Shown here: positions 1-64,000 of the stretch, piece by piece | Layout of the letters: every line of letters starts with the position of its first letter | Position numbering within the stretch: the first letter of the stretch is position 1 | Virus record (IMG/VR): IMGVR_UViG_3300025655_000017 | Direction: 5' to 3' (one strand) | Length of the DNA: 64,000 nt | Source of the DNA: a virus | Made by a program: the position numbers and the translations under genes | The notes under the pieces: generated by a model | Databases searched by the model: none | The model's input: only the letters and a program-made list of their open reading frames with translations | What the model was told of the DNA's origin: nothing

Positions 1-1
1 T

Positions 2-2095
2 ATACTTTTATGGGGTAAATGTCGAAAAACAGATGAATGGGCAAAATTAGATGAAACAGTTAATATTTTTGCTAATAAAAATGACACATATTTTATTGAA
101 GGTATTGTTGAGGTATGTGACAAAAGTTATTTTTTAAGAAGAGACTATTTTGTTAATAAGGCGGGAACAGTATCTCATAAATTTAAATTGTATCTCATAA
201 CGGATGAAAAAACAGCTAATTCTTTTATTGAAATAGAAAATGATAATGTTTATTTTCATAACAAAGATAATCATAATCGCTCTATGGATGGACATTGGGC
301 AATTAATCTCACTGAGGAAACTGCCCATGAATCACTTAAAGTTTATCAGAGGGAAATAGGAGATATAGAGGAAAATTTAAAAATTTCACATTTTAATGCT
401 GAAAACATCTATGAATTATTAATGACAAAACCATCTGAAAGAACTAGAAATTTCTTTAACTTGTTTGGTGGTGATTTTTTCACTAAGAAAAAGGAAGAAG
501 CAAAAGTTTTACATAAGTCATTTCTCACTAATTCTAAAATTAAAACATATGATCCATCAGTTATTTTACAATCTATTGATGATTTAGGTATAGAAATGGT
601 AGAGTTAAATAGTAATTTAGATTTAATATTAATTGAAAAAGAGCGAGTTGAACAAACAATTAATCAACTTAATATTAATACCGAAACTTTAAAAGAAAGT
701 TTAAAAAAAATACCTCAAAGCCCGACTGATATTTTTTATTTAAAGTCTGAACTTGAAAGCTTAGAAAAAATAAAAGTAAATTATGCAGGAAAAATTAAAG
801 AATGTACATATGATTTAAGTTTTGAAGAAAAAATTAGCACTATAAAAACTCAGCTTTCAGAGTTAAACCATAAATATAATGAGGAACTTATTGAATTGAG
901 GGTAAAAATCATAGAAGTGGAAGGAACAGGTTTATCCAACTATAAAGCCTATGTCGATTTACACGATACATATAAAACAAAATCTTCATTAATAGAAAAT
1001 TTTATTAAAGAGAAGGAGGTTATTTTAAAAGAATTAGATAATATAGGAACAAATTTAATTTGTGGGAAATGTGGTCAACCTGTAAAAAATAGGAACGAAG
1101 AAAAAAATACATTAAATAAAAGATTGCAGGAAATAATAGAGGAACTAGAATCATGTGATACAAACCCCCTATTAAATAAACTTAAAATTCTTGAGAGTAA
1201 TTTCAACGCAAGAAAAAATAATGCATTAATTCAATATAAAAAAAATGAGAGTGAAAACAAATCATTACATGATATAAATAAAAAAGAATTAGAGCAAGAA
1301 ATTATTTCACTAGAATCGCAAAAAGAAATCTTTCAATTTAATGAAACAATAATTGCACAAATTGAAACTGTTGATTTAAAAATTTCTAATGTAACCGAGA
1401 AAATTGTTTTATTTAATACTCATATAGCTGATATAAAACATAATGAAAATGTTCAAGCACAAATTAGCTTATTAAAAGAAAAAGAATCTTTGGAAAAATC
1501 TAATTTAGTTCTTATAACAAGAAATTATGATGTATTAAAAAGTACTCAACAAATTAAAAGAGATCAAATTGCTCACCAAAAAGCAATATTAGAACAAATA
1601 AAAGGTGATATTATAATTGATAAGGCATTTAAATTATATGTCGAGGCACATGATAAAGATGGAATCATAAATAATTTAATGCTTAACTATATAGGTGTTA
1701 TTAATGAAGAGTTAGATGTGATCATGGGTGATTTACCATTTAAATGTTATGTGGTACTTGAGAAGGGCATAATAGATTATATTATAGAAAATAATGAAAC
1801 TAAATATAATTTAAAAAATGGGTCTGGTATGGAAAAATGTGCATCTATGTTAGCATTAAATTTAGTTCAAATTAATTTTTCTAAAATAAATATACCTAAT
1901 TACATAAGAATTGACGAAATTTTTGGGCCAATTGGAGGAGAAAATATCGAAATTATCTTAAAAATCTTAGAGAGATATAAATCAGTTTTTGAAAAATGTT
2001 TTATAATTTCACATCGTGAAGATATAAAAGATGCTTTTTTAAATGCCGAAGTTTTAACTATTAAAAAAGAAGGAAAAATAAGTAAATTATGTTAG
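2..2095 (+). CDS. SbcC/Rad50/T4 gp46-like recombination ATPase, 5'-truncated by window edge
   Basis: Frame open from base 2; long coiled coil with central zinc hook CGKCGQ, ABC signature-like GSGME, Walker B IRIDE and H-loop IISH. Confidence 0.9.
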   Translation: MLLWGKCRKTDEWAKLDETVNIFANKNDTYFIEGIVEVCDKSYFLRRDYFVNKAGTVSHKFKLYLITDEKTANSFIEIENDNVYFHNKDNHNRSMDGHWAINLTEETAHESLKVYQREIGDIEENLKISHFNAENIYELLMTKPSERTRNFFNLFGGDFFTKKKEEAKVLHKSFLTNSKIKTYDPSVILQSIDDLGIEMVELNSNLDLILIEKERVEQTINQLNINTETLKESLKKIPQSPTDIFYLKSELESLEKIKVNYAGKIKECTYDLSFEEKISTIKTQLSELNHKYNEELIELRVKIIEVEGTGLSNYKAYVDLHDTYKTKSSLIENFIKEKEVILKELDNIGTNLICGKCGQPVKNRNEEKNTLNKRLQEIIEELESCDTNPLLNKLKILESNFNARKNNALIQYKKNESENKSLHDINKKELEQEIISLESQKEIFQFNETIIAQIETVDLKISNVTEKIVLFNTHIADIKHNENVQAQISLLKEKESLEKSNLVLITRNYDVLKSTQQIKRDQIAHQKAILEQIKGDIIIDKAFKLYVEAHDKDGIINNLMLNYIGVINEELDVIMGDLPFKCYVVLEKGIIDYIIENNETKYNLKNGSGMEKCASMLALNLVQINFSKINIPNYIRIDEIFGPIGGENIEIILKILERYKSVFEKCFIISHREDIKDAFLNAEVLTIKKEGKISKLC

Positions 2096-3159
2096 AGGAA
2101 AACAGATTTTTATATGACCACGTAGGGCAGTATTACAAACCTATGAAATTATCAGAGCAAATGGATCACTTAATCATGTATTTAAATACTAAAAATTTAA
2201 AATATAGAAATGATCTGGTTTTTGCAAATTATAAATTAATAAAAAAATGTGTAATTAATATTTCACGTAACTGGAATTTAAAAGATGATCAACAACATGA
2301 CATGTTTTTTTATGCTGTTGAGAGCGCATTAAAATCGTTAGACAGGTACACTATTGGAAGAGGCACTACAACTGTTCCTAGTTGGATAAATACTTGCGTA
2401 ATGAATGATCTTTATGCCTTATTAAAAAGAAGTTATACCGAAAGAGGTAATTTAAATATAATTGATGTAAGCCCTTCCTATAAGGATAACATAATTAATG
2501 ATAGGAAAATTTATAATCAAGTCATAAAAACAAATGAAGTCCCCATAAAAAATATAAAATACAATGTGGGAGGAGAAGAGCTTGTTTATAGGGGTACTAA
2601 TGACATATCTTTTTTTTCTATTGATGAGTTAGAACATTTTGATTTATGTGATAATACGGACGTAGAAACAGAATTGAATAATGAATTATTAGAAATTATA
2701 AAAGACATTCTTTCTAAGCGCGAATTTTTAATTTTTAAAAATATAGCTTTAGGTATACGTACAAAAAAAGATATTATATATGAAATTCCACCTTTGAACA
2801 GTCAAGAACTTGAAAAACTTGAAAACCGAGGAAAAAACGAGATTATTATAAATAATAAATTAATAGAAGTAATATGGAGTAAGTTTTACAAGGGAGAAAA
2901 AGAATCTGTTAAAAATGGTACATATGTATTTTCTTCCTCAGAACTCACAGAAGTTATTTATAATGGGAAAGATGTAAAACCAAGATTTATTAATTCTAAA
3001 TATTTATATAATATAAAACTTGATAATGAAGGTTATTCAATAAGTGGAATGAGTGCAGGAATTATATATAATGAAGCATTGACAAAACTTCGAAATTTTT
3101 TAATTAAAAATAAAATAAAAAATATAACAGATTATGCAGACAAATTTACAAAAGTATAG
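2089..3159 (+). CDS. Phage sigma-70-family RNA polymerase sigma factor
   Basis: Region-2-like LVFANYKLIKKCV..DMFFYAVESALKSLDRY..G..SWI; region-4-like LSKREFLIF...YNEALTKLR split by an insertion. Confidence 0.7.
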   Translation: MLEENRFLYDHVGQYYKPMKLSEQMDHLIMYLNTKNLKYRNDLVFANYKLIKKCVINISRNWNLKDDQQHDMFFYAVESALKSLDRYTIGRGTTTVPSWINTCVMNDLYALLKRSYTERGNLNIIDVSPSYKDNIINDRKIYNQVIKTNEVPIKNIKYNVGGEELVYRGTNDISFFSIDELEHFDLCDNTDVETELNNELLEIIKDILSKREFLIFKNIALGIRTKKDIIYEIPPLNSQELEKLENRGKNEIIINNKLIEVIWSKFYKGEKESVKNGTYVFSSSELTEVIYNGKDVKPRFINSKYLYNIKLDNEGYSISGMSAGIIYNEALTKLRNFLIKNKIKNITDYADKFTKV

Positions 3160-3409
3160 TTCATATATTATGATTGGGCTTGCTTTACTATTACTTTTGG
3201 TATTATCTAATAAATGTAGTTTAAAAACACAGCTCATGTTAGAAAAAAAATCTAGAGAAGCTGATAAAAAAGAATTCATGTTAAAATTATCTAATATTGA
3301 TTCTCTTTTCTTAAATGAAAAAAAAGAAATTCTTTTACTAGAAAAGGAATTTGATAATCCAAATACAACTCTAGAAGAATTAAAAAAAAGGTTAAATGAA
3401 AATAACTAG
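3134..3409 (+). CDS. Small membrane-anchored coiled-coil protein
   Basis: N-terminal hydrophobic helix followed by charged coiled coil; overlaps neighbours. Confidence 0.65.
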   Translation: MQTNLQKYSSYIMIGLALLLLLVLSNKCSLKTQLMLEKKSREADKKEFMLKLSNIDSLFLNEKKEILLLEKEFDNPNTTLEELKKRLNENN

Positions 3410-4202
3410 AGGCACATTAATTGCAGTAACAGTTGCTTGTTTAGTTCTATTTTATTTGGGATTAGGTATTACAAGTGTTTTTCACAGTATTTATTTTTGG
3501 CATATTTTTAATGAACAGTTTTATGCTTATTTACTAGCCATAGGTGTTTTTTTAGGAATTGCATCGGTATTGCTACTAACGTTCTTGAAAATAGGTACTA
3601 ATTTTACCAAAGCAATGATCTTCTTTCCCACCTTATTTGCAGAAATATGTGGGAATGTTTTTTATCAATATATAAAAATTGATATTGCTTCTTTAGATTA
3701 TCAGGCATATTTAGAACTTATGACTCCATTACTTAACTTTTTTAAAATAATGGAAGATGCTGAATTTAGCTCTTATTTAAAAAGTATGACAGCAGTTATA
3801 TTTGGATTATGGATACCGATTGTTCACTTAGGAGTATTTTGGGGTCTTATGAGCATAATTAAAGAAGTAGACGTTTTTAATGAAAGTGAACAATCTGATG
3901 TAGATGTTAATTCTAATCAAGACGAGATTATTAAAAATGATGAACCTATTGTAGAAGATAAAACCATATCTTTAGATGAAGTGATTATTGAAAATCAAAA
4001 AGTTATTATCCCACTTGAAGAAAAAGAAGAGGAGATTCTAATATCTGATAATAAAGCTGATTTAACAAAAGAAGTTTTATTACCTATACTATCCGAAGAT
4101 TTGTCTAATACTGAAATTAGCGATGTGACATATGAAAACAAGATAATATTAAAAGATACAGATAGTTCTGTTAAAAAAGGAAAAAGAACTATTAGAGAAT
4201 AA
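3396..4202 (+). CDS. Multi-pass membrane protein with acidic C-terminal tail
   Basis: About four hydrophobic segments followed by a D/E-rich tail. Confidence 0.7.
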   Translation: MKITRGTLIAVTVACLVLFYLGLGITSVFHSIYFWHIFNEQFYAYLLAIGVFLGIASVLLLTFLKIGTNFTKAMIFFPTLFAEICGNVFYQYIKIDIASLDYQAYLELMTPLLNFFKIMEDAEFSSYLKSMTAVIFGLWIPIVHLGVFWGLMSIIKEVDVFNESEQSDVDVNSNQDEIIKNDEPIVEDKTISLDEVIIENQKVIIPLEEKEEEILISDNKADLTKEVLLPILSEDLSNTEISDVTYENKIILKDTDSSVKKGKRTIRE

Positions 4203-4330
4203 AATATTAATTTTACTATTTATAGATAATGCAAGAACAATTTCTGTTTTTTATACTTATCATTTGTGCAGACGGGAAAATTGGCTATAGGTAAAAAAAT
4301 GGGTTGTTCTTGCTTTTAACATAAAAATAT

Positions 4331-4675
4331 ATGACGTTTTTCATATCTGAAGAGGTATTAACATTACCTAATGATAATGATTTTTTAAATGATGCTAAAA
4401 CAAATATTATTGAGTTAGCAGGTTCTTTGTCAGTAAGCTTTGACGATATTACTTACGATTATGAAAATAATATGTTTCAATGGTCAGGTTCGTTTGGTGA
4501 TAAAATTAAGTGGTTATTTACTATGGGAAAAGGCAACAGTGGGTTTTATTTAGAAAATGCTTCCATGTTAAGATTAGAACCTACTGTATTACAAGCTTTA
4601 TTAAAACTACAAGGATATTTTAATGTTGGATTCACTAAAGCTGTAAATGAAAAACTAGCAAAAAAAGATTTTTAA
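4331..4675 (+). CDS. Hypothetical protein
   Basis: 114-aa ORF in a co-directional gene run. Confidence 0.65.
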   Translation: MTFFISEEVLTLPNDNDFLNDAKTNIIELAGSLSVSFDDITYDYENNMFQWSGSFGDKIKWLFTMGKGNSGFYLENASMLRLEPTVLQALLKLQGYFNVGFTKAVNEKLAKKDF

Positions 4676-4685
4676 TAAAAAACAT

Positions 4686-5444
4686 ATGAATAATAATAAC
4701 ACAAGCCCAGAAATATTGGAAATTAAGGCAGAGATGTCTGAAAATGATTCAGGTGCTTATGAAACTCCATTGGTACTAGAAGATGACTATATAGAATTGA
4801 CCACAGAGCAATTTGAAAAAATGGTGATCGAGAAATTAATGGAATCACAAGTCTATTCAGTTGCTGCTGATTTAACAAATAAATACATAAAGTCTAGTAA
4901 AACTAAGGCTAAAAAACCAGCTAAAAGTGGTTATTTCTTTCCTAAGTCAGATAGCAGTAATCCTCACAATACTGAGGATATGGAAGTTGAAAGAGGGAAT
5001 AATGGTCTTGATTCTATGGAATCCGCAGTTGATGGTGATGCCATAGGAGAATCAAAAAAAGAACAGATATTGGCCACTGATAAAGAAACTGGTAATTCAG
5101 TGGAAGGGGTTGGAAAAGAATTGGTTAAAGACAATGATAACCGAGCAAAAGAAACTTCAAAAGATGATGTTACACAAGTTGGAGACAACCCAATTAAACT
5201 TTCTGAAAACATAAAAAAATATGTTTTAAAAGATAAGAGCTATTTAAATGAAGAATCTTTAGAGCGTATTTTAGAAAAATATCAATCTAAAATGAAGGGG
5301 AGTGTGTTTATCATCCAAGATGGGCATGATAATGTCTACAAGATAGACTGGTCGCAAAATAAAGCTGAAATACTTGAAAAACACGATATAAATCATTACG
5401 CCAAACAAATAGCGTTACAAGAAAGATTATTTAAATTATTTTAA
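4686..5444 (+). CDS. Hypothetical acidic protein, possibly virion/head-associated
   Basis: 252-aa ORF, acidic, several L-x-E sites. Confidence 0.65.
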   Translation: MNNNNTSPEILEIKAEMSENDSGAYETPLVLEDDYIELTTEQFEKMVIEKLMESQVYSVAADLTNKYIKSSKTKAKKPAKSGYFFPKSDSSNPHNTEDMEVERGNNGLDSMESAVDGDAIGESKKEQILATDKETGNSVEGVGKELVKDNDNRAKETSKDDVTQVGDNPIKLSENIKKYVLKDKSYLNEESLERILEKYQSKMKGSVFIIQDGHDNVYKIDWSQNKAEILEKHDINHYAKQIALQERLFKLF

Positions 5445-5445
5445 C

Positions 5446-5715
5446 ATGGATGTATATAATGTCAGGTCATACAATGGAGGTTTAATTTTACAAATTTTTA
5501 ATGAAAATGGTACTTTTTATTATTTTGATGCTACTCGTAAGGAAATCATAAGCAGTAATAGTCCTTCTATTAGAAATTTAGTTTTAGATGATCTAATAAT
5601 AGATTGTGCATCTATATGTCTTACTTTTGAGATTGATTGTGTAGATGGAGCATTATTAACAAATGCTGCCTTTTGCTTGGTTACAAATGGGGGTGATCCA
5701 ATAGTAGGAAATTAA
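5446..5715 (+). CDS. Hypothetical protein
   Basis: 89-aa ORF abutting the previous gene. Confidence 0.55.
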   Translation: MDVYNVRSYNGGLILQIFNENGTFYYFDATRKEIISSNSPSIRNLVLDDLIIDCASICLTFEIDCVDGALLTNAAFCLVTNGGDPIVGN

Positions 5716-6077
5716 GATTTTTTTTCATCGTTGTTAATGGCAGAGAGTTCATTTAAAAGAACCGCTGCCATTTCATTTTTCCAATTATCTGATTTGTAAT
5801 AAATCATTTGCTGTAAACTGTTTATGAATAAAGATACTGCTCCCGATAAGCTACCACTAGCTATATAGGATAATAATGTATATTGAAATTCAATATTATG
5901 AATAGGTGTTCCAGTGAAATGCAGAAAAATTCCTACCCAAAAACCAGTACATAGTGGACAAATAAATAATAACCCAAAAAAATTAGGTGATATTTTTTTA
6001 AAAAAATCTCTGAATCCTTGAAAAATAGAGCTATTTGTTATTATGATAGTAATAGCATAACAAATTAATAATATCAT
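5712..6077 (-). CDS. Membrane protein, DUF1360-like
   Basis: Hydrophobic, with CPLCTGFWVG motif. Confidence 0.6.
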   Translation of the reverse strand: MILLICYAITIIITNSSIFQGFRDFFKKISPNFFGLLFICPLCTGFWVGIFLHFTGTPIHNIEFQYTLLSYIASGSLSGAVSLFINSLQQMIYYKSDNWKNEMAAVLLNELSAINNDEKKS

Positions 6078-6325
6078 TGTACTAAATTTATTGCACCTTG
6101 AAATCTTGTTTCTCCTATAATAATAGTAACTTCCTCTGAATTTTTATCAATAATGTGATAATTTTCTTTTAAAAGTTTCATTTCATTCATAAGAAAATTT
6201 ATTTTTTCTTCTAGTGTATTTGGCTCATCAAAAGTTTTTTTGTTTTTATCCATGTACTCAAAAAGACTTTCATTTTTTGTTGAAACTCTTTCTAAAAGTT
6301 TACTGGTATCATGATTTGGTTGCAT
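6074..6325 (-). CDS. Hypothetical protein
   Basis: ORF in an overlapping minus-strand run. Confidence 0.6.
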   Translation of the reverse strand: MQPNHDTSKLLERVSTKNESLFEYMDKNKKTFDEPNTLEEKINFLMNEMKLLKENYHIIDKNSEEVTIIIGETRFQGAINLVQ

Positions 6326-6599
6326 CTAAATGTATTTTAATTTGTTCTTTAACTATTTTCGTTATTAATATTTCTAACGCATTAACATTAAATATTTCGC
6401 TTTTATTATTATAAGTAGATGAGTCAGTCTTTTTTTTATTTAACCTATCCTCTATATTTTGAGTATGGGTCATTATTCTATTTAAAAAAACATTTCTTTC
6501 ATCGGTTGTTAAAGGCTCTACTATTTCATCACCAACTGCTAAAACAGCATATTCAGGTGGTATAACGGGAGTAGCTTCTTTTTTAAAAGCTTTTTTCAT
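6309..6599 (-). CDS. Hypothetical protein
   Basis: ORF in an overlapping minus-strand run. Confidence 0.6.
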   Translation of the reverse strand: MKKAFKKEATPVIPPEYAVLAVGDEIVEPLTTDERNVFLNRIMTHTQNIEDRLNKKKTDSSTYNNKSEIFNVNALEILITKIVKEQIKIHLDATKS

Positions 6600-7165
6600 A
6601 ATATATATGGTTTATAAAGAGTTTCATATTTTATGTCAAATTTTTTAATGATATTTTCATTATATAAACTTCTCATTCTTTTATTTAAAATACCTAAATA
6701 AATATTTTTTTTACTAAGTAATATATTCTGAGCAAAAAATGAAGCCTCTCTTTTATTTGTACAAACTATAAGATAATTTTTCTTATCCTCTGCTTCAAAT
6801 ATAATCTTATTAAGAAAAATATAAAAGACATAACCCTCTAATGAAGAAACTTCGTTATATCTTACATATGCTTTTTCTGGATATGAATAAAATAATCTCT
6901 CTTCATATATGTTTTTAATTTCTAAAACTTTATAGCCATTACTTGTTGTATATCCTAACCCTTTAGTATACGGGTTATTAGTTATTAACAGTAATTGATG
7001 TTTTATTGCTTTTCCATTCTTATAGGTTTTATAAAATTCTATATTTTTATTTTCTTTTAAAATTTTATCATATTTGTTTTTTATAATTACATATTTTTTA
7101 TTTAATGCAATTGTAGTTTTTTCTACGCTATTCTCTATTTTAATAATTTTATAAAAATATTTCAT
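6596..7165 (-). CDS. Hypothetical basic protein
   Basis: 189-aa K-rich ORF. Confidence 0.65.
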   Translation of the reverse strand: MKYFYKIIKIENSVEKTTIALNKKYVIIKNKYDKILKENKNIEFYKTYKNGKAIKHQLLLITNNPYTKGLGYTTSNGYKVLEIKNIYEERLFYSYPEKAYVRYNEVSSLEGYVFYIFLNKIIFEAEDKKNYLIVCTNKREASFFAQNILLSKKNIYLGILNKRMRSLYNENIIKKFDIKYETLYKPYIL

Positions 7166-7172
7166 AAATAAA

Positions 7173-7204
7173 TTTGGTTATCTGGATAAAATATATTATC
7201 TTTG
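7173..7204 (+). promoter_or_regulatory. Bacteroidota housekeeping-type promoter (-33 TTTG, -7 TATCTTTG)
   Basis: Matches the TAnnTTTG consensus; the same box recurs at 26642, 26724, 29211, 31290, 39573, 43447, 43832, 44807, 46387, 47509, 48581 (+) and 15820, 60049 (-). Confidence 0.75.
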
Positions 7205-7228
7205 CACTAAATAATAAATAAATATTTT

Positions 7229-7708
7229 ATGATAGAATTATTAGAAGATGGCAATGATGTCAAAAAATTAGTTGATGATTTTTTTGACCGCACAGGAAAT
7301 GACAACTATATGTCATATCACGTTTTTTCATTTGAAATGAGGTTCAATAAACAACGAGATATTGGAAAAGTGGTTGTCTTAAAAGAAGATGAAAAAGAAA
7401 TTCTTATTGCTGAAGGTATTAAAGAACCTGTCGATGTAAGAATCTTTTTTGATAGCAATGCTATAGATGAATTACGATCCATGTCTATAAATGAAGGTGA
7501 TCCTAACCTACCTAAATTGGCTGTTGACCGTATATTGGAGGGGATTTGGTATGATCAAGAAAAAGATAAGGTCATGTACGATAAACCAACAGTACAAGAA
7601 TATACTGGCATATTAACATCATATGATCCTGTTGTAGTAACAGAAGTCTATAGAGCTGCTATTGATCAAATAGAGCAAAAGAGAAAAGAACAAAAAAATG
7701 GGGGTTAA
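7229..7708 (+). CDS. Hypothetical protein
   Basis: 159-aa ORF downstream of a host-type promoter. Confidence 0.7.
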   Translation: MIELLEDGNDVKKLVDDFFDRTGNDNYMSYHVFSFEMRFNKQRDIGKVVVLKEDEKEILIAEGIKEPVDVRIFFDSNAIDELRSMSINEGDPNLPKLAVDRILEGIWYDQEKDKVMYDKPTVQEYTGILTSYDPVVVTEVYRAAIDQIEQKRKEQKNGG

Positions 7709-7843
7709 CGAGTAATACCCATAACTTTTTTTATCGCAGCAATTTTTTCTTCTGTTGTTAAAGGCTGCTGTCTAACAATATTATTAAAAGTTGCTGCGGT
7801 ATTAGTTGCAGTATTTCTTGAACCTCTTGTACAATTACACATT

Positions 7844-8701
7844 ATGAAAATCGTTTTAAATAAATATTTAAATAAAATAAAATTTATCATAAAAAACGAT
7901 AAAGTATTGTTTTTTCAGATAGTATTATTATTGTTATTATTATTAGTTATTTATCGTGGATTTCATCACTTACCTGATAAAACAGAAATAAATGAAATTC
8001 TCATGAATAGTAAACAAAAAAACCTGTATATTATTGATGTTGGACATGGATATACAGGTGAATGTAAGGGTAATCATGTAAAATTGGAGGATGGTAGTTG
8101 TTTTTACGAATATCAATATTGCTATGATCTTTATAAAAAGATAGACATTATGTTAAAAAAATCTAATATTTTTTCCATTTTATTAGATACTAATGTTTTA
8201 GTGCAAAACATGCCTATTAATACAAGAGTAAGAGAGGTTAATAATATAGTAAGAAAAGTTAATAGAGCAAATATTACAACATTAGTGATTAGCTTACATG
8301 CAAATTATACTAGTAAAAACCCTGATGCAACAGGAGTTGAAGTTTATATAAACTTAGAAAAGCAAAAAAATATTTTAGATGCAAGTTTATATAATGAAGC
8401 AATGACAAATGCAGCCATACTTTTTGCTAATAACCTAGCTCATTATAGTGGACTACCATTAAGAAAGTCTAGGGGTAAGGAATATAAATTATCAGAATTA
8501 AGGCCAGAAGATTGCGGCATTTTAAAAAGAACAAAGTGCTATGCGATTTTAACAGAAAACGGTTTTTTCTCCAATGAGAAAGAAAGAAATAAAATGCAAA
8601 CCGATAAATTTAAAACAAATATTGCGTATGCACATTATGCCAGTATATGTGAAATAGAGGGAATTATCCCTTATCCTATAAATATTTTTTATGAACAATA
8701 A
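7844..8701 (+). CDS. N-acetylmuramoyl-L-alanine amidase (Amidase_3) with N-terminal TM anchor
   Basis: IIDVGHG, YE, ISLHAN and ILTENGF zinc-amidase motifs. Confidence 0.9.
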   Translation: MKIVLNKYLNKIKFIIKNDKVLFFQIVLLLLLLLVIYRGFHHLPDKTEINEILMNSKQKNLYIIDVGHGYTGECKGNHVKLEDGSCFYEYQYCYDLYKKIDIMLKKSNIFSILLDTNVLVQNMPINTRVREVNNIVRKVNRANITTLVISLHANYTSKNPDATGVEVYINLEKQKNILDASLYNEAMTNAAILFANNLAHYSGLPLRKSRGKEYKLSELRPEDCGILKRTKCYAILTENGFFSNEKERNKMQTDKFKTNIAYAHYASICEIEGIIPYPINIFYEQ

Positions 8702-9155
8702 CTTAAAAAAAGTAGAAGAATTTCAATTATTCTTTGGTAAACCAGTAAGAAAAAAACCTACATTAATTTCAAAACCAGAATTTGAGTTGAGGGTTAAACT
8801 TCTAAAAGAAGAATTACAAGAATTAGAAGATGCTTATGAAGCAAATGATTTAATAGAAATTGCGGATGCGCTTATTGATATTGAATATATTTTGCATGGT
8901 ACAACATTAGAAATGGGGTTTGGTGATTATAATGAAATTCTGTTTGATGAAGTACATTCTTCTAATATGAGTAAAGCCTGTGATACGTTAGATGAGGCTA
9001 ACTTATCTATTTTGTCTTATAAGCAAAAAGGAGTAGAAACCTATTCCTTATATAAGGAAGAGTATGGCAAATATTTGATTTTGCGTAGTGAAGATAATAA
9101 AATTTTAAAATCAATAAATTACAACGAAGCTAACTTAACTAATTTTTTTAACTAA
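8691..9155 (+). CDS. MazG-like nucleoside-triphosphate pyrophosphohydrolase
   Basis: LLKEELQEL..EIADALIDIEY..EVHSSNMSK motifs. Confidence 0.85.
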   Translation: MNNNLKKVEEFQLFFGKPVRKKPTLISKPEFELRVKLLKEELQELEDAYEANDLIEIADALIDIEYILHGTTLEMGFGDYNEILFDEVHSSNMSKACDTLDEANLSILSYKQKGVETYSLYKEEYGKYLILRSEDNKILKSINYNEANLTNFFN

Positions 9156-9177
9156 ATTAATCAAAACTTTAATTTTT

Positions 9178-11295
9178 ATGAACAAACTTAATTTAAATGA
9201 TGGTTCTTTCTTATACCAAATGACTAGTGAGTTAAATACTCAGGTTGTTAAAGAAGAAAAACAAAAACATTATTGCATTGCAATAGATGTTAGTGGGTCG
9301 ATGCATTATTCGCTTGAATCTATTCGAGAACATTTAGGAAATCAGATTGCAACGTCATTGGCTGAAAATGATTTGTTGTCTATTATCTATTATTCTTCTA
9401 ATGGTGATTTTGGACTTATCTTAGACCGTTTTATCTATAAGGGGATAGATTCTCTTATGTCGGCTAAAAATGCCGTCAAAATGCTTAAATCACGTAATTT
9501 AACTGGCTTTTGTGATCCTTTGAAATTGGCAAAGAAAACTTTTACTCAATCTGAAACCAATATTTTTATTTTCATGAGTGACGGGTATGAAAATCAGAAT
9601 TCAATTACCTCAGTATTGAATGCAACATCTGATTTAGCATCTGTTGTTGATTATGGTATTGTTATTGAGTATGGAGATTACGCTAACCACGATTTGTTGC
9701 TAAAGATGGGTGATATTTTAGGAACAACAATATATGCAAAAAATGTTCAGACCTATAATATTCAACTAGACACCATTGTTAAAGGAACATATTCTTCTAA
9801 TACTATTAAAATTCCTAGTACAGATATTGAGCAAATTTTCTTTGTACAGGATGGATTAACAGTTGTTCCTAAGTTGGTAGATAACGAGTATATTATTCCT
9901 ATTGACTTGGTGTATTATGTTGTTTCATTTAATTCTAATTATGTACCAGCAAAAGAGATAAGTCAACTAAATCAAGGGTTACTGGGATTATGTTACATCA
10001 ATGAATCTAAGCCTAGTAAAGTATGGGAATATTTGGGACAATTGGGTAGTATATCATTAATTGACCAATATTCTGGGGCCATTGGCAATCAAAAATTAAA
10101 TGAGTTTCAACAAAAACTTCTTTCTTATATTGTAGCTGAAACAGAACTATTTGAAGGCGGGTTTGACTTAAATTATTTACCACCATCTAATGAATTCAAT
10201 CTTATTGATTTGTTACAATTATTGAGTGAAGATGAAGAAACAAAAGTTTACACAAGAGATGATCGTTTTAACTATAGTAAGATTGGTTCATCTAAGGTTC
10301 AAACATCAACATTAGATGAAGAGAATCCTTATAAGTTGGATTATGAATATGTTGACCTCATTGAAAAAGGTAATCCCTTGGAATTAGTATATAACTCATC
10401 TCGTGCAAACATTTCATTTCAAGTTAATCATAAAGTTAGTGTTGATCTAACACCTGTTATTAATGCTAAAAAATTAGTAGGGTTGCCTGAAAAAGTGGAA
10501 ACAATTATTTTTAGAAATTATACTATTGTAGCTGATTTAATTTTAAATCTAAAACAAATGGTTGTAACTACATCTGAAGAAACACTAAAAATCATTCCTA
10601 CTGATTTGTATGAAATTGTTAATGGTAGAGTAGTTTTGTTTTTAGATAAGTTATCGCTTACCAATCGTGATATGATTGCTAGTGTTGACATGGAAGCATT
10701 TGCAGAACAAGTCTTGGATGATAAAATGTTAGCTTATCGCCAACGTGTTTTTAATTCACTATCAAAAGAAAATGAAGTAAAATCATATTCTAATCCTTTT
10801 GTTGAAAAATATGGTGAAGAAGTGGCAAATCAATTATCAGAACTTGGAATTGGTAATAATGGTTTTTCTCCTAAAGTAGTTAGTGTGAGCGGTCAAGATA
10901 TGTACTATGCTCCTGAAATTACTACTAAGGTAGCTGGGATACAATCAGTCCCAAGTTTGGATAATGTGATTAAAAAAGTAAATGAAAAAGGAGAAGCAAA
11001 ATTAACTCCGGGTGAAACAATTCTTTATGGAATTTATAAAGAATACCTAACATTTATCTCTATGCCACATTATGTTAATTCTGCTGATCAAAAAGCATTA
11101 TTAATCAGTTATTTGGAAACAGAACAAAAGTCTATCCGAAAAGTAAAGCGTAATATCCTTTATAATTTATCAAAATCAATTTTCGTAGCTTTGCTGAGTA
11201 AACAAAAAATTGACAATGATCAGTATGAAGTAACAAAGGAAAATAATAAATTTTCTATCACAATTGACCAAAAGGTTAAAGAAGTGCTTATTTAA
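9178..11295 (+). CDS. von Willebrand factor A domain protein
   Basis: MIDAS DVSGSM, conserved T, and FMSDG. Confidence 0.85.
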   Translation: MNKLNLNDGSFLYQMTSELNTQVVKEEKQKHYCIAIDVSGSMHYSLESIREHLGNQIATSLAENDLLSIIYYSSNGDFGLILDRFIYKGIDSLMSAKNAVKMLKSRNLTGFCDPLKLAKKTFTQSETNIFIFMSDGYENQNSITSVLNATSDLASVVDYGIVIEYGDYANHDLLLKMGDILGTTIYAKNVQTYNIQLDTIVKGTYSSNTIKIPSTDIEQIFFVQDGLTVVPKLVDNEYIIPIDLVYYVVSFNSNYVPAKEISQLNQGLLGLCYINESKPSKVWEYLGQLGSISLIDQYSGAIGNQKLNEFQQKLLSYIVAETELFEGGFDLNYLPPSNEFNLIDLLQLLSEDEETKVYTRDDRFNYSKIGSSKVQTSTLDEENPYKLDYEYVDLIEKGNPLELVYNSSRANISFQVNHKVSVDLTPVINAKKLVGLPEKVETIIFRNYTIVADLILNLKQMVVTTSEETLKIIPTDLYEIVNGRVVLFLDKLSLTNRDMIASVDMEAFAEQVLDDKMLAYRQRVFNSLSKENEVKSYSNPFVEKYGEEVANQLSELGIGNNGFSPKVVSVSGQDMYYAPEITTKVAGIQSVPSLDNVIKKVNEKGEAKLTPGETILYGIYKEYLTFISMPHYVNSADQKALLISYLETEQKSIRKVKRNILYNLSKSIFVALLSKQKIDNDQYEVTKENNKFSITIDQKVKEVLI

Positions 11296-11303
11296 TATTA
11301 CGT

Positions 11304-11343
11304 TGGGGGGAAAGAAGCTATTATTGTTCTTTCCCCCATATTT
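11304..11343. terminator. Intrinsic terminator between convergent genes
   Basis: GGGGGAAAGAA (11306-11316) / TTCTTTCCCCC (11327-11337) inverted repeat. Confidence 0.75.
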
Positions 11344-11834
11344 TAATAGAGTAATATACAACGCTGTGGTTGTATAGTAAAACTAAGTTCTATTACACCT
11401 TCTCCTTCCATCTCATAGTCACCAAAACTGATTTCATCTACAAGAATACAATTCTCATATCTCCATACTGATATAGCAGTACCTGCGGGATCGAGAATTT
11501 CAAAATCAATATCTTTAGCATATCCAACTGCATAACCTGATCGACCTGTTACAGCTTCATGGTGTAATCTTTGCCATTCTATTAGTGCCTGAGTAGTAGA
11601 TGGTGCAATAAAGTCACGAGTAACCACTGACAGTGAACCCCAAACACTTTTACCAATAACATAAGTCTCAGTATTTAAGTACCCCATTACCACTTTATTA
11701 TTTGTAACTTTAGGGGCTTGAAAACTTTTTATCATAAAAGGCAATATTCCTATATCATTAGGAAATCTAGCTACAAATCTATGCTTTTGTTTTGGTTCAG
11801 CTTGTATAGGGGCTTGAAATAGTAAATCAGCCAT
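11343..11834 (-). CDS. Tail tube protein (T4 gp19-like)
   Basis: EPKQKHRF, GKSVW, EWQRL..E..TGRSGYAVGYAKD..LDPAG..W pattern typical of myovirus tube proteins. Confidence 0.8.
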   Translation of the reverse strand: MADLLFQAPIQAEPKQKHRFVARFPNDIGILPFMIKSFQAPKVTNNKVVMGYLNTETYVIGKSVWGSLSVVTRDFIAPSTTQALIEWQRLHHEAVTGRSGYAVGYAKDIDFEILDPAGTAISVWRYENCILVDEISFGDYEMEGEGVIELSFTIQPQRCILLY

Positions 11835-11866
11835 ATATTATTTTTTATATAAATAGTTATTATTAA

Positions 11867-12715
11867 TTATTTTGTATATTGGAATTTCATATATTTTTTA
11901 AAAATTTCTTCAAAGGCATCACTATCTAAAATTTTATAAACATGTATTCCAAACTTCTTTAGTTTAGTATCTGTAAATTTTAATTGATATAAGGCTCTTC
12001 CCATGTGGGGTATCATTATTTCTGCACTAACATCAATGGCCTCATTTAAAGAAACTCCGTTCTTTAATACTTTAGTAAGAATAGTAATATCTGCATCTTC
12101 TATTTGAGATTTAAGCTCTCTTTTTAATTTAGTTGTTATTAATGGAAAATAATCTAATATGCCATCCATTAATTCATATCTTGCTCGTTGTTCTTTGTTA
12201 CCTTTAGCTCGTAACCAATTAATTCCTTTTTTTACCTGTTTTATTTGATCTTTAGTTTTATTACCATAGCTTTTTTCATTTATTGTTGCTAAATCTAAAA
12301 TTTCAGGGATTTCATTAACCATGAAAAATTGCATATTATTAATAATGTCTGCCTTAACTTTAGGTTGAGACAAATATTTTTCAATGGCTCCTTGGTAAGC
12401 AATATCTATTTTTTTCTCCCCACTAATATTTTTAAAAAAAGAAGGTTGAGAAGCATATATGTAATAATCTATAAATAATCTTGCGAAAAGTTTATAAAAA
12501 TCTTGTGTTTTACCATTCTCATAATCATTTAATACTTGTAATAAGCTTATTCTACTTGCTAAGGTAGGCATTTTTTTCTTTATATAATTTGAGAAATCAC
12601 CACCAAAGATTTCCGCAATTTTTTTTATTATGTTTTTATTTAAATTACGCTGTTCGCTTGTAGATAATCTATCCATCAATGAATCTATAATTCCAGCTTC
12701 TACTAATATTTGCAT
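11867..12715 (-). CDS. Hypothetical protein, candidate head-internal protein
   Basis: 282-aa ORF starting MQILVEA. Confidence 0.65.
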   Translation of the reverse strand: MQILVEAGIIDSLMDRLSTSEQRNLNKNIIKKIAEIFGGDFSNYIKKKMPTLASRISLLQVLNDYENGKTQDFYKLFARLFIDYYIYASQPSFFKNISGEKKIDIAYQGAIEKYLSQPKVKADIINNMQFFMVNEIPEILDLATINEKSYGNKTKDQIKQVKKGINWLRAKGNKEQRARYELMDGILDYFPLITTKLKRELKSQIEDADITILTKVLKNGVSLNEAIDVSAEIMIPHMGRALYQLKFTDTKLKKFGIHVYKILDSDAFEEIFKKYMKFQYTK

Positions 12716-12716
12716 T

Positions 12717-13058
12717 TTATTGTATAACGTTTATGATAATTTCTTCTTTTAAAGGTAAAATATATTGACCTTCTTCATTTATGATAATAATTTTCATTCG
12801 ATATTTCCCTATTTTTTTTGTTAGTATTAATGGAATTTTGTAACTAAGAAAAAACTTATCTGGGCAATCATTACAATTAGGTACTTCTATTAATTTGACC
12901 TTTCCACATTTAACCAATGTTTTACAATTATCATATGTTTTAATTATAGATGATATTTCAGATGCTTTTAAAATATTTAAATAATCATTTTCGGTATATC
13001 TATTGAATACCAATTGCATATGAGGTAAATCACTATTTTGTCGTATGTAGAAATCCAC
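12717..13058 (-). CDS. Hypothetical structural protein (BppU-N-like beta fold possible)
   Basis: MDFYIRQNSDLP..G.Y..LP pattern; late motif upstream. Confidence 0.55.
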   Translation of the reverse strand: MDFYIRQNSDLPHMQLVFNRYTENDYLNILKASEISSIIKTYDNCKTLVKCGKVKLIEVPNCNDCPDKFFLSYKIPLILTKKIGKYRMKIIIINEEGQYILPLKEEIIINVIQ

Positions 13059-13108
13059 TTTTTATATAAATAGTTTTATATATTTTTATAACAACAATTT
13101 TTCATTAT

Positions 13109-13117
13109 CTATTTATA
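13109..13117 (+). promoter_or_regulatory. Putative phage late-promoter motif CTATTTATA
   Basis: Same motif on the coding strand just upstream of tail tube (11848-11856, -), 13058 gene (13065-13073, -), 17089 gene (17070-17078), capsid gene (21506-21514), 4216-4224 and 43871-43879. Confidence 0.6.
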
Positions 13118-13124
13118 TGTAAAG

Positions 13125-13817
13125 ATGTATAGGATTAATAAGAAAAAGTTGGCTGCTGCACTAAATGAAGCAGTATTACTTCAGAAAAAAAACTATAAAA
13201 ATTTAACATTTGTTGATGAGATTTTTAATTCATTTGATATACATATAGATAACATCAAGCATATTATTAGAGAGAGAAGTACAAACAATGCTAAAAGATT
13301 ATATACATACCTTTTAGAAGAATGTAATTGTAGCAGCAGATATGATGATGTTGCACCTAAGTTAAATTATCCACCTGAGGAAACTATGCTATATGATGAT
13401 GATGTCAATGAACAATATGGAGATGAGTATTATGATGATGATTATAGCTCGGTAGACGATAATATAGAAAAAACAAGGGATGTTTTTCGTATTATTTATG
13501 ACAGAGAACCAACAGATGAAGAGTTAGAAGATTTTATGGATAGTGATATATTCCACGATTATATCAGAAGTGAAGAAGAATCAAGGGGAGATGCCCAGCA
13601 TGATTTTAATCGAGATATGGCCTTAGGAGAATCAAGTGATGAAGAAGATCAAACACCAAGTTTTTGGGCAGCATATAATGAATCTGTTAAAAAAATGAAA
13701 ATAGCTAGAAAAAAACTTAGTGAATCTGACGTATTAAAAATTAAGTCAGAAGGTTATGACGTTAAAGCTTTCGTGAATGAAGATGATATGATGGAATATG
13801 TTAAATCCCTAAAATAG
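13125..13817 (+). CDS. Acidic hypothetical protein, candidate scaffold/head-internal protein
   Basis: D/E-rich, repeated L-x-E sites, late motif upstream. Confidence 0.65.
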   Translation: MYRINKKKLAAALNEAVLLQKKNYKNLTFVDEIFNSFDIHIDNIKHIIRERSTNNAKRLYTYLLEECNCSSRYDDVAPKLNYPPEETMLYDDDVNEQYGDEYYDDDYSSVDDNIEKTRDVFRIIYDREPTDEELEDFMDSDIFHDYIRSEEESRGDAQHDFNRDMALGESSDEEDQTPSFWAAYNESVKKMKIARKKLSESDVLKIKSEGYDVKAFVNEDDMMEYVKSLK

Positions 13818-15797
13818 GGATTTAACATATAATTTTTTGTTTTCTTTTAAAAGGTTCTTAAAATTTCTAGCCGTCATTTTTTCATTAAATGCTTTTTGAA
13901 TAATAGCACTAGTAATTTTAAGACTATATATCTTAGCAAATTTTTTATAATCATTTAATAATAGCCCATCAAAGTTAATTATATTTGTTATTGCATCAGA
14001 AAAACTTTTAGTAAAATATTTTTCAAGATTTATTACATTTTCGTTTTGTACATATGAAATAAGATTATTCTTATTAAGACTACTAATGAAAAATATAAAA
14101 GCGTTTTCAAATGAAAACTCATCTCCTTTACCATCTAATAATACACCATTTTCAAGAATACTAGAAAATAGATCAATAAAACTTGGGTGTGCCAATTCTA
14201 TGTTTTCAACTATGATAACAGTATTAGGATTATTATGTATATAATTAGTTAATAACCCACCCTCTGAATACCCAACATACCCTGCGCTTGCACCAATTAA
14301 TTTGTTTATACTAATCTTATCTGTGTATTCACTTGCATTAATTATCAATTTCTTTTTGTTACATAATTCATTGGCAATTAACGTGGCTAAATATTTTTTA
14401 CCCATTCCTTTCTCGCCATTTAACAGGAATGATATAACTCCTGATTCATTTCCATTATTATATAGAGAAGAAATGATTTTTTGTACACCAAGTTCATTAC
14501 CTGCATATTTCTTCATAATATTATTATAACAGTCCTTATAAAATCTTTTACTATTTTTCACAATAGAAATATCATAATTATCTGTAAAAGTTGTTTCTAT
14601 ATCTTTCAAGGTGACAATAACATTTTCAGTGGGGGCAGTTTTAATTTTTACTTTTGAGTAGGCACAGTCTAAAATTTCTAAAGCAGCATCAGGCATATAT
14701 AGATCATTAAGGTATTTTACTCCATTGTCATATATAGATTTCAATGCTTTTTCATTACATGAAAAATTGTTTGAGGCTGCAAAATTTTGCATAATTTTTA
14801 TTGTAGTGTGTTCATCAGTTTGATTGATTTGAATCTTACTAACTCTTCTCACAAAAGCTTTGTCTTTTTTTAAATGTCTGTTAAATTCATCATTAGTAGT
14901 TGCAAGAATCACCTGTAATTTACCCCTTGCCATTGGTTCTTTTAAAACATTTAAAATAGATAAACCATCTTCTCCACCTGCTCCATTAATCAATACATGA
15001 GCTTCATCGAAAAATAAAACTATGTTTTCATTATCCTGAAAATCTTTTATTAAAAATTCAAGTTTTTTCTCCAAATCACCTCTAAATTTAGTTCCGCTTA
15101 CTAATTTATTAACATCAATGTGGAGAATTTTTTTATCTATGTAGTTTGGTAAACTTTCCACTATTTTAGTTTTACCAACCCCAGCCTGACCTACTAATAG
15201 TATATTACGTTTAGTAATTTTATTTAATATTTCTATGCATAGTTTTATTTCTCTATCTCTACCATATAAAATATTATTATTAGGGTTCAATTCAGAAAGA
15301 TAATCTTTTTGGGGGCTAACTTTCTGAACAATTTCATCTTCTTCTGATAAAAAATCTTCTCCATCGTTGACAAATTCATTTTCAAAAAACACTTCTGACC
15401 CGCTAAGATTAAAATCTTGTTCATACGTTTCAATAAATGTTTTTTGCGAAACGTTAAGATAATTAATTGCTCCGTAAGCAAGCCATCTCATATCAAATAG
15501 TTGTATAAAAATATCATATACTGTTGCTTCATTAAAACATTCAAATGATGCCATGAATCTAATCAGTTCATCTGAATATTTTTGATCAGTAATTGGATAT
15601 TTTTTTACATTTGCCTCTATTTTAGAAGTTACCATAGGTATTTTACTATCCAATCCCTCTAATGTATGAATAATAGTACTATAGCCTTCTGCTAATATAG
15701 AATACAAGAAAATCTCCGTGGTAACCACATTACTTTCAAAGATTGAAAAAGCCCATCTTTCAGAATCTTCCAATAAATTTTTTCCGTTTAGTATCAT
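13809..15797 (-). CDS. ClpA/ClpB/ClpC-family AAA+ ATPase
   Basis: GQAGVGKT, GTKFRGDLE, FFDEAH, KLIGASAGYVGYSEGGLLT; second module degenerate (GEKGMGKK, IVENIE). Confidence 0.9.
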   Translation of the reverse strand: MILNGKNLLEDSERWAFSIFESNVVTTEIFLYSILAEGYSTIIHTLEGLDSKIPMVTSKIEANVKKYPITDQKYSDELIRFMASFECFNEATVYDIFIQLFDMRWLAYGAINYLNVSQKTFIETYEQDFNLSGSEVFFENEFVNDGEDFLSEEDEIVQKVSPQKDYLSELNPNNNILYGRDREIKLCIEILNKITKRNILLVGQAGVGKTKIVESLPNYIDKKILHIDVNKLVSGTKFRGDLEKKLEFLIKDFQDNENIVLFFDEAHVLINGAGGEDGLSILNVLKEPMARGKLQVILATTNDEFNRHLKKDKAFVRRVSKIQINQTDEHTTIKIMQNFAASNNFSCNEKALKSIYDNGVKYLNDLYMPDAALEILDCAYSKVKIKTAPTENVIVTLKDIETTFTDNYDISIVKNSKRFYKDCYNNIMKKYAGNELGVQKIISSLYNNGNESGVISFLLNGEKGMGKKYLATLIANELCNKKKLIINASEYTDKISINKLIGASAGYVGYSEGGLLTNYIHNNPNTVIIVENIELAHPSFIDLFSSILENGVLLDGKGDEFSFENAFIFFISSLNKNNLISYVQNENVINLEKYFTKSFSDAITNIINFDGLLLNDYKKFAKIYSLKITSAIIQKAFNEKMTARNFKNLLKENKKLYVKSLF

Positions 15798-15834
15798 AAA
15801 TATTTTATTATATTTATCACAAAGATATAAAAAA

Positions 15835-16161
15835 ATGCTAGTATATACTAATAGAGATGAAGGTATTTTAGAAGAAAGTTACTTTTCATCATCTAATGTC
15901 CTATGTATCCGTTATTTAGAAGTTGAAAAAATAATGGAAGTGTTATTTAATTCTGGAAGATTGTATACCTATCATGAAATACCCAGAGATTTCTTTATTA
16001 GAATTAGAATGGCTGATAGCCAAGGAAGTAAAATTAACGAATTATTGGTAAAAAAACAAGTTGGTAAAAAATTATATAATGAAACATTGAGTGGAATAAT
16101 TTCACCTGAAGATATTGCAAAAATAAAAAATTTTATAAATGAGAAAAGTAATAAATTATGA
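15835..16161 (+). CDS. KTSC domain protein
   Basis: SSNVLCIRY..LFNSGRLYTY..ADSQGS pattern; ATG at 15835 preferred over the upstream GTG. Confidence 0.75.
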   Translation: MLVYTNRDEGILEESYFSSSNVLCIRYLEVEKIMEVLFNSGRLYTYHEIPRDFFIRIRMADSQGSKINELLVKKQVGKKLYNETLSGIISPEDIAKIKNFINEKSNKL

Positions 16162-17068
16162 AAATAGTTATATAAAACTATTAGAAACAATAATGGAAGA
16201 TGGGTATGATCATGATGACCGTACAAGCATTGGAAGAAAATCTATACAGGGTTATCAGATGACCATTGATATGAAAAAATCATTCCCCATGTTATCTTCA
16301 AAGTATGTTAATTTTAATAATATTAAATATGAATTATTTTGGTTCTTAGGTTATCACATGAATTTACCTGAGTATAAGTCTCTTAACCTTACAAATATAA
16401 AATATTTGGTTGATAATAATGTAAATATTTGGAATGAATGGCCTCACCAAAATTATCTTAAACAGACGGGTAATTTCATATCATTAAAAACTTTTAAAGA
16501 TAATATCAAAGAGGATTTTGACTTTGCGAATAAATGGGGTAATTTAGGAAATGTATATGGAAAACAGTGGTTGAATTGGAATGGCACAAATCAAATAGAA
16601 AAAGTTATTGCCTCTATTAAAAATAATCCTTTTTCCTCAAGGCATATAGTTTCTGCTTGGAATGTTGATGAATTAGGTGATATGTTATTACCACCTTGCC
16701 ATAATATGTTTCAATTTTTAGTAAATGATCAAAATGAGTTAAGCTGTATTTTTAATATGCGTTCGACAGATGTTTTTTTAGGATTACCATATAATATCGC
16801 ATCTTATGCACTGTTATTAGAGATAATAGCAAAACATTGTGGGATGGGGGTTAACTTATTAATTTATAATGGAGGTGACGTACATATATATCACAATCAC
16901 TATGACGCTATCAAACAACAATTATCGAATTATAATAATTTAAACAATACTCTAACTCCACAGTTAATTTTGCCAAATTATGAAAATATTAATGATATTA
17001 ATATTAGTGAAATATTCATACAAAATTACACACATAGTGGAGTAATAAAAGCACCTGTTGCAGTTTAA
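16139..17068 (+). CDS. thyA: Thymidylate synthase
   Basis: DRT, ELFWFL, IWNEW, YGKQW, LPPCH, RSTDVFLGLPYN, HIY, IKAPVAV. Confidence 0.97.
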   Translation: MRKVINYENSYIKLLETIMEDGYDHDDRTSIGRKSIQGYQMTIDMKKSFPMLSSKYVNFNNIKYELFWFLGYHMNLPEYKSLNLTNIKYLVDNNVNIWNEWPHQNYLKQTGNFISLKTFKDNIKEDFDFANKWGNLGNVYGKQWLNWNGTNQIEKVIASIKNNPFSSRHIVSAWNVDELGDMLLPPCHNMFQFLVNDQNELSCIFNMRSTDVFLGLPYNIASYALLLEIIAKHCGMGVNLLIYNGGDVHIYHNHYDAIKQQLSNYNNLNNTLTPQLILPNYENINDINISEIFIQNYTHSGVIKAPVAV

Positions 17069-17088
17069 ACTATTTATAATAAAATACA

Positions 17089-18120
17089 ATGAATTTTTTT
17101 ATTCGTCAAGGTATATTAAAAGAGTCTATAGATTTTAAATCTTTTCAAATTAAAGACTCTCTTAACCCAGAAATTTTTAATGATAATAGTAAAATGAAAA
17201 AGGAAGTACGAAAAAGTCTACTTGAAATGGCAGAAAACTTTTATGATTTTTTACAATTTGATTGGTTAGCTGAAAAATATTCAGATGTATGGTTAGTTGG
17301 TTCAATGGCTTCTTATAATTGGTCTGAAAAATACTCTGATATTGATGTTCATCTAATCATGGATTTATCTTTAATTTCTAATCATATTGATCTCCTTAAA
17401 AGTGATTTGTGGGCATCAAAAACATTATATAACGATGAACATGATTTAACAGTCAAAAATTATAATGTTGAGTTGTACATGCAAGATATAAATGAAAAGA
17501 TAGAAAGCAATGGTATTTTTTCTATCTTAAAACAAACATGGATTAAAAAACCTGTGAAATTAGAACATATAAATACTAACCAAAAAAGGGTTAGTTATTA
17601 TGTGGGGATGATAGAAAAAAGAATGGAAGAAGCCATAAAACAATTTAGATTAGGAAACTATGATGAAGCTAGATCATTAAATTCTGATATTTTAGAAGAT
17701 GTTATGAATCTTCGAAAAGAAGGTTTAGCCGAGGGAGGTGAATTTTCAGATAAAAATATTGCATATAAGTCATTAAGACGTGATGGCACGATGGATAAAC
17801 TTAATAGATTAGATATTCTTGCATTTGATAAAAAAGTTTCCATAGATACAACCAATAAAGAGAAATTAGATAATGGAGAAATAACCCCCCAGAAAAAAGC
17901 CGAATTACCCAATGATGAAACTAGCGATCAAAAAAATGGTGGAGCTGAAGAGGAAGAGGATACTGATGGCTACACCGATGGTATTAATTATGTTATTAAT
18001 GGCCGTAAATTTAATTCACTGCGACAAGCAGAGGAAAAACTAGGTGTGGCAAAATCTACCATAGAATATAGAGTAAATTCAGAATCAGATAAGTGGAAGG
18101 GATATAAAAAATTAACTTAA
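17089..18120 (+). CDS. Pol-beta-superfamily nucleotidyltransferase with C-terminal NUMOD1/HTH-like module
   Basis: VGS..YNW..SDIDVH..VELY motif; C-terminal FNSLRQAEEKLGV..STIEYRV. Confidence 0.7.
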   Translation: MNFFIRQGILKESIDFKSFQIKDSLNPEIFNDNSKMKKEVRKSLLEMAENFYDFLQFDWLAEKYSDVWLVGSMASYNWSEKYSDIDVHLIMDLSLISNHIDLLKSDLWASKTLYNDEHDLTVKNYNVELYMQDINEKIESNGIFSILKQTWIKKPVKLEHINTNQKRVSYYVGMIEKRMEEAIKQFRLGNYDEARSLNSDILEDVMNLRKEGLAEGGEFSDKNIAYKSLRRDGTMDKLNRLDILAFDKKVSIDTTNKEKLDNGEITPQKKAELPNDETSDQKNGGAEEEEDTDGYTDGINYVINGRKFNSLRQAEEKLGVAKSTIEYRVNSESDKWKGYKKLT

Positions 18121-18121
18121 T

Positions 18122-18514
18122 ATGTTTAATTGTAGAGACGTAATAACCTCTGATTATACCATTAATTGTGCAAAAATATGTATTAGATCATGTGAATTAT
18201 TTGATGCATTGCATTTCTTAGAAGAAAATGTATTATATGCAACTGAAATAGTAGGTGCTACTTATACATGGAATATATATTCTCAATATAAGTTAGAATT
18301 ATCATTGGGGAGTGGGCAATATAATGATGTTATTTCAATTGACCCTGCTCTTGGAATTTATGGTGAATTAAATGTAGGTAAAAGTTTTTTACTGTTAAAA
18401 CAATTATTAACAGATAATAACATATTTATAGAAAGCGGATGTTTTACTATTGAATTAGAAATTGAAACATCTTGCTATAAAAACCAAAAAAAAATATATT
18501 TGTTTAATGGATAA
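18122..18514 (+). CDS. Hypothetical Cys-containing protein
   Basis: 130-aa ORF in a late-type run. Confidence 0.55.
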   Translation: MFNCRDVITSDYTINCAKICIRSCELFDALHFLEENVLYATEIVGATYTWNIYSQYKLELSLGSGQYNDVISIDPALGIYGELNVGKSFLLLKQLLTDNNIFIESGCFTIELEIETSCYKNQKKIYLFNG

Positions 18515-19463
18515 GAATACAAAAGCAAGAAGTGGCAATTTACTAGAAGCCATGATAAAGCTTACCAAAGAAAAGAAAGTTTTTAATTCATATTTCTCTA
18601 AAAAAATTGATGAGACGCAAATCTATGTCATAAAGGAGAAAGGTAATTATATCTTAGTAAAAGAGGCAAATAACCCAGTTGGTTATGAGCGATATAGCAA
18701 ACATAATTTCAAATCATTAAATGGCGCAATTAATAATATTAATCTTCTTATAACAGAAGCTGAAAAATATGTTATTAAAGAACCCATCCCAGCATCATCT
18801 GTTGATGATATGGGTGGAGCTGATGATTTTGATATGGACAGTGATAGTGAAGAAGTTTCACTAGATGACGATGAAATGTCAGCAGAAGAAGATCAAGGTG
18901 AAGCCATTGAAACAGATTTATCTGAATATCAAGAGCTGGCAGGAAAATTGGCTTATATCTTAAAAGATGAAGCTGATGAACTAGATGATTATGATGCTAC
19001 TGTAAAATATGTTTTTAATACTTTGTTAGCATCTTTAAAAATTGATACAGTTAGCCCTGAATTGTTAGATAGCATTAAAGAAAAGCTAACAAAAAATGAA
19101 GATACACCCGAAGAACCAACAGATGAAGTTGTAGAGCAGTATGTTCATGAAATGGCTAAGAAAAAAGGATATGTTGTTGAATCTGTATTTAAAGATAAAA
19201 CACTCTTAAAAGAATATGGAGAAGAGGATTCTCCTTGGGATGATTATTCTTTGACCGATAAGCAAGTACAATATGATAAAGATCAAACAGGTCTTCCTTA
19301 TTATATGAATAGTAAAGAAGATTTAGTAGATGATAGTCTTGATGACGACGACGACGACGATTTTGACGACGACGATAGTCATAATAAGGGCCATTGGTTT
19401 CACGGGTTTGACAATTATGCAGATTACGATGATTTATTAAGTGATAATTTTTTAAAAGTATAA
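18507..19463 (+). CDS. Acidic hypothetical protein (scaffold/core-like)
   Basis: D/E-rich low-complexity tracts and I/L-x-E sites; ATG at 18507 preferred. Confidence 0.65.
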   Translation: MDKNTKARSGNLLEAMIKLTKEKKVFNSYFSKKIDETQIYVIKEKGNYILVKEANNPVGYERYSKHNFKSLNGAINNINLLITEAEKYVIKEPIPASSVDDMGGADDFDMDSDSEEVSLDDDEMSAEEDQGEAIETDLSEYQELAGKLAYILKDEADELDDYDATVKYVFNTLLASLKIDTVSPELLDSIKEKLTKNEDTPEEPTDEVVEQYVHEMAKKKGYVVESVFKDKTLLKEYGEEDSPWDDYSLTDKQVQYDKDQTGLPYYMNSKEDLVDDSLDDDDDDDFDDDDSHNKGHWFHGFDNYADYDDLLSDNFLKV

Positions 19464-19468
19464 TAATT

Positions 19469-20074
19469 ATGAAAAACATTTTAGAAAAATACGGCAAGTT
19501 GGTTACAGAAGCCGAAGAAACACAATTAACCCCTTCTGATGTAGAAAATGAGGCATATACACTTTTAGGTAAAATAAAAACATTTTTACAAAAAGCAAAA
19601 CCTCATATCTCAGGAGATCAACAAGCTATTTTAAAGGGTGCAGCTACTGTTCTTGCCAGTTTATTAAATATTGAAGACACTAAACCTGTTGAAGAAGATG
19701 TCAAGATGGATGTCAAGACTTATACAGATATGCCTGACCAAGATATAAAAAAAATTACTGATAAAGGAAATGAAAATAGTATTACACTTACTGAATCCGA
19801 GGGCAGTGTTAAACCTACTCAATTTTATCAGCCACAAGGAAGTCAAAAATATAACGTTACGGTTAATTTTTCAAAGTTTTACGCTAATGATAAAAAACAA
19901 GTTTTTGATTTCTTTTCAAATATGGAAACAAAATGGGATTTAGGTATTAAAGTAACAGATATTGACGGTCAAGGAGACTCACAAATCAATGAAACTTATA
20001 CTAAAAATCAGGTCATGGCACTAATAAGTGCAAAGAAAAAAGGTTATATAGTTGAGGGTATTGAAGTGATATAA
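19469..20074 (+). CDS. Hypothetical protein, candidate head-internal protein
   Basis: Shares a KKKGY.VE motif with the upstream protein; LVTEA, LTES and INET sites. Confidence 0.65.
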   Translation: MKNILEKYGKLVTEAEETQLTPSDVENEAYTLLGKIKTFLQKAKPHISGDQQAILKGAATVLASLLNIEDTKPVEEDVKMDVKTYTDMPDQDIKKITDKGNENSITLTESEGSVKPTQFYQPQGSQKYNVTVNFSKFYANDKKQVFDFFSNMETKWDLGIKVTDIDGQGDSQINETYTKNQVMALISAKKKGYIVEGIEVI

Positions 20075-20997
20075 TGAAGGAACAGGTACAAAGAACATAT
20101 TCCATATTAGATGAAATATTTAATATTTCAGAATTTTATAGTTTAGAAGATTATAAAAAAGATTATACCTATGTTTTTAATAAAAAAAAACAGGTATTAA
20201 ATCAAATTTATAAAACATCTGATTTCCAACAAATAAAACAAGCCTATGAACTTAATATCCAAGATATAGAAATTTTTGAAGATAATAATGAGGAGCAAAT
20301 AAAAAGTGCCATACTTTCTTTTTTCTCCATTTTTTCTAAGTCAAAAGTTACTATCCACCTAGAAAAAGATGATTTATTTAGCTTACTACATAAAGTAAAG
20401 AATAATAATAAGGAAAAATATATTTCTGATAATATCTTAAATTATATCAGAAATGATGTTAAAAGAGGAAATTCATCACTTGAACCAGAGTCTGAGAAAA
20501 AAATTTTAACATATGTTAAAATTTCCGAACAATCATCAGATATTAACATGGAACAACTCATAAAGTATTTAATATTAGTTGGTTATGTAAACAACATATC
20601 TAAGTTTTTTTTCACTGAGTCTATATATAATCAATTCAATAAGAGTTATTCTAAATGGATAAAGTATTATTCCTTTAATGATTGTTATAAATTTATCAAT
20701 ACAGGTAAGTATATACCCAATGATTCATACATGCAATATAAGAATGGATTATCTATTAGTGGATTAAATACTATTATCATATTAAGAACGGGGGTAAAGT
20801 TATTAATGTTAAAGAATTTAAATCTTCCAAATATTAATTCATTGGAATTAGAGCTTTTAGGTGATATTATTTTTGAAAAAGTTTCAAGGATAAATCCAGA
20901 TTTAGAGGTATTAACAACCCAGCTATATGATTTGATGTCTAAAAGTGAAAATGATCTAAATCAAATTATTTTTAAATCTCTTTGTAATATCAGATAA
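20074..20997 (+). CDS. Hypothetical protein
   Basis: 307-aa ORF, translationally coupled. Confidence 0.65.
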   Translation: MKEQVQRTYSILDEIFNISEFYSLEDYKKDYTYVFNKKKQVLNQIYKTSDFQQIKQAYELNIQDIEIFEDNNEEQIKSAILSFFSIFSKSKVTIHLEKDDLFSLLHKVKNNNKEKYISDNILNYIRNDVKRGNSSLEPESEKKILTYVKISEQSSDINMEQLIKYLILVGYVNNISKFFFTESIYNQFNKSYSKWIKYYSFNDCYKFINTGKYIPNDSYMQYKNGLSISGLNTIIILRTGVKLLMLKNLNLPNINSLELELLGDIIFEKVSRINPDLEVLTTQLYDLMSKSENDLNQIIFKSLCNIR

Positions 20998-21020
20998 TTT
21001 TTTTATATTTTATAGAAAAT

Positions 21021-21497
21021 ATGAATTTATCTAAATGGGATTTAAGATTTATCAAGCGAGTTGATGAAGTGGCAAGCTGGTCAAAAGATAATTCTACTAA
21101 AGTTGGCTGTTTATTTGTGAAGAATAAAAAAACCTTAGTAGAAGGTTATAATGGTTTGCCAAGCTATTTAAATGATAAAAATGAATATTATCATAAAGCT
21201 CCACAAAAATATTTTTATTTTGAACATGCTGAAAGAAATGCGATTTATTTAGCACAGCAGAATGGTATTTCTTTAGAGGGGTCAACCTGTTATCTCAATT
21301 GGATTCCTTGTCCAGATTGTATGAGAGCGATTTTATATCAAAAACCAGAAAAAATTCTTTGTGATTTAACTATCCGTGAAAAACGAGAAGATTGGAAAGA
21401 TAAATTCCAAGCATCTATTCATTTGTCTAAAATGGCTGATGTTATTATCTTATTCACCCACGATGGAGTAAATTGGTCAGAACAACATAATCTTTGA
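21021..21497 (+). CDS. dCMP deaminase
   Basis: SKD.STKVG, GYNG, HAERNA, PCPDC. Confidence 0.93.
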   Translation: MNLSKWDLRFIKRVDEVASWSKDNSTKVGCLFVKNKKTLVEGYNGLPSYLNDKNEYYHKAPQKYFYFEHAERNAIYLAQQNGISLEGSTCYLNWIPCPDCMRAILYQKPEKILCDLTIREKREDWKDKFQASIHLSKMADVIILFTHDGVNWSEQHNL

Positions 21498-21526
21498 TTA
21501 ATTACCTATTTATATAAAAAATATAA

Positions 21527-23233
21527 ATGGTTAATCATTTAACAGGATTAAACAAATCTTTTATACCGACCGATAATCTTTTAGTAGAAAAATACAGTAA
21601 TTATTCTGAACATGATAAATTTGGGCAGTATGATAATTATAACTTCTTATTAGAAAAGACTGAACCTGAAAAGGAACAATTAAGTTTGCTTTTAGAGAAT
21701 GTGTCAGGAAATGTGTCAGGTGTTTTCGCTTCTATTGCATTTCCACTTATTAAGCGTACTTTTGATAATATCATATCAAAAAGCCTAGTTACATTTTACC
21801 CAATTGATAAAGCATCAAGTAAAATTTTCTTTTTTTATCCTAAAGTATCATCTCGCAGAGAAAGCGGTGGTAAGCAAATTCACATAGAAAATACAAGTGA
21901 TTATAAATGTTTAGGATTAAATTGCCCTGAGCCTTTTGTGGAAAGCTGTAAATCATTTTACGATCAGCTTTATAATGATTCTTTTTATGATCAATCTAAA
22001 GGAGCGTATGAAGTTATAGTTGCTACTGGGACTCCTTTTTCATTTGATGCAGATAGTTGTATAGTACCTTATACAGATGTCACCTCACAAGATAATACTA
22101 TTAGAGCCATTGGTTTTAAAATAACTGGATTAAATAACAAGCCAGTCTTTAGTAATGGCAGAGGAAATGAAATAGCTGTTGAAGAATTTATTACATCTTT
22201 TAGAGTTATAAACTCTGGTGCTCCTATTGTTGATTCATCTGATAATGTAATATATCAAACAGGTGATGAAGTTAAGGGAAGATTTTTCGCACAAAAATAT
22301 GGGGATAGTATTGTACATGTTGATGATTTATGCGATGAAAATGGGTATATTTTATATGAAATTGATTTAAAACATCCTGTTAGTTCTGGCAATCCAACAA
22401 CATATGATGGATATGTTGGAGTTTTACCTAACGTTAATATTTCTTCAAATTTTACATTTACTTGGAAACGATATGATACCCTAGAAAATAATGGACAAAT
22501 TAGTGAATATGGTTTTGATTTACGTGGTATAGATTTACAAGTTGTTGATCGAATGACTAGAGCGATATGGTCACCACAACTTCAAATGGATTTACAAGCA
22601 TATCAAAATATTAACGCTAATAAAGAATTTATTAATTCTATGTCGCAGCAAATTGCCTTAGAAATTGATAGAGAGATTTTACTTGATTTAAAAAACGCTG
22701 CGCCTTGGGCATTAAGATTTGATTATTTAGGATGGCAAAATACCACTCAAACTTACAATCAAGAGTTATGGAACAAAAAATTATTCGACAAGATTAATGA
22801 GGTTTCAGCACAAATACATAAAACGACTAATTGTGGTGGAGCAAATTGGGTTGTTCTTAGTCCTGAAGCTTCTGCTCTGTTCCCTAATTTAAGCATTTTA
22901 AGAGAGGGAGAGACACTTACAGAAAAAGATAGGTACAACATAGGTCTAAAGAGAGTAGGAACCTTAGGAGGGAGATATGACGTATTTATTGATGCTTTTG
23001 CTAAACCTAATGATATACTTATTGGGTTTAAACCAGAATCATTGACAAATGTGGGGTATATTTATGCACCATATGTTTTAGCACAACCAAGTGTTCCTGT
23101 TATGAATCCAAATAATTTCTCTATAAATCAGATGTTAATGACTAGATATGCAAAGAAATTTACTAATAGCAAGATGTATGGGAAAATTTACGTAGATAAT
23201 ATACCTACATTTAATACATTTGAAAGTCGATAA
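21527..23233 (+). CDS. T4 gp23-family capsid protein (divergent major capsid or vertex paralogue)
   Basis: FPLIKRTF, RAIWSPQLQMDLQAY, IALEIDREIL, GGANWVV, VGTLGGRYDVFID, GYIYAPYV, MTRYAKK. Confidence 0.88.
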   Translation: MVNHLTGLNKSFIPTDNLLVEKYSNYSEHDKFGQYDNYNFLLEKTEPEKEQLSLLLENVSGNVSGVFASIAFPLIKRTFDNIISKSLVTFYPIDKASSKIFFFYPKVSSRRESGGKQIHIENTSDYKCLGLNCPEPFVESCKSFYDQLYNDSFYDQSKGAYEVIVATGTPFSFDADSCIVPYTDVTSQDNTIRAIGFKITGLNNKPVFSNGRGNEIAVEEFITSFRVINSGAPIVDSSDNVIYQTGDEVKGRFFAQKYGDSIVHVDDLCDENGYILYEIDLKHPVSSGNPTTYDGYVGVLPNVNISSNFTFTWKRYDTLENNGQISEYGFDLRGIDLQVVDRMTRAIWSPQLQMDLQAYQNINANKEFINSMSQQIALEIDREILLDLKNAAPWALRFDYLGWQNTTQTYNQELWNKKLFDKINEVSAQIHKTTNCGGANWVVLSPEASALFPNLSILREGETLTEKDRYNIGLKRVGTLGGRYDVFIDAFAKPNDILIGFKPESLTNVGYIYAPYVLAQPSVPVMNPNNFSINQMLMTRYAKKFTNSKMYGKIYVDNIPTFNTFESR

Positions 23234-23244
23234 ATTTACTGTAT

Positions 23245-24336
23245 ATGTTATACACATTATTATGCATATTATGTTTTATAAACATAATATGCATTTTTTT
23301 TAATTTTTTATTTTATAAGCGTAATTATTATAAAATAAAAATTATAGATGGAATACAAAAAAACAGTCAGGTTTGCATATACGTTAAAGATAAAAATCAT
23401 AGATTTAATTTTGTAACTGATAATTTTGAAGAATTTGCACCATTATATAACGTGTTTGGATTTACAGATTATGATTTTTTCCCTAAAGACATTGCTGATA
23501 AATTTAGAGAGGGAGACTTACATGTGAGGTCAACACATGAAAGGTTAAATATTATTGATGCATTAGAATTAGGAGATAATGTTTTATATTATAATTCATC
23601 TAAATTTATGATTGATAACGAAAACATGTGTGGTGTAAGCATAGATATAACTAATGAAATTAAAAAAAGTGAAAAGGTACAAGAAACGAATAATTTTTTA
23701 ACTCATATAAATTACATAATAAGACATGATTTATATAACTCAATAAATTTAGTTAATCAGTTTTTTATTAAAATCGAAAAAAAAATTGAAATAGAATATT
23801 TAGAAGAGCATAAAATAATTGGAGCTTTTAAAGCTTTAAAACAATGTATTTTTACTTTAAAAGAAACCTTTCAAGGGATTTGTGATTTTAGTATAATGTT
23901 GGATGATCATAAAAAATTACCTGTTGAAAGTTTTTACTTAAGTGTAATATTAAATGATTTTTTAAAAAAAACCGCTTATTATTCATATGTAGATATAGAT
24001 GAAGAAATGGGAATAATTACAGCAAATAAATCATTGATGATAACGGCTCTTATCAATTTAATAAAAAATGGAATTAAGCACAATAATTCACAAAATAAAA
24101 AAGTAAAAATTTATAAATGTGAGAATGATCTACTTATAGAAGATAATGGGTATGGTATAACAGATGAACAACTTTCTAAATTTATAAAGCCATATTCACA
24201 AGCAAATGATAATGGTGAGGGATTAGGGTTAGGATTATCAATAACAAACCTAATTTTAAAATACCATAATTTAAATTTATCTGCTTTACCTAAAGAAAAC
24301 GGTACTATTTTAGTAATAAAAAATATATTCATATAA
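23245..24336 (+). CDS. Membrane-anchored PAS-domain sensor histidine kinase
   Basis: TM helix, PAS_4-like segment, H-box IRHDL, N-box NLIKNGIKHN, G1 EDNGYGI, G2 GLGLGL. Confidence 0.9.
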   Translation: MLYTLLCILCFINIICIFFNFLFYKRNYYKIKIIDGIQKNSQVCIYVKDKNHRFNFVTDNFEEFAPLYNVFGFTDYDFFPKDIADKFREGDLHVRSTHERLNIIDALELGDNVLYYNSSKFMIDNENMCGVSIDITNEIKKSEKVQETNNFLTHINYIIRHDLYNSINLVNQFFIKIEKKIEIEYLEEHKIIGAFKALKQCIFTLKETFQGICDFSIMLDDHKKLPVESFYLSVILNDFLKKTAYYSYVDIDEEMGIITANKSLMITALINLIKNGIKHNNSQNKKVKIYKCENDLLIEDNGYGITDEQLSKFIKPYSQANDNGEGLGLGLSITNLILKYHNLNLSALPKENGTILVIKNIFI

Positions 24337-24367
24337 TATATTTTTATATTTATATGAAAAAAAAGTT

Positions 24368-24817
24368 TTGATGTTTAGCAACTATAAAATAAAAACACTT
24401 TTATGTGTTGAAGATGATATATTTTATTCATATCTTTTTCAAGATGCAGCAGAAAGTGTAGATTTAGCAATAAAAGTAAAAGCCATTCATTCTTCTGATG
24501 AAGCAGAAGAATGGTTTATTAAATCAAGAAAGCGGGGGGATGTTCCTGATTGTATTTTTGTGGATGTAAATCTTAAAGGGTCTTCTTTTTCTGGGTTAGA
24601 ACTTATAAGAAAAATTAATTTTGAACATGGAAATAACGTTGTTATTGGTGTTATATCAACATCTAATGATGATCAAGAAAAAGCAACAGCAGTAAAAAAT
24701 GGGGCACAATTCTGGATTTTGAAAGACACGTTAGATTTAGAAAAAGTATTAATTGATTTTAAAGATGATTTTATAGGTTTTCAAAACAGATTATTACCAT
24801 TTAAAACCTATAAATAA
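24368..24817 (+). CDS. Single-domain response regulator (REC)
   Basis: VEDD, phospho-acceptor IFVDVNL, STS, conserved K. Confidence 0.9.
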   Translation: MMFSNYKIKTLLCVEDDIFYSYLFQDAAESVDLAIKVKAIHSSDEAEEWFIKSRKRGDVPDCIFVDVNLKGSSFSGLELIRKINFEHGNNVVIGVISTSNDDQEKATAVKNGAQFWILKDTLDLEKVLIDFKDDFIGFQNRLLPFKTYK

Positions 24818-25419
24818 TGATTATTGATGAAAAAACATTTGAGGCTCTATATGAATTAAAAGAAACACAGGAGATTTTTTTGAGTGGAGATATAATAAAA
24901 TTTATAGAGCCTCAAGATGAATTACAAAAAGTATATTTGTTTGAATGTATTACTTTATATAAAAATTCTATAAGAAATCGTTTAAGTACTTCACAACTAG
25001 TTTTAAAACAAAATTTACAACTAGTAAAAAAGGAAACTATTTTATTAGAAACGTTAGAACAATTAAGAATTGAAAGTGAAGCAGTAAAAGAAGAAAAAAA
25101 TAGAACTAAAGAAATATTAGTTTTAACCGAAAGAGATAAAGTTTCTGCTGAACAGCAAGTAGAGATACTCAAAACCAGTAAAAAATTAGACATATTAAAT
25201 AGAGGGTTACTTTTTAGTATGATAGCTATATTTACTATTATTGTTAGTGTTACTCTTATTCAAACTGCTTTTCTGTATAAAAATTTAGAAACTGATCAAA
25301 TTATAGGCAATGTGTTTAATATATACAATATCTTACTAACTGGTTTACTTACAATAGTCAGCAGTGTCTTAGGGGTAAAAATAGGGTTAAATAATAATAA
25401 GGAAGAAAAAACAGTTTAA
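24817..25419 (+). CDS. Coiled-coil protein with two C-terminal TM helices
   Basis: Coupled to the response regulator; hydropathy pattern. Confidence 0.7.
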   Translation: MIIDEKTFEALYELKETQEIFLSGDIIKFIEPQDELQKVYLFECITLYKNSIRNRLSTSQLVLKQNLQLVKKETILLETLEQLRIESEAVKEEKNRTKEILVLTERDKVSAEQQVEILKTSKKLDILNRGLLFSMIAIFTIIVSVTLIQTAFLYKNLETDQIIGNVFNIYNILLTGLLTIVSSVLGVKIGLNNNKEEKTV

Positions 25420-25495
25420 ATATTTTCTTTCACCGTTGGCAACCCTTATATTTAAAATAAAATTGAAAGAGGATATTAACATAGAAGTTTATTTT

Positions 25496-26121
25496 ATGGC
25501 ACGACAAGTTGGAAAAACAATGAGGGCAATTGAAAGATTTGTTATGAACTATGATAAATCTATATTTATCAATCCTAATAATGAGTCAACTAGATCAACA
25601 ATTGAAACAATCCTTCTTAATTACCCTCATCTAAATCCCGGATTTTTAAGTAAAAAAGTTTTCTCGCTTAATGCTAATAGAAATAAATACATGGATGCCA
25701 GATATGGGGAAAAAATATTATATTTGATGAATATTTATCATCCCCAGTCAAAGATGGCGTAATTTCTATTCTTTTCCCCCAGTTAGAGAACATATATGTT
25801 TATTCATCATTTGATAAAGAGTACATTGTATTAAATAATACCGTGCCAAAATATAGATTACCCGATTACATGATAATTAATTTACCCGAAGTAGATAGAT
25901 TGCAATTTCGGCAATTTAATGATGTTTTGCTCACTAATGATAATACAAGAATATTGGTGGTTCCTAATTACAACATCAATACTAAATTAGAAAAGCAGTT
26001 GGGGGAAAGAGCTTACAAAATAGGAGTTTTAAATAATATATTATCAAGCAGCGATAATAGTTCTTTATTGTGGGATCAAGCGTTTATGGCATTATTCCCC
26101 AACATATCAGATAAACATTAA
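25496..26121 (+). pseudogene. Frameshifted P-loop NTPase (terminase-ATPase-like fragment)
   Basis: ARQVGKT Walker A in one frame; a -1 shift at the GGGGAAAAAA run near 25706-25715 gives Walker B IIFDEY continuing into ORF 25843-26121. Confidence 0.6.
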
Positions 26122-26270
26122 CAGTTTTATTTAGTTGATAATCAATTATTTAAGGTAATTAGTTATCTTTATAAAAGTTTTTTTTGCTAAAATCCTTGCC
26201 AGTTAACAAAAAACAACCTACGTTTGCAACGTAGTTATAAAAAACAATTTTTTCATCTAAAAAAAATATT

Positions 26271-26636
26271 ATGCAAATTGACGTTAGTGATAGCACAGTT
26301 CATTTGGTAGAAACAATTTGTCCTAAGGGGACAAAAGACAAAGTATTATATACTGCGTTAAAAATGACTTGTTGGAATGAAAATGCTGAGGTAATTTTTG
26401 AAGCAGGAATAACATGTCATTAATGCAATTATATAAAACATGTTCAATGTTGTCATATTATTGATGTTTCTAAATTTTCAGATGAAACACCATTAAATAT
26501 AATTAATCACCCAGATAATTTATTATGGCTTTGCCCCAATCATCACTGGGAATTTGATAATGGCCTCCTTGATAGTTTATATGATTTAATAAAAGATCAT
26601 GAATTATTGAAGAAATACTTGCACATGATAAAATAA
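26271..26636 (+). pseudogene. HNH endonuclease with in-frame TAA
   Basis: TCH*CNY..CHII..NLLWLCPNHHWEFD; TAA at 26421-26423 falls inside a CxxC motif. Confidence 0.65.
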
Positions 26637-26700
26637 ATCTGTATATTTGCATAGTAATTAATAGAAAGAATATTTTTTTACTATTTATTTTAAGAAATAG

Positions 26701-26731
26701 TTGCATTATAAGAAAAAAGTTTTTATCTTTG
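26701..26731 (+). promoter_or_regulatory. Host-type promoter for tRNA array 1
   Basis: TTGCA..TATCTTTG; a second one ends at 26649. Confidence 0.75.
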
Positions 26732-26767
26732 CACTGTTGAAAGTCGAAAGACTATAAATTTTTAAAT

Positions 26768-26841
26768 CGGAGATTAGAGCAGTCTGGTAGCTTGCTTGGC
26801 TCATAACCAAGAGGTCATTGGTTCAAATCCCTATATGTGCA
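26768..26841 (+). tRNA. tRNA-Met(CAT), initiator-like, with a non-matching (chimeric) 3' end
   Basis: D arm and CTTGG-CTCATAA-CCAAG anticodon arm intact; after TTCAAAT the T and acceptor stems do not pair. Confidence 0.6.
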
Positions 26842-26878
26842 ACTACAAAAACTTTTTTAAAAACATAATTTAATAGAA

Positions 26879-26971
26879 ATGAATACAATGCTAAAAAATA
26901 CAAAGATTAATAATGCAGCGCAACCGCTTCATGGGGATCGTTGTATCTACGCACTAAAGGTTCATTTTTGA
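26879..26971 (+). CDS. Putative attenuator leader peptide 1 (MNTMLKNTKINNAAQPLHGDRCIYALKVHF)
   Basis: 30-codon ORF; its 3' end contains GCACTAAAGG, complementary to the downstream terminator arm. Confidence 0.75.
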   Translation: MNTMLKNTKINNAAQPLHGDRCIYALKVHF

Positions 26972-26991
26972 CAGAAAAAAAGTTTTACTTC

Positions 26992-27028
26992 AAAAAAACC
27001 CTTTAGTGCAAATTAAAGGGTTTTTTTT
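26992..27028 (+). terminator. Attenuator terminator upstream of tRNA array 1
   Basis: CCCTTTAGT-GCAA-ATTAAAGGG stem-loop followed by T8. Confidence 0.9.
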
Positions 27029-27128
27029 ATGTTCATTGACATAGTTGGATTATTTTAGAAAATATTAACTGAAAAAGGTAGTCAGTCCTTTGGAGTGCAA
27101 ACATTATTGCCACCAGTTGATACATAAA

Positions 27129-27204
27129 GGTCTATGGGGCTGCTTGGGTTGGCCGTCGGATTGTCTATCCGAATATCAGATGGGTTCAAATCCCATATAG
27201 ACTG
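27129..27204 (+). tRNA. tRNA-Asp(GTC)
   Basis: Cloverleaf; TCGGA-TTGTCTA-TCCGA. Confidence 0.88.
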
Positions 27205-27210
27205 CAACAT

Positions 27211-27290
27211 GCTCCTGTACGCAAAATAGGCAAAGCGGCCACACTTAGGATGTGGTGATTTATTTGTGGGTTCAAGTCCCACTGGGAGTA
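27211..27290 (+). tRNA. tRNA-Leu(TAG)
   Basis: Cloverleaf; CCACA-CTTAGGA-TGTGG. Confidence 0.9.
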
Positions 27291-27371
27291 CAATTTAATA
27301 AGTTTCAAGTAAAAGTGCTTACTTAAAGACAAATAGTGATTTGATCTTTTTAATGAAGATTATTAATATAT

Positions 27372-27445
27372 CTAGATGTAGCTTAAATGAATAAAGCACC
27401 ATGTTTGGGACATGGAAGATGTCAATTTGAGTTTGACCATCTGGA
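27372..27445 (+). tRNA. tRNA-Pro(TGG)
   Basis: Cloverleaf; CCATG-TTTGGGA-CATGG; atypical T loop. Confidence 0.85.
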
Positions 27446-27489
27446 CTTTTTTTGAAAAAGGAATCTCTAACGTATGTCGAAAGAGATAT

Positions 27490-27766
27490 AGGGCTGGCAG
27501 TTAGCCTATTGCAGTTTAAAAATAACTTTTATACGTTTTTTTAAACGCATAAAGAAATTAATATATAACTATTAATTTTCATACTGTTGGAAACCAATGA
27601 TTGCATATGAAAATGTAATCTTGTTTACTAAACACGTTTTTAGTGGTTGCACTGAACCCTTGATTTTTAGTAAAAAATCATAAACAGGCTACAAAGATCA
27701 GTTTATTAAAACTGTCAATAATAACGTTAGGTTAGCTGCCATTGATTAATTTCATAAAAAGCTCCA
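27490..27766 (+). ncRNA. Candidate multi-stem structured ncRNA inside the tRNA array (possibly a derived tmRNA)
   Basis: 27496-27508 pairs with 27728-27740 (13 bp including G-U); 27509-27519 pairs with 27706-27718; several internal hairpins. Confidence 0.55.
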
Positions 27767-27840
27767 CAGGAGTTAGCTCAGTTGGTTAGAGCGTCATCTT
27801 TACATGGTGAATGTCAATGGTTCGATCCCATTACTCTTGT
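27767..27840 (+). tRNA. tRNA-Val(TAC)
   Basis: Cloverleaf; TCATC-TTTACAT-GGTGA. Confidence 0.9.
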
Positions 27841-27852
27841 CATTTTAATTAT

Positions 27853-27928
27853 GGTCTATGGGGCTGCTGGATGTGGCCACTCCCTTGTCGCGGGAGAGAT
27901 CAGACGGGTTTGAATCCCGTATAGACCG
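27853..27928 (+). tRNA. tRNA-Asp(GTC), second copy
   Basis: Cloverleaf; CTCCC-TTGTCGC-GGGAG. Confidence 0.88.
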
Positions 27929-27942
27929 CTTTTATTATTTAT

Positions 27943-28015
27943 GGGGCATTGATGAAACTGGCTATCATATAACACCTGCAATGTTATTTTACGGGTTCAA
28001 ACCCCGTATGCTCCA
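27943..28015 (+). tRNA. tRNA-Ala(TGC)
   Basis: GGGGCAT/ATGCTCC acceptor with G3-U70; TAACA-CCTGCAA-TGTTA. Confidence 0.88.
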
Positions 28016-28070
28016 CCCAATTAATTGACTATCAGTGTTTTATGTTATGTCAGTTAATCTTTTACTTTAA

Positions 28071-28150
28071 TACTGAGATACCCCCCTTGACTGATATTCA
28101 AAATAAAGGTAATTGGGTGAAAATATGGATTCGACCCCCATTCTCAGTAC
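28071..28150 (+). pseudogene. Degenerate tRNA-like element
   Basis: TACTGAGA/TCTCAGTA acceptor-like stem and ATGG-ATTCGAC-CCCAT T-arm-like hairpin; no good D or anticodon arm. Confidence 0.45.
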
Positions 28151-28161
28151 TTTTTTTACTA

Positions 28162-28233
28162 GCAGGTGTGGTGTAATTGGTAACATACAATCCTTCCAAG
28201 ATTAAGTCGCAAGATCGTTCCTTGTCACCTGCT
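28162..28233 (+). tRNA. tRNA-Gly(TCC)
   Basis: GCAGGTG/CACCTGC acceptor, U73, loop CTTCCAA. Confidence 0.85.
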
Positions 28234-28246
28234 CTGATTTTTACAT

Positions 28247-28320
28247 GCTTCTATAGCTCAACTGGATAGAGCAATTCCCTACGAAGGAATAGGTTGTTAG
28301 TTCGACTCTAACTAGAAGTA
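28247..28320 (+). tRNA. tRNA-Arg(ACG)
   Basis: Cloverleaf; ATTCC-CTACGAA-GGAAT. Confidence 0.92.
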
Positions 28321-28331
28321 CAAATTTTTAA

Positions 28332-28403
28332 AGACCTATCGTATAATGGCTATTACCCCTGATTTTGAGTCAGGAAATTCCAGTTCAAATCTGGATAGGT
28401 TTA
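28332..28403 (+). tRNA. tRNA-Gln(TTG)
   Basis: Cloverleaf; CCTGA-TTTTGAG-TCAGG. Confidence 0.88.
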
Positions 28404-28458
28404 TTTTTTTTCTTAATATGTTGCATTTGTAGTTTATTTTATGTAACTTTACTTTAAA

Positions 28459-29184
28459 ATGAAAAAATGGAATTTAGAGGAAACAAATAAATTAAAACTA
28501 TATATAGCTCAAAGAATGAGCTATGAAGAAATTTGTTTAAAAATGAATAGGACTTTTAGTTCGGTTGGTAATAAAGCTAGAAAATTAAATTTAACATATA
28601 ATCCTAAAAAAAGAATTTATCGAAGTTTATACATTTGTCAAAATACAAAATGTGTAAAAACATTTGAAGGATACGTTATAGCTAACCCGAAATATTGTAG
28701 TAGTTCATGTGCTGCCCAAGTAAACAATTTAAATGTTCAAAGAAATAAACAAAAAAAAATAGATTTACCTCCAAAAATAAATAAACAAAAAATAATAACA
28801 CATAGTTTTTGTTTATACTGTAAGGCTGCTAAACATAATATCTATTCAACTTACTGTAGTGTAACATGCTCTAGTGAACATAAGAGAGACATTAAGATTG
28901 GATTATGGTTAAATGGAAAGCACAGTGGACATAAAGGAAAAACTTTACAATTATGTGGTTTTGTAAAATATCATCTGAGAAAAATCAGAGGCACAAAGTG
29001 CTGTCAATGCGGGTGGGATAAAAAACACCCTATAGATGGAGCTACATGTAACCATATAGATCACATTGACGGTGATGCATCTAACAATAAAATAGAAAAT
29101 TTGAGAATATTATGTCCCAACTGTCATTCATTAACAGCAAACTTTGGTTCACGTAACAAAAATTCTGCTAGAAATTTTAATTAA
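28459..29184 (+). CDS. HNH homing endonuclease with N-terminal HTH and Cys-rich zinc ribbons
   Basis: HIDHIDGDASNN..NLRILCPNCH; CSSSC and CSVTC repeats. Confidence 0.9.
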   Translation: MKKWNLEETNKLKLYIAQRMSYEEICLKMNRTFSSVGNKARKLNLTYNPKKRIYRSLYICQNTKCVKTFEGYVIANPKYCSSSCAAQVNNLNVQRNKQKKIDLPPKINKQKIITHSFCLYCKAAKHNIYSTYCSVTCSSEHKRDIKIGLWLNGKHSGHKGKTLQLCGFVKYHLRKIRGTKCCQCGWDKKHPIDGATCNHIDHIDGDASNNKIENLRILCPNCHSLTANFGSRNKNSARNFN

Positions 29185-29240
29185 CATTAGGATTAATCAG
29201 TTATTTTATTTATCTTTGTGTCAACAAAAACAAAAAAATC

Positions 29241-29507
29241 ATGAAATTATTTTATGTTTTATTATTGATTACTGTATTGAGCTTTACTAATTGTACCGAA
29301 CAAGCTAGAACAAAAGCCTTTGGAGGAACTATGACGATTGAACTGGAAAAGGGAGAACGTCTTATTGAAGCTACTTGGAAAGATACACAACTATGGTATT
29401 TAACTGAACCGATGAAAGAAGATTATGTGCCTAATACTAAAACGTTTAGAGAACAATCTTCATTTGGAATGATGGAAGGAAAAGTTGTATTTAAAGAAAG
29501 TCGATAA
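29241..29507 (+). CDS. Small lipoprotein
   Basis: Signal peptide ending FTNC. Confidence 0.75.
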   Translation: MKLFYVLLLITVLSFTNCTEQARTKAFGGTMTIELEKGERLIEATWKDTQLWYLTEPMKEDYVPNTKTFREQSSFGMMEGKVVFKESR

Positions 29508-29599
29508 TATTACATAAGAAATCAGATGGTAGTACATGTAAATAATATTAATCGTTCAGTTCAGCACAGAGGTTATGTTATTTAGTACTATCATCAAAT

Positions 29600-29723
29600 T
29601 CTCCGGTGGCTTAGTTGGTTAAAGCATCCCACTTTCCTGTCCATTTATTAAGACTAATCCGTTTTAGTTTTTTAAAGGCCAAGATTAATGGGAGGATCGT
29701 GGGTTCGAGTCCCACCCGGAGAA
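29600..29723 (+). tRNA. tRNA (probably Lys-TTT) with a 50-nt insertion in the anticodon loop
   Basis: Well-formed acceptor, D and T arms; TCCCA/TGGGA stem encloses 57 nt instead of 7. Confidence 0.75.
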
Positions 29724-29737
29724 CATAAAAGCTAAAT

Positions 29738-30658
29738 ATGTCAAGAAACGTACAACATTCTTTATTGGGAAAAGCTAAGGCTAATAAAAAAGATGAATTT
29801 TATACACAATTTAAAGACATAGAGGGTGAATTAAAACATTATGAACATCATTTTAAAGATAAAATAGTTTATTGTAATTGTGACGATCCTAATGTTAGTA
29901 ATTTTTCAAAATATTTTATTTTAAACTTTGAAAGATTAAAACTAAGAAAATTAATTTCTACTGGGTATAAGAAAGAAGGTAGAGGAGTTGGAAATCTTTA
30001 TAAAAAAGATCAAAATAAAATTATTCGTCTAGAAGGTAATGGAGATTTTAGAAGTGAAGAATGTATTGAATTGTTAAAAGAATCAGATATTGTAGTTACT
30101 AATCCTCCATTTTCTTTGTTTCGTGAATATGTAGGACAATTAATAGAATACAAAAAAAATTTTCTCATTATTGGCAATATAAATGCTCTTACCTATAAAG
30201 ACATTTTTAAGCTTATTAAAAATAATAACGCTTGGATGGGTATTAACATGGGAAGAGGAATCTCAGGGTTTATCGTTCCAGAACATTATGAGCTTTATGG
30301 GACAGAGACTAAAATAGACGATGAAGGAAATAGAATAGTCTCACCTAATAATTGTTTTTGGTTGACAAACTTAGATACATCTAAACGACACGAAGACATC
30401 GTTCTTTCAAAAACATATTATGGATGTGAAAGTGAATATCCAATATATAATAATTATGATGGTATCAATGTAAATAAAACAAAAGATATACCAAGGGATT
30501 ACAGGGGAGCTATGGGTGTACCAATAACATTTCTGCATAAATTTAATCCAGATCAATTTGAAATAATTAAATTTAGAAAGGGAAATGATGAAAAAGATTT
30601 ATCAATAAATGGCAAATGCCCATACTTTAGAATTTTAATTAAAAATAAAAGATTATAA
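29738..30658 (+). CDS. Adenine-specific DNA methyltransferase, EcoRI-MTase family
   Basis: KKDEFYT, VYCNCDDP, GDFRSEEC, VVTNPPFSLFREY, MGVPITF. Confidence 0.9.
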   Translation: MSRNVQHSLLGKAKANKKDEFYTQFKDIEGELKHYEHHFKDKIVYCNCDDPNVSNFSKYFILNFERLKLRKLISTGYKKEGRGVGNLYKKDQNKIIRLEGNGDFRSEECIELLKESDIVVTNPPFSLFREYVGQLIEYKKNFLIIGNINALTYKDIFKLIKNNNAWMGINMGRGISGFIVPEHYELYGTETKIDDEGNRIVSPNNCFWLTNLDTSKRHEDIVLSKTYYGCESEYPIYNNYDGINVNKTKDIPRDYRGAMGVPITFLHKFNPDQFEIIKFRKGNDEKDLSINGKCPYFRILIKNKRL

Positions 30659-30715
30659 AAATAGAAAGACAGAAGCTTGGCAGACAGGTGATATTAGTAA
30701 ATTATATTTTTATAA

Positions 30716-30789
30716 ACCCCTATAACTCAGTTGGTTAGAGTATCGTACTTTTAATGCGAGAGTCCTTGGTTCGAGTCCAAGTAGGGGTA
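30716..30789 (+). tRNA. tRNA-Lys(TTT)
   Basis: Cloverleaf; TCGTA-CTTTTAA-TGCGA. Confidence 0.92.
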
Positions 30790-30803
30790 CAAATTTTATT
30801 AAA

Positions 30804-30893
30804 GGGGGTGTAGCTGATGTGGTTTTAGCGGGAGACTGTTAATCTCTGATTGAAAATATTGAAATAAAGTGGGTTCGAATCCTACCGCCCCCG
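30804..30893 (+). tRNA. tRNA-Asn(GTT) with enlarged variable region
   Basis: GGAGA-CTGTTAA-TCTCT, G73, 21-nt variable segment. Confidence 0.8.
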
Positions 30894-30904
30894 CTTTTAT
30901 TTAT

Positions 30905-30978
30905 TCTGAGGTGGCTGAATTGGTTAAGGCACGTTTCTTGTAAAAACGGTTTTGCAGGTTCGAATCCTGTCCTCAGAT
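30905..30978 (+). tRNA. tRNA-Thr(TGT)
   Basis: Cloverleaf; CGTTT-CTTGTAA-AAACG. Confidence 0.85.
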
Positions 30979-31050
30979 CATTTTTTCTAAAATAAACTTG
31001 CAATTGTCATTAATTAATCTTATCTTTACAAAAATTAAAACACAATAATT

Positions 31051-31248
31051 ATGAAAACAATTTTTATTCTTTATTTTGCTACTATAGCTTTTGCACTTTT
31101 TGGTTGGGGGAGCTGTATTCACAAGTTTATCCAATGTGACTTTGACAGTACAAAAACAAGTTATAAGTCAGAAATTATCTATGGTGTTGGTACATTTGTT
31201 CCTGTGATAGGAGTTTTTATAGGATATATGAATGTAGGAGAAGGTTAA
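31051..31248 (+). CDS. Small two-TM membrane protein
   Basis: Hydrophobic 65-aa ORF behind a host-type promoter. Confidence 0.65.
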   Translation: MKTIFILYFATIAFALFGWGSCIHKFIQCDFDSTKTSYKSEIIYGVGTFVPVIGVFIGYMNVGEG

Positions 31249-31301
31249 AAAATTTTTTATAGGTATTTGCTTTTATGCATTTATCTCTGTATCTTTGTAT
31301 T

Positions 31302-31859
31302 ATGGAACAAATAAAATTACAACTTACAACAGGGAATGATAAACAATCACGCAGAGCGTTAGATTTTTATCCTACTCCACCTGAAGCGACTATAGCTTTA
31401 TTGGACTTTCTTAAATTAAAACCTACTACAGTATGGGAGTGTGCTTCTGGAAATGGAGCAATGGTAGATGTGTTAAAACAATATGGTCACGATGTAATAG
31501 CTACAGATATAATAAATGGGGAAGATTATCTTCTCATAAAAAGAGATGCTGATATTATTATCACTAATCCACCATTTAATATATCAGATAAGTTTATAGA
31601 AAAAGCAGTTAATGAATGCTCAATTGTTGCATTTTTGTTAAAAACACAATATTGGCACGCAAAAAAAAGATATAAGCTTTTTAAAAAACATTCACCATCA
31701 TACATTTTACCTTTAACTTGGAGGCCAGACTTCTTATATCAAGAACGAAAAAATGGAGCAAAAGGTTCTCCAACAATGGATGTTAATTGGAATGTTTGGA
31801 TAAAAGGTGATTCAACTACTAAATATTTACCTTTACTAAAACCAAATAACATTTTTTAG
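31302..31859 (+). CDS. Phage amino-methyltransferase (N6-adenine type)
   Basis: DFYPTP, WECASGNG, IITNPPF. Confidence 0.88.
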   Translation: MEQIKLQLTTGNDKQSRRALDFYPTPPEATIALLDFLKLKPTTVWECASGNGAMVDVLKQYGHDVIATDIINGEDYLLIKRDADIIITNPPFNISDKFIEKAVNECSIVAFLLKTQYWHAKKRYKLFKKHSPSYILPLTWRPDFLYQERKNGAKGSPTMDVNWNVWIKGDSTTKYLPLLKPNNIF

Positions 31860-31875
31860 TAAAAATTTAAAAATT

Positions 31876-32169
31876 ATGAGAATAACATTTGACGCATTAT
31901 TTTACTATGCAAGAGAACAATATGGTATTGGGTGGAATCCATGTAATGACATATTTTTTGGTGGCGTTCTTGATTATGGTTCATTCAATGAATATGATCG
32001 TTATTGTTTAATAGATCAATTTGACATTGAAGTAGGCACAAAAATTGATGGCGCATTAATAAAAGAATTATATAACAATAATCCGCGAAATGGAAAAATA
32101 GGTTACATGATAACCTATAATTTCATGATTGATAATAAAATAGATGATTTGTTCATTGATAATAAGTAA
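31876..32169 (+). CDS. Hypothetical protein
   Basis: 97-aa ORF. Confidence 0.6.
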   Translation: MRITFDALFYYAREQYGIGWNPCNDIFFGGVLDYGSFNEYDRYCLIDQFDIEVGTKIDGALIKELYNNNPRNGKIGYMITYNFMIDNKIDDLFIDNK

Positions 32170-32422
32170 AATAATATGGAATACTTTAGTGATTATAAGC
32201 TTTTTATAAAAAGTGTAAAAGATTTAACTCTTTAAAATGCTTCTGTACATAAATTGACAAAGCGGTTATTATTATTTTTTCAGCCCGACCGTTCCATCAT
32301 CAAATAATAATGGGGTGTAATCTGCGGAAAGATTAGTATACAAGGAATAAGTTGAATCAGTTATTTCAAAATCTTCTTTTAATAAACCTATGTTTGTATG
32401 TTCTGAAAGATATATTATCATT

Positions 32423-33160
32423 TTAATTATTACTTATAGCTTTAAAATCTTTTGTTTCTCTTTCTACATTTTTATATTTATCTTCACCTGTTTTGGGGAC
32501 TAATTTTTTGTTTACTATATGATAATTATCATCGTCTATTTCGCCTAAATTGGTATAATCAAAACCATGTAGAATTGCTATTTTTTGTACGGGGAATTTA
32601 CCATAAACTGTTGCATATGCTGCTTGCCCCACCACTTCTGTAAAAAGTGCGGGGATTGCTAAGTTAGGGGCTAATTTAGCATGAACATTAAATGCTGCAA
32701 TTTCACCTTTACCCCCAAAACCAACGTTTGCTTGTATGTGAGTTAAATAATCATGGATTGTTCGCATAACAATATTATCCTCAACGGAAAATATCGGATG
32801 CTCAGAATAATCTATATTTATTTTAAGTATACCTGTTTTTTGTACCTCTGATTTCATTTCAGGCTGTGTTTGATAGGGTTGACCTCCCTTTATATATTTG
32901 ACATCAAATTTTCGACCTAAGATATTAAATGTTTTACCCTCATATGATTTATGTTCACTGACAAATAAAACATTAACTTTTGATAATAATCTTTTAAATA
33001 ACGTATAATTTGAATTTTTTAATGAATCCCAATGTTTTTTAGCTCCGGGTTCTAATTCGGGGGCTTCCTCATAAGCTTTTGCAATTAATTCTAGATATTG
33101 AGAATAGTCACTTAACATCATTTTTTCACCTAATAGATTTTCATTTATATATATTATCAT
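32423..33160 (-). CDS. Hypothetical protein with HD..H motif, candidate head-packaged enzyme
   Basis: RTIHDYLTH..GE..A motif; N-terminal MIIYINENLLGE; late motif upstream. Confidence 0.65.
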   Translation of the reverse strand: MIIYINENLLGEKMMLSDYSQYLELIAKAYEEAPELEPGAKKHWDSLKNSNYTLFKRLLSKVNVLFVSEHKSYEGKTFNILGRKFDVKYIKGGQPYQTQPEMKSEVQKTGILKINIDYSEHPIFSVEDNIVMRTIHDYLTHIQANVGFGGKGEIAAFNVHAKLAPNLAIPALFTEVVGQAAYATVYGKFPVQKIAILHGFDYTNLGEIDDDNYHIVNKKLVPKTGEDKYKNVERETKDFKAISNN

Positions 33161-33188
33161 AATATAAAACTTTAAAATAAATAGTGTA

Positions 33189-33605
33189 ATGGAACAGTAT
33201 TTTAATGCATATTTTATAATAAATAAATTATCAGTAATTTTATCTCCTTATTTGAAAAATCAAAATATGAATAGATATTTGATAAATAATTCATATGATA
33301 ACTTTATGATTATAACTGCTTATGTTTCGAATGAAATAAATAAGATAGAAGAAAATAAAAAAAAGAATAAATTATTAAAAAAAGATATAAAAACTTATAA
33401 ATATTTTAAATGCTATGGAGCAGATAAAATAATAAATTATAAACATAGAGAGGATTCATTTATTGTATTTAATATCTCTAAACAGTATTCTTTAGAGTTA
33501 TGCGAAAAATATAAACAAGATTGTATACTGTGGGGAGAAAAAAATAAATTCCCTATTTTATTAGATAGATTTGGCAATGATTTGGCAGATATTAAAATAG
33601 TATAA
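33189..33605 (+). CDS. DUF3293-like protein
   Basis: FMIITAY..E.SFIV..LCEKYKQDCIL. Confidence 0.5.
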   Translation: MEQYFNAYFIINKLSVILSPYLKNQNMNRYLINNSYDNFMIITAYVSNEINKIEENKKKNKLLKKDIKTYKYFKCYGADKIINYKHREDSFIVFNISKQYSLELCEKYKQDCILWGEKNKFPILLDRFGNDLADIKIV

Positions 33606-33712
33606 AAGGAATAAAATTAAACCAATAATTATTTGTTATTTTAAAAGTTTATCAGTATCTTTACAGTATCGAAAAACTTATTTTATTTATTTAACCGATA
33701 AAAAAATTTAAC

Positions 33713-34393
33713 ATGTACAAAAAATTAAAAAGAATTTCACTTGACGATTTTGTTAAGATGTTTGAGGATGAAAAAGCTTCATCTAGAAAATATAATTGGA
33801 TAAAATTAATTAATTCAAGTAAACTTGTATGTCCTGTCAGTAGAGTAAAGGTATCTTACTGTAGTTATGATCAAAAAGAATCTGGAAGTTTGCATTATAA
33901 TTTTTATAGTGAAGATGAACTGTTATTTACTATTGATCACATAATCCCTTTATCTAAGGGAGGTACAAATGACATTGAGAATATTTGTCCGATGTTGGCA
34001 GAGTATAATTTTGCCAAAGTAGATGAGTTAACTGATATTATTAAAAATAGAAAAGAATATATTACTTGTGCGGCTATCTATTATCCAGAGATAGATTTAA
34101 GTGATGTTAGAAGTTCAATTAGTTATCCAAGCAATATTCAACAAGGCATTGTAGTTACTGGACATCGACACTCTAATTGTATAAACACAATGCTTGTTTT
34201 AAGAGGTATACGTTCAGTAGAGAGGTCTAATGACCCCAATGAAATAGTTACGGGGTGTTCTATTCAAGGATTTATGACTTCTAATAATAGGTTTGTTAAT
34301 AGAAAAGAAGCTGCCATAATAGCTTTAGCTGCGAAACAAATAGATGTTCTTAATTATAGTAAGACAGAATTATATAGTGAAGATTTATATTAA
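33713..34393 (+). CDS. HNH-domain fusion protein
   Basis: TIDHIIPLSKGGTN..N..N; separate C-terminal GHRH..QGF..LYSEDLY domain. Confidence 0.75.
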   Translation: MYKKLKRISLDDFVKMFEDEKASSRKYNWIKLINSSKLVCPVSRVKVSYCSYDQKESGSLHYNFYSEDELLFTIDHIIPLSKGGTNDIENICPMLAEYNFAKVDELTDIIKNRKEYITCAAIYYPEIDLSDVRSSISYPSNIQQGIVVTGHRHSNCINTMLVLRGIRSVERSNDPNEIVTGCSIQGFMTSNNRFVNRKEAAIIALAAKQIDVLNYSKTELYSEDLY

Positions 34394-34495
34394 GATTAAC
34401 TCATCAAAAGAAAAAGCTATTAATGATAGTCTAAATTTGTTGTGAAAAATTTTATTACTTATGTTTTTAAGTTTCTTTATAAAAAAATAAAATAA

Positions 34496-34735
34496 ATGAA
34501 AAAGTTAATAGGAAAGATTATGGCTAGACTCAGTAAAAAAACATTATTAGTTATAACTGATAGTAATTGTGAATCACAGCAAGATAATAATGGGGATTTA
34601 GTTCCGCTTATTTGGATGATTGAAAATTTAAAAAGAAGAGAAGGTGGTTGCACAATGAATGAACTTGTTGTAGAAGCAAAAAGAAATTTTGAAGGAATAG
34701 AACAAATTAAACAGATTACTATTCATTCAACATAA
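34496..34735 (+). CDS. Hypothetical protein
   Basis: 79-aa ORF. Confidence 0.5.
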   Translation: MKKLIGKIMARLSKKTLLVITDSNCESQQDNNGDLVPLIWMIENLKRREGGCTMNELVVEAKRNFEGIEQIKQITIHST

Positions 34736-34759
34736 TTTACAAACAAAACAAACCTTAAT

Positions 34760-34987
34760 ATGATAGACAAGCAAGTAGAAATCTATTTTAATAGTGAACA
34801 GGTAGCGGATAAGATAGATTTAGATATATTTTATCTGACTCAATTTATGAAAAACATAGAAGATTCAGAGATTGACTGGGAAAGTTCATCTTTATGTTAT
34901 CCTCATAAAGAATGTTTCATGGCTCATCAATGGGGTTTAACCTATAGTTATGATGGGCAGGATTTTACTTATAAAAATGATATGTAA
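34760..34987 (+). CDS. Hypothetical protein
   Basis: 75-aa ORF. Confidence 0.55.
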   Translation: MIDKQVEIYFNSEQVADKIDLDIFYLTQFMKNIEDSEIDWESSSLCYPHKECFMAHQWGLTYSYDGQDFTYKNDM

Positions 34988-35017
34988 TTTATCATAAAAA
35001 ACCCTATTTTTTTTAAA

Positions 35018-35497
35018 ATGGTTATTATATTAGAAAGTGAATTAGAAATGCTTGGTTATCATTGCACAAAAAGAGAACTCAACGGTGATTTCCAAGGCGA
35101 TATAAGCGGTGAGTATACCGCCCGATTTTTAAGATCATTTATAGATATTATTAAAAGTAATCATCTATATAATGAGTTTAAAAATTTATTAAAAGAGGAG
35201 AATGATTTCTACGAAGAGGAGGATCAAAATGAAAAAATAATAGATATAGATCATTTAATAGATGAATTACCTATTTATGAATATGAACAAGAAGCATATG
35301 ATGTTATAGCAGCTATTTTTGATAATTTAAGTTTAAATATTATTTTTACAAATGATTCACCATTGAAACAATATGGTGAATTTTGTTATAAAGTTAGAGT
35401 GCTTAATAGAAATTATGTTCGTGCAGAAGATGGAGGTGAAATATTAGCAAACGTATATATCATTTGGAATAAAACAAATAAATTTATATTATCTTAA
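35018..35497 (+). CDS. Hypothetical protein, possibly ART-fold
   Basis: MVIILESE tag; GYHCT..IIFT..QYG..E pattern. Confidence 0.55.
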   Translation: MVIILESELEMLGYHCTKRELNGDFQGDISGEYTARFLRSFIDIIKSNHLYNEFKNLLKEENDFYEEEDQNEKIIDIDHLIDELPIYEYEQEAYDVIAAIFDNLSLNIIFTNDSPLKQYGEFCYKVRVLNRNYVRAEDGGEILANVYIIWNKTNKFILS

Positions 35498-35498
35498 T

Positions 35499-36263
35499 AT
35501 GTTATTTTTTATAGACGAAGCATTAGAAAAAAGAGTTATAGGTTATTATTCTACTGATAAAGAATATAAGGCGGGTGATATTGTAACAATTGAGAGAAAT
35601 ATTGAAAATCACAAACATTGGCCATTAAGAAAAAAGATATTGGAAAAATGTTTTGAATTAGTTAGATCAGGGATGTTCCCTAAAAAAAATAGTAGATTAA
35701 AATGTATATTTGTTAATCCCACAAAAAAAAATAGATTTAGCAGAATAGCATCTAAAACGTATGTCGTTGAAATATTAGGAGAACGTAATTATGTTGATTC
35801 TATGTTAGTCGATGATTTAATGGATAATATATCAGATACTGTTGATTTAGATAAAGCAAGGGAATTAGCAGTTGATAATTTAGATATAATAAGAGCTTAC
35901 TGGGAAGGTAAAATAAATAATCGCTCCGATGTTGAAATTTTATGCGAACGAGTAAAGATTATAGAAAAAGCAGATTATGATATTTCTAAGGGAGATATTA
36001 TTCAATTAAAAAAAGAACAAGAGGTAATTTATTATACTGCAACAAATGAATATAAAAAATATAAGTATACAGATTATGATGATCTGGGGACAGACATATT
36101 TAAAAAAGTAAAACTACCAAGAGGGACAAAAATTCATATTGATTATTTACCTAAACGAAATGGTAAAAAATATCATTTAAGTGGATATATAATTGGTAAT
36201 AAAAATAGGGATATTATATCTTTTGATATTGATCTAAATGATGTGATAGTAGAGAAGTCCTAG
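35499..36263 (+). CDS. DUF2441-like (ART-fold) protein
   Basis: E..FELVR...FP...SRLKCIFV..YW..EIL. Confidence 0.55.
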   Translation: MLFFIDEALEKRVIGYYSTDKEYKAGDIVTIERNIENHKHWPLRKKILEKCFELVRSGMFPKKNSRLKCIFVNPTKKNRFSRIASKTYVVEILGERNYVDSMLVDDLMDNISDTVDLDKARELAVDNLDIIRAYWEGKINNRSDVEILCERVKIIEKADYDISKGDIIQLKKEQEVIYYTATNEYKKYKYTDYDDLGTDIFKKVKLPRGTKIHIDYLPKRNGKKYHLSGYIIGNKNRDIISFDIDLNDVIVEKS

Positions 36264-36305
36264 TTTAATAAACGTTTCACTATATTTATATTTAAATAAA
36301 AAATA

Positions 36306-38555
36306 ATGAAAAATTTATTATTATCATTGTTGTGTATTTTATTTTCTGTTAGTTTGTTTTCACAGAATTTATTTACAAAAATACCAACAGTCAAAGTACT
36401 TGATTTAACAAAGTACGAAGTTTTAGCTATAAATAATAGTGTTTTAGATCAGATTAAGGAACAATCTAAAGATGATTTAGCAATGGTTATCCCATTTGAT
36501 AATTACTATTTAGATTTAATTCTTACTAAAGACGACATTGAATTACCAATGATAAAAACTTCTTCTGGTAAGTCAGTGTTAGTTGATGATTTACAGGCAT
36601 ATTCAGGTATTGTTGCAAATGATCCATTGTCGGCTGCAAATATTTATTTTCTGGATGGTGAAGTTATGGGGATTGTTACAAGAGGAGAAGAAAGAATTGT
36701 TCTTCAAAAACAGGATGCAAATTATATTGTTTTTGAAGATAAGAATGTTTTTAAAAATGAACCTTTTACTTGTGGCACCAACACTGATGGTATAACAGTT
36801 CAAAATTTAATAACAGAGTTTGCAGTAAGTGATGTATGTACAAAAGTATATCTTGAGGTTGATAATGATATTTTCAAGCAAAAAGGTAGTGTAGCCAATA
36901 CAGCTAAATATATTACAAGTTTGTTTGATCAAGTAAAACAACTTTATGCAAATGATGGCTTGAAAATTGCCATATCTGAAATGTTTATCTGGGATACTCC
37001 CAGCCCTTATGTTACAGGGGGTAGTGGTGAAATGTTGACACAATTTTATAATTATCGAACAGATTATAATGGTGACGTGGCACAATTACTTTCTTATAAA
37101 TCTAGTGGAGGTATTGCGTTTGTTGATGTTTTATGCAATACCAATAAAAAGGTAAAAACTTCTTTTTGTTCTATTCAATCTACATACTTAAATGTTCCAA
37201 CATATTCATGGTCAGTTATGGTTATGGCACACGAGTTAGGACATAATTTTGGATCACCCCATACACATGATTGTGCATGGAACGGAAATAATACAGCGAT
37301 AGATAATTGTGTTCAAACAAACTGTGCATCAAATGGCATTCCTTCAGCAGGTGGAACAATAATGAGTTATTGCCATTTAAACAGTGTAGGGATTAATTTT
37401 AGATTAGGTTTTGGTGAACAACCCTCTAACCTTATGAGAAGCCGTGTAGCCAGTGCTAATTGTTTAACCGTGTGTGATAACGGTGGAGGTGGCGATAATC
37501 CACCACAAGACACCTCTGGGCTTAATGAGTTAAGATTTACACTTAAATTAGATACTTATAGTCCAGAAATTTCATGGCAGTTAGTTGGTACAGATAAAAA
37601 GGTTTTCTACGAAGGAAAAAACTATAATAAAACACAGGCAAATCTTTATGTTTTAGATACTTTCTTTTTACCTAGTGGATGTTATTCTTTAATTGTTTTG
37701 GATTCATATGGTGATGGACTTTGCTGTAAGTATGGGAGTGGTTTTTATTCTCTGAAAAGCTTAGATGATAAAGTTTTAGCTTTTGGTAATGAATTTGGTA
37801 AAACTTCTGAGACAAGTTTTTGTCTTGAAGGGGCTAAAGAAGAATGTTTAATTAATTTTAATGAAAATAAGCTTTTTTCTTATGGTACTAACCAAGATGC
37901 AGGTACAGTTGAAATTATTGAAAATGGATATGGCATTATGTTGAAAGATAATGCTTGGAAAGCAATTGATTCAAAATATAACATGACAAATAACACTATG
38001 CTTAGTTTTGAATTTAAATCTAGCATAGAAGGAGAAATTCACGGTATTGGACTAGATGACAACGATATTATTTCATCTAATTTAACATTTAAAGTATTTG
38101 GTACACAAAATTGGGGTATTTTAAATTTTGATAATTATGTACTCAATCAAGAATATCGTTATTATGAAATTCCCATCGGGAAATATTATGTATTGAATGC
38201 TTCAAAATTGTTTTTTGTAGCTGATCAAGATGGTGGGACAAGAAATGGTAATTCATATTTCAAAAATGTCCGACTATACGAAGCGGGTGACTGCAATGTT
38301 GCTAACCCTACATCTAACATTGTAGAAAATAAAGTGGCAATAACAATTGATTCTAAAATTATGACTGTAAGTTTTTCTAATTTACAACATGATATTTTAT
38401 ATACAATCTTTGACGAAAAGAATTATATTACTGAAACAGGTGTTGTTAACAGTGAAAACTTTAAAGTTGATTTAAACGAATATCAACAAGGAGAATATAA
38501 GTTTGTTGTAACAAATTACGGTCTTGTCACAGAAAAGAATTTTACTATTGAGTAA
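36306..38555 (+). CDS. Secreted M12/reprolysin-like zinc metalloprotease with T9SS-type C-terminal domain
   Basis: Signal peptide, cysteine-switch-like FTCGT, HELGHNFGSPH, Met-turn TIMSYC, C-terminal G.Y.....K.F. Confidence 0.9.
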   Translation: MKNLLLSLLCILFSVSLFSQNLFTKIPTVKVLDLTKYEVLAINNSVLDQIKEQSKDDLAMVIPFDNYYLDLILTKDDIELPMIKTSSGKSVLVDDLQAYSGIVANDPLSAANIYFLDGEVMGIVTRGEERIVLQKQDANYIVFEDKNVFKNEPFTCGTNTDGITVQNLITEFAVSDVCTKVYLEVDNDIFKQKGSVANTAKYITSLFDQVKQLYANDGLKIAISEMFIWDTPSPYVTGGSGEMLTQFYNYRTDYNGDVAQLLSYKSSGGIAFVDVLCNTNKKVKTSFCSIQSTYLNVPTYSWSVMVMAHELGHNFGSPHTHDCAWNGNNTAIDNCVQTNCASNGIPSAGGTIMSYCHLNSVGINFRLGFGEQPSNLMRSRVASANCLTVCDNGGGGDNPPQDTSGLNELRFTLKLDTYSPEISWQLVGTDKKVFYEGKNYNKTQANLYVLDTFFLPSGCYSLIVLDSYGDGLCCKYGSGFYSLKSLDDKVLAFGNEFGKTSETSFCLEGAKEECLINFNENKLFSYGTNQDAGTVEIIENGYGIMLKDNAWKAIDSKYNMTNNTMLSFEFKSSIEGEIHGIGLDDNDIISSNLTFKVFGTQNWGILNFDNYVLNQEYRYYEIPIGKYYVLNASKLFFVADQDGGTRNGNSYFKNVRLYEAGDCNVANPTSNIVENKVAITIDSKIMTVSFSNLQHDILYTIFDEKNYITETGVVNSENFKVDLNEYQQGEYKFVVTNYGLVTEKNFTIE

Positions 38556-38573
38556 ATTTCTTTTTTCTTAATA

Positions 38574-38610
38574 AAAAACTCCCAGTAAATTGTTTTTATT
38601 GGGAGTTTTT
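38574..38610 (+). terminator. Intrinsic terminator
   Basis: AAAAACTCCCAGTAAA / TTTATTGGGAGTTTTT. Confidence 0.8.
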
Positions 38611-38762
38611 ATATTTTTTAAATTTCAAAAATATATATTTCTTTTATAGAGAAGGAATGTAATTTTTGTCCGAAAAAAGTGATAAATCATAATATTTAAA
38701 GAAAAAATTTGTATTTCTAAATATTTTTACATATTTTTGTTTTTTTTAAAGCAATATTTCAT

Positions 38763-39101
38763 ATGGAACTCACAGTAGGAATTATATTAGCGGAAAATAA
38801 CAAAATGTTATTAGTACATCCCACTGGGGCGAATTTTTGGAATATTCCTAAAGGAATACAGGAAGATGGTGAAACAGATTGGGTTACTGCGAAAAGAGAG
38901 TTGCATGAAGAAACTAATATTAATTTAGCTGATTATAACTATTCCATAATAAAAGAATCAGCTTTTTATAAATATAAAAAAAGATCAAAATACGCAAAAG
39001 CATTTTTGGTTATTTTAAATGAAAAAATAAAAAGAGAATTAAAATGTAATACATTTTTTGACAATTTTGACAAGGGTAATATTATTGCCACCCATGATTG
39101 A
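38763..39101 (+). CDS. Nudix hydrolase, possibly C-terminally truncated
   Basis: Nudix box PKG..E.GE....AKRELHEET. Confidence 0.85.
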   Translation: MELTVGIILAENNKMLLVHPTGANFWNIPKGIQEDGETDWVTAKRELHEETNINLADYNYSIIKESAFYKYKKRSKYAKAFLVILNEKIKRELKCNTFFDNFDKGNIIATHD

Positions 39102-39294
39102 ATTATTTAATTAGTTAACTTCTGATGTACAGCATCAGATTTTAGAACTAATAAAATCAGATATTATAACTGTGTTATAACAGTTGGAAGAAAAAAAACT
39201 TTCAAAACCAATTGATTATGAACAACATTTAGAAACAATTAATAATTTAATAAAAACTTGTAAAAATGAATTCATATCCAAACTTGGAAATTAG
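39094..39294 (+). pseudogene. Short gene remnant with in-frame TAG and TAA
   Basis: MIELFN*LTSDVQHQIL..VL*QLEEKK.. reads as one helical protein. Confidence 0.4.
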
Positions 39295-39544
39295 CTTAGA
39301 AGATCAATTGAATATTTGGGAAAAAGTTAATAAATGTAAAACATAAAAAGAGTTATCTGATATTATCTTAGAATTATCAGATAATACGGGTGCCATCAAG
39401 GGGAAATCATATTCTCATAATGCAGAGGTGATGGCACAAGAATGCCTTAATTTTTCACCAATCAACTATAATTCACTTACAAGAAAACATGGAATTAGAG
39501 CACAGGCAATGCTCATTTATTACTATAACCAAAAGAATAATTAA
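39266..39544 (+). pseudogene. Hypothetical gene with in-frame TAA
   Basis: ..VNKCKT*KELSDII..LTRKHGIRAQAM; stop at 39344-39346. Confidence 0.55.
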
Positions 39545-39596
39545 ATTGCTTGTATTATTAACATATTTAACTTATCTTTGTAAAAAAAATAACTAT

Positions 39597-40037
39597 ATGA
39601 ACATTTTAAAAAATTTGTTTTGTTCTTCAATCCAAAAAGAACTTGAAAATACTAAGCGTAAATTAGAATTGGTAACAAGTAATTATAATACTTTTATAGT
39701 TGCAGTAACGCAAAATCGAGATTTATCATCACAGAGAAATGTTGAAACATTAATTGATGCCGCAACTGAACAAGTAGATAGAACATCATTGAGTATCTAT
39801 GACTTTAAAAGTTGTATTCACTTACAAGTAGAAACCCTATTGTATCAGAATAGCTTAAAGAACCCTGTACAAAAAGAACTTCAACGACAAATTCAATTGT
39901 TGACTATGATGATGCAAATGGCAAAAAAAATTAATATGTCATTTTTCGATGATGACAATGCTTATGACATATATACTACTTTCGATGGAGATGTTGATAA
40001 ATGGTTATTCAACTTAAATATGGTAGTAGGGGAATAA
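39597..40037 (+). CDS. Hypothetical coiled-coil protein
   Basis: ATG at 39597 follows the promoter box at 39573. Confidence 0.65.
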   Translation: MNILKNLFCSSIQKELENTKRKLELVTSNYNTFIVAVTQNRDLSSQRNVETLIDAATEQVDRTSLSIYDFKSCIHLQVETLLYQNSLKNPVQKELQRQIQLLTMMMQMAKKINMSFFDDDNAYDIYTTFDGDVDKWLFNLNMVVGE

Positions 40038-40042
40038 TAAAA

Positions 40043-40119
40043 GGGGGAAAGCACCAAAGACACCCGCACGTCGGTTGGTGAAGGGCAAACAGCGGGCTAG
40101 TGCCCTGAAAGCTTCCCCC
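40043..40119 (+). ncRNA. Candidate three-way-junction RNA with kissing loops
   Basis: GC-rich island; three stems plus loop complementarity CCCGC/GCGGG; strand assumed from gene context. Confidence 0.6.
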
Positions 40120-40147
40120 ATTTTTTAATTTAATTAAAACATTTTTT

Positions 40148-40384
40148 ATGGAAACTGCTCTTATAGAAGAATTTCTTCAGAAAAAAAATGAATTTGAACA
40201 ACCCGAAGCAAATCTCTATAATCATTATAAACAAATAGTTTTAGAGAAATTAAAAACTGTAAAATGCGTAGAAGATATTATAGATATAAAAGAATTATTA
40301 AGGGTGGTTCCTTACTGTGCATCGAAAGTTCTTTTATTTAGAATGCTTATTTTAGCAGAAGAAAAATATAAAAATAACTTATGA
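40148..40384 (+). CDS. Hypothetical protein
   Basis: 78-aa ORF. Confidence 0.6.
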   Translation: METALIEEFLQKKNEFEQPEANLYNHYKQIVLEKLKTVKCVEDIIDIKELLRVVPYCASKVLLFRMLILAEEKYKNNL

Positions 40385-40587
40385 AAAATAATAAAACATT
40401 GCAAAAAGTCAGTGCTACTAAAGATGATAGTGGCCATTGGTATGTTATTCCTGATGGAATGCTTAGTGAATTTAGATCAGATGAAGATAATGCCTCTATG
40501 GTAGATAGTGGCCAATTTGATGATAAATGGGGAGGTTATAGAACTGGGGGAGATATAAATAAAGTACAACTATGGGCAGAAATTTAA
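40381..40587 (+). CDS. Hypothetical protein
   Basis: 68-aa ORF with DDSGHWYVIP. Confidence 0.65.
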   Translation: MKNNKTLQKVSATKDDSGHWYVIPDGMLSEFRSDEDNASMVDSGQFDDKWGGYRTGGDINKVQLWAEI

Positions 40588-40955
40588 ATATCACAAGTGA
40601 GGTATTAGATGGACTAGGATTTTCAGAATATTGGGATGAACATGAAATATGGGGAACAAGAACTTTTGTTTTTTCTAATGGGCAGCATTTTAGAATTATA
40701 GAACAAGAAGCAATAGACGATGACTCAGATGGTTATTCATTAGATGGTCAATATGTGGCTAATCATTTTTATTTTGGTGGATGGATGGCATGGCCTAAAA
40801 TAGATAAAGGGAAATATGATTTATTTTTCCTACATGAAATGTATGATTGTTTAAAAGAATGTTACCCTGATTGTTTAGAAGAATTTGTTTCTATTTGCAA
40901 AAATGTAAAAATGGGTAAATATATAGATGATTATCTAGAAAGAAAAGTAGTTTAA
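40572..40955 (+). CDS. Hypothetical protein
   Basis: 127-aa ORF. Confidence 0.65.
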   Translation: MGRNLNITSEVLDGLGFSEYWDEHEIWGTRTFVFSNGQHFRIIEQEAIDDDSDGYSLDGQYVANHFYFGGWMAWPKIDKGKYDLFFLHEMYDCLKECYPDCLEEFVSICKNVKMGKYIDDYLERKVV

Positions 40956-41148
40956 AAATATAGTAAACACTACATGTCTAATTTTTCAAAACATTGTATG
41001 TTACAATTATTAACTAAGCGTAATGGAGATGGACTAGCTGAAATTAGTAGCCTTGATTTAGCAAGGATTAAAAACATTTTAGATGAATCTTCTCTTGATT
41101 ATTGGCCAATAAATAATTTGCCATTTCATATTAAACTCTAATTAAATT

Positions 41149-41631
41149 ATGAAATACATAAAAGGTGATATTGTAAAGCTTTTTAACGAAGGTAATTATA
41201 GGATTCTTATACATGGAGCTAATTGTCAACAAAAGATGGGTAATGGCGTGGCTAAGGCATTAAAAAACAAATGGCCACAAATCTATGATGCTGACCTAAA
41301 TTATAATCCCGATAAGAAACCTTTTGAAAGATTGGGGGATTATTCATATGCAGTAGTAGATATAAACAATACCAGAAAAGTTATCATTAATGCATATACT
41401 CAGTTATACTATGGCAACGATGGCAAGCGATATGTTTCGTATGATGCAATAGATCAAGTTTTTGAGAAATTGAAGAATTATTTCATAAAACACAACATAA
41501 CTGATAAAAAAATAATTATACCTAAGATAGGATCAAAATTAGGTGGAGGTAATTGGGATGTTATTGCAGCAATTATAGATAATCACATGAAAGATTATGA
41601 TTTAACAGTTGTAGAGTTTGATGAAAACTAG
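41149..41631 (+). CDS. Macro domain ADP-ribose hydrolase
   Basis: KGDI, HGANC..MGNGVA, NAYTQ, PKIGSKLGGGNW. Confidence 0.9.
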   Translation: MKYIKGDIVKLFNEGNYRILIHGANCQQKMGNGVAKALKNKWPQIYDADLNYNPDKKPFERLGDYSYAVVDINNTRKVIINAYTQLYYGNDGKRYVSYDAIDQVFEKLKNYFIKHNITDKKIIIPKIGSKLGGGNWDVIAAIIDNHMKDYDLTVVEFDEN

Positions 41632-41636
41632 CGAAC

Positions 41637-41894
41637 ATGAAAAAACAATTAATATATTTATATCGAAAATATTTTATGGGTAAAACAATTATCTTTTTAA
41701 AAAACAATTGTAAAAATCCTATGGATGTTTTCATAGCTTTAAAAAAAATGATTCAAGATGTAAAGTTTTTTGGGTTCTTTGATTATTTTTTTATAGGAAC
41801 AATAAGTTTTTTTATGGGGAGAATATTATATTATAATCAATATATGGTTCTTTTTTTTTTATTTATATTTTTATCAACTGATTTTTATCACTAA
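41637..41894 (+). CDS. Hypothetical membrane protein
   Basis: F-rich hydrophobic C-terminal half. Confidence 0.45.
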   Translation: MKKQLIYLYRKYFMGKTIIFLKNNCKNPMDVFIALKKMIQDVKFFGFFDYFFIGTISFFMGRILYYNQYMVLFFLFIFLSTDFYH

Positions 41895-41908
41895 TTAAAA
41901 AATAAACG

Positions 41909-42124
41909 ATGAATGATCTTGCAGAAAAGTTAAAATATGAGGTTGTTAATAAATTAATGAAGAATGAACAATTAGTAGGTGAACTTTGTTTAGTTCAGGG
42001 TAAAAAATCATTCACCAGAAGAGAAATAGCAAATGAAATAAAAGAAAACTCTGAGTGGGGAATCACCTTTCTTGGTAACATATTAATGTTAGCTATTGAA
42101 ATAATGGCATCTGAAAAAGAATAA
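41909..42124 (+). CDS. Hypothetical protein
   Basis: 71-aa ORF. Confidence 0.55.
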   Translation: MNDLAEKLKYEVVNKLMKNEQLVGELCLVQGKKSFTRREIANEIKENSEWGITFLGNILMLAIEIMASEKE

Positions 42125-42149
42125 CAGAGAGAAACAACAAATTATAATC

Positions 42150-42563
42150 ATGAACGACATTTTAATAAATAACAAAGGTATTGACGTTATAATCCTTGAA
42201 GATGGTACAACATTAAAAATGCCATTAAAAGAAGCCCTTGAAATTATTATATCCTCATCTAACGATGAAGATACACAAGAATTACATATTAGTGCAGATA
42301 AGGGGCAAACGATAATTACTGGATGTATTATTAATAAAACCACTATCAAAAATAGTGAGGGATATAGTGATGAATTTTTACCTAATATTGGTGATAAAGT
42401 ATTAGCGGAAAATAAAATAGGAGAGATTATTGCTTTCAAAAATAAAAGTGAAGTTATTGTGAAATTTGCAAAACATTCCTTTGCTACTGTTCATATAGGT
42501 GAAGTAGTTTTCTTATCAAGGAAAATAAAATTTTTAGATAAGATAGTGAAATACTTTGATTAG
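42150..42563 (+). CDS. Hypothetical protein with C-terminal SH3/KOW-like beta module
   Basis: IGDKV....IGEI......VIVKF. Confidence 0.6.
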   Translation: MNDILINNKGIDVIILEDGTTLKMPLKEALEIIISSSNDEDTQELHISADKGQTIITGCIINKTTIKNSEGYSDEFLPNIGDKVLAENKIGEIIAFKNKSEVIVKFAKHSFATVHIGEVVFLSRKIKFLDKIVKYFD

Positions 42564-42607
42564 AAGAAAAAAAAGATTAACTTTACAGAAACAAAATAGG
42601 AATTATT

Positions 42608-42868
42608 ATGAATCAAATTAATCAAGGAGGGAGACGCATTTATCAATATGATGATCATGTTGTAATTGACGGGAAAACATATACTTTTCCAGATGAAGTT
42701 AAAAACAAACATATAAAAGATTTAGTCATAGATGATGAAGAAATCATTATTAATGGGTCTTTGCTTAATCTTTAGGATGGTAGCTTTACAAAAAAGATTA
42801 TTTTTTCTCCTGCAACATTAGTAAATAAGTTATTTTATTCATTTATTAATGTTATAAGAAAAAAATAA
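42608..42868 (+). pseudogene. Hypothetical gene with in-frame TAG
   Basis: ..IINGSLLNL*DGSFTKK..; stop at 42773-42775. Confidence 0.45.
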
Positions 42869-42930
42869 GATGCAAAATAATAGAAGAATTGTTTTTTTTG
42901 TTGAAATATTTTTTAAAAAAATAACTCACT

Positions 42931-43278
42931 ATGTACTCATCAATTGATTTTGATCAAAAATACAATAATTGTCAACTATCAATAGATGGCAAAGAAAAAA
43001 AATTATTCCAAAGTGGGGACTATGTAAAAGATTGGTTTAATCTTATGCATTACGCCATAATTAATTCTCAAGATGATAATATTGTTTTTTCATCTTCAAT
43101 AGATGAATTTATCACTGTCTTTAATGTAAAATTTCTATATTTAATTTTAGAAGATATGAGTTTTTCTAAGGCCGAAAATGATCTTCTGGTAGAAGAAAAA
43201 GGTATTATGTTTTTTGTCACTGAAGAACAATATAATTCTAATATTAGTTGGGGGGAATTTAAAAAAGCATATCTATAA
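42931..43278 (+). CDS. Hypothetical protein
   Basis: 115-aa ORF. Confidence 0.6.
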   Translation: MYSSIDFDQKYNNCQLSIDGKEKKLFQSGDYVKDWFNLMHYAIINSQDDNIVFSSSIDEFITVFNVKFLYLILEDMSFSKAENDLLVEEKGIMFFVTEEQYNSNISWGEFKKAYL

Positions 43279-43473
43279 GGGTTATAGGGAAAAGAATTTT
43301 TATTACCAATCGGATTAATAAAGATAATGTGTCACATTTTAAAATGTGATAAATTATCTGAGCAAGAATTAACAGTTGTATTTGAGGAGTTAAAATATAA
43401 GTAAAAAATATTTTCTCAAATAGTTGCATGATATATTTTTATGCATTATCTTTGTAGCGTTAAATATATACAT

Positions 43474-43545
43474 TCCCCCGATACTCGTATGGTAGGGTAC
43501 GCCGCTTTTAACGGTGGTATAGTGAGTTCGAATCTCACCGGGGGA
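43474..43545 (+). tRNA. tRNA with a 6-nt anticodon loop (CTTTAA); Lys-derived or ochre-suppressor-like
   Basis: TCCCCCG/CGGGGGA acceptor, perfect T arm, CGCCG-CTTTAA-CGGTG; own promoter at 43447. Confidence 0.7.
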
Positions 43546-43808
43546 ACAATAAAATATTTTTATGAATAAAAATTTTGTTAATACTTATGCAGTAACTGGA
43601 ACATTTCATGGATCAATTGTTATAGCAAATAGTGAAGGAGAAGCAAGAAGAATATTTCATGATTATTATAATGGTGAAAGTATAACAAGCATTTATATAA
43701 AAAATACTTTATGATAATTAAAGAACAATGTTTTTTAGAAAGAATAGTAAAAACTATATGCAATATAATGGACTATTTAAAATATTTAAATAAAAAATTA
43801 GAAAAAGC

Positions 43809-43839
43809 TTGCAAATACAAATAAAAAGACATATATTTG
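43809..43839 (+). promoter_or_regulatory. Host-type promoter for tRNA array 2
   Basis: TTGCA..TATATTTG, followed by CTATTTATA at 43871. Confidence 0.75.
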
Positions 43840-43883
43840 TATTGTAAAACAAAAAAAGAATTTTTTTAAACTATTTATAGGAG

Positions 43884-43967
43884 ATGAAAAATGTAACTGT
43901 ATATTATTATAACTTTAGTTGGTGCTTTTTTTCGGAGGAATCTGAAAAGACACTAGGGGTTATGTAA
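43884..43967 (+). CDS. Putative attenuator leader peptide 2 (MKNVTVYYYNFSWCFFSEESEKTLGVM)
   Basis: 27-codon ORF; ACTAGGGG near its 3' end can pair with CTCCTAGT of the terminator. Confidence 0.75.
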   Translation: MKNVTVYYYNFSWCFFSEESEKTLGVM

Positions 43968-43992
43968 TATAATGTTACAAACAAAGATTTAT

Positions 43993-44037
43993 AAAAATCT
44001 CCTAGTTCAATGTTTTTGAGTTAGGAGATTTTTTTTT
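43993..44037 (+). terminator. Attenuator terminator upstream of tRNA array 2
   Basis: AATCTCCTAGTTCAA-TGTTT-TTGAGTTAGGAGATT stem with T9; tRNA-Glu starts at the next base. Confidence 0.9.
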
Positions 44038-44111
44038 GTTGCCGTGGACGAAGTGGTTAAGTCGTGATATTTTCAATATCAAGGTTACGGGTTCGAACCC
44101 CGTCGGCAATA
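44038..44111 (+). tRNA. tRNA-Glu(TTC)
   Basis: Cloverleaf; TGATA-TTTTCAA-TATCA. Confidence 0.85.
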
Positions 44112-44138
44112 CGATATCTTCAAAAGAGAAGGTAAAAT

Positions 44139-44213
44139 GGTGAGATAGCTTATATGGTAGAAGCGCAGGTCTGAAAAACCTGAGATGGTCGGGATCGTTA
44201 CCCCCTCTCACCA
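44139..44213 (+). tRNA. tRNA-Phe(GAA)
   Basis: GGTGAGA/TCTCACC; CAGGT-CTGAAAA-ACCTG. Confidence 0.85.
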
Positions 44214-44230
44214 CATATTATTATTAAAAT

Positions 44231-44312
44231 GGGCGTATCGTATAGCGGCAATTACGGGAATCTGTAACATTCCTCTCATTTGAGTTCCAAGGTTCAAATC
44301 CCTGACCTACCG
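44231..44312 (+). tRNA. tRNA-Tyr(GTA) with a non-matching (chimeric) 3' acceptor strand
   Basis: GGAAT-CTGTAAC-ATTCC plus variable arm; 5' GGGCGTA cannot pair with 3' ACCTACC. Confidence 0.65.
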
Positions 44313-44319
44313 CAATTTA

Positions 44320-44407
44320 GGGAGGTAATGTAAGCTTGGTTGCTTACGCCAGACTGCTAATCTGTGCGCTCCTGAAAGGGAGGGGGGTTCGATACCTCTG
44401 CCTTCCG
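44320..44407 (+). tRNA. tRNA-Ser(GCT)
   Basis: GGGAGGT/GCCTTCC, loop CTGCTAA, long variable arm, G73. Confidence 0.85.
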
Positions 44408-44625
44408 CAAAAAAACACAATATATCTCCTTTTCACTTTTTATTGAAAGTTTCTTAACATATGTTAAAAATCTTTTTAATTGAAAGTTATAATATTGATT
44501 ATCAATTAATTGTGTTGTGAAAAAATTGTTTGTTCGGCTATTAAGTAATTATTTAGAAACCTTTTTACAATATAAGTCTTAACAATTATGTGACAGCATC
44601 AAGTTATAATTGATAACAAAATTGC

Positions 44626-44752
44626 GATAGCAGCGTTAAGGATGGAAATGGCTTGTCCCAAACCTTTAGGTCGCTTACGCTCCTGAAAGGGCGCAAGCGC
44701 AGGGATGAACGATAGTGAACCATGTACAGCCTGACCCGCAGGAGAACGCCCA
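44626..44752. other. GC-rich structured intergenic element (REP/MITE-like or ncRNA)
   Basis: GC island with hairpin CGCTTACGC..GCGCAAGCG; shares a 14-mer with the tRNA-Ser variable arm. Confidence 0.4.
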
Positions 44753-44838
44753 CAAAATAAATTTTATTATTATAATATTAAACTTGCACAAACCAATATA
44801 TTCCCTTATATTTGCATCGTTAACCTATATAAAAAAAT

Positions 44839-45315
44839 ATGATGACAAGTTTTGAAACTATTGATAAAGTAATAAGAACATATATAAAATCTGTTATAAA
44901 AATAGATGAACAGATAAATAAGTTTGTTCCAAATAGTCATATAGCAGAAACATATAAATTGGTTCTAATCTATGCTGAACAAGAATCTAAAAATCAAGAT
45001 TTGTTTAGTAATGTAAAACATCACCCCTATGACTCAATAGGAACAAACAATCCAGATAATTATGATAGATTAGAAGATGGCAGATTTCTTAATAAAGAAA
45101 CATATAGCGTTGGAATAAATCATTTATTGATTCCTGACTATTTTGATTTAAAGAGATTAAAAAATGATACTGTTAATGAACTACATTCAACTTATAAAAA
45201 ACTTAGAGAAAAGAAAGATATAGTCAGAAATAATATTTTATTAGGTAGAATAGAGCTAAGTGATTACACACATCCACAATTTTCAAAATCATATAAAATA
45301 AAAATTAAAAAATAA
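44839..45315 (+). CDS. Hypothetical protein
   Basis: 158-aa ORF behind the promoter at 44807. Confidence 0.65.
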   Translation: MMTSFETIDKVIRTYIKSVIKIDEQINKFVPNSHIAETYKLVLIYAEQESKNQDLFSNVKHHPYDSIGTNNPDNYDRLEDGRFLNKETYSVGINHLLIPDYFDLKRLKNDTVNELHSTYKKLREKKDIVRNNILLGRIELSDYTHPQFSKSYKIKIKK

Positions 45316-45318
45316 CTT

Positions 45319-46353
45319 ATGACTAACAATAAAATAAATTATTTTACACCTTTGGTTGATATTGAGCAAAATGCTTTAGATTAAATAAACAATCTTGCAT
45401 TAGATGAAAATATCAATCAAATAGCTGTTTTCTCTGATATACATTATTGTGACGAGAAAGCTATTCCAGTTGGATTAGCATTTTCTACTAACGCTCACAT
45501 TTATCCTTTAATTACGGGTAAAGATGTTGGGTGTGGGGTAGCTTATATGAAAATTCCAAAGCAATATGTTTTAAAAACTTTTGATAAAGACAAACATTAT
45601 AATGCATTTCATAACGCTCATTTAAAAATGACTGATGAAGGCTTAGGTGGAGGTAATCATTTTTTATCTTTAGAAGAAGAGAAAGATAATCTTTATATTA
45701 TCGTTCATACCGGAACCAGAAACAGAGGGATTTACATGTATCAAAAACATTATGCTATGTTGAATGGTAGTAATTCTATCTCTGTTAATGAAATAGATGA
45801 AAAACATCCAGAGTAGTATGATGAATATAATGATGTTCTATTCTATGGTGTTAATCGAAGAAAGCAATTTCTTTACAGTACTTTAGATTTTTTGATTAGG
45901 AATCATTATGTAGAAGACGACGATTATTATACAAATGACAGTATTCACAATCACATCAAAAAGGAAGGGGATTATTGGATTCATCGAAAAGGAAGCACAG
46001 AACTTAATAATGACATTATTGTTGTGCCGTTATCAATGACCAGAGGAAGTCTTTTGGTTAAATCGACCTATGATGCTGGAAACTTAAATTCGTGCTCTCA
46101 CGGGGCTGGCAGAGCTTTGAGTAGAACTAAAACTCTTAAATATTGGTATGCGTCTTTAAAGAAAAAAGAACGTCGCCAATATGAATTAGATTTTCCTGAG
46201 TTATTGGGAAGGGATGGTAAATTCAGCAAAGGTTATATTCAAGAGTTTGATTTTGCTTATAAGAATACAACAGAATTAATGAAAGAACAATATTTTTTAA
46301 ATCCTGTAACTCAAACAACTCCTATTTGTACCATTAAATTTTCTGAATTATAA
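45319..46353 (+). pseudogene. rtcB: RtcB RNA ligase interrupted by in-frame TAA and TAG
   Basis: Single frame with DIH, PVG, DVGCG, GGGNHF, HTGTR, HNH, HRKG, SCSHGAGR, AYK; stops at 45382-45384 and 45814-45816. Confidence 0.9.
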
Positions 46354-46403
46354 ATAAATCTTATTGCTTTATAACAAATTTATTATTATCTTTGTAAAAA
46401 AAA

Positions 46404-46931
46404 ATGCAAGAAATACAACCAACAGTAAAAGATAAAATCGCAAAGTTTCGTGAGTACCTTGATTATTTTGAGCGACATTATGATAACGTTCAAAAAGCAT
46501 GGGCGTTAATTAATGAAAAATGTGACAACAAAGGGTTTAAATTTATGTATGATGATTTTATGTGGAATATCATAGATATGGAAGTGAAGTCACATGATGA
46601 CAGTAAGTTATCTGTTCATGAATTTACGCAGTATCGGAATTATTTTTTTCCTGCATTTGGTGAAGAAAAAGACGGCTCTAGTTTTTTGGCCGCATGGGAA
46701 CATCACAAAGAGCATAATGAACATCATTGGGAAAATTGGACGAAAAAATATGAATCTAATCCTTACTGTGATGTTTTCATTGTAATGAATGTAGTGGACT
46801 GGGTTGCTATGGGTTTTGAATTTGGTGATACAGCAAAGGATTATTATGAAAAAAACAAATTAAACATAAAAATTCCAGAACAGGCAATCAAATTAATGTA
46901 CGAAATTTTTGATTGTATTTATACTGCATAA
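46404..46931 (+). CDS. HD-like (DUF5662-type) phosphohydrolase
   Basis: HDDSK..HH..N.HH.E..DW. Confidence 0.7.
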   Translation: MQEIQPTVKDKIAKFREYLDYFERHYDNVQKAWALINEKCDNKGFKFMYDDFMWNIIDMEVKSHDDSKLSVHEFTQYRNYFFPAFGEEKDGSSFLAAWEHHKEHNEHHWENWTKKYESNPYCDVFIVMNVVDWVAMGFEFGDTAKDYYEKNKLNIKIPEQAIKLMYEIFDCIYTA

Positions 46932-46960
46932 AGTTATATTTATATGTATAACAATGTATT

Positions 46961-47443
46961 ATGAAAATTTACCTAGAATCAAAAACAATGGATGTCTATG
47001 ACAGCAGAGTTGAAACTTTGCTTCAAATAAAAAGATTAAATGAGCTTTTAAATAAAGCTGCTGTTGAGTTACTTGATAGGGCAATTGTCCATGACAAATC
47101 AAAGCTAGAACAGCCTGAAAAAGATTTATATGATAAGCTTACTCCTCTCCTTAAAAAAGCCTCTTCCAATAGCGATGAATATAAAGACCTATCAAAGCAA
47201 TATAAAATCGCCATTGACCATCATTATAAAAATAATCGACATCATCCAGAACATTATAAGAATGGGGTAAATGACATGACATTATTTGATATCATTGAAA
47301 TGGCTATGGATTGGTTAGTTGATGTTGGTGATTCTCCAAATGATATATTTAAACTTCTTAAAGAAAATAAGGAAAAATACAATCTTTCAGATCAATTGGG
47401 ATCAATTTTAAAAAATACATATAAAAAAATGAATAATGAATAA
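46961..47443 (+). CDS. HD-like (DUF5662-type) phosphohydrolase, paralogue
   Basis: HDKSK..HHYKNNRHHPEH..EM..DW. Confidence 0.75.
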   Translation: MKIYLESKTMDVYDSRVETLLQIKRLNELLNKAAVELLDRAIVHDKSKLEQPEKDLYDKLTPLLKKASSNSDEYKDLSKQYKIAIDHHYKNNRHHPEHYKNGVNDMTLFDIIEMAMDWLVDVGDSPNDIFKLLKENKEKYNLSDQLGSILKNTYKKMNNE

Positions 47444-47533
47444 TAGTTATTTATTCATTATTAGCTGAATAATAGTAAAATTAGTTTGTTATATTGGAAT
47501 AATATCATTATCTTTGTAAAAAAAAAAGAAAAT

Positions 47534-47968
47534 ATGAAATTTATAGCAGATGATATAAAAGAGGATGGGTTATCCCACTTTGAACTTCGTAAGAAGTTAG
47601 AGCAAATATACCAAGAGGGAAATTTTAATAGCTCTAGTTTTTTCTTTAAATTACGAGAATTGGGTTACGAAATTATTCAACCTTTTGAATTTAAATTTAC
47701 CCCAGCAAAAACATATACTTTATTATGTCCACATTCTTTTCCATGTTCATGGGGTGACTTTTATTTTGAAAAACCTGATATGCCTACTATAACGATTAGT
47801 GGAGGAGAGCTAGAAGAAACAGGTGAATGGGATTATGTTAATTCTACAATGAACAGTATTTTTTATGATATTTTCACAACAGAAAATGAAATAACGGAAG
47901 AATTAACAATTAAACTCATAAAAAAATATTTAGGAATTACGGTTGAAATAAAACAAATTAATAATTAA
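47534..47968 (+). CDS. Hypothetical protein
   Basis: ATG at 47534 follows the promoter box at 47509. Confidence 0.65.
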   Translation: MKFIADDIKEDGLSHFELRKKLEQIYQEGNFNSSSFFFKLRELGYEIIQPFEFKFTPAKTYTLLCPHSFPCSWGDFYFEKPDMPTITISGGELEETGEWDYVNSTMNSIFYDIFTTENEITEELTIKLIKKYLGITVEIKQINN

Positions 47969-47979
47969 AAAATAAAATT

Positions 47980-48234
47980 ATGGACTGGAAATCAGGAGAA
48001 GAACTATTTCAAGAGTGGATGGTAAAAAATCATCCCTATTTTTATCCATCAGTAAAACTAGCAATGATTTTTTTCATTTTTAGTTTTTTGTGGATGGGTT
48101 ATATGCTGTTATTTTCTCATTGGACATATTACGATGAAGAACTAACAGTATTATCTGGCACTATGATAGTAGTTACTTATATCTATTATAGAGTAATGCT
48201 TGATAAGCATTTAACTAATTTTTTAAAATCATAA
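47980..48234 (+). CDS. Small two-TM membrane protein
   Basis: Hydropathy; a partial paralogue follows at 48247-48360. Confidence 0.65.
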   Translation: MDWKSGEELFQEWMVKNHPYFYPSVKLAMIFFIFSFLWMGYMLLFSHWTYYDEELTVLSGTMIVVTYIYYRVMLDKHLTNFLKS

Positions 48235-48621
48235 AAACATAACGTTATGAATTTAGCTAAAAAAATTTTTGAAAATTGGGTTGAAGAAAACTACCCATAT
48301 TTTTATATTACATGGTTATTATTATTTGTCATAGGACTTATGGGTTCCAACAGTGTTTAAAATATAATGAATATCAAAATGTTTATTATAGGGGGGGAGG
48401 TGATTGGTCAGTTCAATTTAGGATTATAGATGAAAAATTGTATAGTTGGTCACCTCTACATAAATTATTGCATCGACAAATATTAATAGAAGTAACTGAG
48501 GAACAGTGGCGAGAAAGCAATAAAGGATACATTGATTAAAAAAAGATTGAAAAATATTAGGACTTATTAAATATATGTTTTATCTTTGTTCTTTATTAAT
48601 CTTTAAAACAAAAAACAAATT

Positions 48622-48996
48622 ATGAAAACTTTTTATTTTATTTTTGCATTGTTTATTAGTTCCACATTAACTGGTCAAAGTTTTTGCGTAGAAAAAATAA
48701 TAAACCCCATTACTCCGGCACCTTGCTCCATTGAGGGGCATTCAGATACCTATGATGGGTGGTTAGTTCAAGTAGGTGTTTATCGACAATTTGTTCAACC
48801 ACGAGAAGATACTTTTGCTTATTTCTTTATGGATGATGATGGAGGATTTTTCTCTTATTATATAGATAAAAATTATACTGAAGGTCAGGCGAAAGCAGCA
48901 GCAATAATTTACAGAAGTCTAGGCTTTTGTGATGCCATTGCAAAAATTAATCCCGTCAAAGTTTACCTATTTATTGGTAAGGGGCGGCAATTATAA
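48622..48996 (+). CDS. Secreted protein, SPOR-like
   Basis: Signal peptide; VQVGVY..A...RSLGFCDA. Confidence 0.55.
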   Translation: MKTFYFIFALFISSTLTGQSFCVEKIINPITPAPCSIEGHSDTYDGWLVQVGVYRQFVQPREDTFAYFFMDDDGGFFSYYIDKNYTEGQAKAAAIIYRSLGFCDAIAKINPVKVYLFIGKGRQL

Positions 48997-49016
48997 CATT
49001 TTTTAAAAAAGTAAAC

Positions 49017-49484
49017 ATGAAATTTAAAAAATTAATTACTCAGGAATCAATAGAACTTTATTCTTACGTAAAGGACTACATCACTTTACATAATGATACA
49101 GTCATTGGAATTTCAACAGATTCTCTATGCAAGAGTAATAAAATAGTTTACGCCACAGTTGTTGTGCTTTATCGTAAAGGTAAAGGTGGTCACGTGCTTT
49201 ATCGCCGTGAATTCAAAGAACGTAAACTATATGGTAAAGCATCAGGTAAAAACTTTGAAAAACTTTACTATGAAACGATTTTGTCACAACAAGTCGTCGA
49301 AATATTAGAAGATTTTTCTCCATTAATTGATGTTAATTTAGATTTCAATAATGATCCTCTTTATTTTTCAAATAACGTATTGTTAGCCTCTATGGGCTGG
49401 TTTAAAGCAAAAGGTGTAAAGGTTTCTGGTAAACCATGTTGCTATGCTCAAGTAGCAGATGAAGTGGTTAGATGCGTAGGATAA
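49017..49484 (+). CDS. RNase H-like YkuK (DUF458) family protein
   Basis: ISTDS..YATVVV..GKGG..KLYYE..LDFN..AD. Confidence 0.8.
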   Translation: MKFKKLITQESIELYSYVKDYITLHNDTVIGISTDSLCKSNKIVYATVVVLYRKGKGGHVLYRREFKERKLYGKASGKNFEKLYYETILSQQVVEILEDFSPLIDVNLDFNNDPLYFSNNVLLASMGWFKAKGVKVSGKPCCYAQVADEVVRCVG

Positions 49485-49524
49485 AAACAACCCACTACTG
49501 TTTTATTATGGTGGTGGGTTGTTT
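49484..49524 (+). terminator. Intrinsic terminator
   Basis: AAAACAACCCACTAC / GTGGTGGGTTGTTTT. Confidence 0.8.
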
Positions 49525-49588
49525 TATTATTTAAATGTTAAGGGGGAGTAGCTTAAATTCCACTATTTATTAGAAATAGCTATAAAGC

Positions 49589-50137
49589 ATGATAATTTTC
49601 CTTGAATCCAAAAATATAGGTCATAATAATTTAAAATTAACCGGAACTATCCCTAAATATCTTTATCCCTTATTTTATGATTTTGTTAACTATTGTAGAA
49701 ATAAAATAGGTATAGATAATACCACAATAAATTTAAATTTTAAACAAGTTAAAAATAATGAAATAGGGTTTGTTAATTTTTCGAATGTTTTGAATGGGGA
49801 AAATAAAATTATTATAGATAAAAACGCAAGTTATCCCTTTTTATTAAAATACATAGCACATGAATTAACACATATAAAACAAATTATCAATAAAGAATTA
49901 CAAATAAAAGAGGGGTTTTTTATTTGGAATAATGAGAGAAATATTTCCATAGCTGAATATAACATAATTATTAAAAATTATGATTTTGATACTTATAAAA
50001 ATCTAGAATGGGAAAAAGAAGCTTATGATAATCAATATAAGATATTAAATGATTATATTAGTACGGACTCGCTTAAAAACTTAGCTACTCAGGCAACAGA
50101 CCCAACCTTAAAATACATTTTATTAAATGCCTTTTAA
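49589..50137 (+). CDS. Zincin-like metallopeptidase
   Basis: IAHELTHIKQ..WEKEAY. Confidence 0.8.
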   Translation: MIIFLESKNIGHNNLKLTGTIPKYLYPLFYDFVNYCRNKIGIDNTTINLNFKQVKNNEIGFVNFSNVLNGENKIIIDKNASYPFLLKYIAHELTHIKQIINKELQIKEGFFIWNNERNISIAEYNIIIKNYDFDTYKNLEWEKEAYDNQYKILNDYISTDSLKNLATQATDPTLKYILLNAF

Positions 50138-50153
50138 AAAATTTTTATAAAAT

Positions 50154-50420
50154 ATGAATGATATAAATATAAATTGGAACCCCATTGAAACTATCCCCAT
50201 AGATAAGATGGTTATGGCATATTTAATAGGTTTTATTAATGGAGAGTGTGAATTTTCATATAGTTTAGTAGCACTCAACAGTAAGACTTCACAAATAGAA
50301 GTATATACTTCTTTATTCCACAAAAAAGAATTTATTTTTAGTTTAGGGGCACATTATGTAGCATGGGCTGATCTTGATGATGAAACCATGCCATTTAAAT
50401 TAAATAATATTTATAATTAG
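50154..50420 (+). CDS. Hypothetical protein
   Basis: WNPIETIP start motif. Confidence 0.6.
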   Translation: MNDININWNPIETIPIDKMVMAYLIGFINGECEFSYSLVALNSKTSQIEVYTSLFHKKEFIFSLGAHYVAWADLDDETMPFKLNNIYN

Positions 50421-50422
50421 TT

Positions 50423-50743
50423 ATGTCAGAAAGTACGATACAAATAGTAAAATTAAAAAGAGTAGACAAAATTCATAATAATATAAGTGATTATTGCCAC
50501 CCCTTATCATTACTTGAGTTTATTGAAGAAAATCGTGAAACTCATTTTTTACTTAGAATTGAAACGCAAATATATTTCTTTCAAAAAGAAATAATAGATT
50601 TCGAAGTTGATGATTGTAATTATATGATTAGTGGCATGGAAGAAGATGCAGATCATATAATATTTCTGTCATATTATGATGGTGCCACATATGCAGATGA
50701 ATTAATAGAGGAGAGTTTAATGAAATACTATAATGAAAAATAA
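50423..50743 (+). CDS. Hypothetical protein
   Basis: 106-aa ORF. Confidence 0.6.
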   Translation: MSESTIQIVKLKRVDKIHNNISDYCHPLSLLEFIEENRETHFLLRIETQIYFFQKEIIDFEVDDCNYMISGMEEDADHIIFLSYYDGATYADELIEESLMKYYNEK

Positions 50744-50745
50744 AT

Positions 50746-51561
50746 ATGTATATTTTTTTTGAGGGAAGTGATAATAACAGTGTGGGGTATCATGGATCAA
50801 AGCGAGATTCCCTTATTTTTTATGATAGAAATGAACATGTAGATTACAATTTGTTAGGATACGGATTATATCTCACATCTTCAAAAAAAGAGGCATCACA
50901 TTATTCTAAAGTAAAAGGTAATGAAGTAGGATATGTTTATAAAGTATTAATAAGCGGTAATATTGTTAATTGGTTAGATATTGTGCAGGAGAAAGAAAAA
51001 ATCATAAAGTCTGATTCATCTTTTTATAACTATTTCATGGAAGATAATAAATATAATTTTGAAGATGGTATTTATGAAATTGATTTAAATAATTATTTAG
51101 AGTGGGATTTTTTAGAAAATGACCTGCCAGATTGGGCTAAAGATGATAACGGTAAACCGGGATATTTTATAAGTGGAAAAATAAATGGTCAAGAGATAAA
51201 TCAAGAATATGGATACTCTGAAAAAGAAATAAATGAAAAAATAAAAATGTTTATTAACGGATTAAATATAAAAGATACTATGGCTGAAATTAATATAGGC
51301 AATCAATATTTTTACGGCAATAAAATAAAAAAAATAAATACCAATACTGTTTTTGCTTCTTACCACAATCTTTATACTTATCTTTATCTCAGGTTTAATA
51401 CTACTAAAAAAGTATCCGAATATTTTGTTAAAATGGGAATAGATGGAGTAAGATATAAACAGGATACAATAGATTATGATGAAATGTCAAATGATAAACC
51501 TATAGTAACAGTAATTTATAATCCTAAAATGATAAAGGTATTAGATAAACTTTCAGTATAA
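50746..51561 (+). CDS. ADP-ribosyltransferase-fold protein (PolyVal-ART-like)
   Basis: YHGS, GYGLYLT...A..Y, GIDGV..VIYNP. Confidence 0.65.
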   Translation: MYIFFEGSDNNSVGYHGSKRDSLIFYDRNEHVDYNLLGYGLYLTSSKKEASHYSKVKGNEVGYVYKVLISGNIVNWLDIVQEKEKIIKSDSSFYNYFMEDNKYNFEDGIYEIDLNNYLEWDFLENDLPDWAKDDNGKPGYFISGKINGQEINQEYGYSEKEINEKIKMFINGLNIKDTMAEINIGNQYFYGNKIKKINTNTVFASYHNLYTYLYLRFNTTKKVSEYFVKMGIDGVRYKQDTIDYDEMSNDKPIVTVIYNPKMIKVLDKLSV

Positions 51562-52026
51562 ATGATTCAACAGAAAAAGAAGATTTGCAAGGATTGTAAT
51601 ACCGAACAATATGTTTTTTCACATGGTCGGTGTAAGAATTGTGCCTATATTTTTAAGTTAAATGGTCAGGTTGAAATAGAGCAGCCTATAATTCTTCCAA
51701 TTGAATTAATGGAAAAACTAACAAAAATAAAACAAGTTAGTAAGACTAATACTTATCAAGACAGTAAAGGAAAAAGATGGACAAGTCAAGAAATTGAGTT
51801 AAAAGTAAATAAGGCAAAAGCACAAAAAATAGATTCTTTCTTAAATGAGTATGGTTATATTTTTTGTGAAGATTGTAAAACCTCTAATGCATTTAAGTTT
51901 GATTGTTCACATGAAATAAGTGTTAAACAAGCAAAAGAAATTGGCCAAGTTGAATTAGCTTGGGATATTGATAATATAAAATTACGATGTAGGCCATGTC
52001 ATCAAGAGCATGACAATTTGGCATAG
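51562..52026 (+). CDS. Zinc-binding HNH-like nuclease
   Basis: CKDC..CKNC; CEDC..DCSH..NIKLRCRPCH. Confidence 0.7.
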   Translation: MIQQKKKICKDCNTEQYVFSHGRCKNCAYIFKLNGQVEIEQPIILPIELMEKLTKIKQVSKTNTYQDSKGKRWTSQEIELKVNKAKAQKIDSFLNEYGYIFCEDCKTSNAFKFDCSHEISVKQAKEIGQVELAWDIDNIKLRCRPCHQEHDNLA

Positions 52027-52113
52027 TAAATGAATATATTAATGACAAAGTGACAATTTAAATGGGTTGGCACATTAATTGAATAAGAACAATAAAAAAC
52101 TAAAACAAATATT

Positions 52114-52482
52114 ATGGAAGATTTTGAAAAAATGTTAGAGCAACTTTTTAAAGGTTCAGGTTTTTATCCGGTTAATTTTAAGGTAATTTATACTGGGGGT
52201 AATGATCCTTCATATAAATCTGATTTTAATAACGGGGTTAAAAAAGAAAAAACTTTGGGTGATCTTTTAAAGGAAAAAGAACATGATCTTAATTTGGCTG
52301 AAAAAGAAGAGCGATATGAAGATTGTGCTAAAATCCAAAATGAAATTACTGATTTAAGGGAAAATTATGAAGTCAGGAATGAAAAACGAATTACTCTTAG
52401 AGATAAGATAAACTTAGCAGTCAAAGAAAAACGCTATATGGATGCTGCCAAGTTTAAGAAAGAGTTAGAAGAACTTGTATAA
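52114..52482 (+). CDS. UVR (UvrB/UvrC motif) domain protein
   Basis: AEKEERYEDCAKIQNEI and AVKEKRYMDAAKFKKEL. Confidence 0.8.
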   Translation: MEDFEKMLEQLFKGSGFYPVNFKVIYTGGNDPSYKSDFNNGVKKEKTLGDLLKEKEHDLNLAEKEERYEDCAKIQNEITDLRENYEVRNEKRITLRDKINLAVKEKRYMDAAKFKKELEELV

Positions 52483-52521
52483 AAAAAAGGGGTTATGGAT
52501 TAATTTTCATAACCTCTTTTT
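52481..52521 (+). terminator. Intrinsic terminator
   Basis: AAAAAAGGGGTTATG / CATAACCTCTTTTTT. Confidence 0.75.
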
Positions 52522-52554
52522 TATTTATTTTGATATTTATATAAAAACAAAGCT

Positions 52555-52854
52555 ATGCCTTGTAAAATAGAAGCAATTGCTGCTGCTCAACGTGCAGCTA
52601 TATTAAATCAAAACATATATAGTGCAGATAATGTTTATGGCCCATCACATCCTAATGCAAATCAGGAAGTAGGTTCTGATGATCCTCTTAACAAAAAGGG
52701 ACGTGGAACAGGGGGAACTTTTGACACCTCTTTTAATGCTGGTAATTATACTGATAAGTTTGGTAGACCAGAAGTTTATAACAGTGGAAGACAAGCAGTT
52801 TATACCAATTTTTATAACCCTAATAATTCTTACGATACATTTGAATGCGTTTAA
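52555..52854 (+). CDS. Hypothetical virion protein
   Basis: G/N/P-rich; TATTTATA upstream. Confidence 0.6.
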   Translation: MPCKIEAIAAAQRAAILNQNIYSADNVYGPSHPNANQEVGSDDPLNKKGRGTGGTFDTSFNAGNYTDKFGRPEVYNSGRQAVYTNFYNPNNSYDTFECV

Positions 52855-53195
52855 TAACTGAGGTCAAACGAATAATTACAGAGGCTGTAAAATTAACTGA
52901 TTTAAAAGATGCTATTTTAAGTCAAAAAGTTATTCAATTTAACTATGAGGGTAAGGAGGGTATAAGGAAAGTTGAACCAGTTTTAATAGGTAAAACTAAA
53001 AAAAATAATACTGCTATTAGAGCTTATCAAATTAATGGTGCTACTTCCACTCAAAATAATGAATGGAAGATTTTCTTGACCGATAAAATGTCTAATTTAA
53101 AAGTATTAGAATTAGATCAGGCAGAAAATAGACCTGAGTATAACCCCAACGGTGATGCAGAATTTAGAAAAATAGTTATACAGCGACCAACCTAA
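52845..53195 (+). CDS. Stand-alone WYL-domain protein
   Basis: FNY....RKVEP..IG......IRAYQ..WKIF..DKM. Confidence 0.75.
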   Translation: MRLITEVKRIITEAVKLTDLKDAILSQKVIQFNYEGKEGIRKVEPVLIGKTKKNNTAIRAYQINGATSTQNNEWKIFLTDKMSNLKVLELDQAENRPEYNPNGDAEFRKIVIQRPT

Positions 53196-53200
53196 TAATA

Positions 53201-53653
53201 ATGAATTTTTTAGCAAGTGGCAAATTAATAGAATTAGTGTTAGCTTTAAGAATTTACAATCTTAAGTTTAATACAATCTATCGTCCAATATCTAAAATTA
53301 AAGACTCATATTATGAAATTGGTAATGAAAAAATGATTGTTATTACAGACAACATTAATGAAGCATTTACAGCTAATATTTTAAAAGGGGAAACTACTGA
53401 CTATATAAATAAAATCATAGATGTTTTTTCCTTTAGGGGGAAATATTATATCATACAAAATCATGTGGTTAACTGGTGTCCAGTAACTAATCCTGAGATA
53501 ATAAGTAATTTACAAAAGGAGTGTTTACGTTATAATGTCCCCCTTATAAATTACGATGAAAAAAAATTTGGCAATAATGGTTCACTGAAACACCATTATT
53601 GCCAAATGGAATCTTTTAACCCAATGTCACAAAATATCCCTATCTTTAAATAA
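53201..53653 (+). CDS. Hypothetical protein (degenerate kinase-like fold possible)
   Basis: 150-aa ORF. Confidence 0.55.
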   Translation: MNFLASGKLIELVLALRIYNLKFNTIYRPISKIKDSYYEIGNEKMIVITDNINEAFTANILKGETTDYINKIIDVFSFRGKYYIIQNHVVNWCPVTNPEIISNLQKECLRYNVPLINYDEKKFGNNGSLKHHYCQMESFNPMSQNIPIFK

Positions 53654-54764
53654 GATTGTAAATGTCCAATCTTTGTTTTCCAGTTTTTTTATAATCAAAG
53701 TGTTCGCTGCAATACTCATATAGTCTTTCTCCCATATCTTCCCGAAGTTCTTTTTCATTTTGCAGCATTTTAAGCGACTTTATGAAGTCCCGGTGCGCTT
53801 TGCTATTATCTACTATAAAGCCTCCACCACAAGCCTTTAAAACTGCACTATACTGGGGTAAATCGGAAGCTACAACAGGAATTTTATGTAAAGCACTTTC
53901 AATTAGTTTCAACTCAGATTTATATTTATTAAATGCATTATTGACAAGAGGTACGATAAACACATCAAATTGATTCATGATTTTTAAATATGCTCTAATG
54001 TCCATAGACCACAATCTTCTGTAGTTTTGTTCATCGACTTTTAGATATTCATTTTGTTTGTTGTATCCCATTAAATAATTCTTATAGGCTGGATCAACTA
54101 AATTATAATTATTTGTGATTATGTGTTCATATTCACTCCAAACTCCATTATTATTTATTGTGACTCCACCATTAGGATTTATTTGTCTATTATCAAATCC
54201 AGCTAAAATAAACTGTATATTTTTCATTTTACTAAGTATGCCGATCTTTGACATAAGCTTCATATCATCTACGTGAGAGCTACTACCAGCCCAACCTATG
54301 GTAAACTTATTATTCTCTAATTCGCTAACATGCTTAGATTCATATTCATAATTTAGAGAATTAGGTACAATAAATATATTATTATTATATTTCTTTAATG
54401 CTTTATATATTTGTTCAGTAGAACAAATAACTGCTGTTACCTTCCCCACATAATTAAATAAAGTTTCAGTAGTTTTATTAAATTTGTTATATTGGTATAG
54501 ATAGTGTGTCATGGGTACTTCCCAAAAATCATCTATATCCAAGATAATTTTTTTACCGCTGGTGAGGGTATTATCAATGAAATTTCTTATTGCTGGATTT
54601 TGTAAAGAAGAAAAATGTAAAAAGAATTTTTCTTGGTCTGAATTTATAGCATCTTCTACACCACCAAACTCTATATCATAATCTAAATTTTCATATAGGA
54701 AAATATGCGGGTCTTGTATTCTATATTTCTGTATCCCTCCACTAACATTATCGAAAATAAACAT
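53646..54764 (-). CDS. Glycosyltransferase (GT-B, GT4-like)
   Basis: DIDD, IGWAGSSSH, FNKYKSELKLIE, PVVASD. Confidence 0.88.
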   Translation of the reverse strand: MFIFDNVSGGIQKYRIQDPHIFLYENLDYDIEFGGVEDAINSDQEKFFLHFSSLQNPAIRNFIDNTLTSGKKIILDIDDFWEVPMTHYLYQYNKFNKTTETLFNYVGKVTAVICSTEQIYKALKKYNNNIFIVPNSLNYEYESKHVSELENNKFTIGWAGSSSHVDDMKLMSKIGILSKMKNIQFILAGFDNRQINPNGGVTINNNGVWSEYEHIITNNYNLVDPAYKNYLMGYNKQNEYLKVDEQNYRRLWSMDIRAYLKIMNQFDVFIVPLVNNAFNKYKSELKLIESALHKIPVVASDLPQYSAVLKACGGGFIVDNSKAHRDFIKSLKMLQNEKELREDMGERLYEYCSEHFDYKKTGKQRLDIYNLI

Positions 54765-54772
54765 ATATATTA

Positions 54773-55369
54773 TTATTTAATTTTAAAATCATTAAAACTT
54801 CCTAAGACTTCTCTATACTCATAGAAATCAGGAATATTTGTATCTTCACACTTATCATTTATTTTATAAAAAAAATCATATAAATCTTGAGTGTATACTA
54901 TTGATTTAGGGGTATCAATAGTATTTACAACCATTTTTTTTGATGTATACAATAACTTAGAAAAAACATCAAGACTGATTTTATGGTCTATTTTTTCTAA
55001 AATGATTAAGTCATAAAAATTCTCTTCAAGATTTATTTTTATTGAGGAACCATTATAATGGATAAATGTAATTTTAGATGTCTGATCAATAAAACATCTT
55101 TCGGTTGGATCATAGTTTACATCGTAAGACCAATCATTTTCTTTTGAATATTCTTTTAATAAATCTAAAGAATAAAGAATATTTATAATCGAATTAGATA
55201 TAACCAATATGTTTGTCCAATCCCCCCACACAGAATTATCCACAATTATGGGTGAAAAGTGCTCTAGGAATTGGTAATTAACAGATGTGCCGAAAATTAA
55301 CAAATCTTCCTGATTAATAGTATCAAGAAGATTTGTTAATTCCACCGCCTTTTTATGACTATAATCCAC
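54773..55369 (-). CDS. Hypothetical protein
   Basis: 198-aa ORF. Confidence 0.6.
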   Translation of the reverse strand: MDYSHKKAVELTNLLDTINQEDLLIFGTSVNYQFLEHFSPIIVDNSVWGDWTNILVISNSIINILYSLDLLKEYSKENDWSYDVNYDPTERCFIDQTSKITFIHYNGSSIKINLEENFYDLIILEKIDHKISLDVFSKLLYTSKKMVVNTIDTPKSIVYTQDLYDFFYKINDKCEDTNIPDFYEYREVLGSFNDFKIK

Positions 55370-55408
55370 ATTTAACGTTTTCTATGTTAAATATAAAATT
55401 ATATTTTT

Positions 55409-56152
55409 TTAATTAAAGTTATATCCCTGTACAATTCGCATGATTTTTTTATCATATGGATAAGCAGCATTTTTGTTGGCATATCCAGCATCATAAATTG
55501 CGTAGGCTAATTTTTCAGCATCATTTAAATTAAAGTTAAACTTACCCTTATAGTTAGGGTGATCAGAATTGATTCTATCATATATAAATCTAACCCCAGC
55601 CTCTAAACCCGCACTTTTACTTTTAAATGCATAGAAAGAACATTTTTCATCACCACAGTCATCTTTATACATGACTGGTGCTTTTGTATTAGCATTTATG
55701 AACGCTAAAAAATCTGCGCTGTAGTAACTCCCCGTTTTTTCTTTCAAATTCAAAAAGTTATAATATTTTGCAGCTAATGTGCCCAATCTTTCTTCTTTTG
55801 CATTGATATTTTCAATGACTATCATCCCAGTTATTACAGAACTATTCAAATTACCATATTTTTTACATAACGTTTTGATAATAGGATGTAATTCGTTAAT
55901 AACATTTTGTATATATTCAGATTTAGCATACTGAGTTATATTGGCATACCTCTCAGAAAGATTAAATCCTTTGCTACGAATAACTGTTTTTTCGACTGCT
56001 AGTGGTTTGTTTAACATCTGAACTATATGTTCATTTGTCACATTATAGTTTACAATATCAACACATTCAATATTCTGTGTACTAGTGGTGAATATTATTA
56101 CTAATAATAAAAGGTTTAACCCAAAGATTCTTTTTTGTATAATTTGTTTCAT
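55409..56152 (-). CDS. GH73/glucosaminidase-like peptidoglycan hydrolase with N-terminal TM segment
   Basis: IE..LAAKYYNFLNLK..FYAF..AGYA..Y..KI. Confidence 0.65.
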   Translation of the reverse strand: MKQIIQKRIFGLNLLLLVIIFTTSTQNIECVDIVNYNVTNEHIVQMLNKPLAVEKTVIRSKGFNLSERYANITQYAKSEYIQNVINELHPIIKTLCKKYGNLNSSVITGMIVIENINAKEERLGTLAAKYYNFLNLKEKTGSYYSADFLAFINANTKAPVMYKDDCGDEKCSFYAFKSKSAGLEAGVRFIYDRINSDHPNYKGKFNFNLNDAEKLAYAIYDAGYANKNAAYPYDKKIMRIVQGYNFN

Positions 56153-56226
56153 GTTAAATATAATTTTTTCATATATCTTTTAAATATAATAAATAAATAT
56201 GAAAAAGATACATAAAAAGAACACAA

Positions 56227-56940
56227 TTATACAAAAATATTAATTATTTGTTGTTTTTCGAATAAAATATCATCAAAAATAGTATTTTCTCCATCTTTTA
56301 TTATTAATCTTTGTCTGCTGGGCAAATAAAATGCACTATAATTGCAATTTTCTTTTAGACATTTATCTGATATAATATACCCATTGTTGGTTTTACTTAA
56401 AATAAAAAACTCATCAAGTAATGACAAGCAATTAAGTGGAGCTTCTAATACTTCACACAATTTGATTTCTAAATTCATACAATCTTCTTTAAATTTAAAA
56501 CCGGAAGATGATGGATCAAGTTCACCAGCTAAAAAATATTTACCATGTGTCATAAAATCTTTTTTAGAGATTTTACCACATATCCAAGCGGTAGTCATGT
56601 CTTTTAATATCCTAACAAAATAATACTGATCACATTTTTGATGCAAGCTATGAATTGAAATGCTATTATAATAATGTAACTGGGGTATTCCAGAAACCTT
56701 TTTAGTTTTAACATCTATTTTCACACCATTAATAAGTAAGTCAGCATCTTTTGTTCCAATATAATTATCTGTTTCGTTTAGACCCAAAAAATCTAAAACA
56801 ATAATTTCACCAAGGGCACCATATATTTGTGACTTACCCTCTGTGAAACTATTTTTTATTTTAGAAAAATTATAAAGTTTTTTAGAACGTTTTATTTGTT
56901 CGGGGGTTATTTTTACTTCTGTAATTATTCTGCTAGACAT
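56227..56940 (-). CDS. PD-(D/E)XK nuclease-like protein
   Basis: GALGE..ADL...KIDVKT. Confidence 0.6.
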   Translation of the reverse strand: MSSRIITEVKITPEQIKRSKKLYNFSKIKNSFTEGKSQIYGALGEIIVLDFLGLNETDNYIGTKDADLLINGVKIDVKTKKVSGIPQLHYYNSISIHSLHQKCDQYYFVRILKDMTTAWICGKISKKDFMTHGKYFLAGELDPSSSGFKFKEDCMNLEIKLCEVLEAPLNCLSLLDEFFILSKTNNGYIISDKCLKENCNYSAFYLPSRQRLIIKDGENTIFDDILFEKQQIINIFV

Positions 56941-58391
56941 AATATTTTGTTTCTTGCTCGTGTTACTGCAACATAGGCTGATTGTAATCTTTCTAATTGT
57001 GAAGTATGTTGGTTTTTCACACTGAAAATATCTTTAAACGATGGAAAAACTGTATCATACGACTTTCCCTGTGAAGTGTGTGATGTTCCACCATAAGTGT
57101 ATTGTATTTCACAAAAAAAATCTATTAATGCATTTTTAGCATCCCAAAATTTTTCATATGGTGATAATGCATGTAAAGAATCATGATCACTCAAATAATT
57201 TAAGATTTCTTTAAATCTTTTATTGTCCACAACAGATGTAGGAATAAAAGTTTTTTCGTTAATATCGTGACACCAATATTCTAGTTCTTCAACTTTTATT
57301 TTAGAAACATCAATATTTAAAGTTTCTGAATATAATAATCTCAAATTAGCTTTAGAATTATATTTTACTGCCATGTCTTGAAATTGCCAAACTCCTTTTA
57401 GATTGGTAATCCACACTATGGCAAATCTCATTTTACGTTTCCCTCTAATTTCTCCTAATTCACCATTATTTAATTTTAAAATATTATTTTCATAATAATT
57501 TGTTTTTGAAACAACAAAATCACCCGGCTCAAAATGAAAAGGTTGAGGATTTAGTTTTGATCTAATATACCGGCCAGCTTCTTTATAAGAGTACTGTGTA
57601 TAAGAAATAAACTTACAACCTAAAGGGTTTTTCTTAAATTCTTCAATCATTTCTTCAGCAAACTGATACTTATCATAAGTTATTCTTAAATGTTTTAATT
57701 TTTGGTTTTCGAGTTGTTTCCAGATTAAAGGATCAAATTCTTTTCCCTCCAAACCTTTGTAGATTTCAGTACGAAATAATTTACCAATCTCTGAAATTTC
57801 ACCACCATAGCGATAAGGATATAATAACTCAAATGTTTTCAATTTAAAAACAGGTGAAAACAATTCGCCGTTTTTCCGTTCGATGGGAGGTAATTGACAA
57901 ATATCTCCAACAAAAATTATAATAGAGTCTGCTCTTCTTATTTTTTCGATAATCATTAATTGTCGATGACTTACTTGTGAACATTCGTCAATGATAATAT
58001 ATTTAGCAAGTGCCAAGGGTGGCTTTACCAATGTTCTTTTACCCTTTTTACTATATGTATATTTAGGAACTGGAACAAAATCAGTAACTCCATCCTCATT
58101 TGTAACTGGTCTACATTGTAGTGCAGCAGCAATTGTTTCAGCAGAATATTCATATTTAAAATTACCTAAGAAATTCTTTGCTACCCCCAACGCTTCATGT
58201 GCTAATGCACACACCAATATTTTATCATCTGGCTTTGCGACAGACTCAACAATTTGTCCACATACATGAGATTTACCATGTCCAGCAGGGCCAATAATTA
58301 CAATATCTTCTCTTTCGCTGAGAATATATTGACAAGCTTCGCGTTTAACTGTTTGCTGATTTTCATGTGATTTTTTTTGTAAATCAGTCAT
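56925..58391 (-). CDS. Dda/RecD2-like SF1B helicase
   Basis: GPAGHGKS, IIDECSQ, VGDICQLPP, HTSQGKSY, YVAVTRAR. Confidence 0.92.
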   Translation of the reverse strand: MTDLQKKSHENQQTVKREACQYILSEREDIVIIGPAGHGKSHVCGQIVESVAKPDDKILVCALAHEALGVAKNFLGNFKYEYSAETIAAALQCRPVTNEDGVTDFVPVPKYTYSKKGKRTLVKPPLALAKYIIIDECSQVSHRQLMIIEKIRRADSIIIFVGDICQLPPIERKNGELFSPVFKLKTFELLYPYRYGGEISEIGKLFRTEIYKGLEGKEFDPLIWKQLENQKLKHLRITYDKYQFAEEMIEEFKKNPLGCKFISYTQYSYKEAGRYIRSKLNPQPFHFEPGDFVVSKTNYYENNILKLNNGELGEIRGKRKMRFAIVWITNLKGVWQFQDMAVKYNSKANLRLLYSETLNIDVSKIKVEELEYWCHDINEKTFIPTSVVDNKRFKEILNYLSDHDSLHALSPYEKFWDAKNALIDFFCEIQYTYGGTSHTSQGKSYDTVFPSFKDIFSVKNQHTSQLERLQSAYVAVTRARNKILCLAE

Positions 58392-58627
58392 TTTCTTTTT
58401 GTTTTATTTTGTTGTTCTAAAAGTTTTTTCTCACATTCAAATTTTTGGTCTAGTTGACTACATTGGGTATTAAACTGCCCAAATAAGTCGGGGAAATGTT
58501 TTTTAACCATTGCAGGTCGTGATCCATCTTTATAAGTCCATGCCCCACCTTTAAATTCTACATGATTTGAATAATCAATAATTTTTTGACCTATTTTGAT
58601 TTTAAATTTATTACTTGAACTACACAT
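58388..58627 (-). CDS. Hypothetical protein
   Basis: 79-aa ORF, coupled to the helicase. Confidence 0.55.
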   Translation of the reverse strand: MCSSSNKFKIKIGQKIIDYSNHVEFKGGAWTYKDGSRPAMVKKHFPDLFGQFNTQCSQLDQKFECEKKLLEQQNKTKRK

Positions 58628-58630
58628 ATA

Positions 58631-58996
58631 TTACAATGTTAATTTATTTAAAATGTAAAGAAATCCATGTTTTTCACTTAATTCGTTAATTTTATCCACA
58701 ACATCTTCTTTGTCGAAATTGTATATATCTGAGTCTTCAATATTATCTATTAAAGAAAGTTTATTTCTTAGTGATTCTATGTCACAGGTATATTTAACAT
58801 AAGTTAAAATATCATCATCATCTAACCTAGATAATATATCACTACTATCAGAATTATTTGTAACATATTTTGTTAATACGTCATCATCTATATTATCTAA
58901 TACTTGACTTATAAAAGAAGTATCTGTAATATACTTTATGATTACTTTTACATCTATTAAATCTAATATTTGTTCGTTAGTTATTTTCTCTCTCAT
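58631..58996 (-). CDS. Acidic helical-repeat protein
   Basis: Repeats LDNIDDDVLTKYV / LSRLDDDDILTYV. Confidence 0.6.
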   Translation of the reverse strand: MREKITNEQILDLIDVKVIIKYITDTSFISQVLDNIDDDVLTKYVTNNSDSSDILSRLDDDDILTYVKYTCDIESLRNKLSLIDNIEDSDIYNFDKEDVVDKINELSEKHGFLYILNKLTL

Positions 58997-60044
58997 ATTT
59001 TATAAAGTTTTGTCGAATTGTAAGAAAAATGATTTTAATTATTTCTTCATCTATATTTTCACGTAAATTACTATTAGCATAAAGAAGTTTAATTTCATTA
59101 ACGCTTTGCTCTGATTCTTCTAATAATTTCTCAAGGGTGAGATCGCCTCTGCGAATTGAAAGTAGATAATTAGCATCTGGACGTTTAACAATTAATCCTT
59201 GCCCTAAAGCAATTTCTTTTGCCATAGTGAGTAATCTCACACAATGCATAAGATTTTTTCCATCAATTTGCTGGTTGTGATTTTTTACATCAACATATCG
59301 GTCTGTATTTCTTTCTTTTAACCATTGTTGATATTCTCTATAATCTTTGCAATGTTGAGAATAAGAATTTTTATTAAAGAAAAGATTGCAAATGAATGTA
59401 TAAACCTTTTCTTTTGGTATAGATGAAAGCTTAACCTCATTAGATTCAGGGCCGCATAATCCCTTGAAAGAAGGATTATAAAAAACAGCATATCCATCCA
59501 TGATATTAGGAATTTTCACCAAACCAAAATTATCTTGATTAAGGCCATATTTTTTAATATATTTTTTAAGAGAGGTAGATTTACCACTGTCCAAGAGAAC
59601 AAAACAAAAATCCTCAATCGTTTTACGTTTAATTTTTTCTTTATCCCAGTTCATCTTTTTGTTAGTACCTTTAGCTTTAGACATATTAGAAAACGCAAAA
59701 CCTAAGAAACTATTACCACATTTTTTACTGAGAAATGCAGCTCTATTTTCGATGAATGGTTTAAAATCATCATGGATATACATAATATCCTTTTCATTAG
59801 CAAAAACCATCTCTAGAATAGTAGAATTACTTGTTTTAAGTAGCTCTACGAACCTTTTAAGTTCAAACGCTACATCATCCTTAGAAAATTCTATTTGGGG
59901 CATATAGCCATCCGTGAGTACAGACTGTGCGCTTTGACAATAAACGTGTTTATAATCATAGTCTGAACCTTTGTGGTTTGTACCGTAAGCCCTTGAACCT
60001 ACCAATACACTGTAAATGATTGTTCCTTCTTGTATATTTTTCAT
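58977..60044 (-). CDS. Predicted nucleotidyltransferase (YcgL/Nuc-transf type)
   Basis: VGSRAYGT...SDYD; KNLMHCVRLL; LLSIRRG. Confidence 0.88.
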   Translation of the reverse strand: MKNIQEGTIIYSVLVGSRAYGTNHKGSDYDYKHVYCQSAQSVLTDGYMPQIEFSKDDVAFELKRFVELLKTSNSTILEMVFANEKDIMYIHDDFKPFIENRAAFLSKKCGNSFLGFAFSNMSKAKGTNKKMNWDKEKIKRKTIEDFCFVLLDSGKSTSLKKYIKKYGLNQDNFGLVKIPNIMDGYAVFYNPSFKGLCGPESNEVKLSSIPKEKVYTFICNLFFNKNSYSQHCKDYREYQQWLKERNTDRYVDVKNHNQQIDGKNLMHCVRLLTMAKEIALGQGLIVKRPDANYLLSIRRGDLTLEKLLEESEQSVNEIKLLYANSNLRENIDEEIIKIIFLTIRQNFIKYERENN

Positions 60045-60120
60045 GATACAAAGATAAGTTATTTATACCTCAATAACAAATTTATTAGAGATAATATTAA
60101 AAAAAAATGTTATTTGGAAG

Positions 60121-60375
60121 TTAAACTAACTGTTTAATATTAACAGTTAGTTCATTTTTTTGTAAAGTCAATTGATTTAAATTTTCAATTAACAGAGTAT
60201 AAAATTTTGATGAGTCGATTATTCCTGCTTCATTTAAAAGTTCTAATTCTTCCAAATCAATTTCATCACTTAGAATATTAAAATCCTGTAAGATTCTAAG
60301 TGATGTTGCAGCACCATTATATTCATAGCAAGAAACTACTCCCGCAAATATAGTAATAATTTGATTAATGTTCAT
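60121..60375 (-). CDS. Hypothetical protein
   Basis: 84-aa ORF with its own promoter box. Confidence 0.55.
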   Translation of the reverse strand: MNINQIITIFAGVVSCYEYNGAATSLRILQDFNILSDEIDLEELELLNEAGIIDSSKFYTLLIENLNQLTLQKNELTVNIKQLV

Positions 60376-60468
60376 ATTTACTTTGTAAATTGATAGGTTA
60401 AATAATAATTTTCACAAAGATATATCATTTTTTGTAACTATGCAAACTATATAGATAAAATGATATAT

Positions 60469-60822
60469 TTAATCGACGAAATATAATTCCCTTGAAAATC
60501 TTTCAAAATAGTTGCCTACTAAGTATCTGGCCTCTGAAAATTCTTTGATAGAAAACTCCTCCACCGCTTTATAGAAACCTTCATATAAATATATTTCTTT
60601 AATTTCCTCTTGTGTAAGATCATCTATATTTAGTACTTTATATTTTTTTGATTCTAAGTTAATTTTACGTATATCTTGTATGGGTATACCTAATACAACC
60701 ATAACACTTATAGAAAGACCATCATGGCTAGGTTCAACAAAAAGTATTTCATCCATGAATTCGTTAAACCCAGATAAAATATAGAATTGCCGATCATTTA
60801 TTATAAGTTTTTTATTATTCAT
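60469..60822 (-). CDS. Hypothetical protein
   Basis: 117-aa ORF. Confidence 0.6.
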   Translation of the reverse strand: MNNKKLIINDRQFYILSGFNEFMDEILFVEPSHDGLSISVMVVLGIPIQDIRKINLESKKYKVLNIDDLTQEEIKEIYLYEGFYKAVEEFSIKEFSEARYLVGNYFERFSRELYFVD

Positions 60823-60824
60823 GT

Positions 60825-61376
60825 TTATTGAAAAAAGTTTTTTACACCCATTTCAAAAATAATGGGATTTATATATTTTCCGTCGCTAAATAGAGAATTA
60901 CTATTATATCTTTTCCCATGAGAAATTTCACAGCCAACGTATAACTCTGTATTTTTATAGAAAAAATTCTTGTAAAGAGTTACCTCTATTTGTGCTCCCA
61001 CGGTAACCCGTTGATGTTGAAAATTATATCTTGTAAAAGCATTACCTTCAATCCATCCCAATAACTGATTTCGCATTAGACCTATATCAATCGTCATAGT
61101 ATTGGCGCGTTCCTGATCTTTTTTAAGTAAATCATAAAAACTTTGATAACCAATTTGGATACCATAGGCCAATGATCGTTATTTCCAAAAATTAAGAGGT
61201 GTCAATTTTCGAAAGCCAATTTCAAAACTAACTCCATTAGCTCCTACCTCTGGTTCATTATTTACGATGATGTTATTTACCCCTACGTTAAAGTATGAAG
61301 TATAACGAAAATTATCGGTTTGTCCTTTTAAAGAGAAAGAACAAAAAACTGCCAAAATAATAATAATGTTTTTCAT
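60825..61376 (-). pseudogene. Outer-membrane beta-barrel-like protein split by an in-frame TAA
   Basis: Signal peptide ORF 61179-61376 and ORF 60825-61172 share a frame (FWK*RSLAYG); alternating beta strands. Confidence 0.6.
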
Positions 61377-61385
61377 AAAAATTGT

Positions 61386-62117
61386 TTATTGCTTGACTAT
61401 TTGTAGCCAGCGAGTTTTAATAAATTTAAAATAATCATCAGGATTAAGACCATAATTTCCTATTGACCATCCATCCTGCAATTCAACTAATACGGTTTCG
61501 TTTTTATCAGTTACAGCAACATCAATACTATAAGCTTTAATTCCAATATTCATTATCTTTTCACTGATATATAAAATATCGTTTATAGTATCAACATTAG
61601 GAAATAACATAACAGCACCACTATAATTACAAGCTTTTAATATTTCTGCATTGAGTATATAAACTCTCCATTCACTTTTTATATTTATAACATCTTGAAA
61701 TAAAGCAATTATATCTTTATTTTCCACATCTTGAGTATACATTAGATAATCATCCTCTTTTTTTTGTACAAAGGGATAAAATTCTTTATGTTTACCATAA
61801 GGTTTAACAAATATAGGTTTTTCATGTAAATTACAATTAGATATTTTATCTAACCATAATTTACGGCCTAAAAGAAAACTATTTAGTTCTTGAAATTTCA
61901 ACATATCTATAGGAGCTGGAACATTAACTCCTAACTCTTCTAAATATTGACTTGCTGATTCAACTGATCCACAAATAATGTTTTCATCATTAATAGGCAC
62001 AGTATCAATTGTATTAAAATGTTTTACTTCAATATCGTTATTTATTGCCCCAATTTGTGCAGATGTAGTGAAATCCCATATTGGATTTTTGTCGTTTGTT
62101 TGTATGTATAATTTCAT
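61386..62117 (-). CDS. ATP-grasp domain protein (DUF4343/R2K-like)
   Basis: IFVKP..K.F, SEWRVYI, YSIDV, LVELQD. Confidence 0.8.
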   Translation of the reverse strand: MKLYIQTNDKNPIWDFTTSAQIGAINNDIEVKHFNTIDTVPINDENIICGSVESASQYLEELGVNVPAPIDMLKFQELNSFLLGRKLWLDKISNCNLHEKPIFVKPYGKHKEFYPFVQKKEDDYLMYTQDVENKDIIALFQDVINIKSEWRVYILNAEILKACNYSGAVMLFPNVDTINDILYISEKIMNIGIKAYSIDVAVTDKNETVLVELQDGWSIGNYGLNPDDYFKFIKTRWLQIVKQ

Positions 62118-62120
62118 AAA

Positions 62121-62495
62121 TTAATAAATTGATAATCTTGGTAAAATTTTGTTATATGATATAATATCTTTTTCTATCAATATATATTTCCGATTAAGTT
62201 GTTCACATGCTTCTATCCAATTAAAAACAACTGATGAATAGAATGTTATAATGGCATCCTTATCATTCTTAGTCAAGTCAATAACATTATACCTATTTTT
62301 CAAAAACATCACAATAGTATACGGTGATATTTTAGTACCATGTAAAAATAGTTTACTATTTGCTATGTTAGTAGCCCCATTATTGGGATCAACAAACCAT
62401 TTATTAAACTCATCAATGTTTAACATTTCAGGAGTTAATACTATAGGTGGTTTCTTTTTAAATATTTTTTCAAAAAAATTTTTCATAAAGTTCAT
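62121..62495 (-). CDS. Hypothetical protein, tandem paralogue A
   Basis: TPEMLNIDEFNKWFVDPNNGAT. Confidence 0.7.
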   Translation of the reverse strand: MNFMKNFFEKIFKKKPPIVLTPEMLNIDEFNKWFVDPNNGATNIANSKLFLHGTKISPYTIVMFLKNRYNVIDLTKNDKDAIITFYSSVVFNWIEACEQLNRKYILIEKDIISYNKILPRLSIY

Positions 62496-62797
62496 AGTTT
62501 ACTTATTTTAATTTTCCAATCTTTAAGAATTTCATCGCGAAAATTCATGACATCAGTTTCATCTATTTCTATTGGCCCATATATATGCTCTAAAAACTCA
62601 CCTATTTGTGACCTACTTAGTTTATCACTTCTTAGAAAAATACCCGCATGAGCATATGTTGCCCCATTTTCAGGATCAACAAACCACTCGTTAAACTTAT
62701 CTATGTTTAACATATCAGGGGTTATTTTAGTTTTTATCATCGGTGGAATTTCCTCTACTTTAACAAAAACCCTGCAAAACCAATTATATAACTTCAT
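62492..62797 (-). CDS. Hypothetical protein, tandem paralogue B
   Basis: TPDMLNIDKFNEWFVDPENGAT. Confidence 0.7.
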   Translation of the reverse strand: MKLYNWFCRVFVKVEEIPPMIKTKITPDMLNIDKFNEWFVDPENGATYAHAGIFLRSDKLSRSQIGEFLEHIYGPIEIDETDVMNFRDEILKDWKIKISKL

Positions 62798-62843
62798 ATT
62801 TTTATTTTTTGTAAATATATAAATATATTATGACAACTCCTAA

Positions 62844-64000
62844 TTATTTTTCAATTTTTTGTTTACCCCATCCGACGTTAATCTTTCCCTCATCGTTAAA
62901 GGTATATGACAAAAGATCGTTTAAGATGTTTTCATCAAATCCTTCAGCAGCCAGAGAACAATCTTCTCTTTGTTCGGTAATATTAACAATATTGTCTTTC
63001 GCATTAATTAGAGCGAATACATTTGATTCTATTGTATCAATATAATTAACAAAATATACCTCAGTAGTATTTGTTTGATCAATTCTAATGAACCGAAAAT
63101 ACCATTGTGAAATAGCTGGCATATTCCAACGTAATCCCTGTACTATTGCCACGTCAACATAGCCCATATTTTTACCAGCTTTCAAGCTTTGTTGAGTACA
63201 GATTAAGATACCATTTTCACTTGCTTCATATTCTTTTAATACTTTTTCTCGGCTTTTTTTATCAATTGATCCCGTATAGACAAAAATTGGCCGATCAAAC
63301 ATTTTATTAAATTGAGTCTCATAAAAATCTACAACGTCTAACCTTGTACAACCAATGGCTATTTTTTCATTAGGGTGGCTTCTACAAATATCAACACATT
63401 TCAATAATTTGGTATTAATTCCCCCTTTAATTCTTCAAATCGTTCTGGATAAATTGTTGTTTCAATCAAAAGATTTAGTTGGCGAATAATTCTAAGCGCA
63501 GAATCTTTACGGGAATTGCCAGTGCTGTCATAATATGCACGAATATAGTTACCAGTTTGTTCCAAAATATCTTCGTGTAACATTTTTTCGTCAAATGTCG
63601 GATTAATCAATATATGGTTGATATTGTACTTATCTGCTGCAATGTCCTTAAATTTTCGAATAAGCAATACAGTGTCCAACAAATTAATTAATTCAGTTTC
63701 ATTGTAGATGTCTTGGTTTTGTTTACTAATCCCAAATACTGACTTTTTAGCTGGGCAAAAACATCTCTTAAAATCACTAAATCCCTTATATGATTTGAAA
63801 GGCTGGCCTATTTTATCATTTTTAGTTTTAATAATTTTGTTTGGTTCTCCTTTTACTTTTTGCTCAATATACCAATTTTCGCAATTATTTATGTATGTTC
63901 CATTATAAAGAAAATCTATTAATGGGAAATATTCTGCAACATTGTTACTTATTACAGTTCCTGACATACATAGCTTTCTTTTAGCTGAAACAAACAAATT
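62844..64000 (-). CDS. SNF2-like helicase C-terminal part, 5'-truncated, with an apparent one-base frameshift near 63410
   Basis: MSGT motif III in 63401-63997; helicase-C motifs (SLKAGKN, WN...SQ..RF.RIDQ) in 62844-63404. Confidence 0.8.

Follow-up and report, generated by a model that had tools for sequence, protein, structure and literature searches.

Tiny open reading frames and strong terminators precede two tRNA arrays of a large phage and may act as leader-peptide attenuators

We analyzed a window of 64,000 nucleotides from a large phage of Bacteroidota-type hosts in which two blocks of tRNA genes each lie behind a tiny open reading frame (ORF) and a transcription stop. The order is the same at both loci: a Bacteroidota-type promoter, an ORF of 30 codons (locus 1) or 27 codons (locus 2), an intrinsic terminator of 16–18 base pairs, and then the tRNA genes (Table 1). 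A first-pass annotation, made from the sequence alone, had described this shared architecture, and we found every feature that it listed. It had also called the two leaders complementary, and they are: leader 1 lacks only E, S, and W, all of which are in leader 2, and leader 2 lacks A, Q, P, H, D, R, and I. The two terminators are two of just three hairpins this strong in the 20 kb that we scanned. Other promoter-plus-hairpin units are present in the genome. Among GenBank phages there is no close relative (the matches were to tRNA and methylase only). We rejected stop-codon recoding as the cause of the short ORFs because code 11 gives 84% ORF coverage and recoding of TAG or TGA adds little.

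Table 1. Positions of the leader elements and tRNA genes in the 64,000-nucleotide window
Feature	Coordinates	Strand	Basis or remark
Upstream Bacteroidota-type promoter-like site, TTG-N20-TATATTTG	26619..26649	+	motif census
Locus 1 promoter, TTGCAT..TATCTTTG	26701..26731	+	motif TTG-N20-TAnnTTTG; kept in L017
Degenerate tRNA-Met(CAT), in the promoter-to-leader 1 interval	26773..26836	+	Rfam 35.5 bits, model positions 6-65; alignment, fold
Leader ORF 1, 30 codons, MNTMLKNTKINNAAQPLHGDRCIYALKVHF	26879..26971	+	same start, stop, and frame in L017
Putative sensor block 1, AAQPLHGDR, codons 13-21	26915..26941	+	codon statistics; L017 alignment
Antiterminator 5' strand 1, GCACTAAAGG, within final leader codons	26951..26960	+	exact complement of 27000-27009
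Intrinsic terminator 1, 16 pairs + T8	about 26992..27028	+	includes antiterminator 3' strand 27000-27009
100-nt spacer, terminator 1 to tRNA-Asp	27029..27128	+	conserved; contains TTGACA-16-GAAAAT
tRNA array 1: Asp Leu Pro Val Asp Ala Gly Arg Gln	27129..28403	+	
tRNA Lys Asn Thr	30716..30979	+	
Locus 2 promoter, TTGCAA..TATATTTG	43809..43839	+	motif census; kept in L010
Leader ORF 2, 27 codons, MKNVTVYYYNFSWCFFSEESEKTLGVM	43884..43967	+	same start, stop, and frame in L010
Putative sensor block 2, YYYNFSWCFFSEESE, codons 7-21	43902..43946	+	codon statistics
Candidate antiterminator 5' strand 2, ACTAGGGG, weak	43952..43959	+	pairs with CTCCTAGT 43999-44006
Intrinsic terminator 2, 18 pairs + T9	43993..44037	+	T-run ends 0-1 nt before tRNA-Glu
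tRNA array 2: Glu, Phe, degenerate Tyr-like, Ser-GCT	44038..44406	+	

There was one informative relative for each locus (L017 for locus 1 and L010 for locus 2). The degenerate tRNA-Met(CAT) upstream of leader 1, which the first-pass annotation did not mention, has lost the 3' strand of its acceptor/T-stem, and L017 has an intact copy. Within array 1, a degenerate element at the Ile position sits between Ala and Gly. The separate Lys and Asn tRNAs probably once belonged to array 1, because in L017 both come just 425 nt after Gln. At locus 2, tRNA-Glu starts at 44038, directly against the T9 run of terminator 2, which leaves no space for a promoter, so array 2 would be made only by read-through. 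The gene that had been called tRNA-Tyr (44231-44316) is degenerate: its acceptor stem is mismatched and neither ARAGORN with default settings nor Rfam calls it. The tRNA-Ser-GCT (44320-44406) is acceptable, with a cloverleaf fold and 40 bits against the class II Sec model. A long hairpin spans leader 2 (z -6.7) and, as modeled, could serve as a trp-like 1:2 element; its 5' strand is altered in L010 with no compensating change.

The spacer between terminator 1 and tRNA-Asp is about 95% conserved relative to L017, which exceeds the conservation of the N-terminal half of leader 1; it contains TTGACA-16-GAAAAT and could be a separate promoter. The spacer has no significant fold (z -0.25), no repeats that we could find elsewhere in the genome, and just a weak match, far under threshold, to the DUF2693 RNA. 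One alternative is that each promoter-ORF-terminator unit is an independent small gene (for a peptide or a small RNA) and that the arrays have unrecognized promoters of their own, which at locus 1 would be in this spacer. The intact tRNA-Met in L017 fits this idea, as it would give the unit a product of its own, and so do the further promoter-plus-hairpin units in the genome. But our motif census found no Bacteroidota-type promoter motif in the spacer, and there is no space for a promoter at locus 2 or at three of the unrelated loci described below (L014, L043, and L044). Also, the peptide is not conserved beyond its codon block, and independent genes would leave the array-specific codon content unexplained. 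We consider this explanation quite unlikely.

The clustered codons of each leader had been said to match the tRNAs that follow it. We found that each leader is enriched for codons that its own array reads and not for those of the other array, but the match is looser than claimed. Array 1 reads seven of the nine codons of AAQPLHGDR under strict wobble (eight with four-box wobble), and 10 of the 15 codons of block 2 are read by the Glu, Phe, Tyr-like, and Ser-GCT tRNAs. Among 1010 short ORFs from the genome, 3 reach the clustered match that we observed at locus 1 and 1 reaches that at locus 2, with the window sizes for this statistic having been picked after the data were seen. If leaders and arrays are swapped, the enrichment is lost (P = 0.87 and 0.77). 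The match for the block of locus 1 holds up when its GC-richness is taken into account (P = 0.006). Across the entire ORF, the binomial P values are modest singly (0.008 for leader 1 and about 0.06, or 0.059, for leader 2); for the leader in L017, P = 0.0003. As for the codons that do not fit, leader 1 contains His and Ile codons for which the phage has no tRNA, the Ser codons TCG and TCT in leader 2 are outside the reading of Ser-GCT, the Cys and Trp codons are unmatched, and the counterpart of the Tyr codons in array 2 is the degenerate tRNA.

The proposal that the last leader codons contain an antiterminator fared well at locus 1 and less so at locus 2. At locus 1, the 10-bp pairing is more than expected from dinucleotide shuffles (P = 0.001), and the antiterminator together with an inner hairpin has a predicted energy of -19.7 kcal/mol versus -17.4 for the terminator; L017 gives the same ranking (-18.4 versus -15.7). 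At locus 2, the candidate has 8 bp (P = 0.086 versus dinucleotide shuffles), and the terminator is favored (-24.8 versus -14.0). Locus 1 lacks an evident 1:2 pause hairpin or anti-antiterminator hairpin, so an untranslated leader would give read-through. Comparison with L017 (an 82% relative) revealed covariation, with a two-sided change from G-C to A-U at pair 26951:27009. The adjacent pair 26952:27008 has a one-sided change from C-G to U.G, and L017 has one extra antiterminator pair at a position that is unpaired in the window. In L010, a G.U pair of the candidate antiterminator 2 is changed to A-U.

Both leaders had been proposed to be translated, and both keep their start, stop, and frame in the relatives. 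For leader 1, the frame survives 18 substitutions and a 3-nt indel, and AAQPLHGDR has just two changes, both of which are synonymous. Beyond this central block, the changes in leader 1 have no third-codon-position bias, as would be seen in non-coding DNA, and the peptide sequence is not conserved. In leader 2 of L010, Tyr9 is replaced by Ser-AGT, which is still read by array 2. The intact ORFs, the codon blocks, and an indel that preserves the frame point to translation and argue against a switch of the T-box or PyrR type, in which a protein or an uncharged tRNA would read the leader RNA. Antiterminator/terminator pairs are common to all such systems, and there is a sub-threshold match to a PyrR site at 26935-27030 (26 bits with a cut-off of 54). 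However, T-box and the other cis-regulatory families were all below threshold, and a single specifier in one RNA cannot name 4–9 different tRNAs. A switch of this kind seems very improbable.

We located additional leaders by a tRNA-Asp pattern, which is independent of leader features. (Two exact tRNA-pattern searches gave zero matches.) Five leaders that are unrelated in sequence (L014, L019, L036, L043, and L044) have a common geometry, with ORFs of 23–42 codons and a core stem that lies 22–33 nt past the stop codon. In three of these, the terminator nearly touches the tRNA (gaps of 0 nt in L014, 4 nt in L043, and 6 nt in L044), so these arrays would depend on read-through. L043 is the clearest case: the block AGA CAT CAA GAG CCG CGA CGT covers all six tRNAs past the terminator, and it is the sole run of seven such codons in any frame of the locus. 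Under strict wobble, neither L014 (P = 0.82) nor L044 (P = 0.72) is enriched for codons that its array reads. Combining the individual P values from seven loci by Fisher's method gives P = 1.6e-4 for the codon match and about 6e-7 for the antiterminator, and at most loci the best complement falls in the final leader codons.

These comparisons bear on another alternative, in which the terminators are constitutive, partly leaky attenuators or processing hairpins that set a fixed low level of array transcription, and the ORFs are no sensors but owe their codon content to chance or local composition. The lack of codon enrichment in L014 and L044 would be expected under this explanation, and so would the antiterminator of locus 2, which is not significant alone and is weaker than its terminator. 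Similarly, the GC-rich block of leader 1 is also part of a predicted hairpin, and the N-terminal parts of the leaders evolve like non-coding DNA. On the other hand, swapping of leaders and arrays abolishes the enrichment; also against this alternative are both combined P values, the placement of the best complement in the last leader codons, the constant distance from stop to stem in unrelated sequences, and the compensatory change and in-frame indel at locus 1. We view constitutive terminators as unlikely.

Numerous phage arrays do without the leader-terminator arrangement, including those of G001 (a phage record of 101 kb and 40 tRNA matches), the crAss-like phage cr111_1, L005, and L015, so the design is restricted to certain lineages. 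In L031, which has an 82% relative of the downstream gene, the array is rearranged to Ser, Cys, Ser and there is no recognizable leader. As for neighboring genes, a mobile one that encodes an HNH protein (28459-29184) led to an unrelated phage when used as a synteny anchor. The 158-amino-acid protein belongs to a widespread family whose members, apart from those in L031 and in near-identical contigs, are not next to tRNAs, and the PAS/HATPase protein and the M12 peptidase are almost without relatives.

Overall, we think it probable, judging from the sequence, that both loci are leader-peptide transcription attenuators that provide feedback on tRNA supply. The first-pass annotation had read the architecture in the same way, and this reading has the support of the statistics, two relatives, and five unrelated cases, with a looser codon match than it stated and a weak antiterminator at locus 2. 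We infer that the ORFs are translated and that stalling regulates read-through, as follows. The host-type promoter would start a transcript that bears the 27–30 codon ORF. A fast ribosome that reaches the stop codon would cover the antiterminator strand in the final codons; the strong terminator 22–30 nt downstream would then form, and the array would be mostly silent. If the ribosome stalls in the central block, the antiterminator would be free to pair with the 5' arm of the terminator, and RNA polymerase would then enter the array. At locus 1, the absence of any following ribosome should also give read-through. The net effect would be negative feedback, with a set of tRNAs being made when decoding of its codons is slow, whether the cause is a mismatch in codon usage, shut-off of the host, or cleavage of tRNAs.

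Phage tRNA genes can make up for host tRNAs lost to cleavage or depletion, as described for PARIS (PMC11464382) and for retron and other tRNA-targeting systems (PMC11555353). The first-pass annotation proposed this counter-defense setting for the leaders, and nothing in the window links the leaders to a defense system. Literature term searches found no paper on a leader or attenuator of phage tRNAs and no publication on leader-peptide attenuation of tRNA genes. That the leaders are on-demand sensors, in which depletion of particular tRNAs by a host anticodon nuclease or by phage-induced shut-off would stall ribosomes on the matching codons and induce just the array that supplies replacements, with the amino acids divided between the leaders and the arrays induced independently, is conjecture that we regard as doubtful. 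A negative feedback that responds to tRNA supply or to the speed of decoding would account for the leaders more simply than a sensor of anticodon nucleases.

Phage tRNA genes are usually viewed as constitutive, serving either to help with codon usage or to act as decoys for defenses that cleave tRNAs, and to our knowledge, little has been described about the control of their expression. If attenuation is correct, then the reach of ribosome-mediated attenuation would extend to tRNA genes, with the ribosome itself as the sensor of tRNA supply and a separate multi-codon "roster" leader for every array. Large phages of Bacteroidota-type hosts would thereby have a feedback circuit that is simple and testable. 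The leaders would also suggest compact sensor parts that report the decoding speed of chosen codons, as well as an annotation rule for short ORFs that precede tRNA arrays.

T-box riboswitches, which are typical of Firmicutes, work without an ORF, through direct binding of a single uncharged tRNA. Like these, the phage leaders would combine a terminator/antiterminator switch, a dependence on tRNA status, and translation-related targets, but neither leader region matched the T-box family (RF00230) at its gathering threshold or at E <= 1. In E. coli, pheST, which encodes phenylalanyl-tRNA synthetase, is controlled by leader-peptide attenuation (the pheM leader). There too, a component of the translation apparatus is attenuated, with feedback on the supply of charged tRNA, but pheST is a synthetase operon that responds to one amino acid, whereas the phage leaders would control the tRNA genes themselves and read several identities. 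The closest parallels in form are the transcription attenuators of enterobacterial amino-acid operons (trpL, hisL, leuL, and pheL, and the multivalent thrL and ilvL). The phage leaders share with them a short ORF, clustered regulatory codons, an intrinsic terminator close downstream, and, at locus 1 (with a weak candidate at locus 2), an antiterminator that excludes the terminator and has its 5' strand at the end of the ORF; the signal would be the position of the ribosome. As in the thr and ilv leaders, several amino acids would be sampled together. Unlike the enterobacterial attenuators, the phage leaders have Bacteroidota-type promoters and a phage setting, and there is no sequence similarity (the Rfam His, Trp, Leu, and Thr leader families had no match at E <= 1). 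Instead of a run of a single codon, each phage leader resembles a roster of its array, with many codons that appear once or a few times. Because the regulated genes are tRNAs, and not genes for biosynthetic enzymes or synthetases, these leaders stand apart from the known families of attenuator operons.

Both tRNA loci in the window consist of a promoter, a short leader ORF, an intrinsic terminator, and a tRNA array (see table). Judging from the sequence, they are best explained as leader-peptide attenuators of the tRNA arrays, and we consider this explanation fairly likely to be correct. The parts are much as described in the first-pass annotation, with two corrections: it missed a tRNA-Met(CAT) in locus 1 (an intact copy is present in L017, a related contig), and the Tyr gene of array 2 is degenerate. 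In this "Tyr-GTA" element (44231-44316), the anticodon, D, variable, and T arms are good but the acceptor stem is mismatched, and it was called only by ARAGORN with relaxed thresholds. The Glu and Phe genes of array 2 are solid tRNAs, and Ser-GCT has a class II cloverleaf fold.

Features of the two tRNA loci (window coordinates)
Feature	Position	Strand	Remarks
Locus 1 promoters	26619-26649 and 26701-26731	+	motif TTG-N17-22-TAnnTTTG
tRNA-Met(CAT), 3' strand degenerate	26773-26836	+	Rfam match to model positions 6-65 only
Leader ORF 1, 30 codons	26879-26971	+	
Antiterminator 5' strand, GCACTAAAGG	26951-26960	+	within codons 25-28, 9 nt before leader 1 stop
Terminator 1 and T8	26992-27027	+	
Spacer, 100 nt, terminator 1 to tRNA-Asp	27029-27128	+	
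tRNA array 1 (Asp Leu Pro Val Asp Ala Gly Arg Gln)	27129-28403	+	
Locus 2 promoter	43809-43839	+	
Leader ORF 2, 27 codons	43884-43967	+	
Candidate antiterminator, locus 2	43952-43959 with 43999-44006	+	short
Terminator 2, 18 pairs	43993-44033	+	T9 run ends at 44037, one base before tRNA-Glu

The window corresponds to bases 29786-93785 of a 132,834-base IMG/VR virus record. Because the record is rated as 42% complete, the full phage is probably about 300 kb. The window has a G+C content of about 28% and fits the standard code, and its phage genes include those for a Dda-like helicase and a major head protein. Copies of the Bacteroidota-type promoter motif number 24 on one strand and 26 on the other (expectation, about 11 each), with the best ones in intergenic regions. 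Also encoded by the phage are a histidine-kinase-like PAS plus HATPase protein (23245-24336, + strand) and a nucleotidyltransferase of phrog_388 (58977-60044, - strand), which is possibly a CCA-adding enzyme. Outside the window, on the minus strand at about 120650 and 122660, two host-type promoters are followed by copies of a repeated motif (CCAAAGAGTTAACGTAA..AGCGTTGTAAAATA plus a T-run), and a non-coding stretch of about 550 nt lies upstream of tRNA-Asn. Small RNAs are a possible explanation.

To compare leader codons with the downstream tRNAs, we used strict wobble rules and, as the null, the 1010 ATG-started ORFs of 15-60 codons in the six frames of the genome. In the AAQPLHGDR block of leader 1, 7 of 9 codons are readable by array 1 (reached by 3 of 1010 short ORFs), and in the YYYNFSWCFFSEESE block of leader 2, 10 of 15 codons are readable by array 2 (reached by 1 of 1010, or by 9 of 1010 without Tyr). 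If the leaders and arrays are swapped, the match is ordinary (P = 0.87 and 0.77), so the proposed enrichment is specific to each leader's own array. The leader 1 block is GC-rich and the genome is AT-rich, so we conditioned on GC: with GC-rich 27-mers lacking stops, or shuffled versions of the block, as the null, P was 0.006-0.007. Because the block sizes were chosen post hoc, we also computed statistics for the entire ORFs. These gave P = 0.033 (leader 1) and 0.021 (leader 2) against short ORFs, and binomial P = 0.008 for leader 1 and 0.059 for leader 2 (0.022 when the Tyr-like gene is counted). By the strict wobble rules, all but one of the 8 identities in array 1 are represented among the codons of leader 1 (7 of 8, P = 0.007).

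The 5' strand at 26951-26960 is the exact complement of 27000-27009, which is the 5' arm and loop of terminator 1; a complement this good arose in 1 of 1000 dinucleotide shuffles of the upstream region. If this strand is free, the nascent RNA is predicted to adopt the antiterminator fold (-19.7 kcal/mol), which is kept even when the full terminator, at -17.4 by itself, is included. At locus 2, the candidate antiterminator forms in nascent RNA (-14.0), loses to the complete terminator (-24.8), and is not significant on its own (P = 0.086). The antiterminator proposed in the first-pass annotation is supported at locus 1, where pairing is also kept through base changes in L017, but not clearly at locus 2. 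No promoter fits between T9 and tRNA-Glu, so Glu, Phe, and the following genes of array 2 need read-through. At locus 1, the spacer contains a TTGACA-16-GAAAAT site; it has no significant fold and is not repeated elsewhere in the genome. Neither locus matched an Rfam leader, T-box, or other cis-regulatory family.

Both leaders are conserved in frame in the relatives that cover them. L017 and L013, two metagenome contigs with the same sequence across locus 1, are about 82% identical to the window. Their leader keeps its start, stop, and frame despite 18 substitutions and a 3-nt indel. The AAQPLHGDR block has two changes, both synonymous, and codons 22-25 go from CIYA to RMRI. The spacer is about 95% conserved in L017, which is above the N-terminal half of leader 1. 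In the antiterminator, 26951:27009 changes from G-C to A-U and 26952:27008 from C-G to U.G, giving a 12-bp helix that is again stronger than the terminator (-18.4 versus -15.7). For locus 2, L010 (93% identity) has 9 substitutions in the leader with the frame unchanged. All but one of the five third-position changes are silent, and Tyr9 becomes Ser-AGT, which is also an array-2 codon. The terminator stem is identical, and in the antiterminator an A-U replaces one G.U pair. An ATG-TAA start-stop pair in another frame within the start of leader 2 (43891-43896; AGGAG 7 nt upstream) is not conserved in L010.

Under the attenuator reading, leader content should follow array content. The L017 leader matches its own array at 22 of 30 codons (P = 0.0003), but leader 1 in the window keeps His and Ile codons whose tRNAs are gone. 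Because the L017 array retains His and Ile, we infer that the phage in the window lost them: the His gene has been deleted, and a degenerate element occupies the Ile position. The tracking is real but not strict. The element at the Ile position (about 28073-28150) has a good acceptor stem but lacks normal D and anticodon arms. In L017, Lys-Asn tRNAs start only 425 nt past Gln; in the window, Gln and Lys-Asn-Thr are separated by an HNH endonuclease and an EcoRI-family adenine methyltransferase (28459-30658), which looks like a mobile insertion splitting one array. A 124-nt Rfam tRNA match at 29600-29723 may contain a 50-nt insert.

Scans with a tRNA-Asp pattern, which did not use the leader sequence as a query, identified the same design with unrelated leaders in five phage-like contigs (L014, L019, L036, L043, and L044; L043 and L044 are Saprospiraceae MAG contigs). 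The design is absent from the phage arrays of G001, cr111_1, L005, and L015, so it is lineage-restricted. The seven loci, which are unrelated in sequence, all have an ORF of 23-42 codons whose stop codon lies 22-33 nt ahead of the core stem of the terminator; at four of them, only 0-6 nt separate the T-run from the first tRNA. The antiterminator P values were 0.001, 0.086, 0.057, 0.025, 0.057, 0.24, and 0.0005 (Fisher combined, about 6e-7), and in four of the first five loci examined, the best complement lay in or just ahead of the final few leader codons. The combined whole-ORF codon match had P = 1.6e-4, with zero contribution from L014 and L044. The clearest example is L043 (2742-2890 of CBDICS010000061.1): its 26-codon leader has the block AGA CAT CAA GAG CCG CGA CGT, which is the exact list of the six tRNAs past the terminator (Arg-TCT, His, Gln, Glu, Pro, and Arg-ACG). 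Such a seven-codon run occurs once over all frames of the locus, and the NVRNTTMV stretch after the block matches a second tRNA cluster.

At both loci, the 5' strand of the antiterminator sits 6-20 nt ahead of the leader stop codon, so a ribosome that has reached the stop would mask it. Stalling in the central block, at codons 13-21 in locus 1 or no further than about codon 17 in locus 2, would leave the strand free. Without translation, read-through would be expected at locus 1; at locus 2, the untranslated leader would fold on itself and the terminator would form. The simplest function would be a negative feedback that controls how much of the downstream-encoded tRNAs is supplied. A role as a counter-defence sensor is speculative; the only nearby hint is a homologue of the RNA ligase RtcB (45319-46353, + strand), whose window copy has two in-frame stop codons. 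It is colinear with, and 84% identical to, the intact 344-aa gene of L031, a relative of this downstream region. The stops are TAA at 45382 (CAA in L031) and TAG at 45814 (TGG in L031), and independent assemblies (L023-L026) have the identical split, with gene calls of 89 aa and 153 aa. We regard this copy as a probable pseudogene for a tRNA-repair enzyme.

Full-text literature searches gave no account of tRNA genes, whether of phages or of other genomes, that are controlled by leader-peptide attenuation. The logic of stalling and masking is that of classical attenuation; among known systems, amino-acid operons with leader-peptide attenuators come nearest, above all those with the multivalent thr and ilv leaders, along with the pheST leader. 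Relative to these, tRNA genes would be a new target of a known mechanism.

Follow-up and report, generated by a model that had tools for sequence, protein, structure and literature searches.

How phages regulate the tRNA genes that they carry is, to our knowledge, largely unknown, and phage arrays are usually regarded either as constitutive supplements to codon usage or as spares against the cleavage of host tRNAs. The locus described here raises the question of whether such an array can be gated by translation. Nine phage tRNA genes are preceded by a promoter, a 30-codon open reading frame (ORF) with a GC-rich codon block, and an intrinsic terminator whose 5' arm can be taken up by an alternative helix. 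The locus, hereafter locus 1, lies in a window of 64,000 nucleotides, bases 29786-93785 of the 132,834-bp IMG/VR record IMGVR_UViG_3300025655_000017 (CheckV completeness 42%). Positions given below are those of the window unless stated otherwise, and all features of locus 1 are on the plus strand.

This uncultured giant phage encodes a T4-type major capsid protein (PF07068) with no close relative: the best match, located on a 2-kb contig, shares 55% identity, and matches in GenBank phages are below 40%. The window has a G+C content of 28%. The pattern TTG-N17-21-TAnnTTTG occurs 29 times in it, compared with about 10 times in shuffled sequences; the spacer is usually 20 nt long. Upstream of long ORFs, TATCTTTG shows a 7.8-fold enrichment. 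Sigma-A promoters of Bacteroidota consist of TTG, a spacer of 19-20 nt and TAnnTTTG, the consensus also having a G at -5, and members of this phylum use no Shine-Dalgarno sequences (PMC6847099). Over-representation of a promoter motif of this type means that the host is probably a member of Bacteroidota. A second over-represented motif, CTATTTAT(A), is enriched 13.7-fold in the 100 nt upstream of long ORFs and may be a phage-specific promoter; one copy is found at 26681-26688, just 5' of the host-type promoter of leader 1.

This host-type promoter (TTG, 20 nt, TATCTTTG) was recognized through the motif enrichment at 26701-26731 and predicts a transcription start at about 26736. Its -33 region is near-identical to that of the promoter found directly before a tRNA-Lys gene (43424-43454). 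The 5' leader of the predicted transcript contains a truncated tRNA-Met (CAU) at 26769-26838, delimited by Rfam, blastn and inspection of the stems by eye. Only its 5' three quarters are present: pairing is lost past the T loop and the 3' acceptor strand is absent. The Rfam tRNA match covers 26773-26836 with 35.5 bits and only model positions 6-65, and ARAGORN made no call for the remnant. When the locus was compared by blastn with phage sequences in GenBank, matches to phage tRNA-Met genes came from the tRNA-Met part only. We also considered a split tRNA-Met, whose missing 3' acceptor strand has a 6/7 match at 26945-26951, and rejected it, a match of this quality being expected by chance about once per 200 nt by our own estimate. 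Since the remnant sits between promoter and leader, the sequence suggests that the locus was rearranged at some time. Two further frames lie nearby. A 12-codon upstream ORF (26833-26871) stops 8 nt before the leader ATG. Further upstream, the frame of an HNH endonuclease (26271-26636) is broken by a single in-frame TAA at 26421-26423. Its first 50 codons are in frame with the HNH part at the C terminus, which has a CCH...NHH motif; it would be either a pseudogene or a candidate for read-through or recoding, and a search of the 132,834-bp record for a suppressor tRNA found none.

The leader ORF comprises 30 codons and a stop codon (26879-26971; ATG at 26879, TGA at 26969-26971). Its start codon lacks an A at -3, the base favoured at this position in this host type (PMC6847099). 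Codons 13-21 (26915-26941) encode AAQPLHGDR and were confirmed, at exactly the position given by the initial annotation, as a GC-rich block, with 63% G+C against 17-28% in the surroundings and 28% in the window. The block holds the rarest codons of the phage (GCG 1.9, CCG 1.2, CGT 4.6 and GGG 6.8 per 1000), a composition that fits a sensor and would equally fit non-coding sequence. The block further makes up the end of a hairpin (26898-26946; dG -14.1, z -2.8), and for this reason its composition could be structural: the hairpin may act as a pause or protector structure, or may itself be the real cause of the G+C richness.

Downstream from the ORF lies an intrinsic terminator (26992-27029). 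It has a 9-bp core stem (26999-27007 with 27012-27020), a 4-nt loop (27008-27011), a tract of eight T (27021-27028) and an A/U extension starting at 26992, with a dG of -16.9 kcal/mol and a z-score of -5.4. The 5' arm of the antiterminator (region 2) lies in leader codons 25-28 (26951-26960) and is the exact reverse complement of the 3' arm at 27000-27009. The 3' arm covers eight of the nine nucleotides of the 5' arm of the terminator and two nucleotides of its loop. Both the perfect 10-bp complementarity and its consequence had been claimed from the sequence and hold up: as the 10-bp helix consumes the 5' arm of the terminator, the two structures are mutually exclusive. The alternative hairpin (26949-27011) has a dG of -19.7 and a z-score of -5.7.

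The strength of this pairing was compared with that at all hairpin-plus-T-run sites of the 132.8-kb record by evaluating, with RNAduplex, the 110 nt upstream of each site against the left arm and loop of the hairpin. Site 26992-27029 came first in this census, both among 22 sites under strict settings and among 35 under relaxed ones, with -16.7 against a median of -5.6. In the relaxed census, its pairing had a z-score of -4.7 and was reached by none of 100 shuffles. The ORF stop begins 9 nt past the 5' arm of the antiterminator. The stop of an ATG-initiated ORF of 20-60 codons is found within 3-15 nt downstream at only 3% of positions, in the genome or in random sequence of leader-like composition. 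No Rfam family matched 26846-27029 at E-values up to 1. A match to the DUF2693 RNA at 27031-27113 (E 0.23, 23 bits against a gathering score of 81) was dismissed. The T-box family (RF00230) was likewise not matched in 26846-27128 at E-values up to 1, and the antiterminator helix has no bulge.

The block ends about 10 nt before the antiterminator arm, a spacing that had been proposed to leave the arm free under a stalled ribosome. We assessed this by constrained partition-function folding of RNAs ending at 27020, corresponding to a polymerase at the T tract, with the ribosome footprint kept unpaired for each A-site codon. For RNA starting at 26740, the antiterminator helix had a probability of 0.56-0.96 when the A site was at codons 2-20. 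At codon 21 this probability was 0.59-0.95 if the footprint reached +10 or +12 on its 3' side, and from codon 22 to the stop it was about 0 in all four footprint variants. The switch between codons 20/21 and 22 places the boundary at the very end of the GC block, in agreement with the proposed spacing. Formation of the terminator depended on ribosome position, folding having switched in every footprint variant, so that the refuting case named in the initial annotation, a terminator that forms wherever the ribosome is, did not arise. The stall-competent window of the model, codons 2-21, is wider than the nine-codon block. Predictions for codons 16-18 and for the untranslated state varied with the assumed 5' end. 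When the RNA instead began at 26846, termination was predicted in the absence of translation (0.95). The antiterminator was then favoured by stalls at codons 2-15 and 19, and stalls at codons 16-18 and 20-21 gave a mixed outcome. With the long 5' end, the untranslated RNA is poised near 50:50.

The array itself (27129-28403) comprises nine genes identified by ARAGORN and Rfam, in the order Asp, Leu-UAG, Pro-UGG, Val-UAC, Asp, Ala-UGC, Gly-UCC, Arg-ACG and Gln-UUG. Both programs bear out the assertion that eight of the nine block codons are served by tRNAs of this array and that His alone is absent, as no tRNA-His was found. We defined the codon set as the 27 codons readable by the nine array tRNAs. 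Leader 1 is alone among 423 ATG-initiated ORFs of 22-38 codons in having at least eight of nine consecutive codons in this set. Windows reaching this value have a frequency of 5.8e-4 in long ORFs. All 27 array-readable codons begin with G or C, so that any GC-rich block scores well and the match is partly inflated. After shuffling of the 27-nt block, eight of nine was reached in 1.4% of cases, and the five other frames scored 5, 3, 5, 6 and 2. Taken over its whole length and against the adjacent array alone, the leader matches weakly (12/29, P 0.13). The N-terminal Asn, Thr and Lys codons had been noted to match distal tRNA genes for Lys, Asn and Thr, found by ARAGORN at 30716-30979. When these are counted, 17 of the 20 codons at positions 2-21 fall in the set (P 2.4e-3), which is unique among short ORFs. 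The His, Met, Ile and Cys codons of the leader have no intact phage tRNA.

Promoters were also looked for past the terminator. The spacer between the terminator and the first tRNA gene (27030-27128) contains no promoter recognizable in motif scans, and neither TAnnTTTG nor CTATTTAT motifs were found in 27029-28403, which covers both spacer and array. A single sigma-70-like site is present at 27036-27063. Such matches show no enrichment (20 against 24.4 in shuffled sequences), and promoters of this type are not used by hosts with TAnnTTTG promoters (PMC6847099). Transcription of the array from a promoter 3' of 27028, the alternative that the initial annotation had itself pointed out, thus gains no support from either over-represented motif. 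The census contains no strict plus-strand terminator between 27029 and 38579, and the distal Lys, Asn and Thr genes possibly belong to the same read-through unit; they may also be transcribed from 29211, where there is a weaker promoter-like -7 box.

Several other elements of the tRNA regions were recorded. Between tRNA-Pro and tRNA-Val, about 300 nt (27460-27766) contain neither ORF nor tRNA and have no Rfam match. Between tRNA-Ala and tRNA-Gly lies a tRNA-like element (28070-28152) whose acceptor-like stem has 8 bp and whose anticodon may be GAU (Ile), called by neither ARAGORN nor Rfam; leader 1 has two Ile codons. A tRNA with an insert of about 50 nt is found at 29600-29723, where the full Rfam tRNA model matches with 56.5 bits over 124 nt and ARAGORN made no call. 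Outside the window, a third tRNA cluster (record positions 119987-124126, minus strand) carries Gln-CUG, Arg-UCG, Arg-UCU and Asn genes and one tRNA with an odd anticodon loop. There, about 500 nt of RNA that is non-coding and seems to be structured separate a promoter (122148-122118) from tRNA-Asn, and a weak hairpin with a T-run in this stretch (about 122084-122056) has its own upstream competitor.

The same combination of elements recurs in the window in a sister cassette (43809-44037, plus strand). Its promoter (43809-43839) is followed by a 27-codon ORF (43884-43967), an arm (43952-43959) that pairs with the left arm of the terminator (43999-44006), and the terminator itself (43998-44037). 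The stop of this ORF (43965) begins 6 nt past the end of the arm (43959). This terminator is the only other one located before a tRNA array in the record, and it ranks second of 22 in the strict census and third of 35 in the relaxed one. The following tRNAs are Glu, Phe, Tyr-like and Ser, and no other ORF among 564 short ones has, as the sister leader does, a run of 15 codons of which at least 10 belong to the set of these tRNAs. Because tRNA-Glu begins at 44038, with no base between it and the T tract, a transcript from 43809-43839 can include the tRNAs only by reading through the hairpin. Constrained folding gave no equilibrium switch at the sister locus, the terminator being favoured whatever the ribosome position. 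An ATG-TAA start-stop was also seen in the sister leader (43891-43896), 7 nt after AGGAG.

We then searched IMG/VR with the unusual tRNA-Asp of the locus-1 array and obtained two contigs of other uncultured giant phages with the same design, whose leaders have no sequence similarity. The first, 3300045902_000666 (hereafter G001), is 101.7 kb long with 32% G+C and 40 tRNA hits. Its cassette lies on the minus strand (31024-30744) and consists of a promoter (TTG-N21-TACATTTG, 31024-30993), a 42-codon ORF (30933-30805), 1:2, 2:3 and 3:4 pairings, and a terminator (30774-30744) with tRNA genes directly after it. Region 1 (30870-30855) pairs with region 2 (30846-30831), which can alternatively pair with the left arm of the terminator. 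The array comprises Ala, Pro, Asp, Tyr, Ser, Gly and Met tRNAs. At leader positions 13-34, these carry 21 of 22 residues by amino acid and 20 of 22 by codon box, a match reached by none of 10,935 windows in the long ORFs of that record. Constrained folding of the G001 element gave a position-dependent switch. In the second contig, 3300036958_000207 (hereafter L010), the cassette (1946-2130) has a 42-codon ORF (1946-2074), a 9-bp arm (2059-2067) located 5 nt before the stop, a strong terminator (2097-2130; duplex -16.9) and an array of Phe, Tyr, Asp, Trp, Asn, Met, Lys, Ile and Val tRNAs. Here too, the terminator was favoured at every ribosome position in constrained folding, with no equilibrium switch. 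Since the terminator always wins at equilibrium at the sister locus and in L010, a kinetic argument is needed for these two.

When the four leaders were compared with the four arrays, each matched its own array best (4/4), and in three of the four loci the antiterminator arm lies within the last codons of the leader. The cassettes of G001 and L010 have in common with locus 1 the architecture, the type of promoter and a leader whose composition mirrors its array. Locus 1 differs in its codon block, which is the shortest of the four, in the tRNA-Met remnant that precedes its leader ORF, and in the 100 nt that separate its terminator from the first tRNA. Two homologues of the G001 leader were found in public assemblies, with 98% and 86% identity. 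In the DNA alignment, change is nearly absent from the promoter boxes, from the middle of the leader (about 90 nt, with regions 1 and 2) and from both stems of the terminator. Divergence with many indels is seen in the 5' UTR, between ORF and terminator, in the terminator loop and past the T tract. The single indel in the ORF is of 3 nt. In the diverged copy, two Ala codons are replaced, and the tRNA-Ala found at the head of the array in the other two copies is absent. This conservation is the pattern expected of a translated regulatory leader, and it concerns the sister element in G001, not locus 1.

For locus 1 itself, a search of IMG/VR with an exact 26-mer of the block gave no matches, and two metagenome pattern scans gave no matches and eight unrelated palindromes, respectively. 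The one peptide match found by phmmer among 1.8 billion representatives (E 5e-4) was rejected: the matching ORF is spurious, lying over a tandem repeat of 39-42 nt, and shows no similarity at the DNA level. The heads of the arrays in G004 (363 kb) and LR756511 carry no such cassette by the criteria used; a leader cassette before tRNA arrays is a non-universal design. Other unusual tRNAs and tRNA fragments were seen in these contigs. On the minus strand of G001, an unrelated giant phage, a tRNA with a CUA anticodon (amber suppressor type) lies beside tRNA-Cys (58020-58091) and another has an 8-nt anticodon loop (CCUA; 18692-18768); their sequences hint at stop-codon or quadruplet decoding. In L010, just past the terminator, a tRNA fragment (2157-2190) directly precedes tRNA-Phe; it covers the 5' half, from the acceptor through the D arm into the anticodon arm. 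Fragments of tRNAs thus adjoin cassettes in both this phage and that of locus 1.

We consider it probable, at roughly two chances in three, that locus 1 is a ribosome-mediated (leader-peptide) transcription attenuator gating the phage tRNA array. This reading is based on the sequence elements, their statistical oddity, the position-dependent switch in silico and the recurrence of the design. The interpretation of the initial annotation is supported, as everything that a leader-peptide attenuator predicts and that can be computed was found, namely the promoter, the ORF, the helix, the codons and the fold switch; from these we infer translation of the leader, its coupling to transcription and a response to tRNA supply. 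Host RNA polymerase would start at 26701-26731 and transcribe the tRNA-Met remnant and then the 30-codon leader. Under fluent translation, the ribosome would reach codons 22-30 or the stop and cover 26951-26960. With the arm covered, 26999-27007 would pair with 27012-27020, and transcription would end at the T tract before the tRNAs. A ribosome held up in codons 2-21, most likely at the rare codons starting with G or C that are read by the phage Ala, Gln, Pro, Leu, Gly, Asp and Arg tRNAs, would instead leave 26951-26960 free. The free arm would pair with 27000-27009 once these are made, no terminator would form, and polymerase would read through into the array, possibly as far as 30716-30979. 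The net effect would be a feedback in which a shortfall in the capacity to decode their codons turns the tRNA genes on and adequate capacity turns them off.

Other explanations were weighed against this reading. The locus could be a conditional terminator that works without translation, in which a trans-acting protein or RNA (for example a phage antiterminator, or a leader that binds tRNA) or the speed of polymerase sets the choice and the ORF is incidental. The alternative structures are the strongest single signal at the locus, the hairpin of the GC block could be a binding or pause site, and the untranslated RNA with the long 5' end is near 50:50, all of which such a switch would accommodate. 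It would leave unexplained why the ORF ends 9 nt past the arm (3% by chance, and seen at three loci), why the codon match is specific to one frame and four leaders are each specific to their own array, and why the indel in the G001 homologue is in frame; nor does any Rfam family, the T-box included, match 26846-27128 at E-values up to 1. We regard this explanation as improbable, and give about the same weight to another in which 26992-27029 is the ordinary terminator of a short unit transcribed from 26701, a decayed tRNA-Met gene, with the array on an unrecognized promoter past 27029 and the rest coincidence. The resemblance of the promoter to the tRNA-Lys promoter at 43424-43454 and the tRNA-Met remnant that follows it fit such a unit, as would the sigma-70-like site at 27036-27063, and phage-specific promoters could go unrecognized. 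However, sigma-70-like matches are not enriched and are of a type foreign to TAnnTTTG hosts. Coincidence would also have to produce three roughly independent oddities together (the helix, 0/100; the ORF end, 3%; the codon block, 0.2-1.4%), in a combination that recurs in other phages and at the sister locus, where there is no room for a promoter.

Small stable RNAs, whose role is unknown, are encoded among the tRNA genes of T4-like phages, and locus 1 could accordingly encode a stable small RNA or tRNA-derived remnant, or else a functional 30-residue peptide, unrelated to control of the array. Debris of tRNAs is common in the region (26769-26838, about 28070-28152), and the z-score of the leader hairpin (-2.8) would suit a structured RNA. 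Yet 26846-27029 gives no tRNA or other Rfam signal, the only protein-level match of the peptide is the spurious tandem-repeat ORF, and the overlap of terminator and antiterminator would have no explanation. A small RNA or peptide gene is the least probable of the explanations considered.

If an attenuator does stand before the array, the phage would gauge its decoding capacity codon by codon and adjust tRNA synthesis to it. Attenuation would thereby extend to genes whose products are the very molecules sensed, forming a direct feedback loop, as well as to viruses and to a host phylum in which it has hardly been studied. A broader and more speculative proposal, against which we would still place the odds, is that tRNA arrays in giant phages with Bacteroidota-like hosts are under homeostatic feedback from a sensor that gauges decoding speed at many codons and doubles as an alarm. 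Host and phage tRNAs together form the pool with which the leader is read, and this would make the switch an alarm. Arrays would then be turned on when host tRNAs are lost, as in host shut-off or through anticodon-nuclease defences, and each array would be scheduled on its own by a leader composed of the codons that it serves.

Full-text searches of the literature found no account of leader-peptide control of tRNA genes, and the known systems resemble locus 1 in part. T-box riboswitches also use a terminator/antiterminator switch to report on the state of a specific tRNA, but they bind uncharged tRNA through a specifier loop and a T-box bulge, without translation; locus 1 is not a T-box. In the pheST operon of Escherichia coli, leader-peptide attenuation controls a component of the translation apparatus, phenylalanyl-tRNA synthetase. 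Unlike at locus 1, a single amino acid is sensed, the controlled gene encodes a protein and the element belongs to the host. The multivalent attenuators of enterobacterial amino-acid operons such as ilvGMEDA and thr, and the trp, his, leu and pheA leaders, share with locus 1 the order of promoter, short leader ORF, terminator and regulated genes. They also share a cluster of regulatory codons, which in many cases, such as leu, are rare ones, and an antiterminator overlapping the 5' arm of the terminator. In these systems, a stalled ribosome leads to read-through, and both fluent translation and the lack of translation lead to termination. No sequence homology between locus 1 and these leaders is evident. 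Locus 1 departs from them in being borne by a phage, with a promoter of the Bacteroidota type and no Shine-Dalgarno sequence, and in the codons of its leader, which represent 7-10 amino acids once or twice each instead of runs of one to three. Its regulated genes encode tRNAs and not biosynthetic enzymes, and the most useful signal would therefore be the amount of decodable tRNA instead of amino-acid supply. The likeness of locus 1 to the enterobacterial leaders is thus one of architecture and logic.

Follow-up and report, generated by a model that had tools for sequence, protein, structure and literature searches.

The 64,000-nucleotide stretch of viral DNA analysed here (the window) spans positions 29786-93785 of a virus contig of 132.8 kb from IMG/VR, with a GC content of about 28% and a completeness rating of 42%. 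Its major capsid protein is of the gp23 type (PF07068); the best relative of this protein among 5.8 billion proteins lies on a 2-kb contig and is 55% identical, and the identity drops to 33-42% for relatives on long contigs. Because the capsid is of the gp23 type and its best relatives are this distant, the sequence points to an uncultured, isolated T4-like giant phage. Directly after the capsid gene lie a histidine kinase gene (PAS and HATPase_c domains) and a stand-alone receiver-domain gene (23245-24817, plus strand), and the receiver gene and the 195-aa gene that follows it stay together in a distant relative (JGI 3300009086).

A block of plus-strand tRNA genes, predicted by ARAGORN in the order Asp, Leu, Pro, Val, Asp, Ala, Gly, Arg and Gln, contains a gap of 320 nt between tRNA-Pro(UGG) (27372-27446) and tRNA-Val(UAC) (27767-27841), both of which are also recognized by Rfam. 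This gap is the longest spacer of the array; the remaining spacers measure 5, 80, 11, 12, 142, 12 and 10 nt, five of these seven being only 5-12 nt long. Downstream of the block, and still within the tRNA array, come an HNH endonuclease gene (28459-29184), two open reading frames resembling EcoRI-type adenine methyltransferases (29738-30658 and 31275-31859; all on the plus strand) and further tRNAs. This arrangement is reminiscent of the tRNA cluster of T4, which contains segB, and of the tRNA region of T5 with its hegA, hegC and hegD. One further tRNA (29600-29723, plus strand), not called by ARAGORN, is matched by Rfam with 56.5 bits over 124 nt and carries a self-folding insert of approximately 50 nt in its anticodon loop. 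Between tRNA-Ala and tRNA-Gly, a spacer of 142 nt (28020-28161, plus strand) contains an acceptor-like helix of 8 bp (ACUGAGA.../...UCUCAGU) along with half of a T arm (GGAUUCGACCCCC); it is called a tRNA by neither ARAGORN nor Rfam, folds no better than chance (z = -1.3), and is probably a broken tRNA gene. In a second tRNA cluster (Lys ... Glu, Phe), a 490-nt gap (43548-44037, plus strand) ranks third in folding among 828 windows of the contig and holds small open reading frames and a terminator-like hairpin ahead of tRNA-Glu.

The spacer between tRNA-Pro and tRNA-Val (27447-27766, plus strand), delimited by ARAGORN, an ORF scan and folding, is free of open reading frames and represents the maximal RNA that tRNA processing would release, the 3' maturation of tRNA-Pro setting its 5' limit and the RNase P cut at the 5' end of tRNA-Val its 3' limit. 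A small open reading frame was rejected as an explanation of the spacer, as no stop-free frame within the 320-nt gap exceeds 38 codons. Neither a promoter match nor a terminator was found within it, and an internal T4 late promoter was rejected as well, the motif TATAAATA being absent near the spacer RNA. The nearest upstream sigma-70-like promoter match (TTGACA-16-GAAAAT; 27036-27063, plus strand) lies just behind a terminator (26992-27027) and is the likely start of a transcript carrying the tRNAs and the spacer RNA. Following RNase P cleavage at tRNA-Val, the 3' end of the spacer would read ...GCUCCA, although this terminal CCA may be a coincidence.

A preliminary description of the locus proposed that a highly paired non-coding RNA lies between the two tRNAs, and the folding analysis bears this out. 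The plus strand of the spacer reaches a minimum free energy (MFE) of -79.8 kcal/mol, better than any of 100 dinucleotide shuffles (z = -5.71); for the 247-nt core (27495-27741) the z score is -6.45, with none of 200 shuffles as good. The minus strand is weaker by 12 kcal/mol (-67.8 kcal/mol, z = -4.1). Among 828 overlapping 320-nt windows of the contig, the gap ranks fourth by GC-corrected MFE. Furthermore, when uninterrupted helices spanning 60-400 nt were ranked on both strands of the 132.8-kb contig, the helix that closes the core (P1, -22.1 kcal/mol) took first place among 3295 plus-strand and 2996 minus-strand helices; the plus-strand runner-up, at -18.1 kcal/mol, reflects nothing more than the similarity of two tRNA T arms. 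Because the gap ranks so highly and P1 is the top helix of the whole contig, the fold differs from ordinary AT-rich background. The well-defined helices contain G.U pairs, two in P1 and one each in P3 and P5, and since all four would be A.C mismatches on the opposite strand, the predicted fold would belong to the tRNA (plus) strand. The GC content of the core (27.9%) equals that of the genome (28.1%), whereas the phage's own tRNAs reach 38-60%, and RNAC and RNAD of T4 have 43% and 49%, respectively, against 35% for the T4 locus.

In the predicted structure, whose elements all lie on the plus strand, P1 pairs 27495-27508 (UGGCAGUUAGCCUA) with 27728-27741 (UAGGUUAGCUGCCA) over 14 bp, two of them G.U, at a mean pairing probability (P) of 0.96. 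The preliminary description had reported this long-range helix at 27496-27508/27728-27740, and it proves to be real. Within P1, the P2 arm (27510-27549) is built of UGC/GCA, GUUUAAAAA/UUUUUAAAC and AAC/GUU (P 0.83-0.91). The 5' strand of P2 may instead lengthen P1 by pairing with 27706-27718, at a cost of 3.5 kcal/mol; a second long-range helix at 27509-27519/27706-27718, which had also been described, is thus absent from the MFE structure and persists as a near-optimal alternative, which the two occurrences of CAGUUU bring into competition with P2 and P8. P3 is a 10-bp hairpin (27554-27579, GAAAUUAAUA/UAUUAAUUUU, P 0.90), P4 a short and uncertain one (GUUGG/CCAAU, 27586-27598, P 0.39), and P5 an 8-bp hairpin including its one G.U pair (27599-27620, GAUUGCAU/AUGUAAUC, P 0.99). 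P6 (UACUAAA/UUUAGUG, 27626-27645) is poorly defined, with a P of 0.15 and a different pairing in the centroid structure. The P7 arm (27646-27692) has an irregular basal stem whose base-pair probabilities are 0.14-0.21, a hairpin of 8 bp carried on it (27661-27680, UGAUUUUU/AAAAAUCA, P 0.93), and the GC-richest unpaired stretch, GCACUGAACCCUUGA. P8 (27696-27716) comprises GA, CAGUUU/AAACUG and UC (P 0.86-0.93). Of the hairpins named at the outset, AAATTAATA/TATTAATTT (P 0.90) and TGATTTTT/AAAAATCA (P 0.93) are recovered; ATACGTTT/AAACGCAT contains an A.C mismatch, and the MFE structure uses GUUUAAAAA/UUUUUAAAC in its place.

Outside P1, the 5' flank (27462-27492) forms a small hairpin with possible outer pairings to 27744-27764, all of them isoenergetic alternatives with P 0.3-0.5. 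Pairing GGGCU (27491-27495) with AGCUC (27760-27764) yields -79.4 kcal/mol, a cost of 0.4 kcal/mol relative to the MFE. As a result of such options all 27 consecutive nucleotides of 27491-27517 can pair with 3' segments (5 bp in the outer part, 14 bp in P1, and 3 plus 6 bp in the inner part), these pairings being near-isoenergetic alternatives rather than one structure. Perfect AU-rich palindromes make up most of the stems, and GNRA and UNCG tetraloops are absent from the loops. The energy model is the source of the seven- to eight-way junction, which is more typical of such output than of solved RNAs; within it, P4, P6 and the basal part of P7 are poorly defined.

Relatives of the spacer RNA were sought by several routes. 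Searching 50,697 phage records by blastn in distant mode gave no homologue, and 80 related IMG/VR loci retrieved via the capsid gene all lack a tRNA within 10 kb of it. A covariance model built from the single sequence of the spacer RNA (R1; self-score 297 bits) found nothing in 49 whole related virus records and had no match in related phages' tRNA arrays (searched with filters off), in the loci of neighbouring genes, or in the tRNA regions of T4 and T5. A degenerate DNA pattern built around the gap of 223 nt matched 4 viral sequences and at least 119 from metagenomes, all of which R1 marks as chance. Flanking-tRNA patterns, internal 19-mers and scans of genome contigs revealed no relative, and a sequence look-up detected no shared sequence words outside this genome. 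No second copy of the spacer occurs in 185,579 species genomes or in IMG/VR, and the contig holds no paralogue; a 33-nt antisense match to contig positions 18534-18565 (E = 0.01) was set aside as no better than that of random contig segments. Homologues of an 88-aa gene (50-61% identity) and of a 200-aa gene (at most 32%) either have a different genomic context or sit on contigs of insufficient length. Because no homologue was found, the fold stands without covariation support.

Exact-protein look-up recovered the same phage from more than ten samples and at least 10 independent assemblies (Logan, JGI and ENA), and each contig that reaches across the spacer RNA matches the window at 100% identity; for this reason there is no sequence variation to analyse, which is the principal weakness of the argument. 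The contigs L212-L225, equivalent to window positions 19241-39507, show 100% identity, with L213 having one mismatch in 13.9 kb. An HNH variant contig, 99.6% identical, stops short of the spacer RNA. Judging from these sequences, the phage population appears strikingly clonal and widespread, while even the closest relative of its capsid protein shares just 55% identity. In a related phage contig (G019) with a 24-tRNA array, two ORF-poor spacers (L207:1445-1875 and L207:7907-8216, both minus strand) fold well, with z scores of about -4.1 and -4.9 (30 shuffles), and have no match in Rfam; possibly they represent additional array-associated RNAs that are as yet unclassified.

Several known identities were considered for the spacer. 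ROOL and GOLLD, which the preliminary description had raised as RNAs of similar location, were dismissed, as there is no Rfam match at E<=10 and the spacer RNA, at 247-320 nt, is far smaller. YrlA/Y RNA was rejected on the absence of an RF02553 match in the spacer and of a TROVE (Ro60) gene in the contig, which is 42% complete, and a group I intron in a tRNA gene on the absence of any intron or partial-tRNA match at E<=10 in 27447-27766 and of flanking tRNA halves. The more specific suggestion had been a highly derived tmRNA, and a number of features invite it, or invite the reading as some other aminoacylatable tRNA-like RNA: GGGCU and AGCUC can pair, with one G.U, at almost no energy cost; RNase P would leave a ...CCA end; the frame ...VNNNVRLAAID*, ending in Asp, is indeed present at 27684-27749; and a related phage has a tmRNA beside its tRNAs. 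Against this, ARAGORN predicts no tmRNA in the window or in the whole contig, and Rfam, applied to the plus strand of the spacer, gives no match to the tmRNA clan (RF00023 and the permuted forms) or to any other family, either at the gathering threshold or at E<=10. The preliminary description had itself remarked on the lack of a canonical T arm, and none with a GGUUCGAAUCC-type loop exists on the plus strand of 27447-27766. Its comparison of the ends with an Ala/tmRNA acceptor carrying G3-U70 holds insofar as GGGCU/AGCUC can form, but this gives 5 pairs where 7 are needed, with the G.U at 2:71, reaching 3:70 only if pair 1:72 is allowed to be an A.C mismatch; the 3' end is ...UCCA rather than ACCA, and the discriminator spacing is improper. 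The last third of the supposed tag frame forms the 3' strand of P1, and the frame ends in Asp, whereas a tag would be expected in a single-stranded or pseudoknot-flanked context and with a hydrophobic C-terminus. On sequence grounds, a tmRNA was therefore rejected for the absence of model matches, of a T arm, of a 7-bp acceptor stem and of a suitable tag context.

A positive control came from the related T4-like contig IMGVR_UViG_3300025127_000022 (G026), in which RF00023 detects a canonical tmRNA (L210:220-628, minus strand; 120 bits, E = 1.6e-46), missed by ARAGORN, directly after three tRNA genes. It begins with 5' GGGGAUG, has a tag ending in ...VAVA-stop and a T arm GGGGGUUCGAAUCCCCC, and encodes its CCA in a 3' CCACCA. 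Because this copy is fully canonical and easily detected, drift of the lineage offers no excuse for a derived form; phages of this group would seem to keep their tmRNA canonical, and a highly derived one is not a natural expectation. We consider the probability of a derived tmRNA or tRNA-like RNA at this locus to be close to nil.

Three further readings were weighed. According to one, the spacer is a relic or neutral sequence, a decaying insert, perhaps left by a mobile element, a lost gene or an intron, and its RNA is discarded during tRNA processing. The background-level GC content of the core and its perfect, AU-rich stems are what this would predict, as is the lack of a paralogue in the contig and of a homologue in any collection searched; additionally, the array takes up mobile DNA, as the HNH endonuclease and the methyltransferases show, and holds the wreckage of a tRNA in another spacer (28020-28161). 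A z score of -6.5 and the best long-range helix of 132.8 kb are, however, unexpected for decaying sequence, the G.U bias favours the transcribed strand, and no remnant of a tRNA, an intron or another Rfam family appears at E<=10. We view a relic as a serious contender that is nevertheless rather unlikely. Another reading makes the spacer a purely cis-acting processing module, its terminal stem (P1 with its extensions) resembling the leader-trailer stalk of rRNA or a T7 RNase III site and separating Asp, Leu and Pro, upstream in the tRNA precursor, from the downstream tRNAs (Val through Gln), with the enclosed hairpins having no role of their own. The mid-operon position and the 27 consecutive pairable nucleotides at 27491-27517 fit such a module, but a processing site needs no well-folded interior of approximately 220 nt, and the tRNA-processing enzymes alone would separate the flanking tRNAs, so that we hold this to be distinctly improbable. 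Finally, the element might act as DNA, either as a MITE with 14-bp terminal inverted repeats or as an AT-rich palindromic site of replication or recombination. The inverted repeat does match at 12 of 14 positions in the DNA, and the AT-rich interior contains several perfect palindromes; yet both mismatches of the repeat become G.U pairs on the transcribed strand, its ends lack a target-site duplication, and there is no second copy in the contig, the 185,579 species genomes or IMG/VR. On the missing duplication and the missing second copy in the contig a MITE was rejected, and a DNA-level element of either kind is very improbable.

The leading reading, that the spacer encodes a discrete, structured and functional candidate non-coding RNA measuring between 247 nt (the core) and 320 nt, is consistent with the structure signal, the strand bias, the position among tRNA genes and the absence of both an open reading frame and a known family. 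The preliminary description had offered, as its other option, an RNA unrelated to tmRNA that is associated with the tRNA array; this fits all of the findings, and with neither a homologue nor sequence variation it keeps the standing of a candidate. Given the background GC content, the perfect AU-rich palindromes and the model-derived seven- to eight-way junction, we regard the case for a functional RNA as evenly balanced.

The transcription, processing, stability and any trans role that we infer for this candidate RNA would proceed as follows. The plus strand would be co-transcribed with the tRNA polycistron from a start near 27036-27063, and the spacer RNA would be released by RNase P at the 5' end of tRNA-Val and by 3' maturation of tRNA-Pro, while an endonuclease such as RNase III might cut in the extended terminal stem as well. 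The 14 bp of P1 could be lengthened outward by GGGCU/AGCUC or inward by 27509-27519/27706-27718. P1 would shield both ends of the molecule, allowing a stable RNA species with five to seven hairpin arms to accumulate. As to a role in trans, binding or sequestering a host or phage protein of RNA metabolism or translation would be a guess. A bolder and quite doubtful proposal is that this RNA would be the first representative of a novel class, namely helix-closed phage RNAs of about 250 nt that are cut from tRNA operons and have a trans function of their own; by analogy, and again as a guess, such a function might be the titration of a host RNA-binding protein or nuclease, or an RNA-only assembly of the kind formed by ROOL, GOLLD and manA RNAs.

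As a single-sequence prediction, the spacer RNA has its value as a candidate and not as a discovery. Its 14-bp closing helix and well-defined arms would make it an easy construct for structure probing, nuclease assays and cryo-EM. ROOL and GOLLD demonstrate that tRNA-adjacent RNAs can be remarkable molecules, and another, unrelated example from a widespread giant phage would support the idea that phage tRNA operons serve as general launch sites for structured RNAs.

Among known systems, ROOL RNAs are about 500-600 nt long, and the folds of ROOL and GOLLD are pseudoknotted and supported by covariation. The spacer RNA resembles them as a structured phage RNA beside tRNAs and differs from them in its length of 247-320 nt and its lack of an Rfam match; any tertiary features of its own would be putative. 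ROOL and GOLLD are structured RNAs of phages and prophages that often lie by tRNA islands and have no known function, and many GOLLD RNAs exceed 800 nt (PMC12286853). With tmRNA (RF00023; the copy in G026) the spacer RNA shares a place beside tRNAs in a T4-like jumbo phage and a size of a few hundred nucleotides, but it fails the tmRNA models and has no T arm, 7-bp acceptor with G3.U70, encoded ACCA or tag-frame context. The RNase III stalks, namely the leader-trailer helices of rRNA and the T7 early sites, likewise bring together distant segments that enclose a folded part of a polycistronic RNA; unlike these, the uninterrupted helix of the spacer measures just 14 bp, its extensions are interrupted, and its cleavage is hypothetical.

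The closest parallels are with the experimentally established stable non-tRNA RNAs of T4 and T5, which have been known for some fifty years. In T4, the 119-nt RNAD (species 2) and the 139-nt RNAC (species 1) directly follow tRNA-Arg in a cluster that contains the homing endonuclease gene segB, and together they fold, over 264 nt, with a z score of -4.1. The spacer RNA is comparable to them as a non-tRNA RNA adjoining tRNAs in a T4-type phage cluster. RNAC, however, keeps a tRNA-type T arm (CCGGGUUCGAAUCCCGG) where the spacer RNA has none, both T4 RNAs are GC-enriched (43-49% against 35%) while the spacer RNA is not, and they sit at the end of their cluster rather than inside the array. Homology was not detected, as blastn gave no match in the phage collection, which includes T4, and R1 found nothing in the T4 locus. 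Reviews still list the roles of RNAC and RNAD as unknown (PMC3014915, PMC9697503), and the stable non-tRNA RNAs of T4 and T5 as a group continue to be annotated or reviewed without a known function (PMC3014915).

In the T5 tRNA region (GenBank AY543070), features annotated as misc_RNA, "stable RNA with unknown functions", lie among tRNA genes and three HNH endonuclease genes. When RNAIII (106 nt), RNAIV (103 nt) and RNA2H (172 nt) of this region are folded, the ends of each pair in a terminal helix of 9-12 bp that encloses two or three hairpin arms. The spacer RNA has the same plan in that it lies between tRNA genes, is closed by a terminal helix and has an HNH gene in its region; at 247-320 nt and with five to seven arms it is larger than the T5 RNAs, with which it shares no similarity by sequence or by covariance model, and whereas they are annotated as stable species it is a predicted one. 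Because the T5 RNAs share this plan and this kind of locus on a smaller scale, we favour reading the spacer as a helix-closed, co-transcribed cassette. By analogy, then, its setting would correspond to that of RNAC and RNAD of T4 and its architecture to that of RNAIII, RNAIV and RNA2H of T5, with no known sequence family, and it would fit a T5-type helix-closed class that is architectural and not a sequence family. Structured RNAs in phage tRNA regions are already known; what is new here is a sequence-orphan and unusually large member.

Follow-up and report, generated by a model that had tools for sequence, protein, structure and literature searches.

The locus analyzed here is probably a ribosome-mediated (leader-peptide) transcription attenuator gating a phage tRNA array, in which a short, presumably translated frame rich in the codons read by the array would decide whether polymerase passes the terminator in front of it. 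By analogy, the predicted attenuation resembles that of the multivalent ilv and thr leaders, but it would act on tRNA genes. An earlier note on this DNA had read the locus as an attenuator, and the layout, the frame-specific codon match, the leader and tRNAs of a sister strain and the geometry of the modelled folds all argue for that reading at the level of sequence and computed structure. The window, a stretch of 64,000 nt, lies inside the 132,834-bp IMG/VR phage record IMGVR_UViG_3300025655_000017 (28% G+C; estimated completeness 42%). The capsid protein of this phage is a distant gp23 relative, with the top GenBank matches in huge uncultured phages (32-36% identity). Its genes have A-rich start contexts without Shine-Dalgarno sites, Shine-Dalgarno cores being found in 3% of starts vs. 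a background of 6.8%. Coordinates of the features discussed are collected in Table 1.

Table 1. Features of the leader locus, the tRNA array behind it and the sibling locus (window coordinates)
Feature	Position	Strand	Details
Bacteroidota-type promoter (TTGC, 19 nt, TAnnTTTG)	43809-43839	+	motif; probable transcript start near 43847
AUG-overlapping 5' segment, possible second antiterminator	43878-43885	+	perfect 8-nt complement of 43997-44004
Leader ORF	43884-43967	+	27 codons plus TAA; sole open frame between promoter and terminator
Hairpin P1, long and imperfect	43892-43979	+	encloses most of the ORF; -31.1 kcal/mol, z -6.5
Sensor block, codons 7-21	43902-43946	+	Tyr x3, Asn, Phe x3, Ser x3, Trp, Cys, Glu x3
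Candidate antiterminator strand, within last leader codons	43949-43959	+	pairs with 43999-44008, -12.2 kcal/mol
Intrinsic terminator	43993-44037	+	18-bp stem 43993-44033, 5-nt loop, -18.6 kcal/mol, T9 tract 44029-44037
tRNA-Glu (UUC)	44038-44112	+	ARAGORN; Rfam 59.4 bits; directly behind T9 tract
tRNA-Phe (GAA)	44139-44214	+	ARAGORN; Rfam 46.2 bits
Dead chimera, 5' two-thirds tRNA-Tyr (GUA) and last 24 nt tRNA-Ser (UGA)	44230-44314	+	Rfam 18.6 bits, partial
tRNA-Ser (GCU), type II, unusual sequence	44320-44408	+	tRNA-Sec model 40.3 bits, E 2e-6
Sibling locus (Attenuator 1)	26701-28403		promoter 26701-26731, tRNA(CAU) 26773-26836, ORF, terminator, nine tRNAs
Sibling leader ORF	26879-26971		30 codons; leader locus 26879-27028

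The window has 13 copies of the promoter motif TTGC-N19-TAnnTTTG where 2.8 would be expected, and none of 100 shuffles yields 13. The copy in front of the leader is kept in the sister strain, the one independent relative of the leader in the collections within reach (contigs L002, L024 and L042, all ending inside tRNA-Phe). It lies about 190 nt ahead of the terminator, and the space between the terminator and the tRNAs fits no promoter; as the earlier note had stated, the T9 tract ends at 44037 and tRNA-Glu begins at 44038. Since the spacers within the array measure 5-26 nt, this promoter is the sole route to tRNA-Glu/Phe/(Tyr)/Ser, and polymerase starting from it must cross the terminator to reach them. 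Clean plus-strand terminators with a tract of T8 or more number three in 132.8 kb; one lies behind the capsid gene and the others each precede a tRNA array. Some other tRNA genes of the window appear ungated: a second copy of the motif (43424-43454) serves a separate tRNA-Lys (43474-43547) that has no leader, and a Lys-Asn-Thr array (30716-30979) stands behind a methyltransferase gene without promoter or terminator.

The sensor block of the leader reads Y Y Y N F S W C F F S E E S E. It had been claimed that 12 of these 15 codons are Tyr, Phe, Ser or Glu, the specificities found downstream, which holds for the amino acids; at the level of codons the match is 10 of 15, since Ser-GCT does not decode TCG and TCT. 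Even so counted, the leader ranks first among the 565 ATG-initiated ORFs of 20-40 codons in all six frames of the whole genome, and a match of at least 10 was seen in 11 of the 99,174 open 15-codon windows of the genome, the window sizes having been picked after the data were seen. The cognate fraction of the whole ORF, for which no window has to be chosen, gives P 0.02-0.03 (0.023-0.028). In the remaining two frames of the same DNA the match is 4-6, and both are closed, with 3-4 stops over the length of the ORF. For the leader locus by itself, the chance of such codon content lies in the range of about 0.002-0.03. The ORF has no Pfam family, and the leader peptides match no known protein. Two other readings of this DNA were rejected: a tRNA remnant or a known RNA family, for which the Rfam search gave no match, and a conserved minigene formed by the out-of-frame ATG-TAA at 43891-43896, which is missing from the sister strain.

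Two segments upstream of the terminator are able to pair with its left arm. The pairing of 43952-43959 proposed in the earlier note was recovered, with 43999-44006 as the partner (8 bp, one G-U), and the extension it had thought possible consists of two added pairs, 43949-50 with 44007-08, across a one-base bulge. The energy of this candidate antiterminator is equalled by 8-12% of dinucleotide shuffles of the upstream RNA, so that the pairing alone is not beyond chance. The second segment overlaps the leader AUG; its duplex with the terminator arm (-11.5 kcal/mol, P about 0.025 vs. shuffles) forms in the ribosome-free fold of a transcript cut at 44012. It is not a Shine-Dalgarno site, given that the phage genes do without them, and in the model it could blunt termination once the ribosome has left the start and freed it. 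Most of the ORF is enclosed in hairpin P1, a 35-bp near-duplex whose stability was matched by none of 200 shuffles; leader and terminator folded together give z -8. The 3' arm of P1 contains the antiterminator strand, and the modelled hairpin is a candidate anti-antiterminator and pause hairpin. In computed folds the leader RNA can adopt mutually exclusive structures.

In equilibrium folding with ribosome masks the terminator wins at every ribosome position, which means that any switch must be kinetic; in the trp attenuator, likewise, the terminator is favoured at equilibrium. Equilibrium folding was replaced by an analysis of ribosome geometry, in which the transcript was cut at 44012, before the right arm of the terminator, and folded with the ribosome footprint (about -15 to +14) masked. 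In these constrained folds a ribosome placed on codons 9-13 lets the antiterminator form, and one at about codon 19 or further along hides it. The caveat raised earlier, that the last Ser and Glu codons may occlude the antiterminator, is therefore justified: a ribosome at codon 19 or beyond covers the strand, and the useful sensor codons are about 9-18.

The following model of the switch can be proposed. When decoding is fast, the ribosome would proceed to codons 19-28 and cover the antiterminator strand, the terminator hairpin would form, and polymerase would stop in the T9 tract without making tRNAs. When decoding is slow at the Tyr, Phe, Ser, Cys, Trp or Glu codons among codons 9-18, the stalled ribosome would occupy the 5' arm of P1, the 3' arm would be freed, the antiterminator strand would pair with the left arm of the terminator and polymerase would read into the tRNA genes, after which the read-through transcript would be cut by RNase P at 44038. 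The net effect would be a negative feedback that replenishes the tRNA set when the infected cell runs short of it. Without a ribosome, the AUG-overlapping segment may hold the left arm of the terminator and permit read-through, much as the antiterminator of the sibling locus is predicted to form by default.

The array behind the terminator is partly decayed in the window strain, although its Glu and Phe genes are normal. The "Tyr" gene, which the earlier note had recognized as chimeric, has an unpaired acceptor stem, and its tail (44291-44314) matches, base for base, the 3' end of Ser-TGA in three contigs from the same samples as the sister strain (L035, L036 and L037); this identity points to a deletion that joined the front portion of Tyr with the last part of Ser-UGA. 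The Ser-GCU gene falls below the Rfam threshold and is called by ARAGORN at a relaxed threshold only, and it has an ortholog in L035 at 43 bits. Tyr is dead and, judging from the sequence comparison, Ser-UGA, Cys and Ser-GGA have probably been lost; the leader still lists them.

The three contigs carry an ortholog of the 158-aa gene that follows the array (82% identity), and upstream of it Ser-TGA, Cys-GCA, Ser-GCT and a weak Ser-GGA stand in a row. The earlier note had predicted from the Trp, Cys and TCN-Ser codons of the leader that the corresponding tRNAs once belonged to the array and that Trp-CCA, Cys-GCA and Ser-TGA should be sought in a close relative. Two of these three were found, directly before Ser-GCT; no Trp-CCA was seen. 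With Ser-TGA, Cys-GCA and Ser-GGA of the sister strain added, 13 of the 15 sensor codons are cognate, a level reached by 2 of the 99,174 open windows, and the Asn and Trp codons remain as those without a cognate tRNA in the visible arrays. The sensor block holds only four unmatched specificities, so the chance of the Ser/Cys success is about 0.04-0.2 and not negligible. The contigs with the sister leader and those with the Ser and Cys tRNAs are separate assemblies whose link we infer, with a resolvase gene at the break. Immediately ahead of Ser-UGA, at the point where every assembly stops, stand this serine recombinase gene (L035 741-1316, minus strand) and a gene of 246 aa; the sister tRNA array may have taken up a mobile element.

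The sister leader ORF is intact, an outcome expected after nine random substitutions with P 0.32. Nine of its 84 positions differ, five of them at third codon positions, and four of the substitutions are synonymous. Tyr9 is replaced by Ser (AGT), which is still cognate, so the sensor count is unchanged, and a G-to-A change (GGG to GGA) turns the one G-U pair of the antiterminator into A-U, making all its pairs Watson-Crick. The substitutions hit unpaired bases of P1 or keep its pairs; since all of them preserve P1, constraint on the ORF and constraint on the RNA structure both fit and are not separable here. Searches of viral contigs with exact DNA patterns returned no further relative of the leader or array, and neither did searches anchored on RtcB, the capsid protein and the 158-aa protein. 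The more remote homologs of the 158-aa protein (72-78% identity) are found in different surroundings that lack arrays, those of the capsid protein (55% identity or less) likewise have none close by, the 50-aa upstream protein was found at 21 loci, none with tRNAs, and a 200-aa protein near array 1 has no homolog except itself. Look-ups of a 37-aa protein and of the resolvase, both of the sister strain, returned only contigs that end at the same places as the sister contigs.

Further downstream, 1.5 kb beyond the array, lies a gene for RtcB (tRNA ligase) at 45547-46353, which in the window strain and in contigs L025-L028 is split into ORFs of 89 and 153 aa. The sister strain has one intact gene of 344 aa (L035 3383-4417), which suggests a disrupted or interrupted gene in the window strain. 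Both strains share a G+C-rich element (110-140 nt; window 44618-44756, L035 2572-2680) that stands out in very A+T-rich DNA right before the promoter of the 158-aa gene, with an insertion in the window copy; Rfam gives no match for it, and shuffles fold just as well.

A second locus in the window, Attenuator 1, has the same layout and logic in unrelated sequence. Eight of nine consecutive codons in its leader ORF are cognate to the Asp-Leu-Pro-Val-Asp-Ala-Gly-Arg-Gln array behind its terminator, which again ranks first of 565, and the sensor block ends just ahead of the antiterminator strand. This strand (26951-26960) pairs with 27000-27009 over 10 perfect base pairs (P 0.006 vs. shuffles) and does so by default; in the folds, only a ribosome that has reached codon 22 or beyond, immediately past the sensor block, prevents the pairing. 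In contrast to the locus described above, Attenuator 1 has this default antiterminator and no long anti-antiterminator hairpin, carries a tRNA (CAU) earlier on the same transcript, and leaves about 100 nt between the terminator and the first tRNA. Asn, Thr and Lys, which the next array (30716-30979) serves, make up most of the first twelve codons of the sibling ORF. Among other tRNA regions of the window, a tRNA-like gene at 29600-29723 has normal arms and is interrupted in its anticodon region by some 50 extra nt (56.5 bits on the Rfam tRNA model over 124 nt; called by ARAGORN with an intron). ORFs that, read by eye, resemble HNH-type endonucleases (28459-29183 and 26430-26636) flank and interrupt the tRNA arrays, and may be homing elements that split arrays 1 and 3.

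The same order of mini-ORF, terminator and tRNA block is found in phiCbK (JX100813, 47000-52800; L052), a phage of Caulobacter that is unrelated in both phage and host, has 66% G+C and shows no sequence similarity. Three rho-independent terminators annotated in GenBank each stand directly before a tRNA block, and ahead of each lies a small ORF in which the amino acids of that block are over-represented. A 32-codon ORF has Gln, Phe, Val or Ile at 9 of 12 clustered codons, followed within the ORF by a near-copy of the 3' arm of the terminator, and precedes Phe-Val-Ile-Ile-Val-Gln-Gln; ahead of Pro-Pro-Lys-Lys-Leu-Leu-Leu-Ser-Ser stands gp083, in which Ser, Leu, Pro and Lys are abundant. The GenBank labels are "terminator" and "hypothetical protein", with no regulatory role annotated.

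One possible explanation that dispenses with the ribosome, and which we consider unlikely although it fares best among the alternatives, is that the leader is untranslated, that the terminator leaks of its own accord or yields to an antitermination factor encoded by phage or host as a form of temporal control, and that both the frame and its codon content are coincidental. P1 and both partners of the terminator arm would then constitute a protein- or polymerase-binding RNA. A succession of promoter, hairpin and terminator works without translation, P1 is far stabler than classical 1:2 hairpins, the antiterminator alone is not significant and the substitutions in the sister strain are all compatible with conservation of structure. 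The start context is also poor: G occupies positions -1, -3 and -4, where the genes of this phage have 4-6% G, and the AUG lies 8 nt ahead of P1. A GGAG before the leader ATG was rejected as a Shine-Dalgarno site, such cores being below background at the gene starts of this phage. An untranslated leader nevertheless leaves unexplained why the codon match is specific to one frame and first of 565 at two unrelated loci, why the Cys/Ser-TGA prediction succeeded, and why ORFs and arrays match in phiCbK. Nor was there an Rfam antitermination or cis-regulatory family to which the RNA could be assigned: no T-box match was obtained at E up to 10 in 43800-44850, and the cis-regulatory, antitermination and sRNA families gave only sub-threshold, terminator-driven matches (trpB motif, 22 bits vs. 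59; PyrR, 18.9 vs. 54).

The promoter, the very stable fold and the strong terminator could also delimit a separate gene for a small RNA of about 190 nt, or P1, as a near-duplex, could be an RNase III site, with the tRNAs transcribed by incidental read-through. We regard this as improbable: the array has no other promoter, which makes read-through its sole route and not an incidental one, and both the codon match and the conservation of the ORF would go unexplained, with no Rfam family to support a small RNA. That the ORF encodes a functional, aromatic-rich micro-protein of 27 residues whose gene the terminator just ends is highly improbable, for although the ORF is kept in the sister strain, 3 of 26 residues differ between these very close strains, no protein family matches, and no reason is given for a T-tract abutting a tRNA or an ORF tail copying the terminator arm.

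Leader-peptide attenuation is familiar from the amino-acid operons of enterobacteria, including ilvL of ilvGMEDA, thrL, trpL, hisL, pheL and leuL, of which ilvL and thrL are multivalent. The phage leader is like them in having a short ORF between promoter and intrinsic terminator, clustered regulatory codons, a candidate antiterminator strand at the end of the ORF, a 1:2-type hairpin and several amino acids in one leader. Unlike them, it would control tRNA genes instead of biosynthetic enzymes, so that the product would feed back directly on decoding, and it would sense up to six specificities; P1 is much longer, the terminator arm has an extra, AUG-overlapping partner, and the setting is a phage with a Bacteroidota-type host without Shine-Dalgarno sites and without sequence relation to the enterobacterial leaders. 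In E. coli, ribosome stalling on the Phe codons of the pheM leader controls pheST, likewise an attenuator of translation-apparatus genes, but one that is chromosomal, serves a synthetase and senses one amino acid. T-box riboswitches, too, let the tRNA pool decide between terminator and antiterminator ahead of translation-related genes, but they bind uncharged tRNA directly, need no ORF and are each limited to one tRNA. A literature search found no publication describing leader-peptide attenuation of tRNA genes.

The locus bears on the purpose of phage-borne tRNA genes and on their control. That phages meter their own tRNA genes by "roster" leaders, translated test frames that list the codons of the array and open the terminator upon slow decoding, is in our estimate an evenly balanced proposition. 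Under such a scheme, slow decoding could result where codon usage is mismatched or where host defences cleave tRNAs, RtcB being encoded nearby, and the leader would co-evolve with its array and can outlive tRNAs that have been deleted, here Tyr, Ser-UGA and Cys. What the present locus adds is an array decaying in one strain, a leader still listing the lost tRNAs and a sister strain that retains them, and the occurrence of the same design in the culturable phiCbK makes the idea directly testable. If it is true, the tRNA supply of phages would be driven by demand and not constitutive, the leader would report which codons limit a phage in its host, and a link would be drawn between tRNA arrays, the repair of tRNAs and the defences that target them. 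The attenuation familiar from synthetase and amino-acid genes would then extend to tRNA genes and to Bacteroidota-type hosts that do without Shine-Dalgarno sites.
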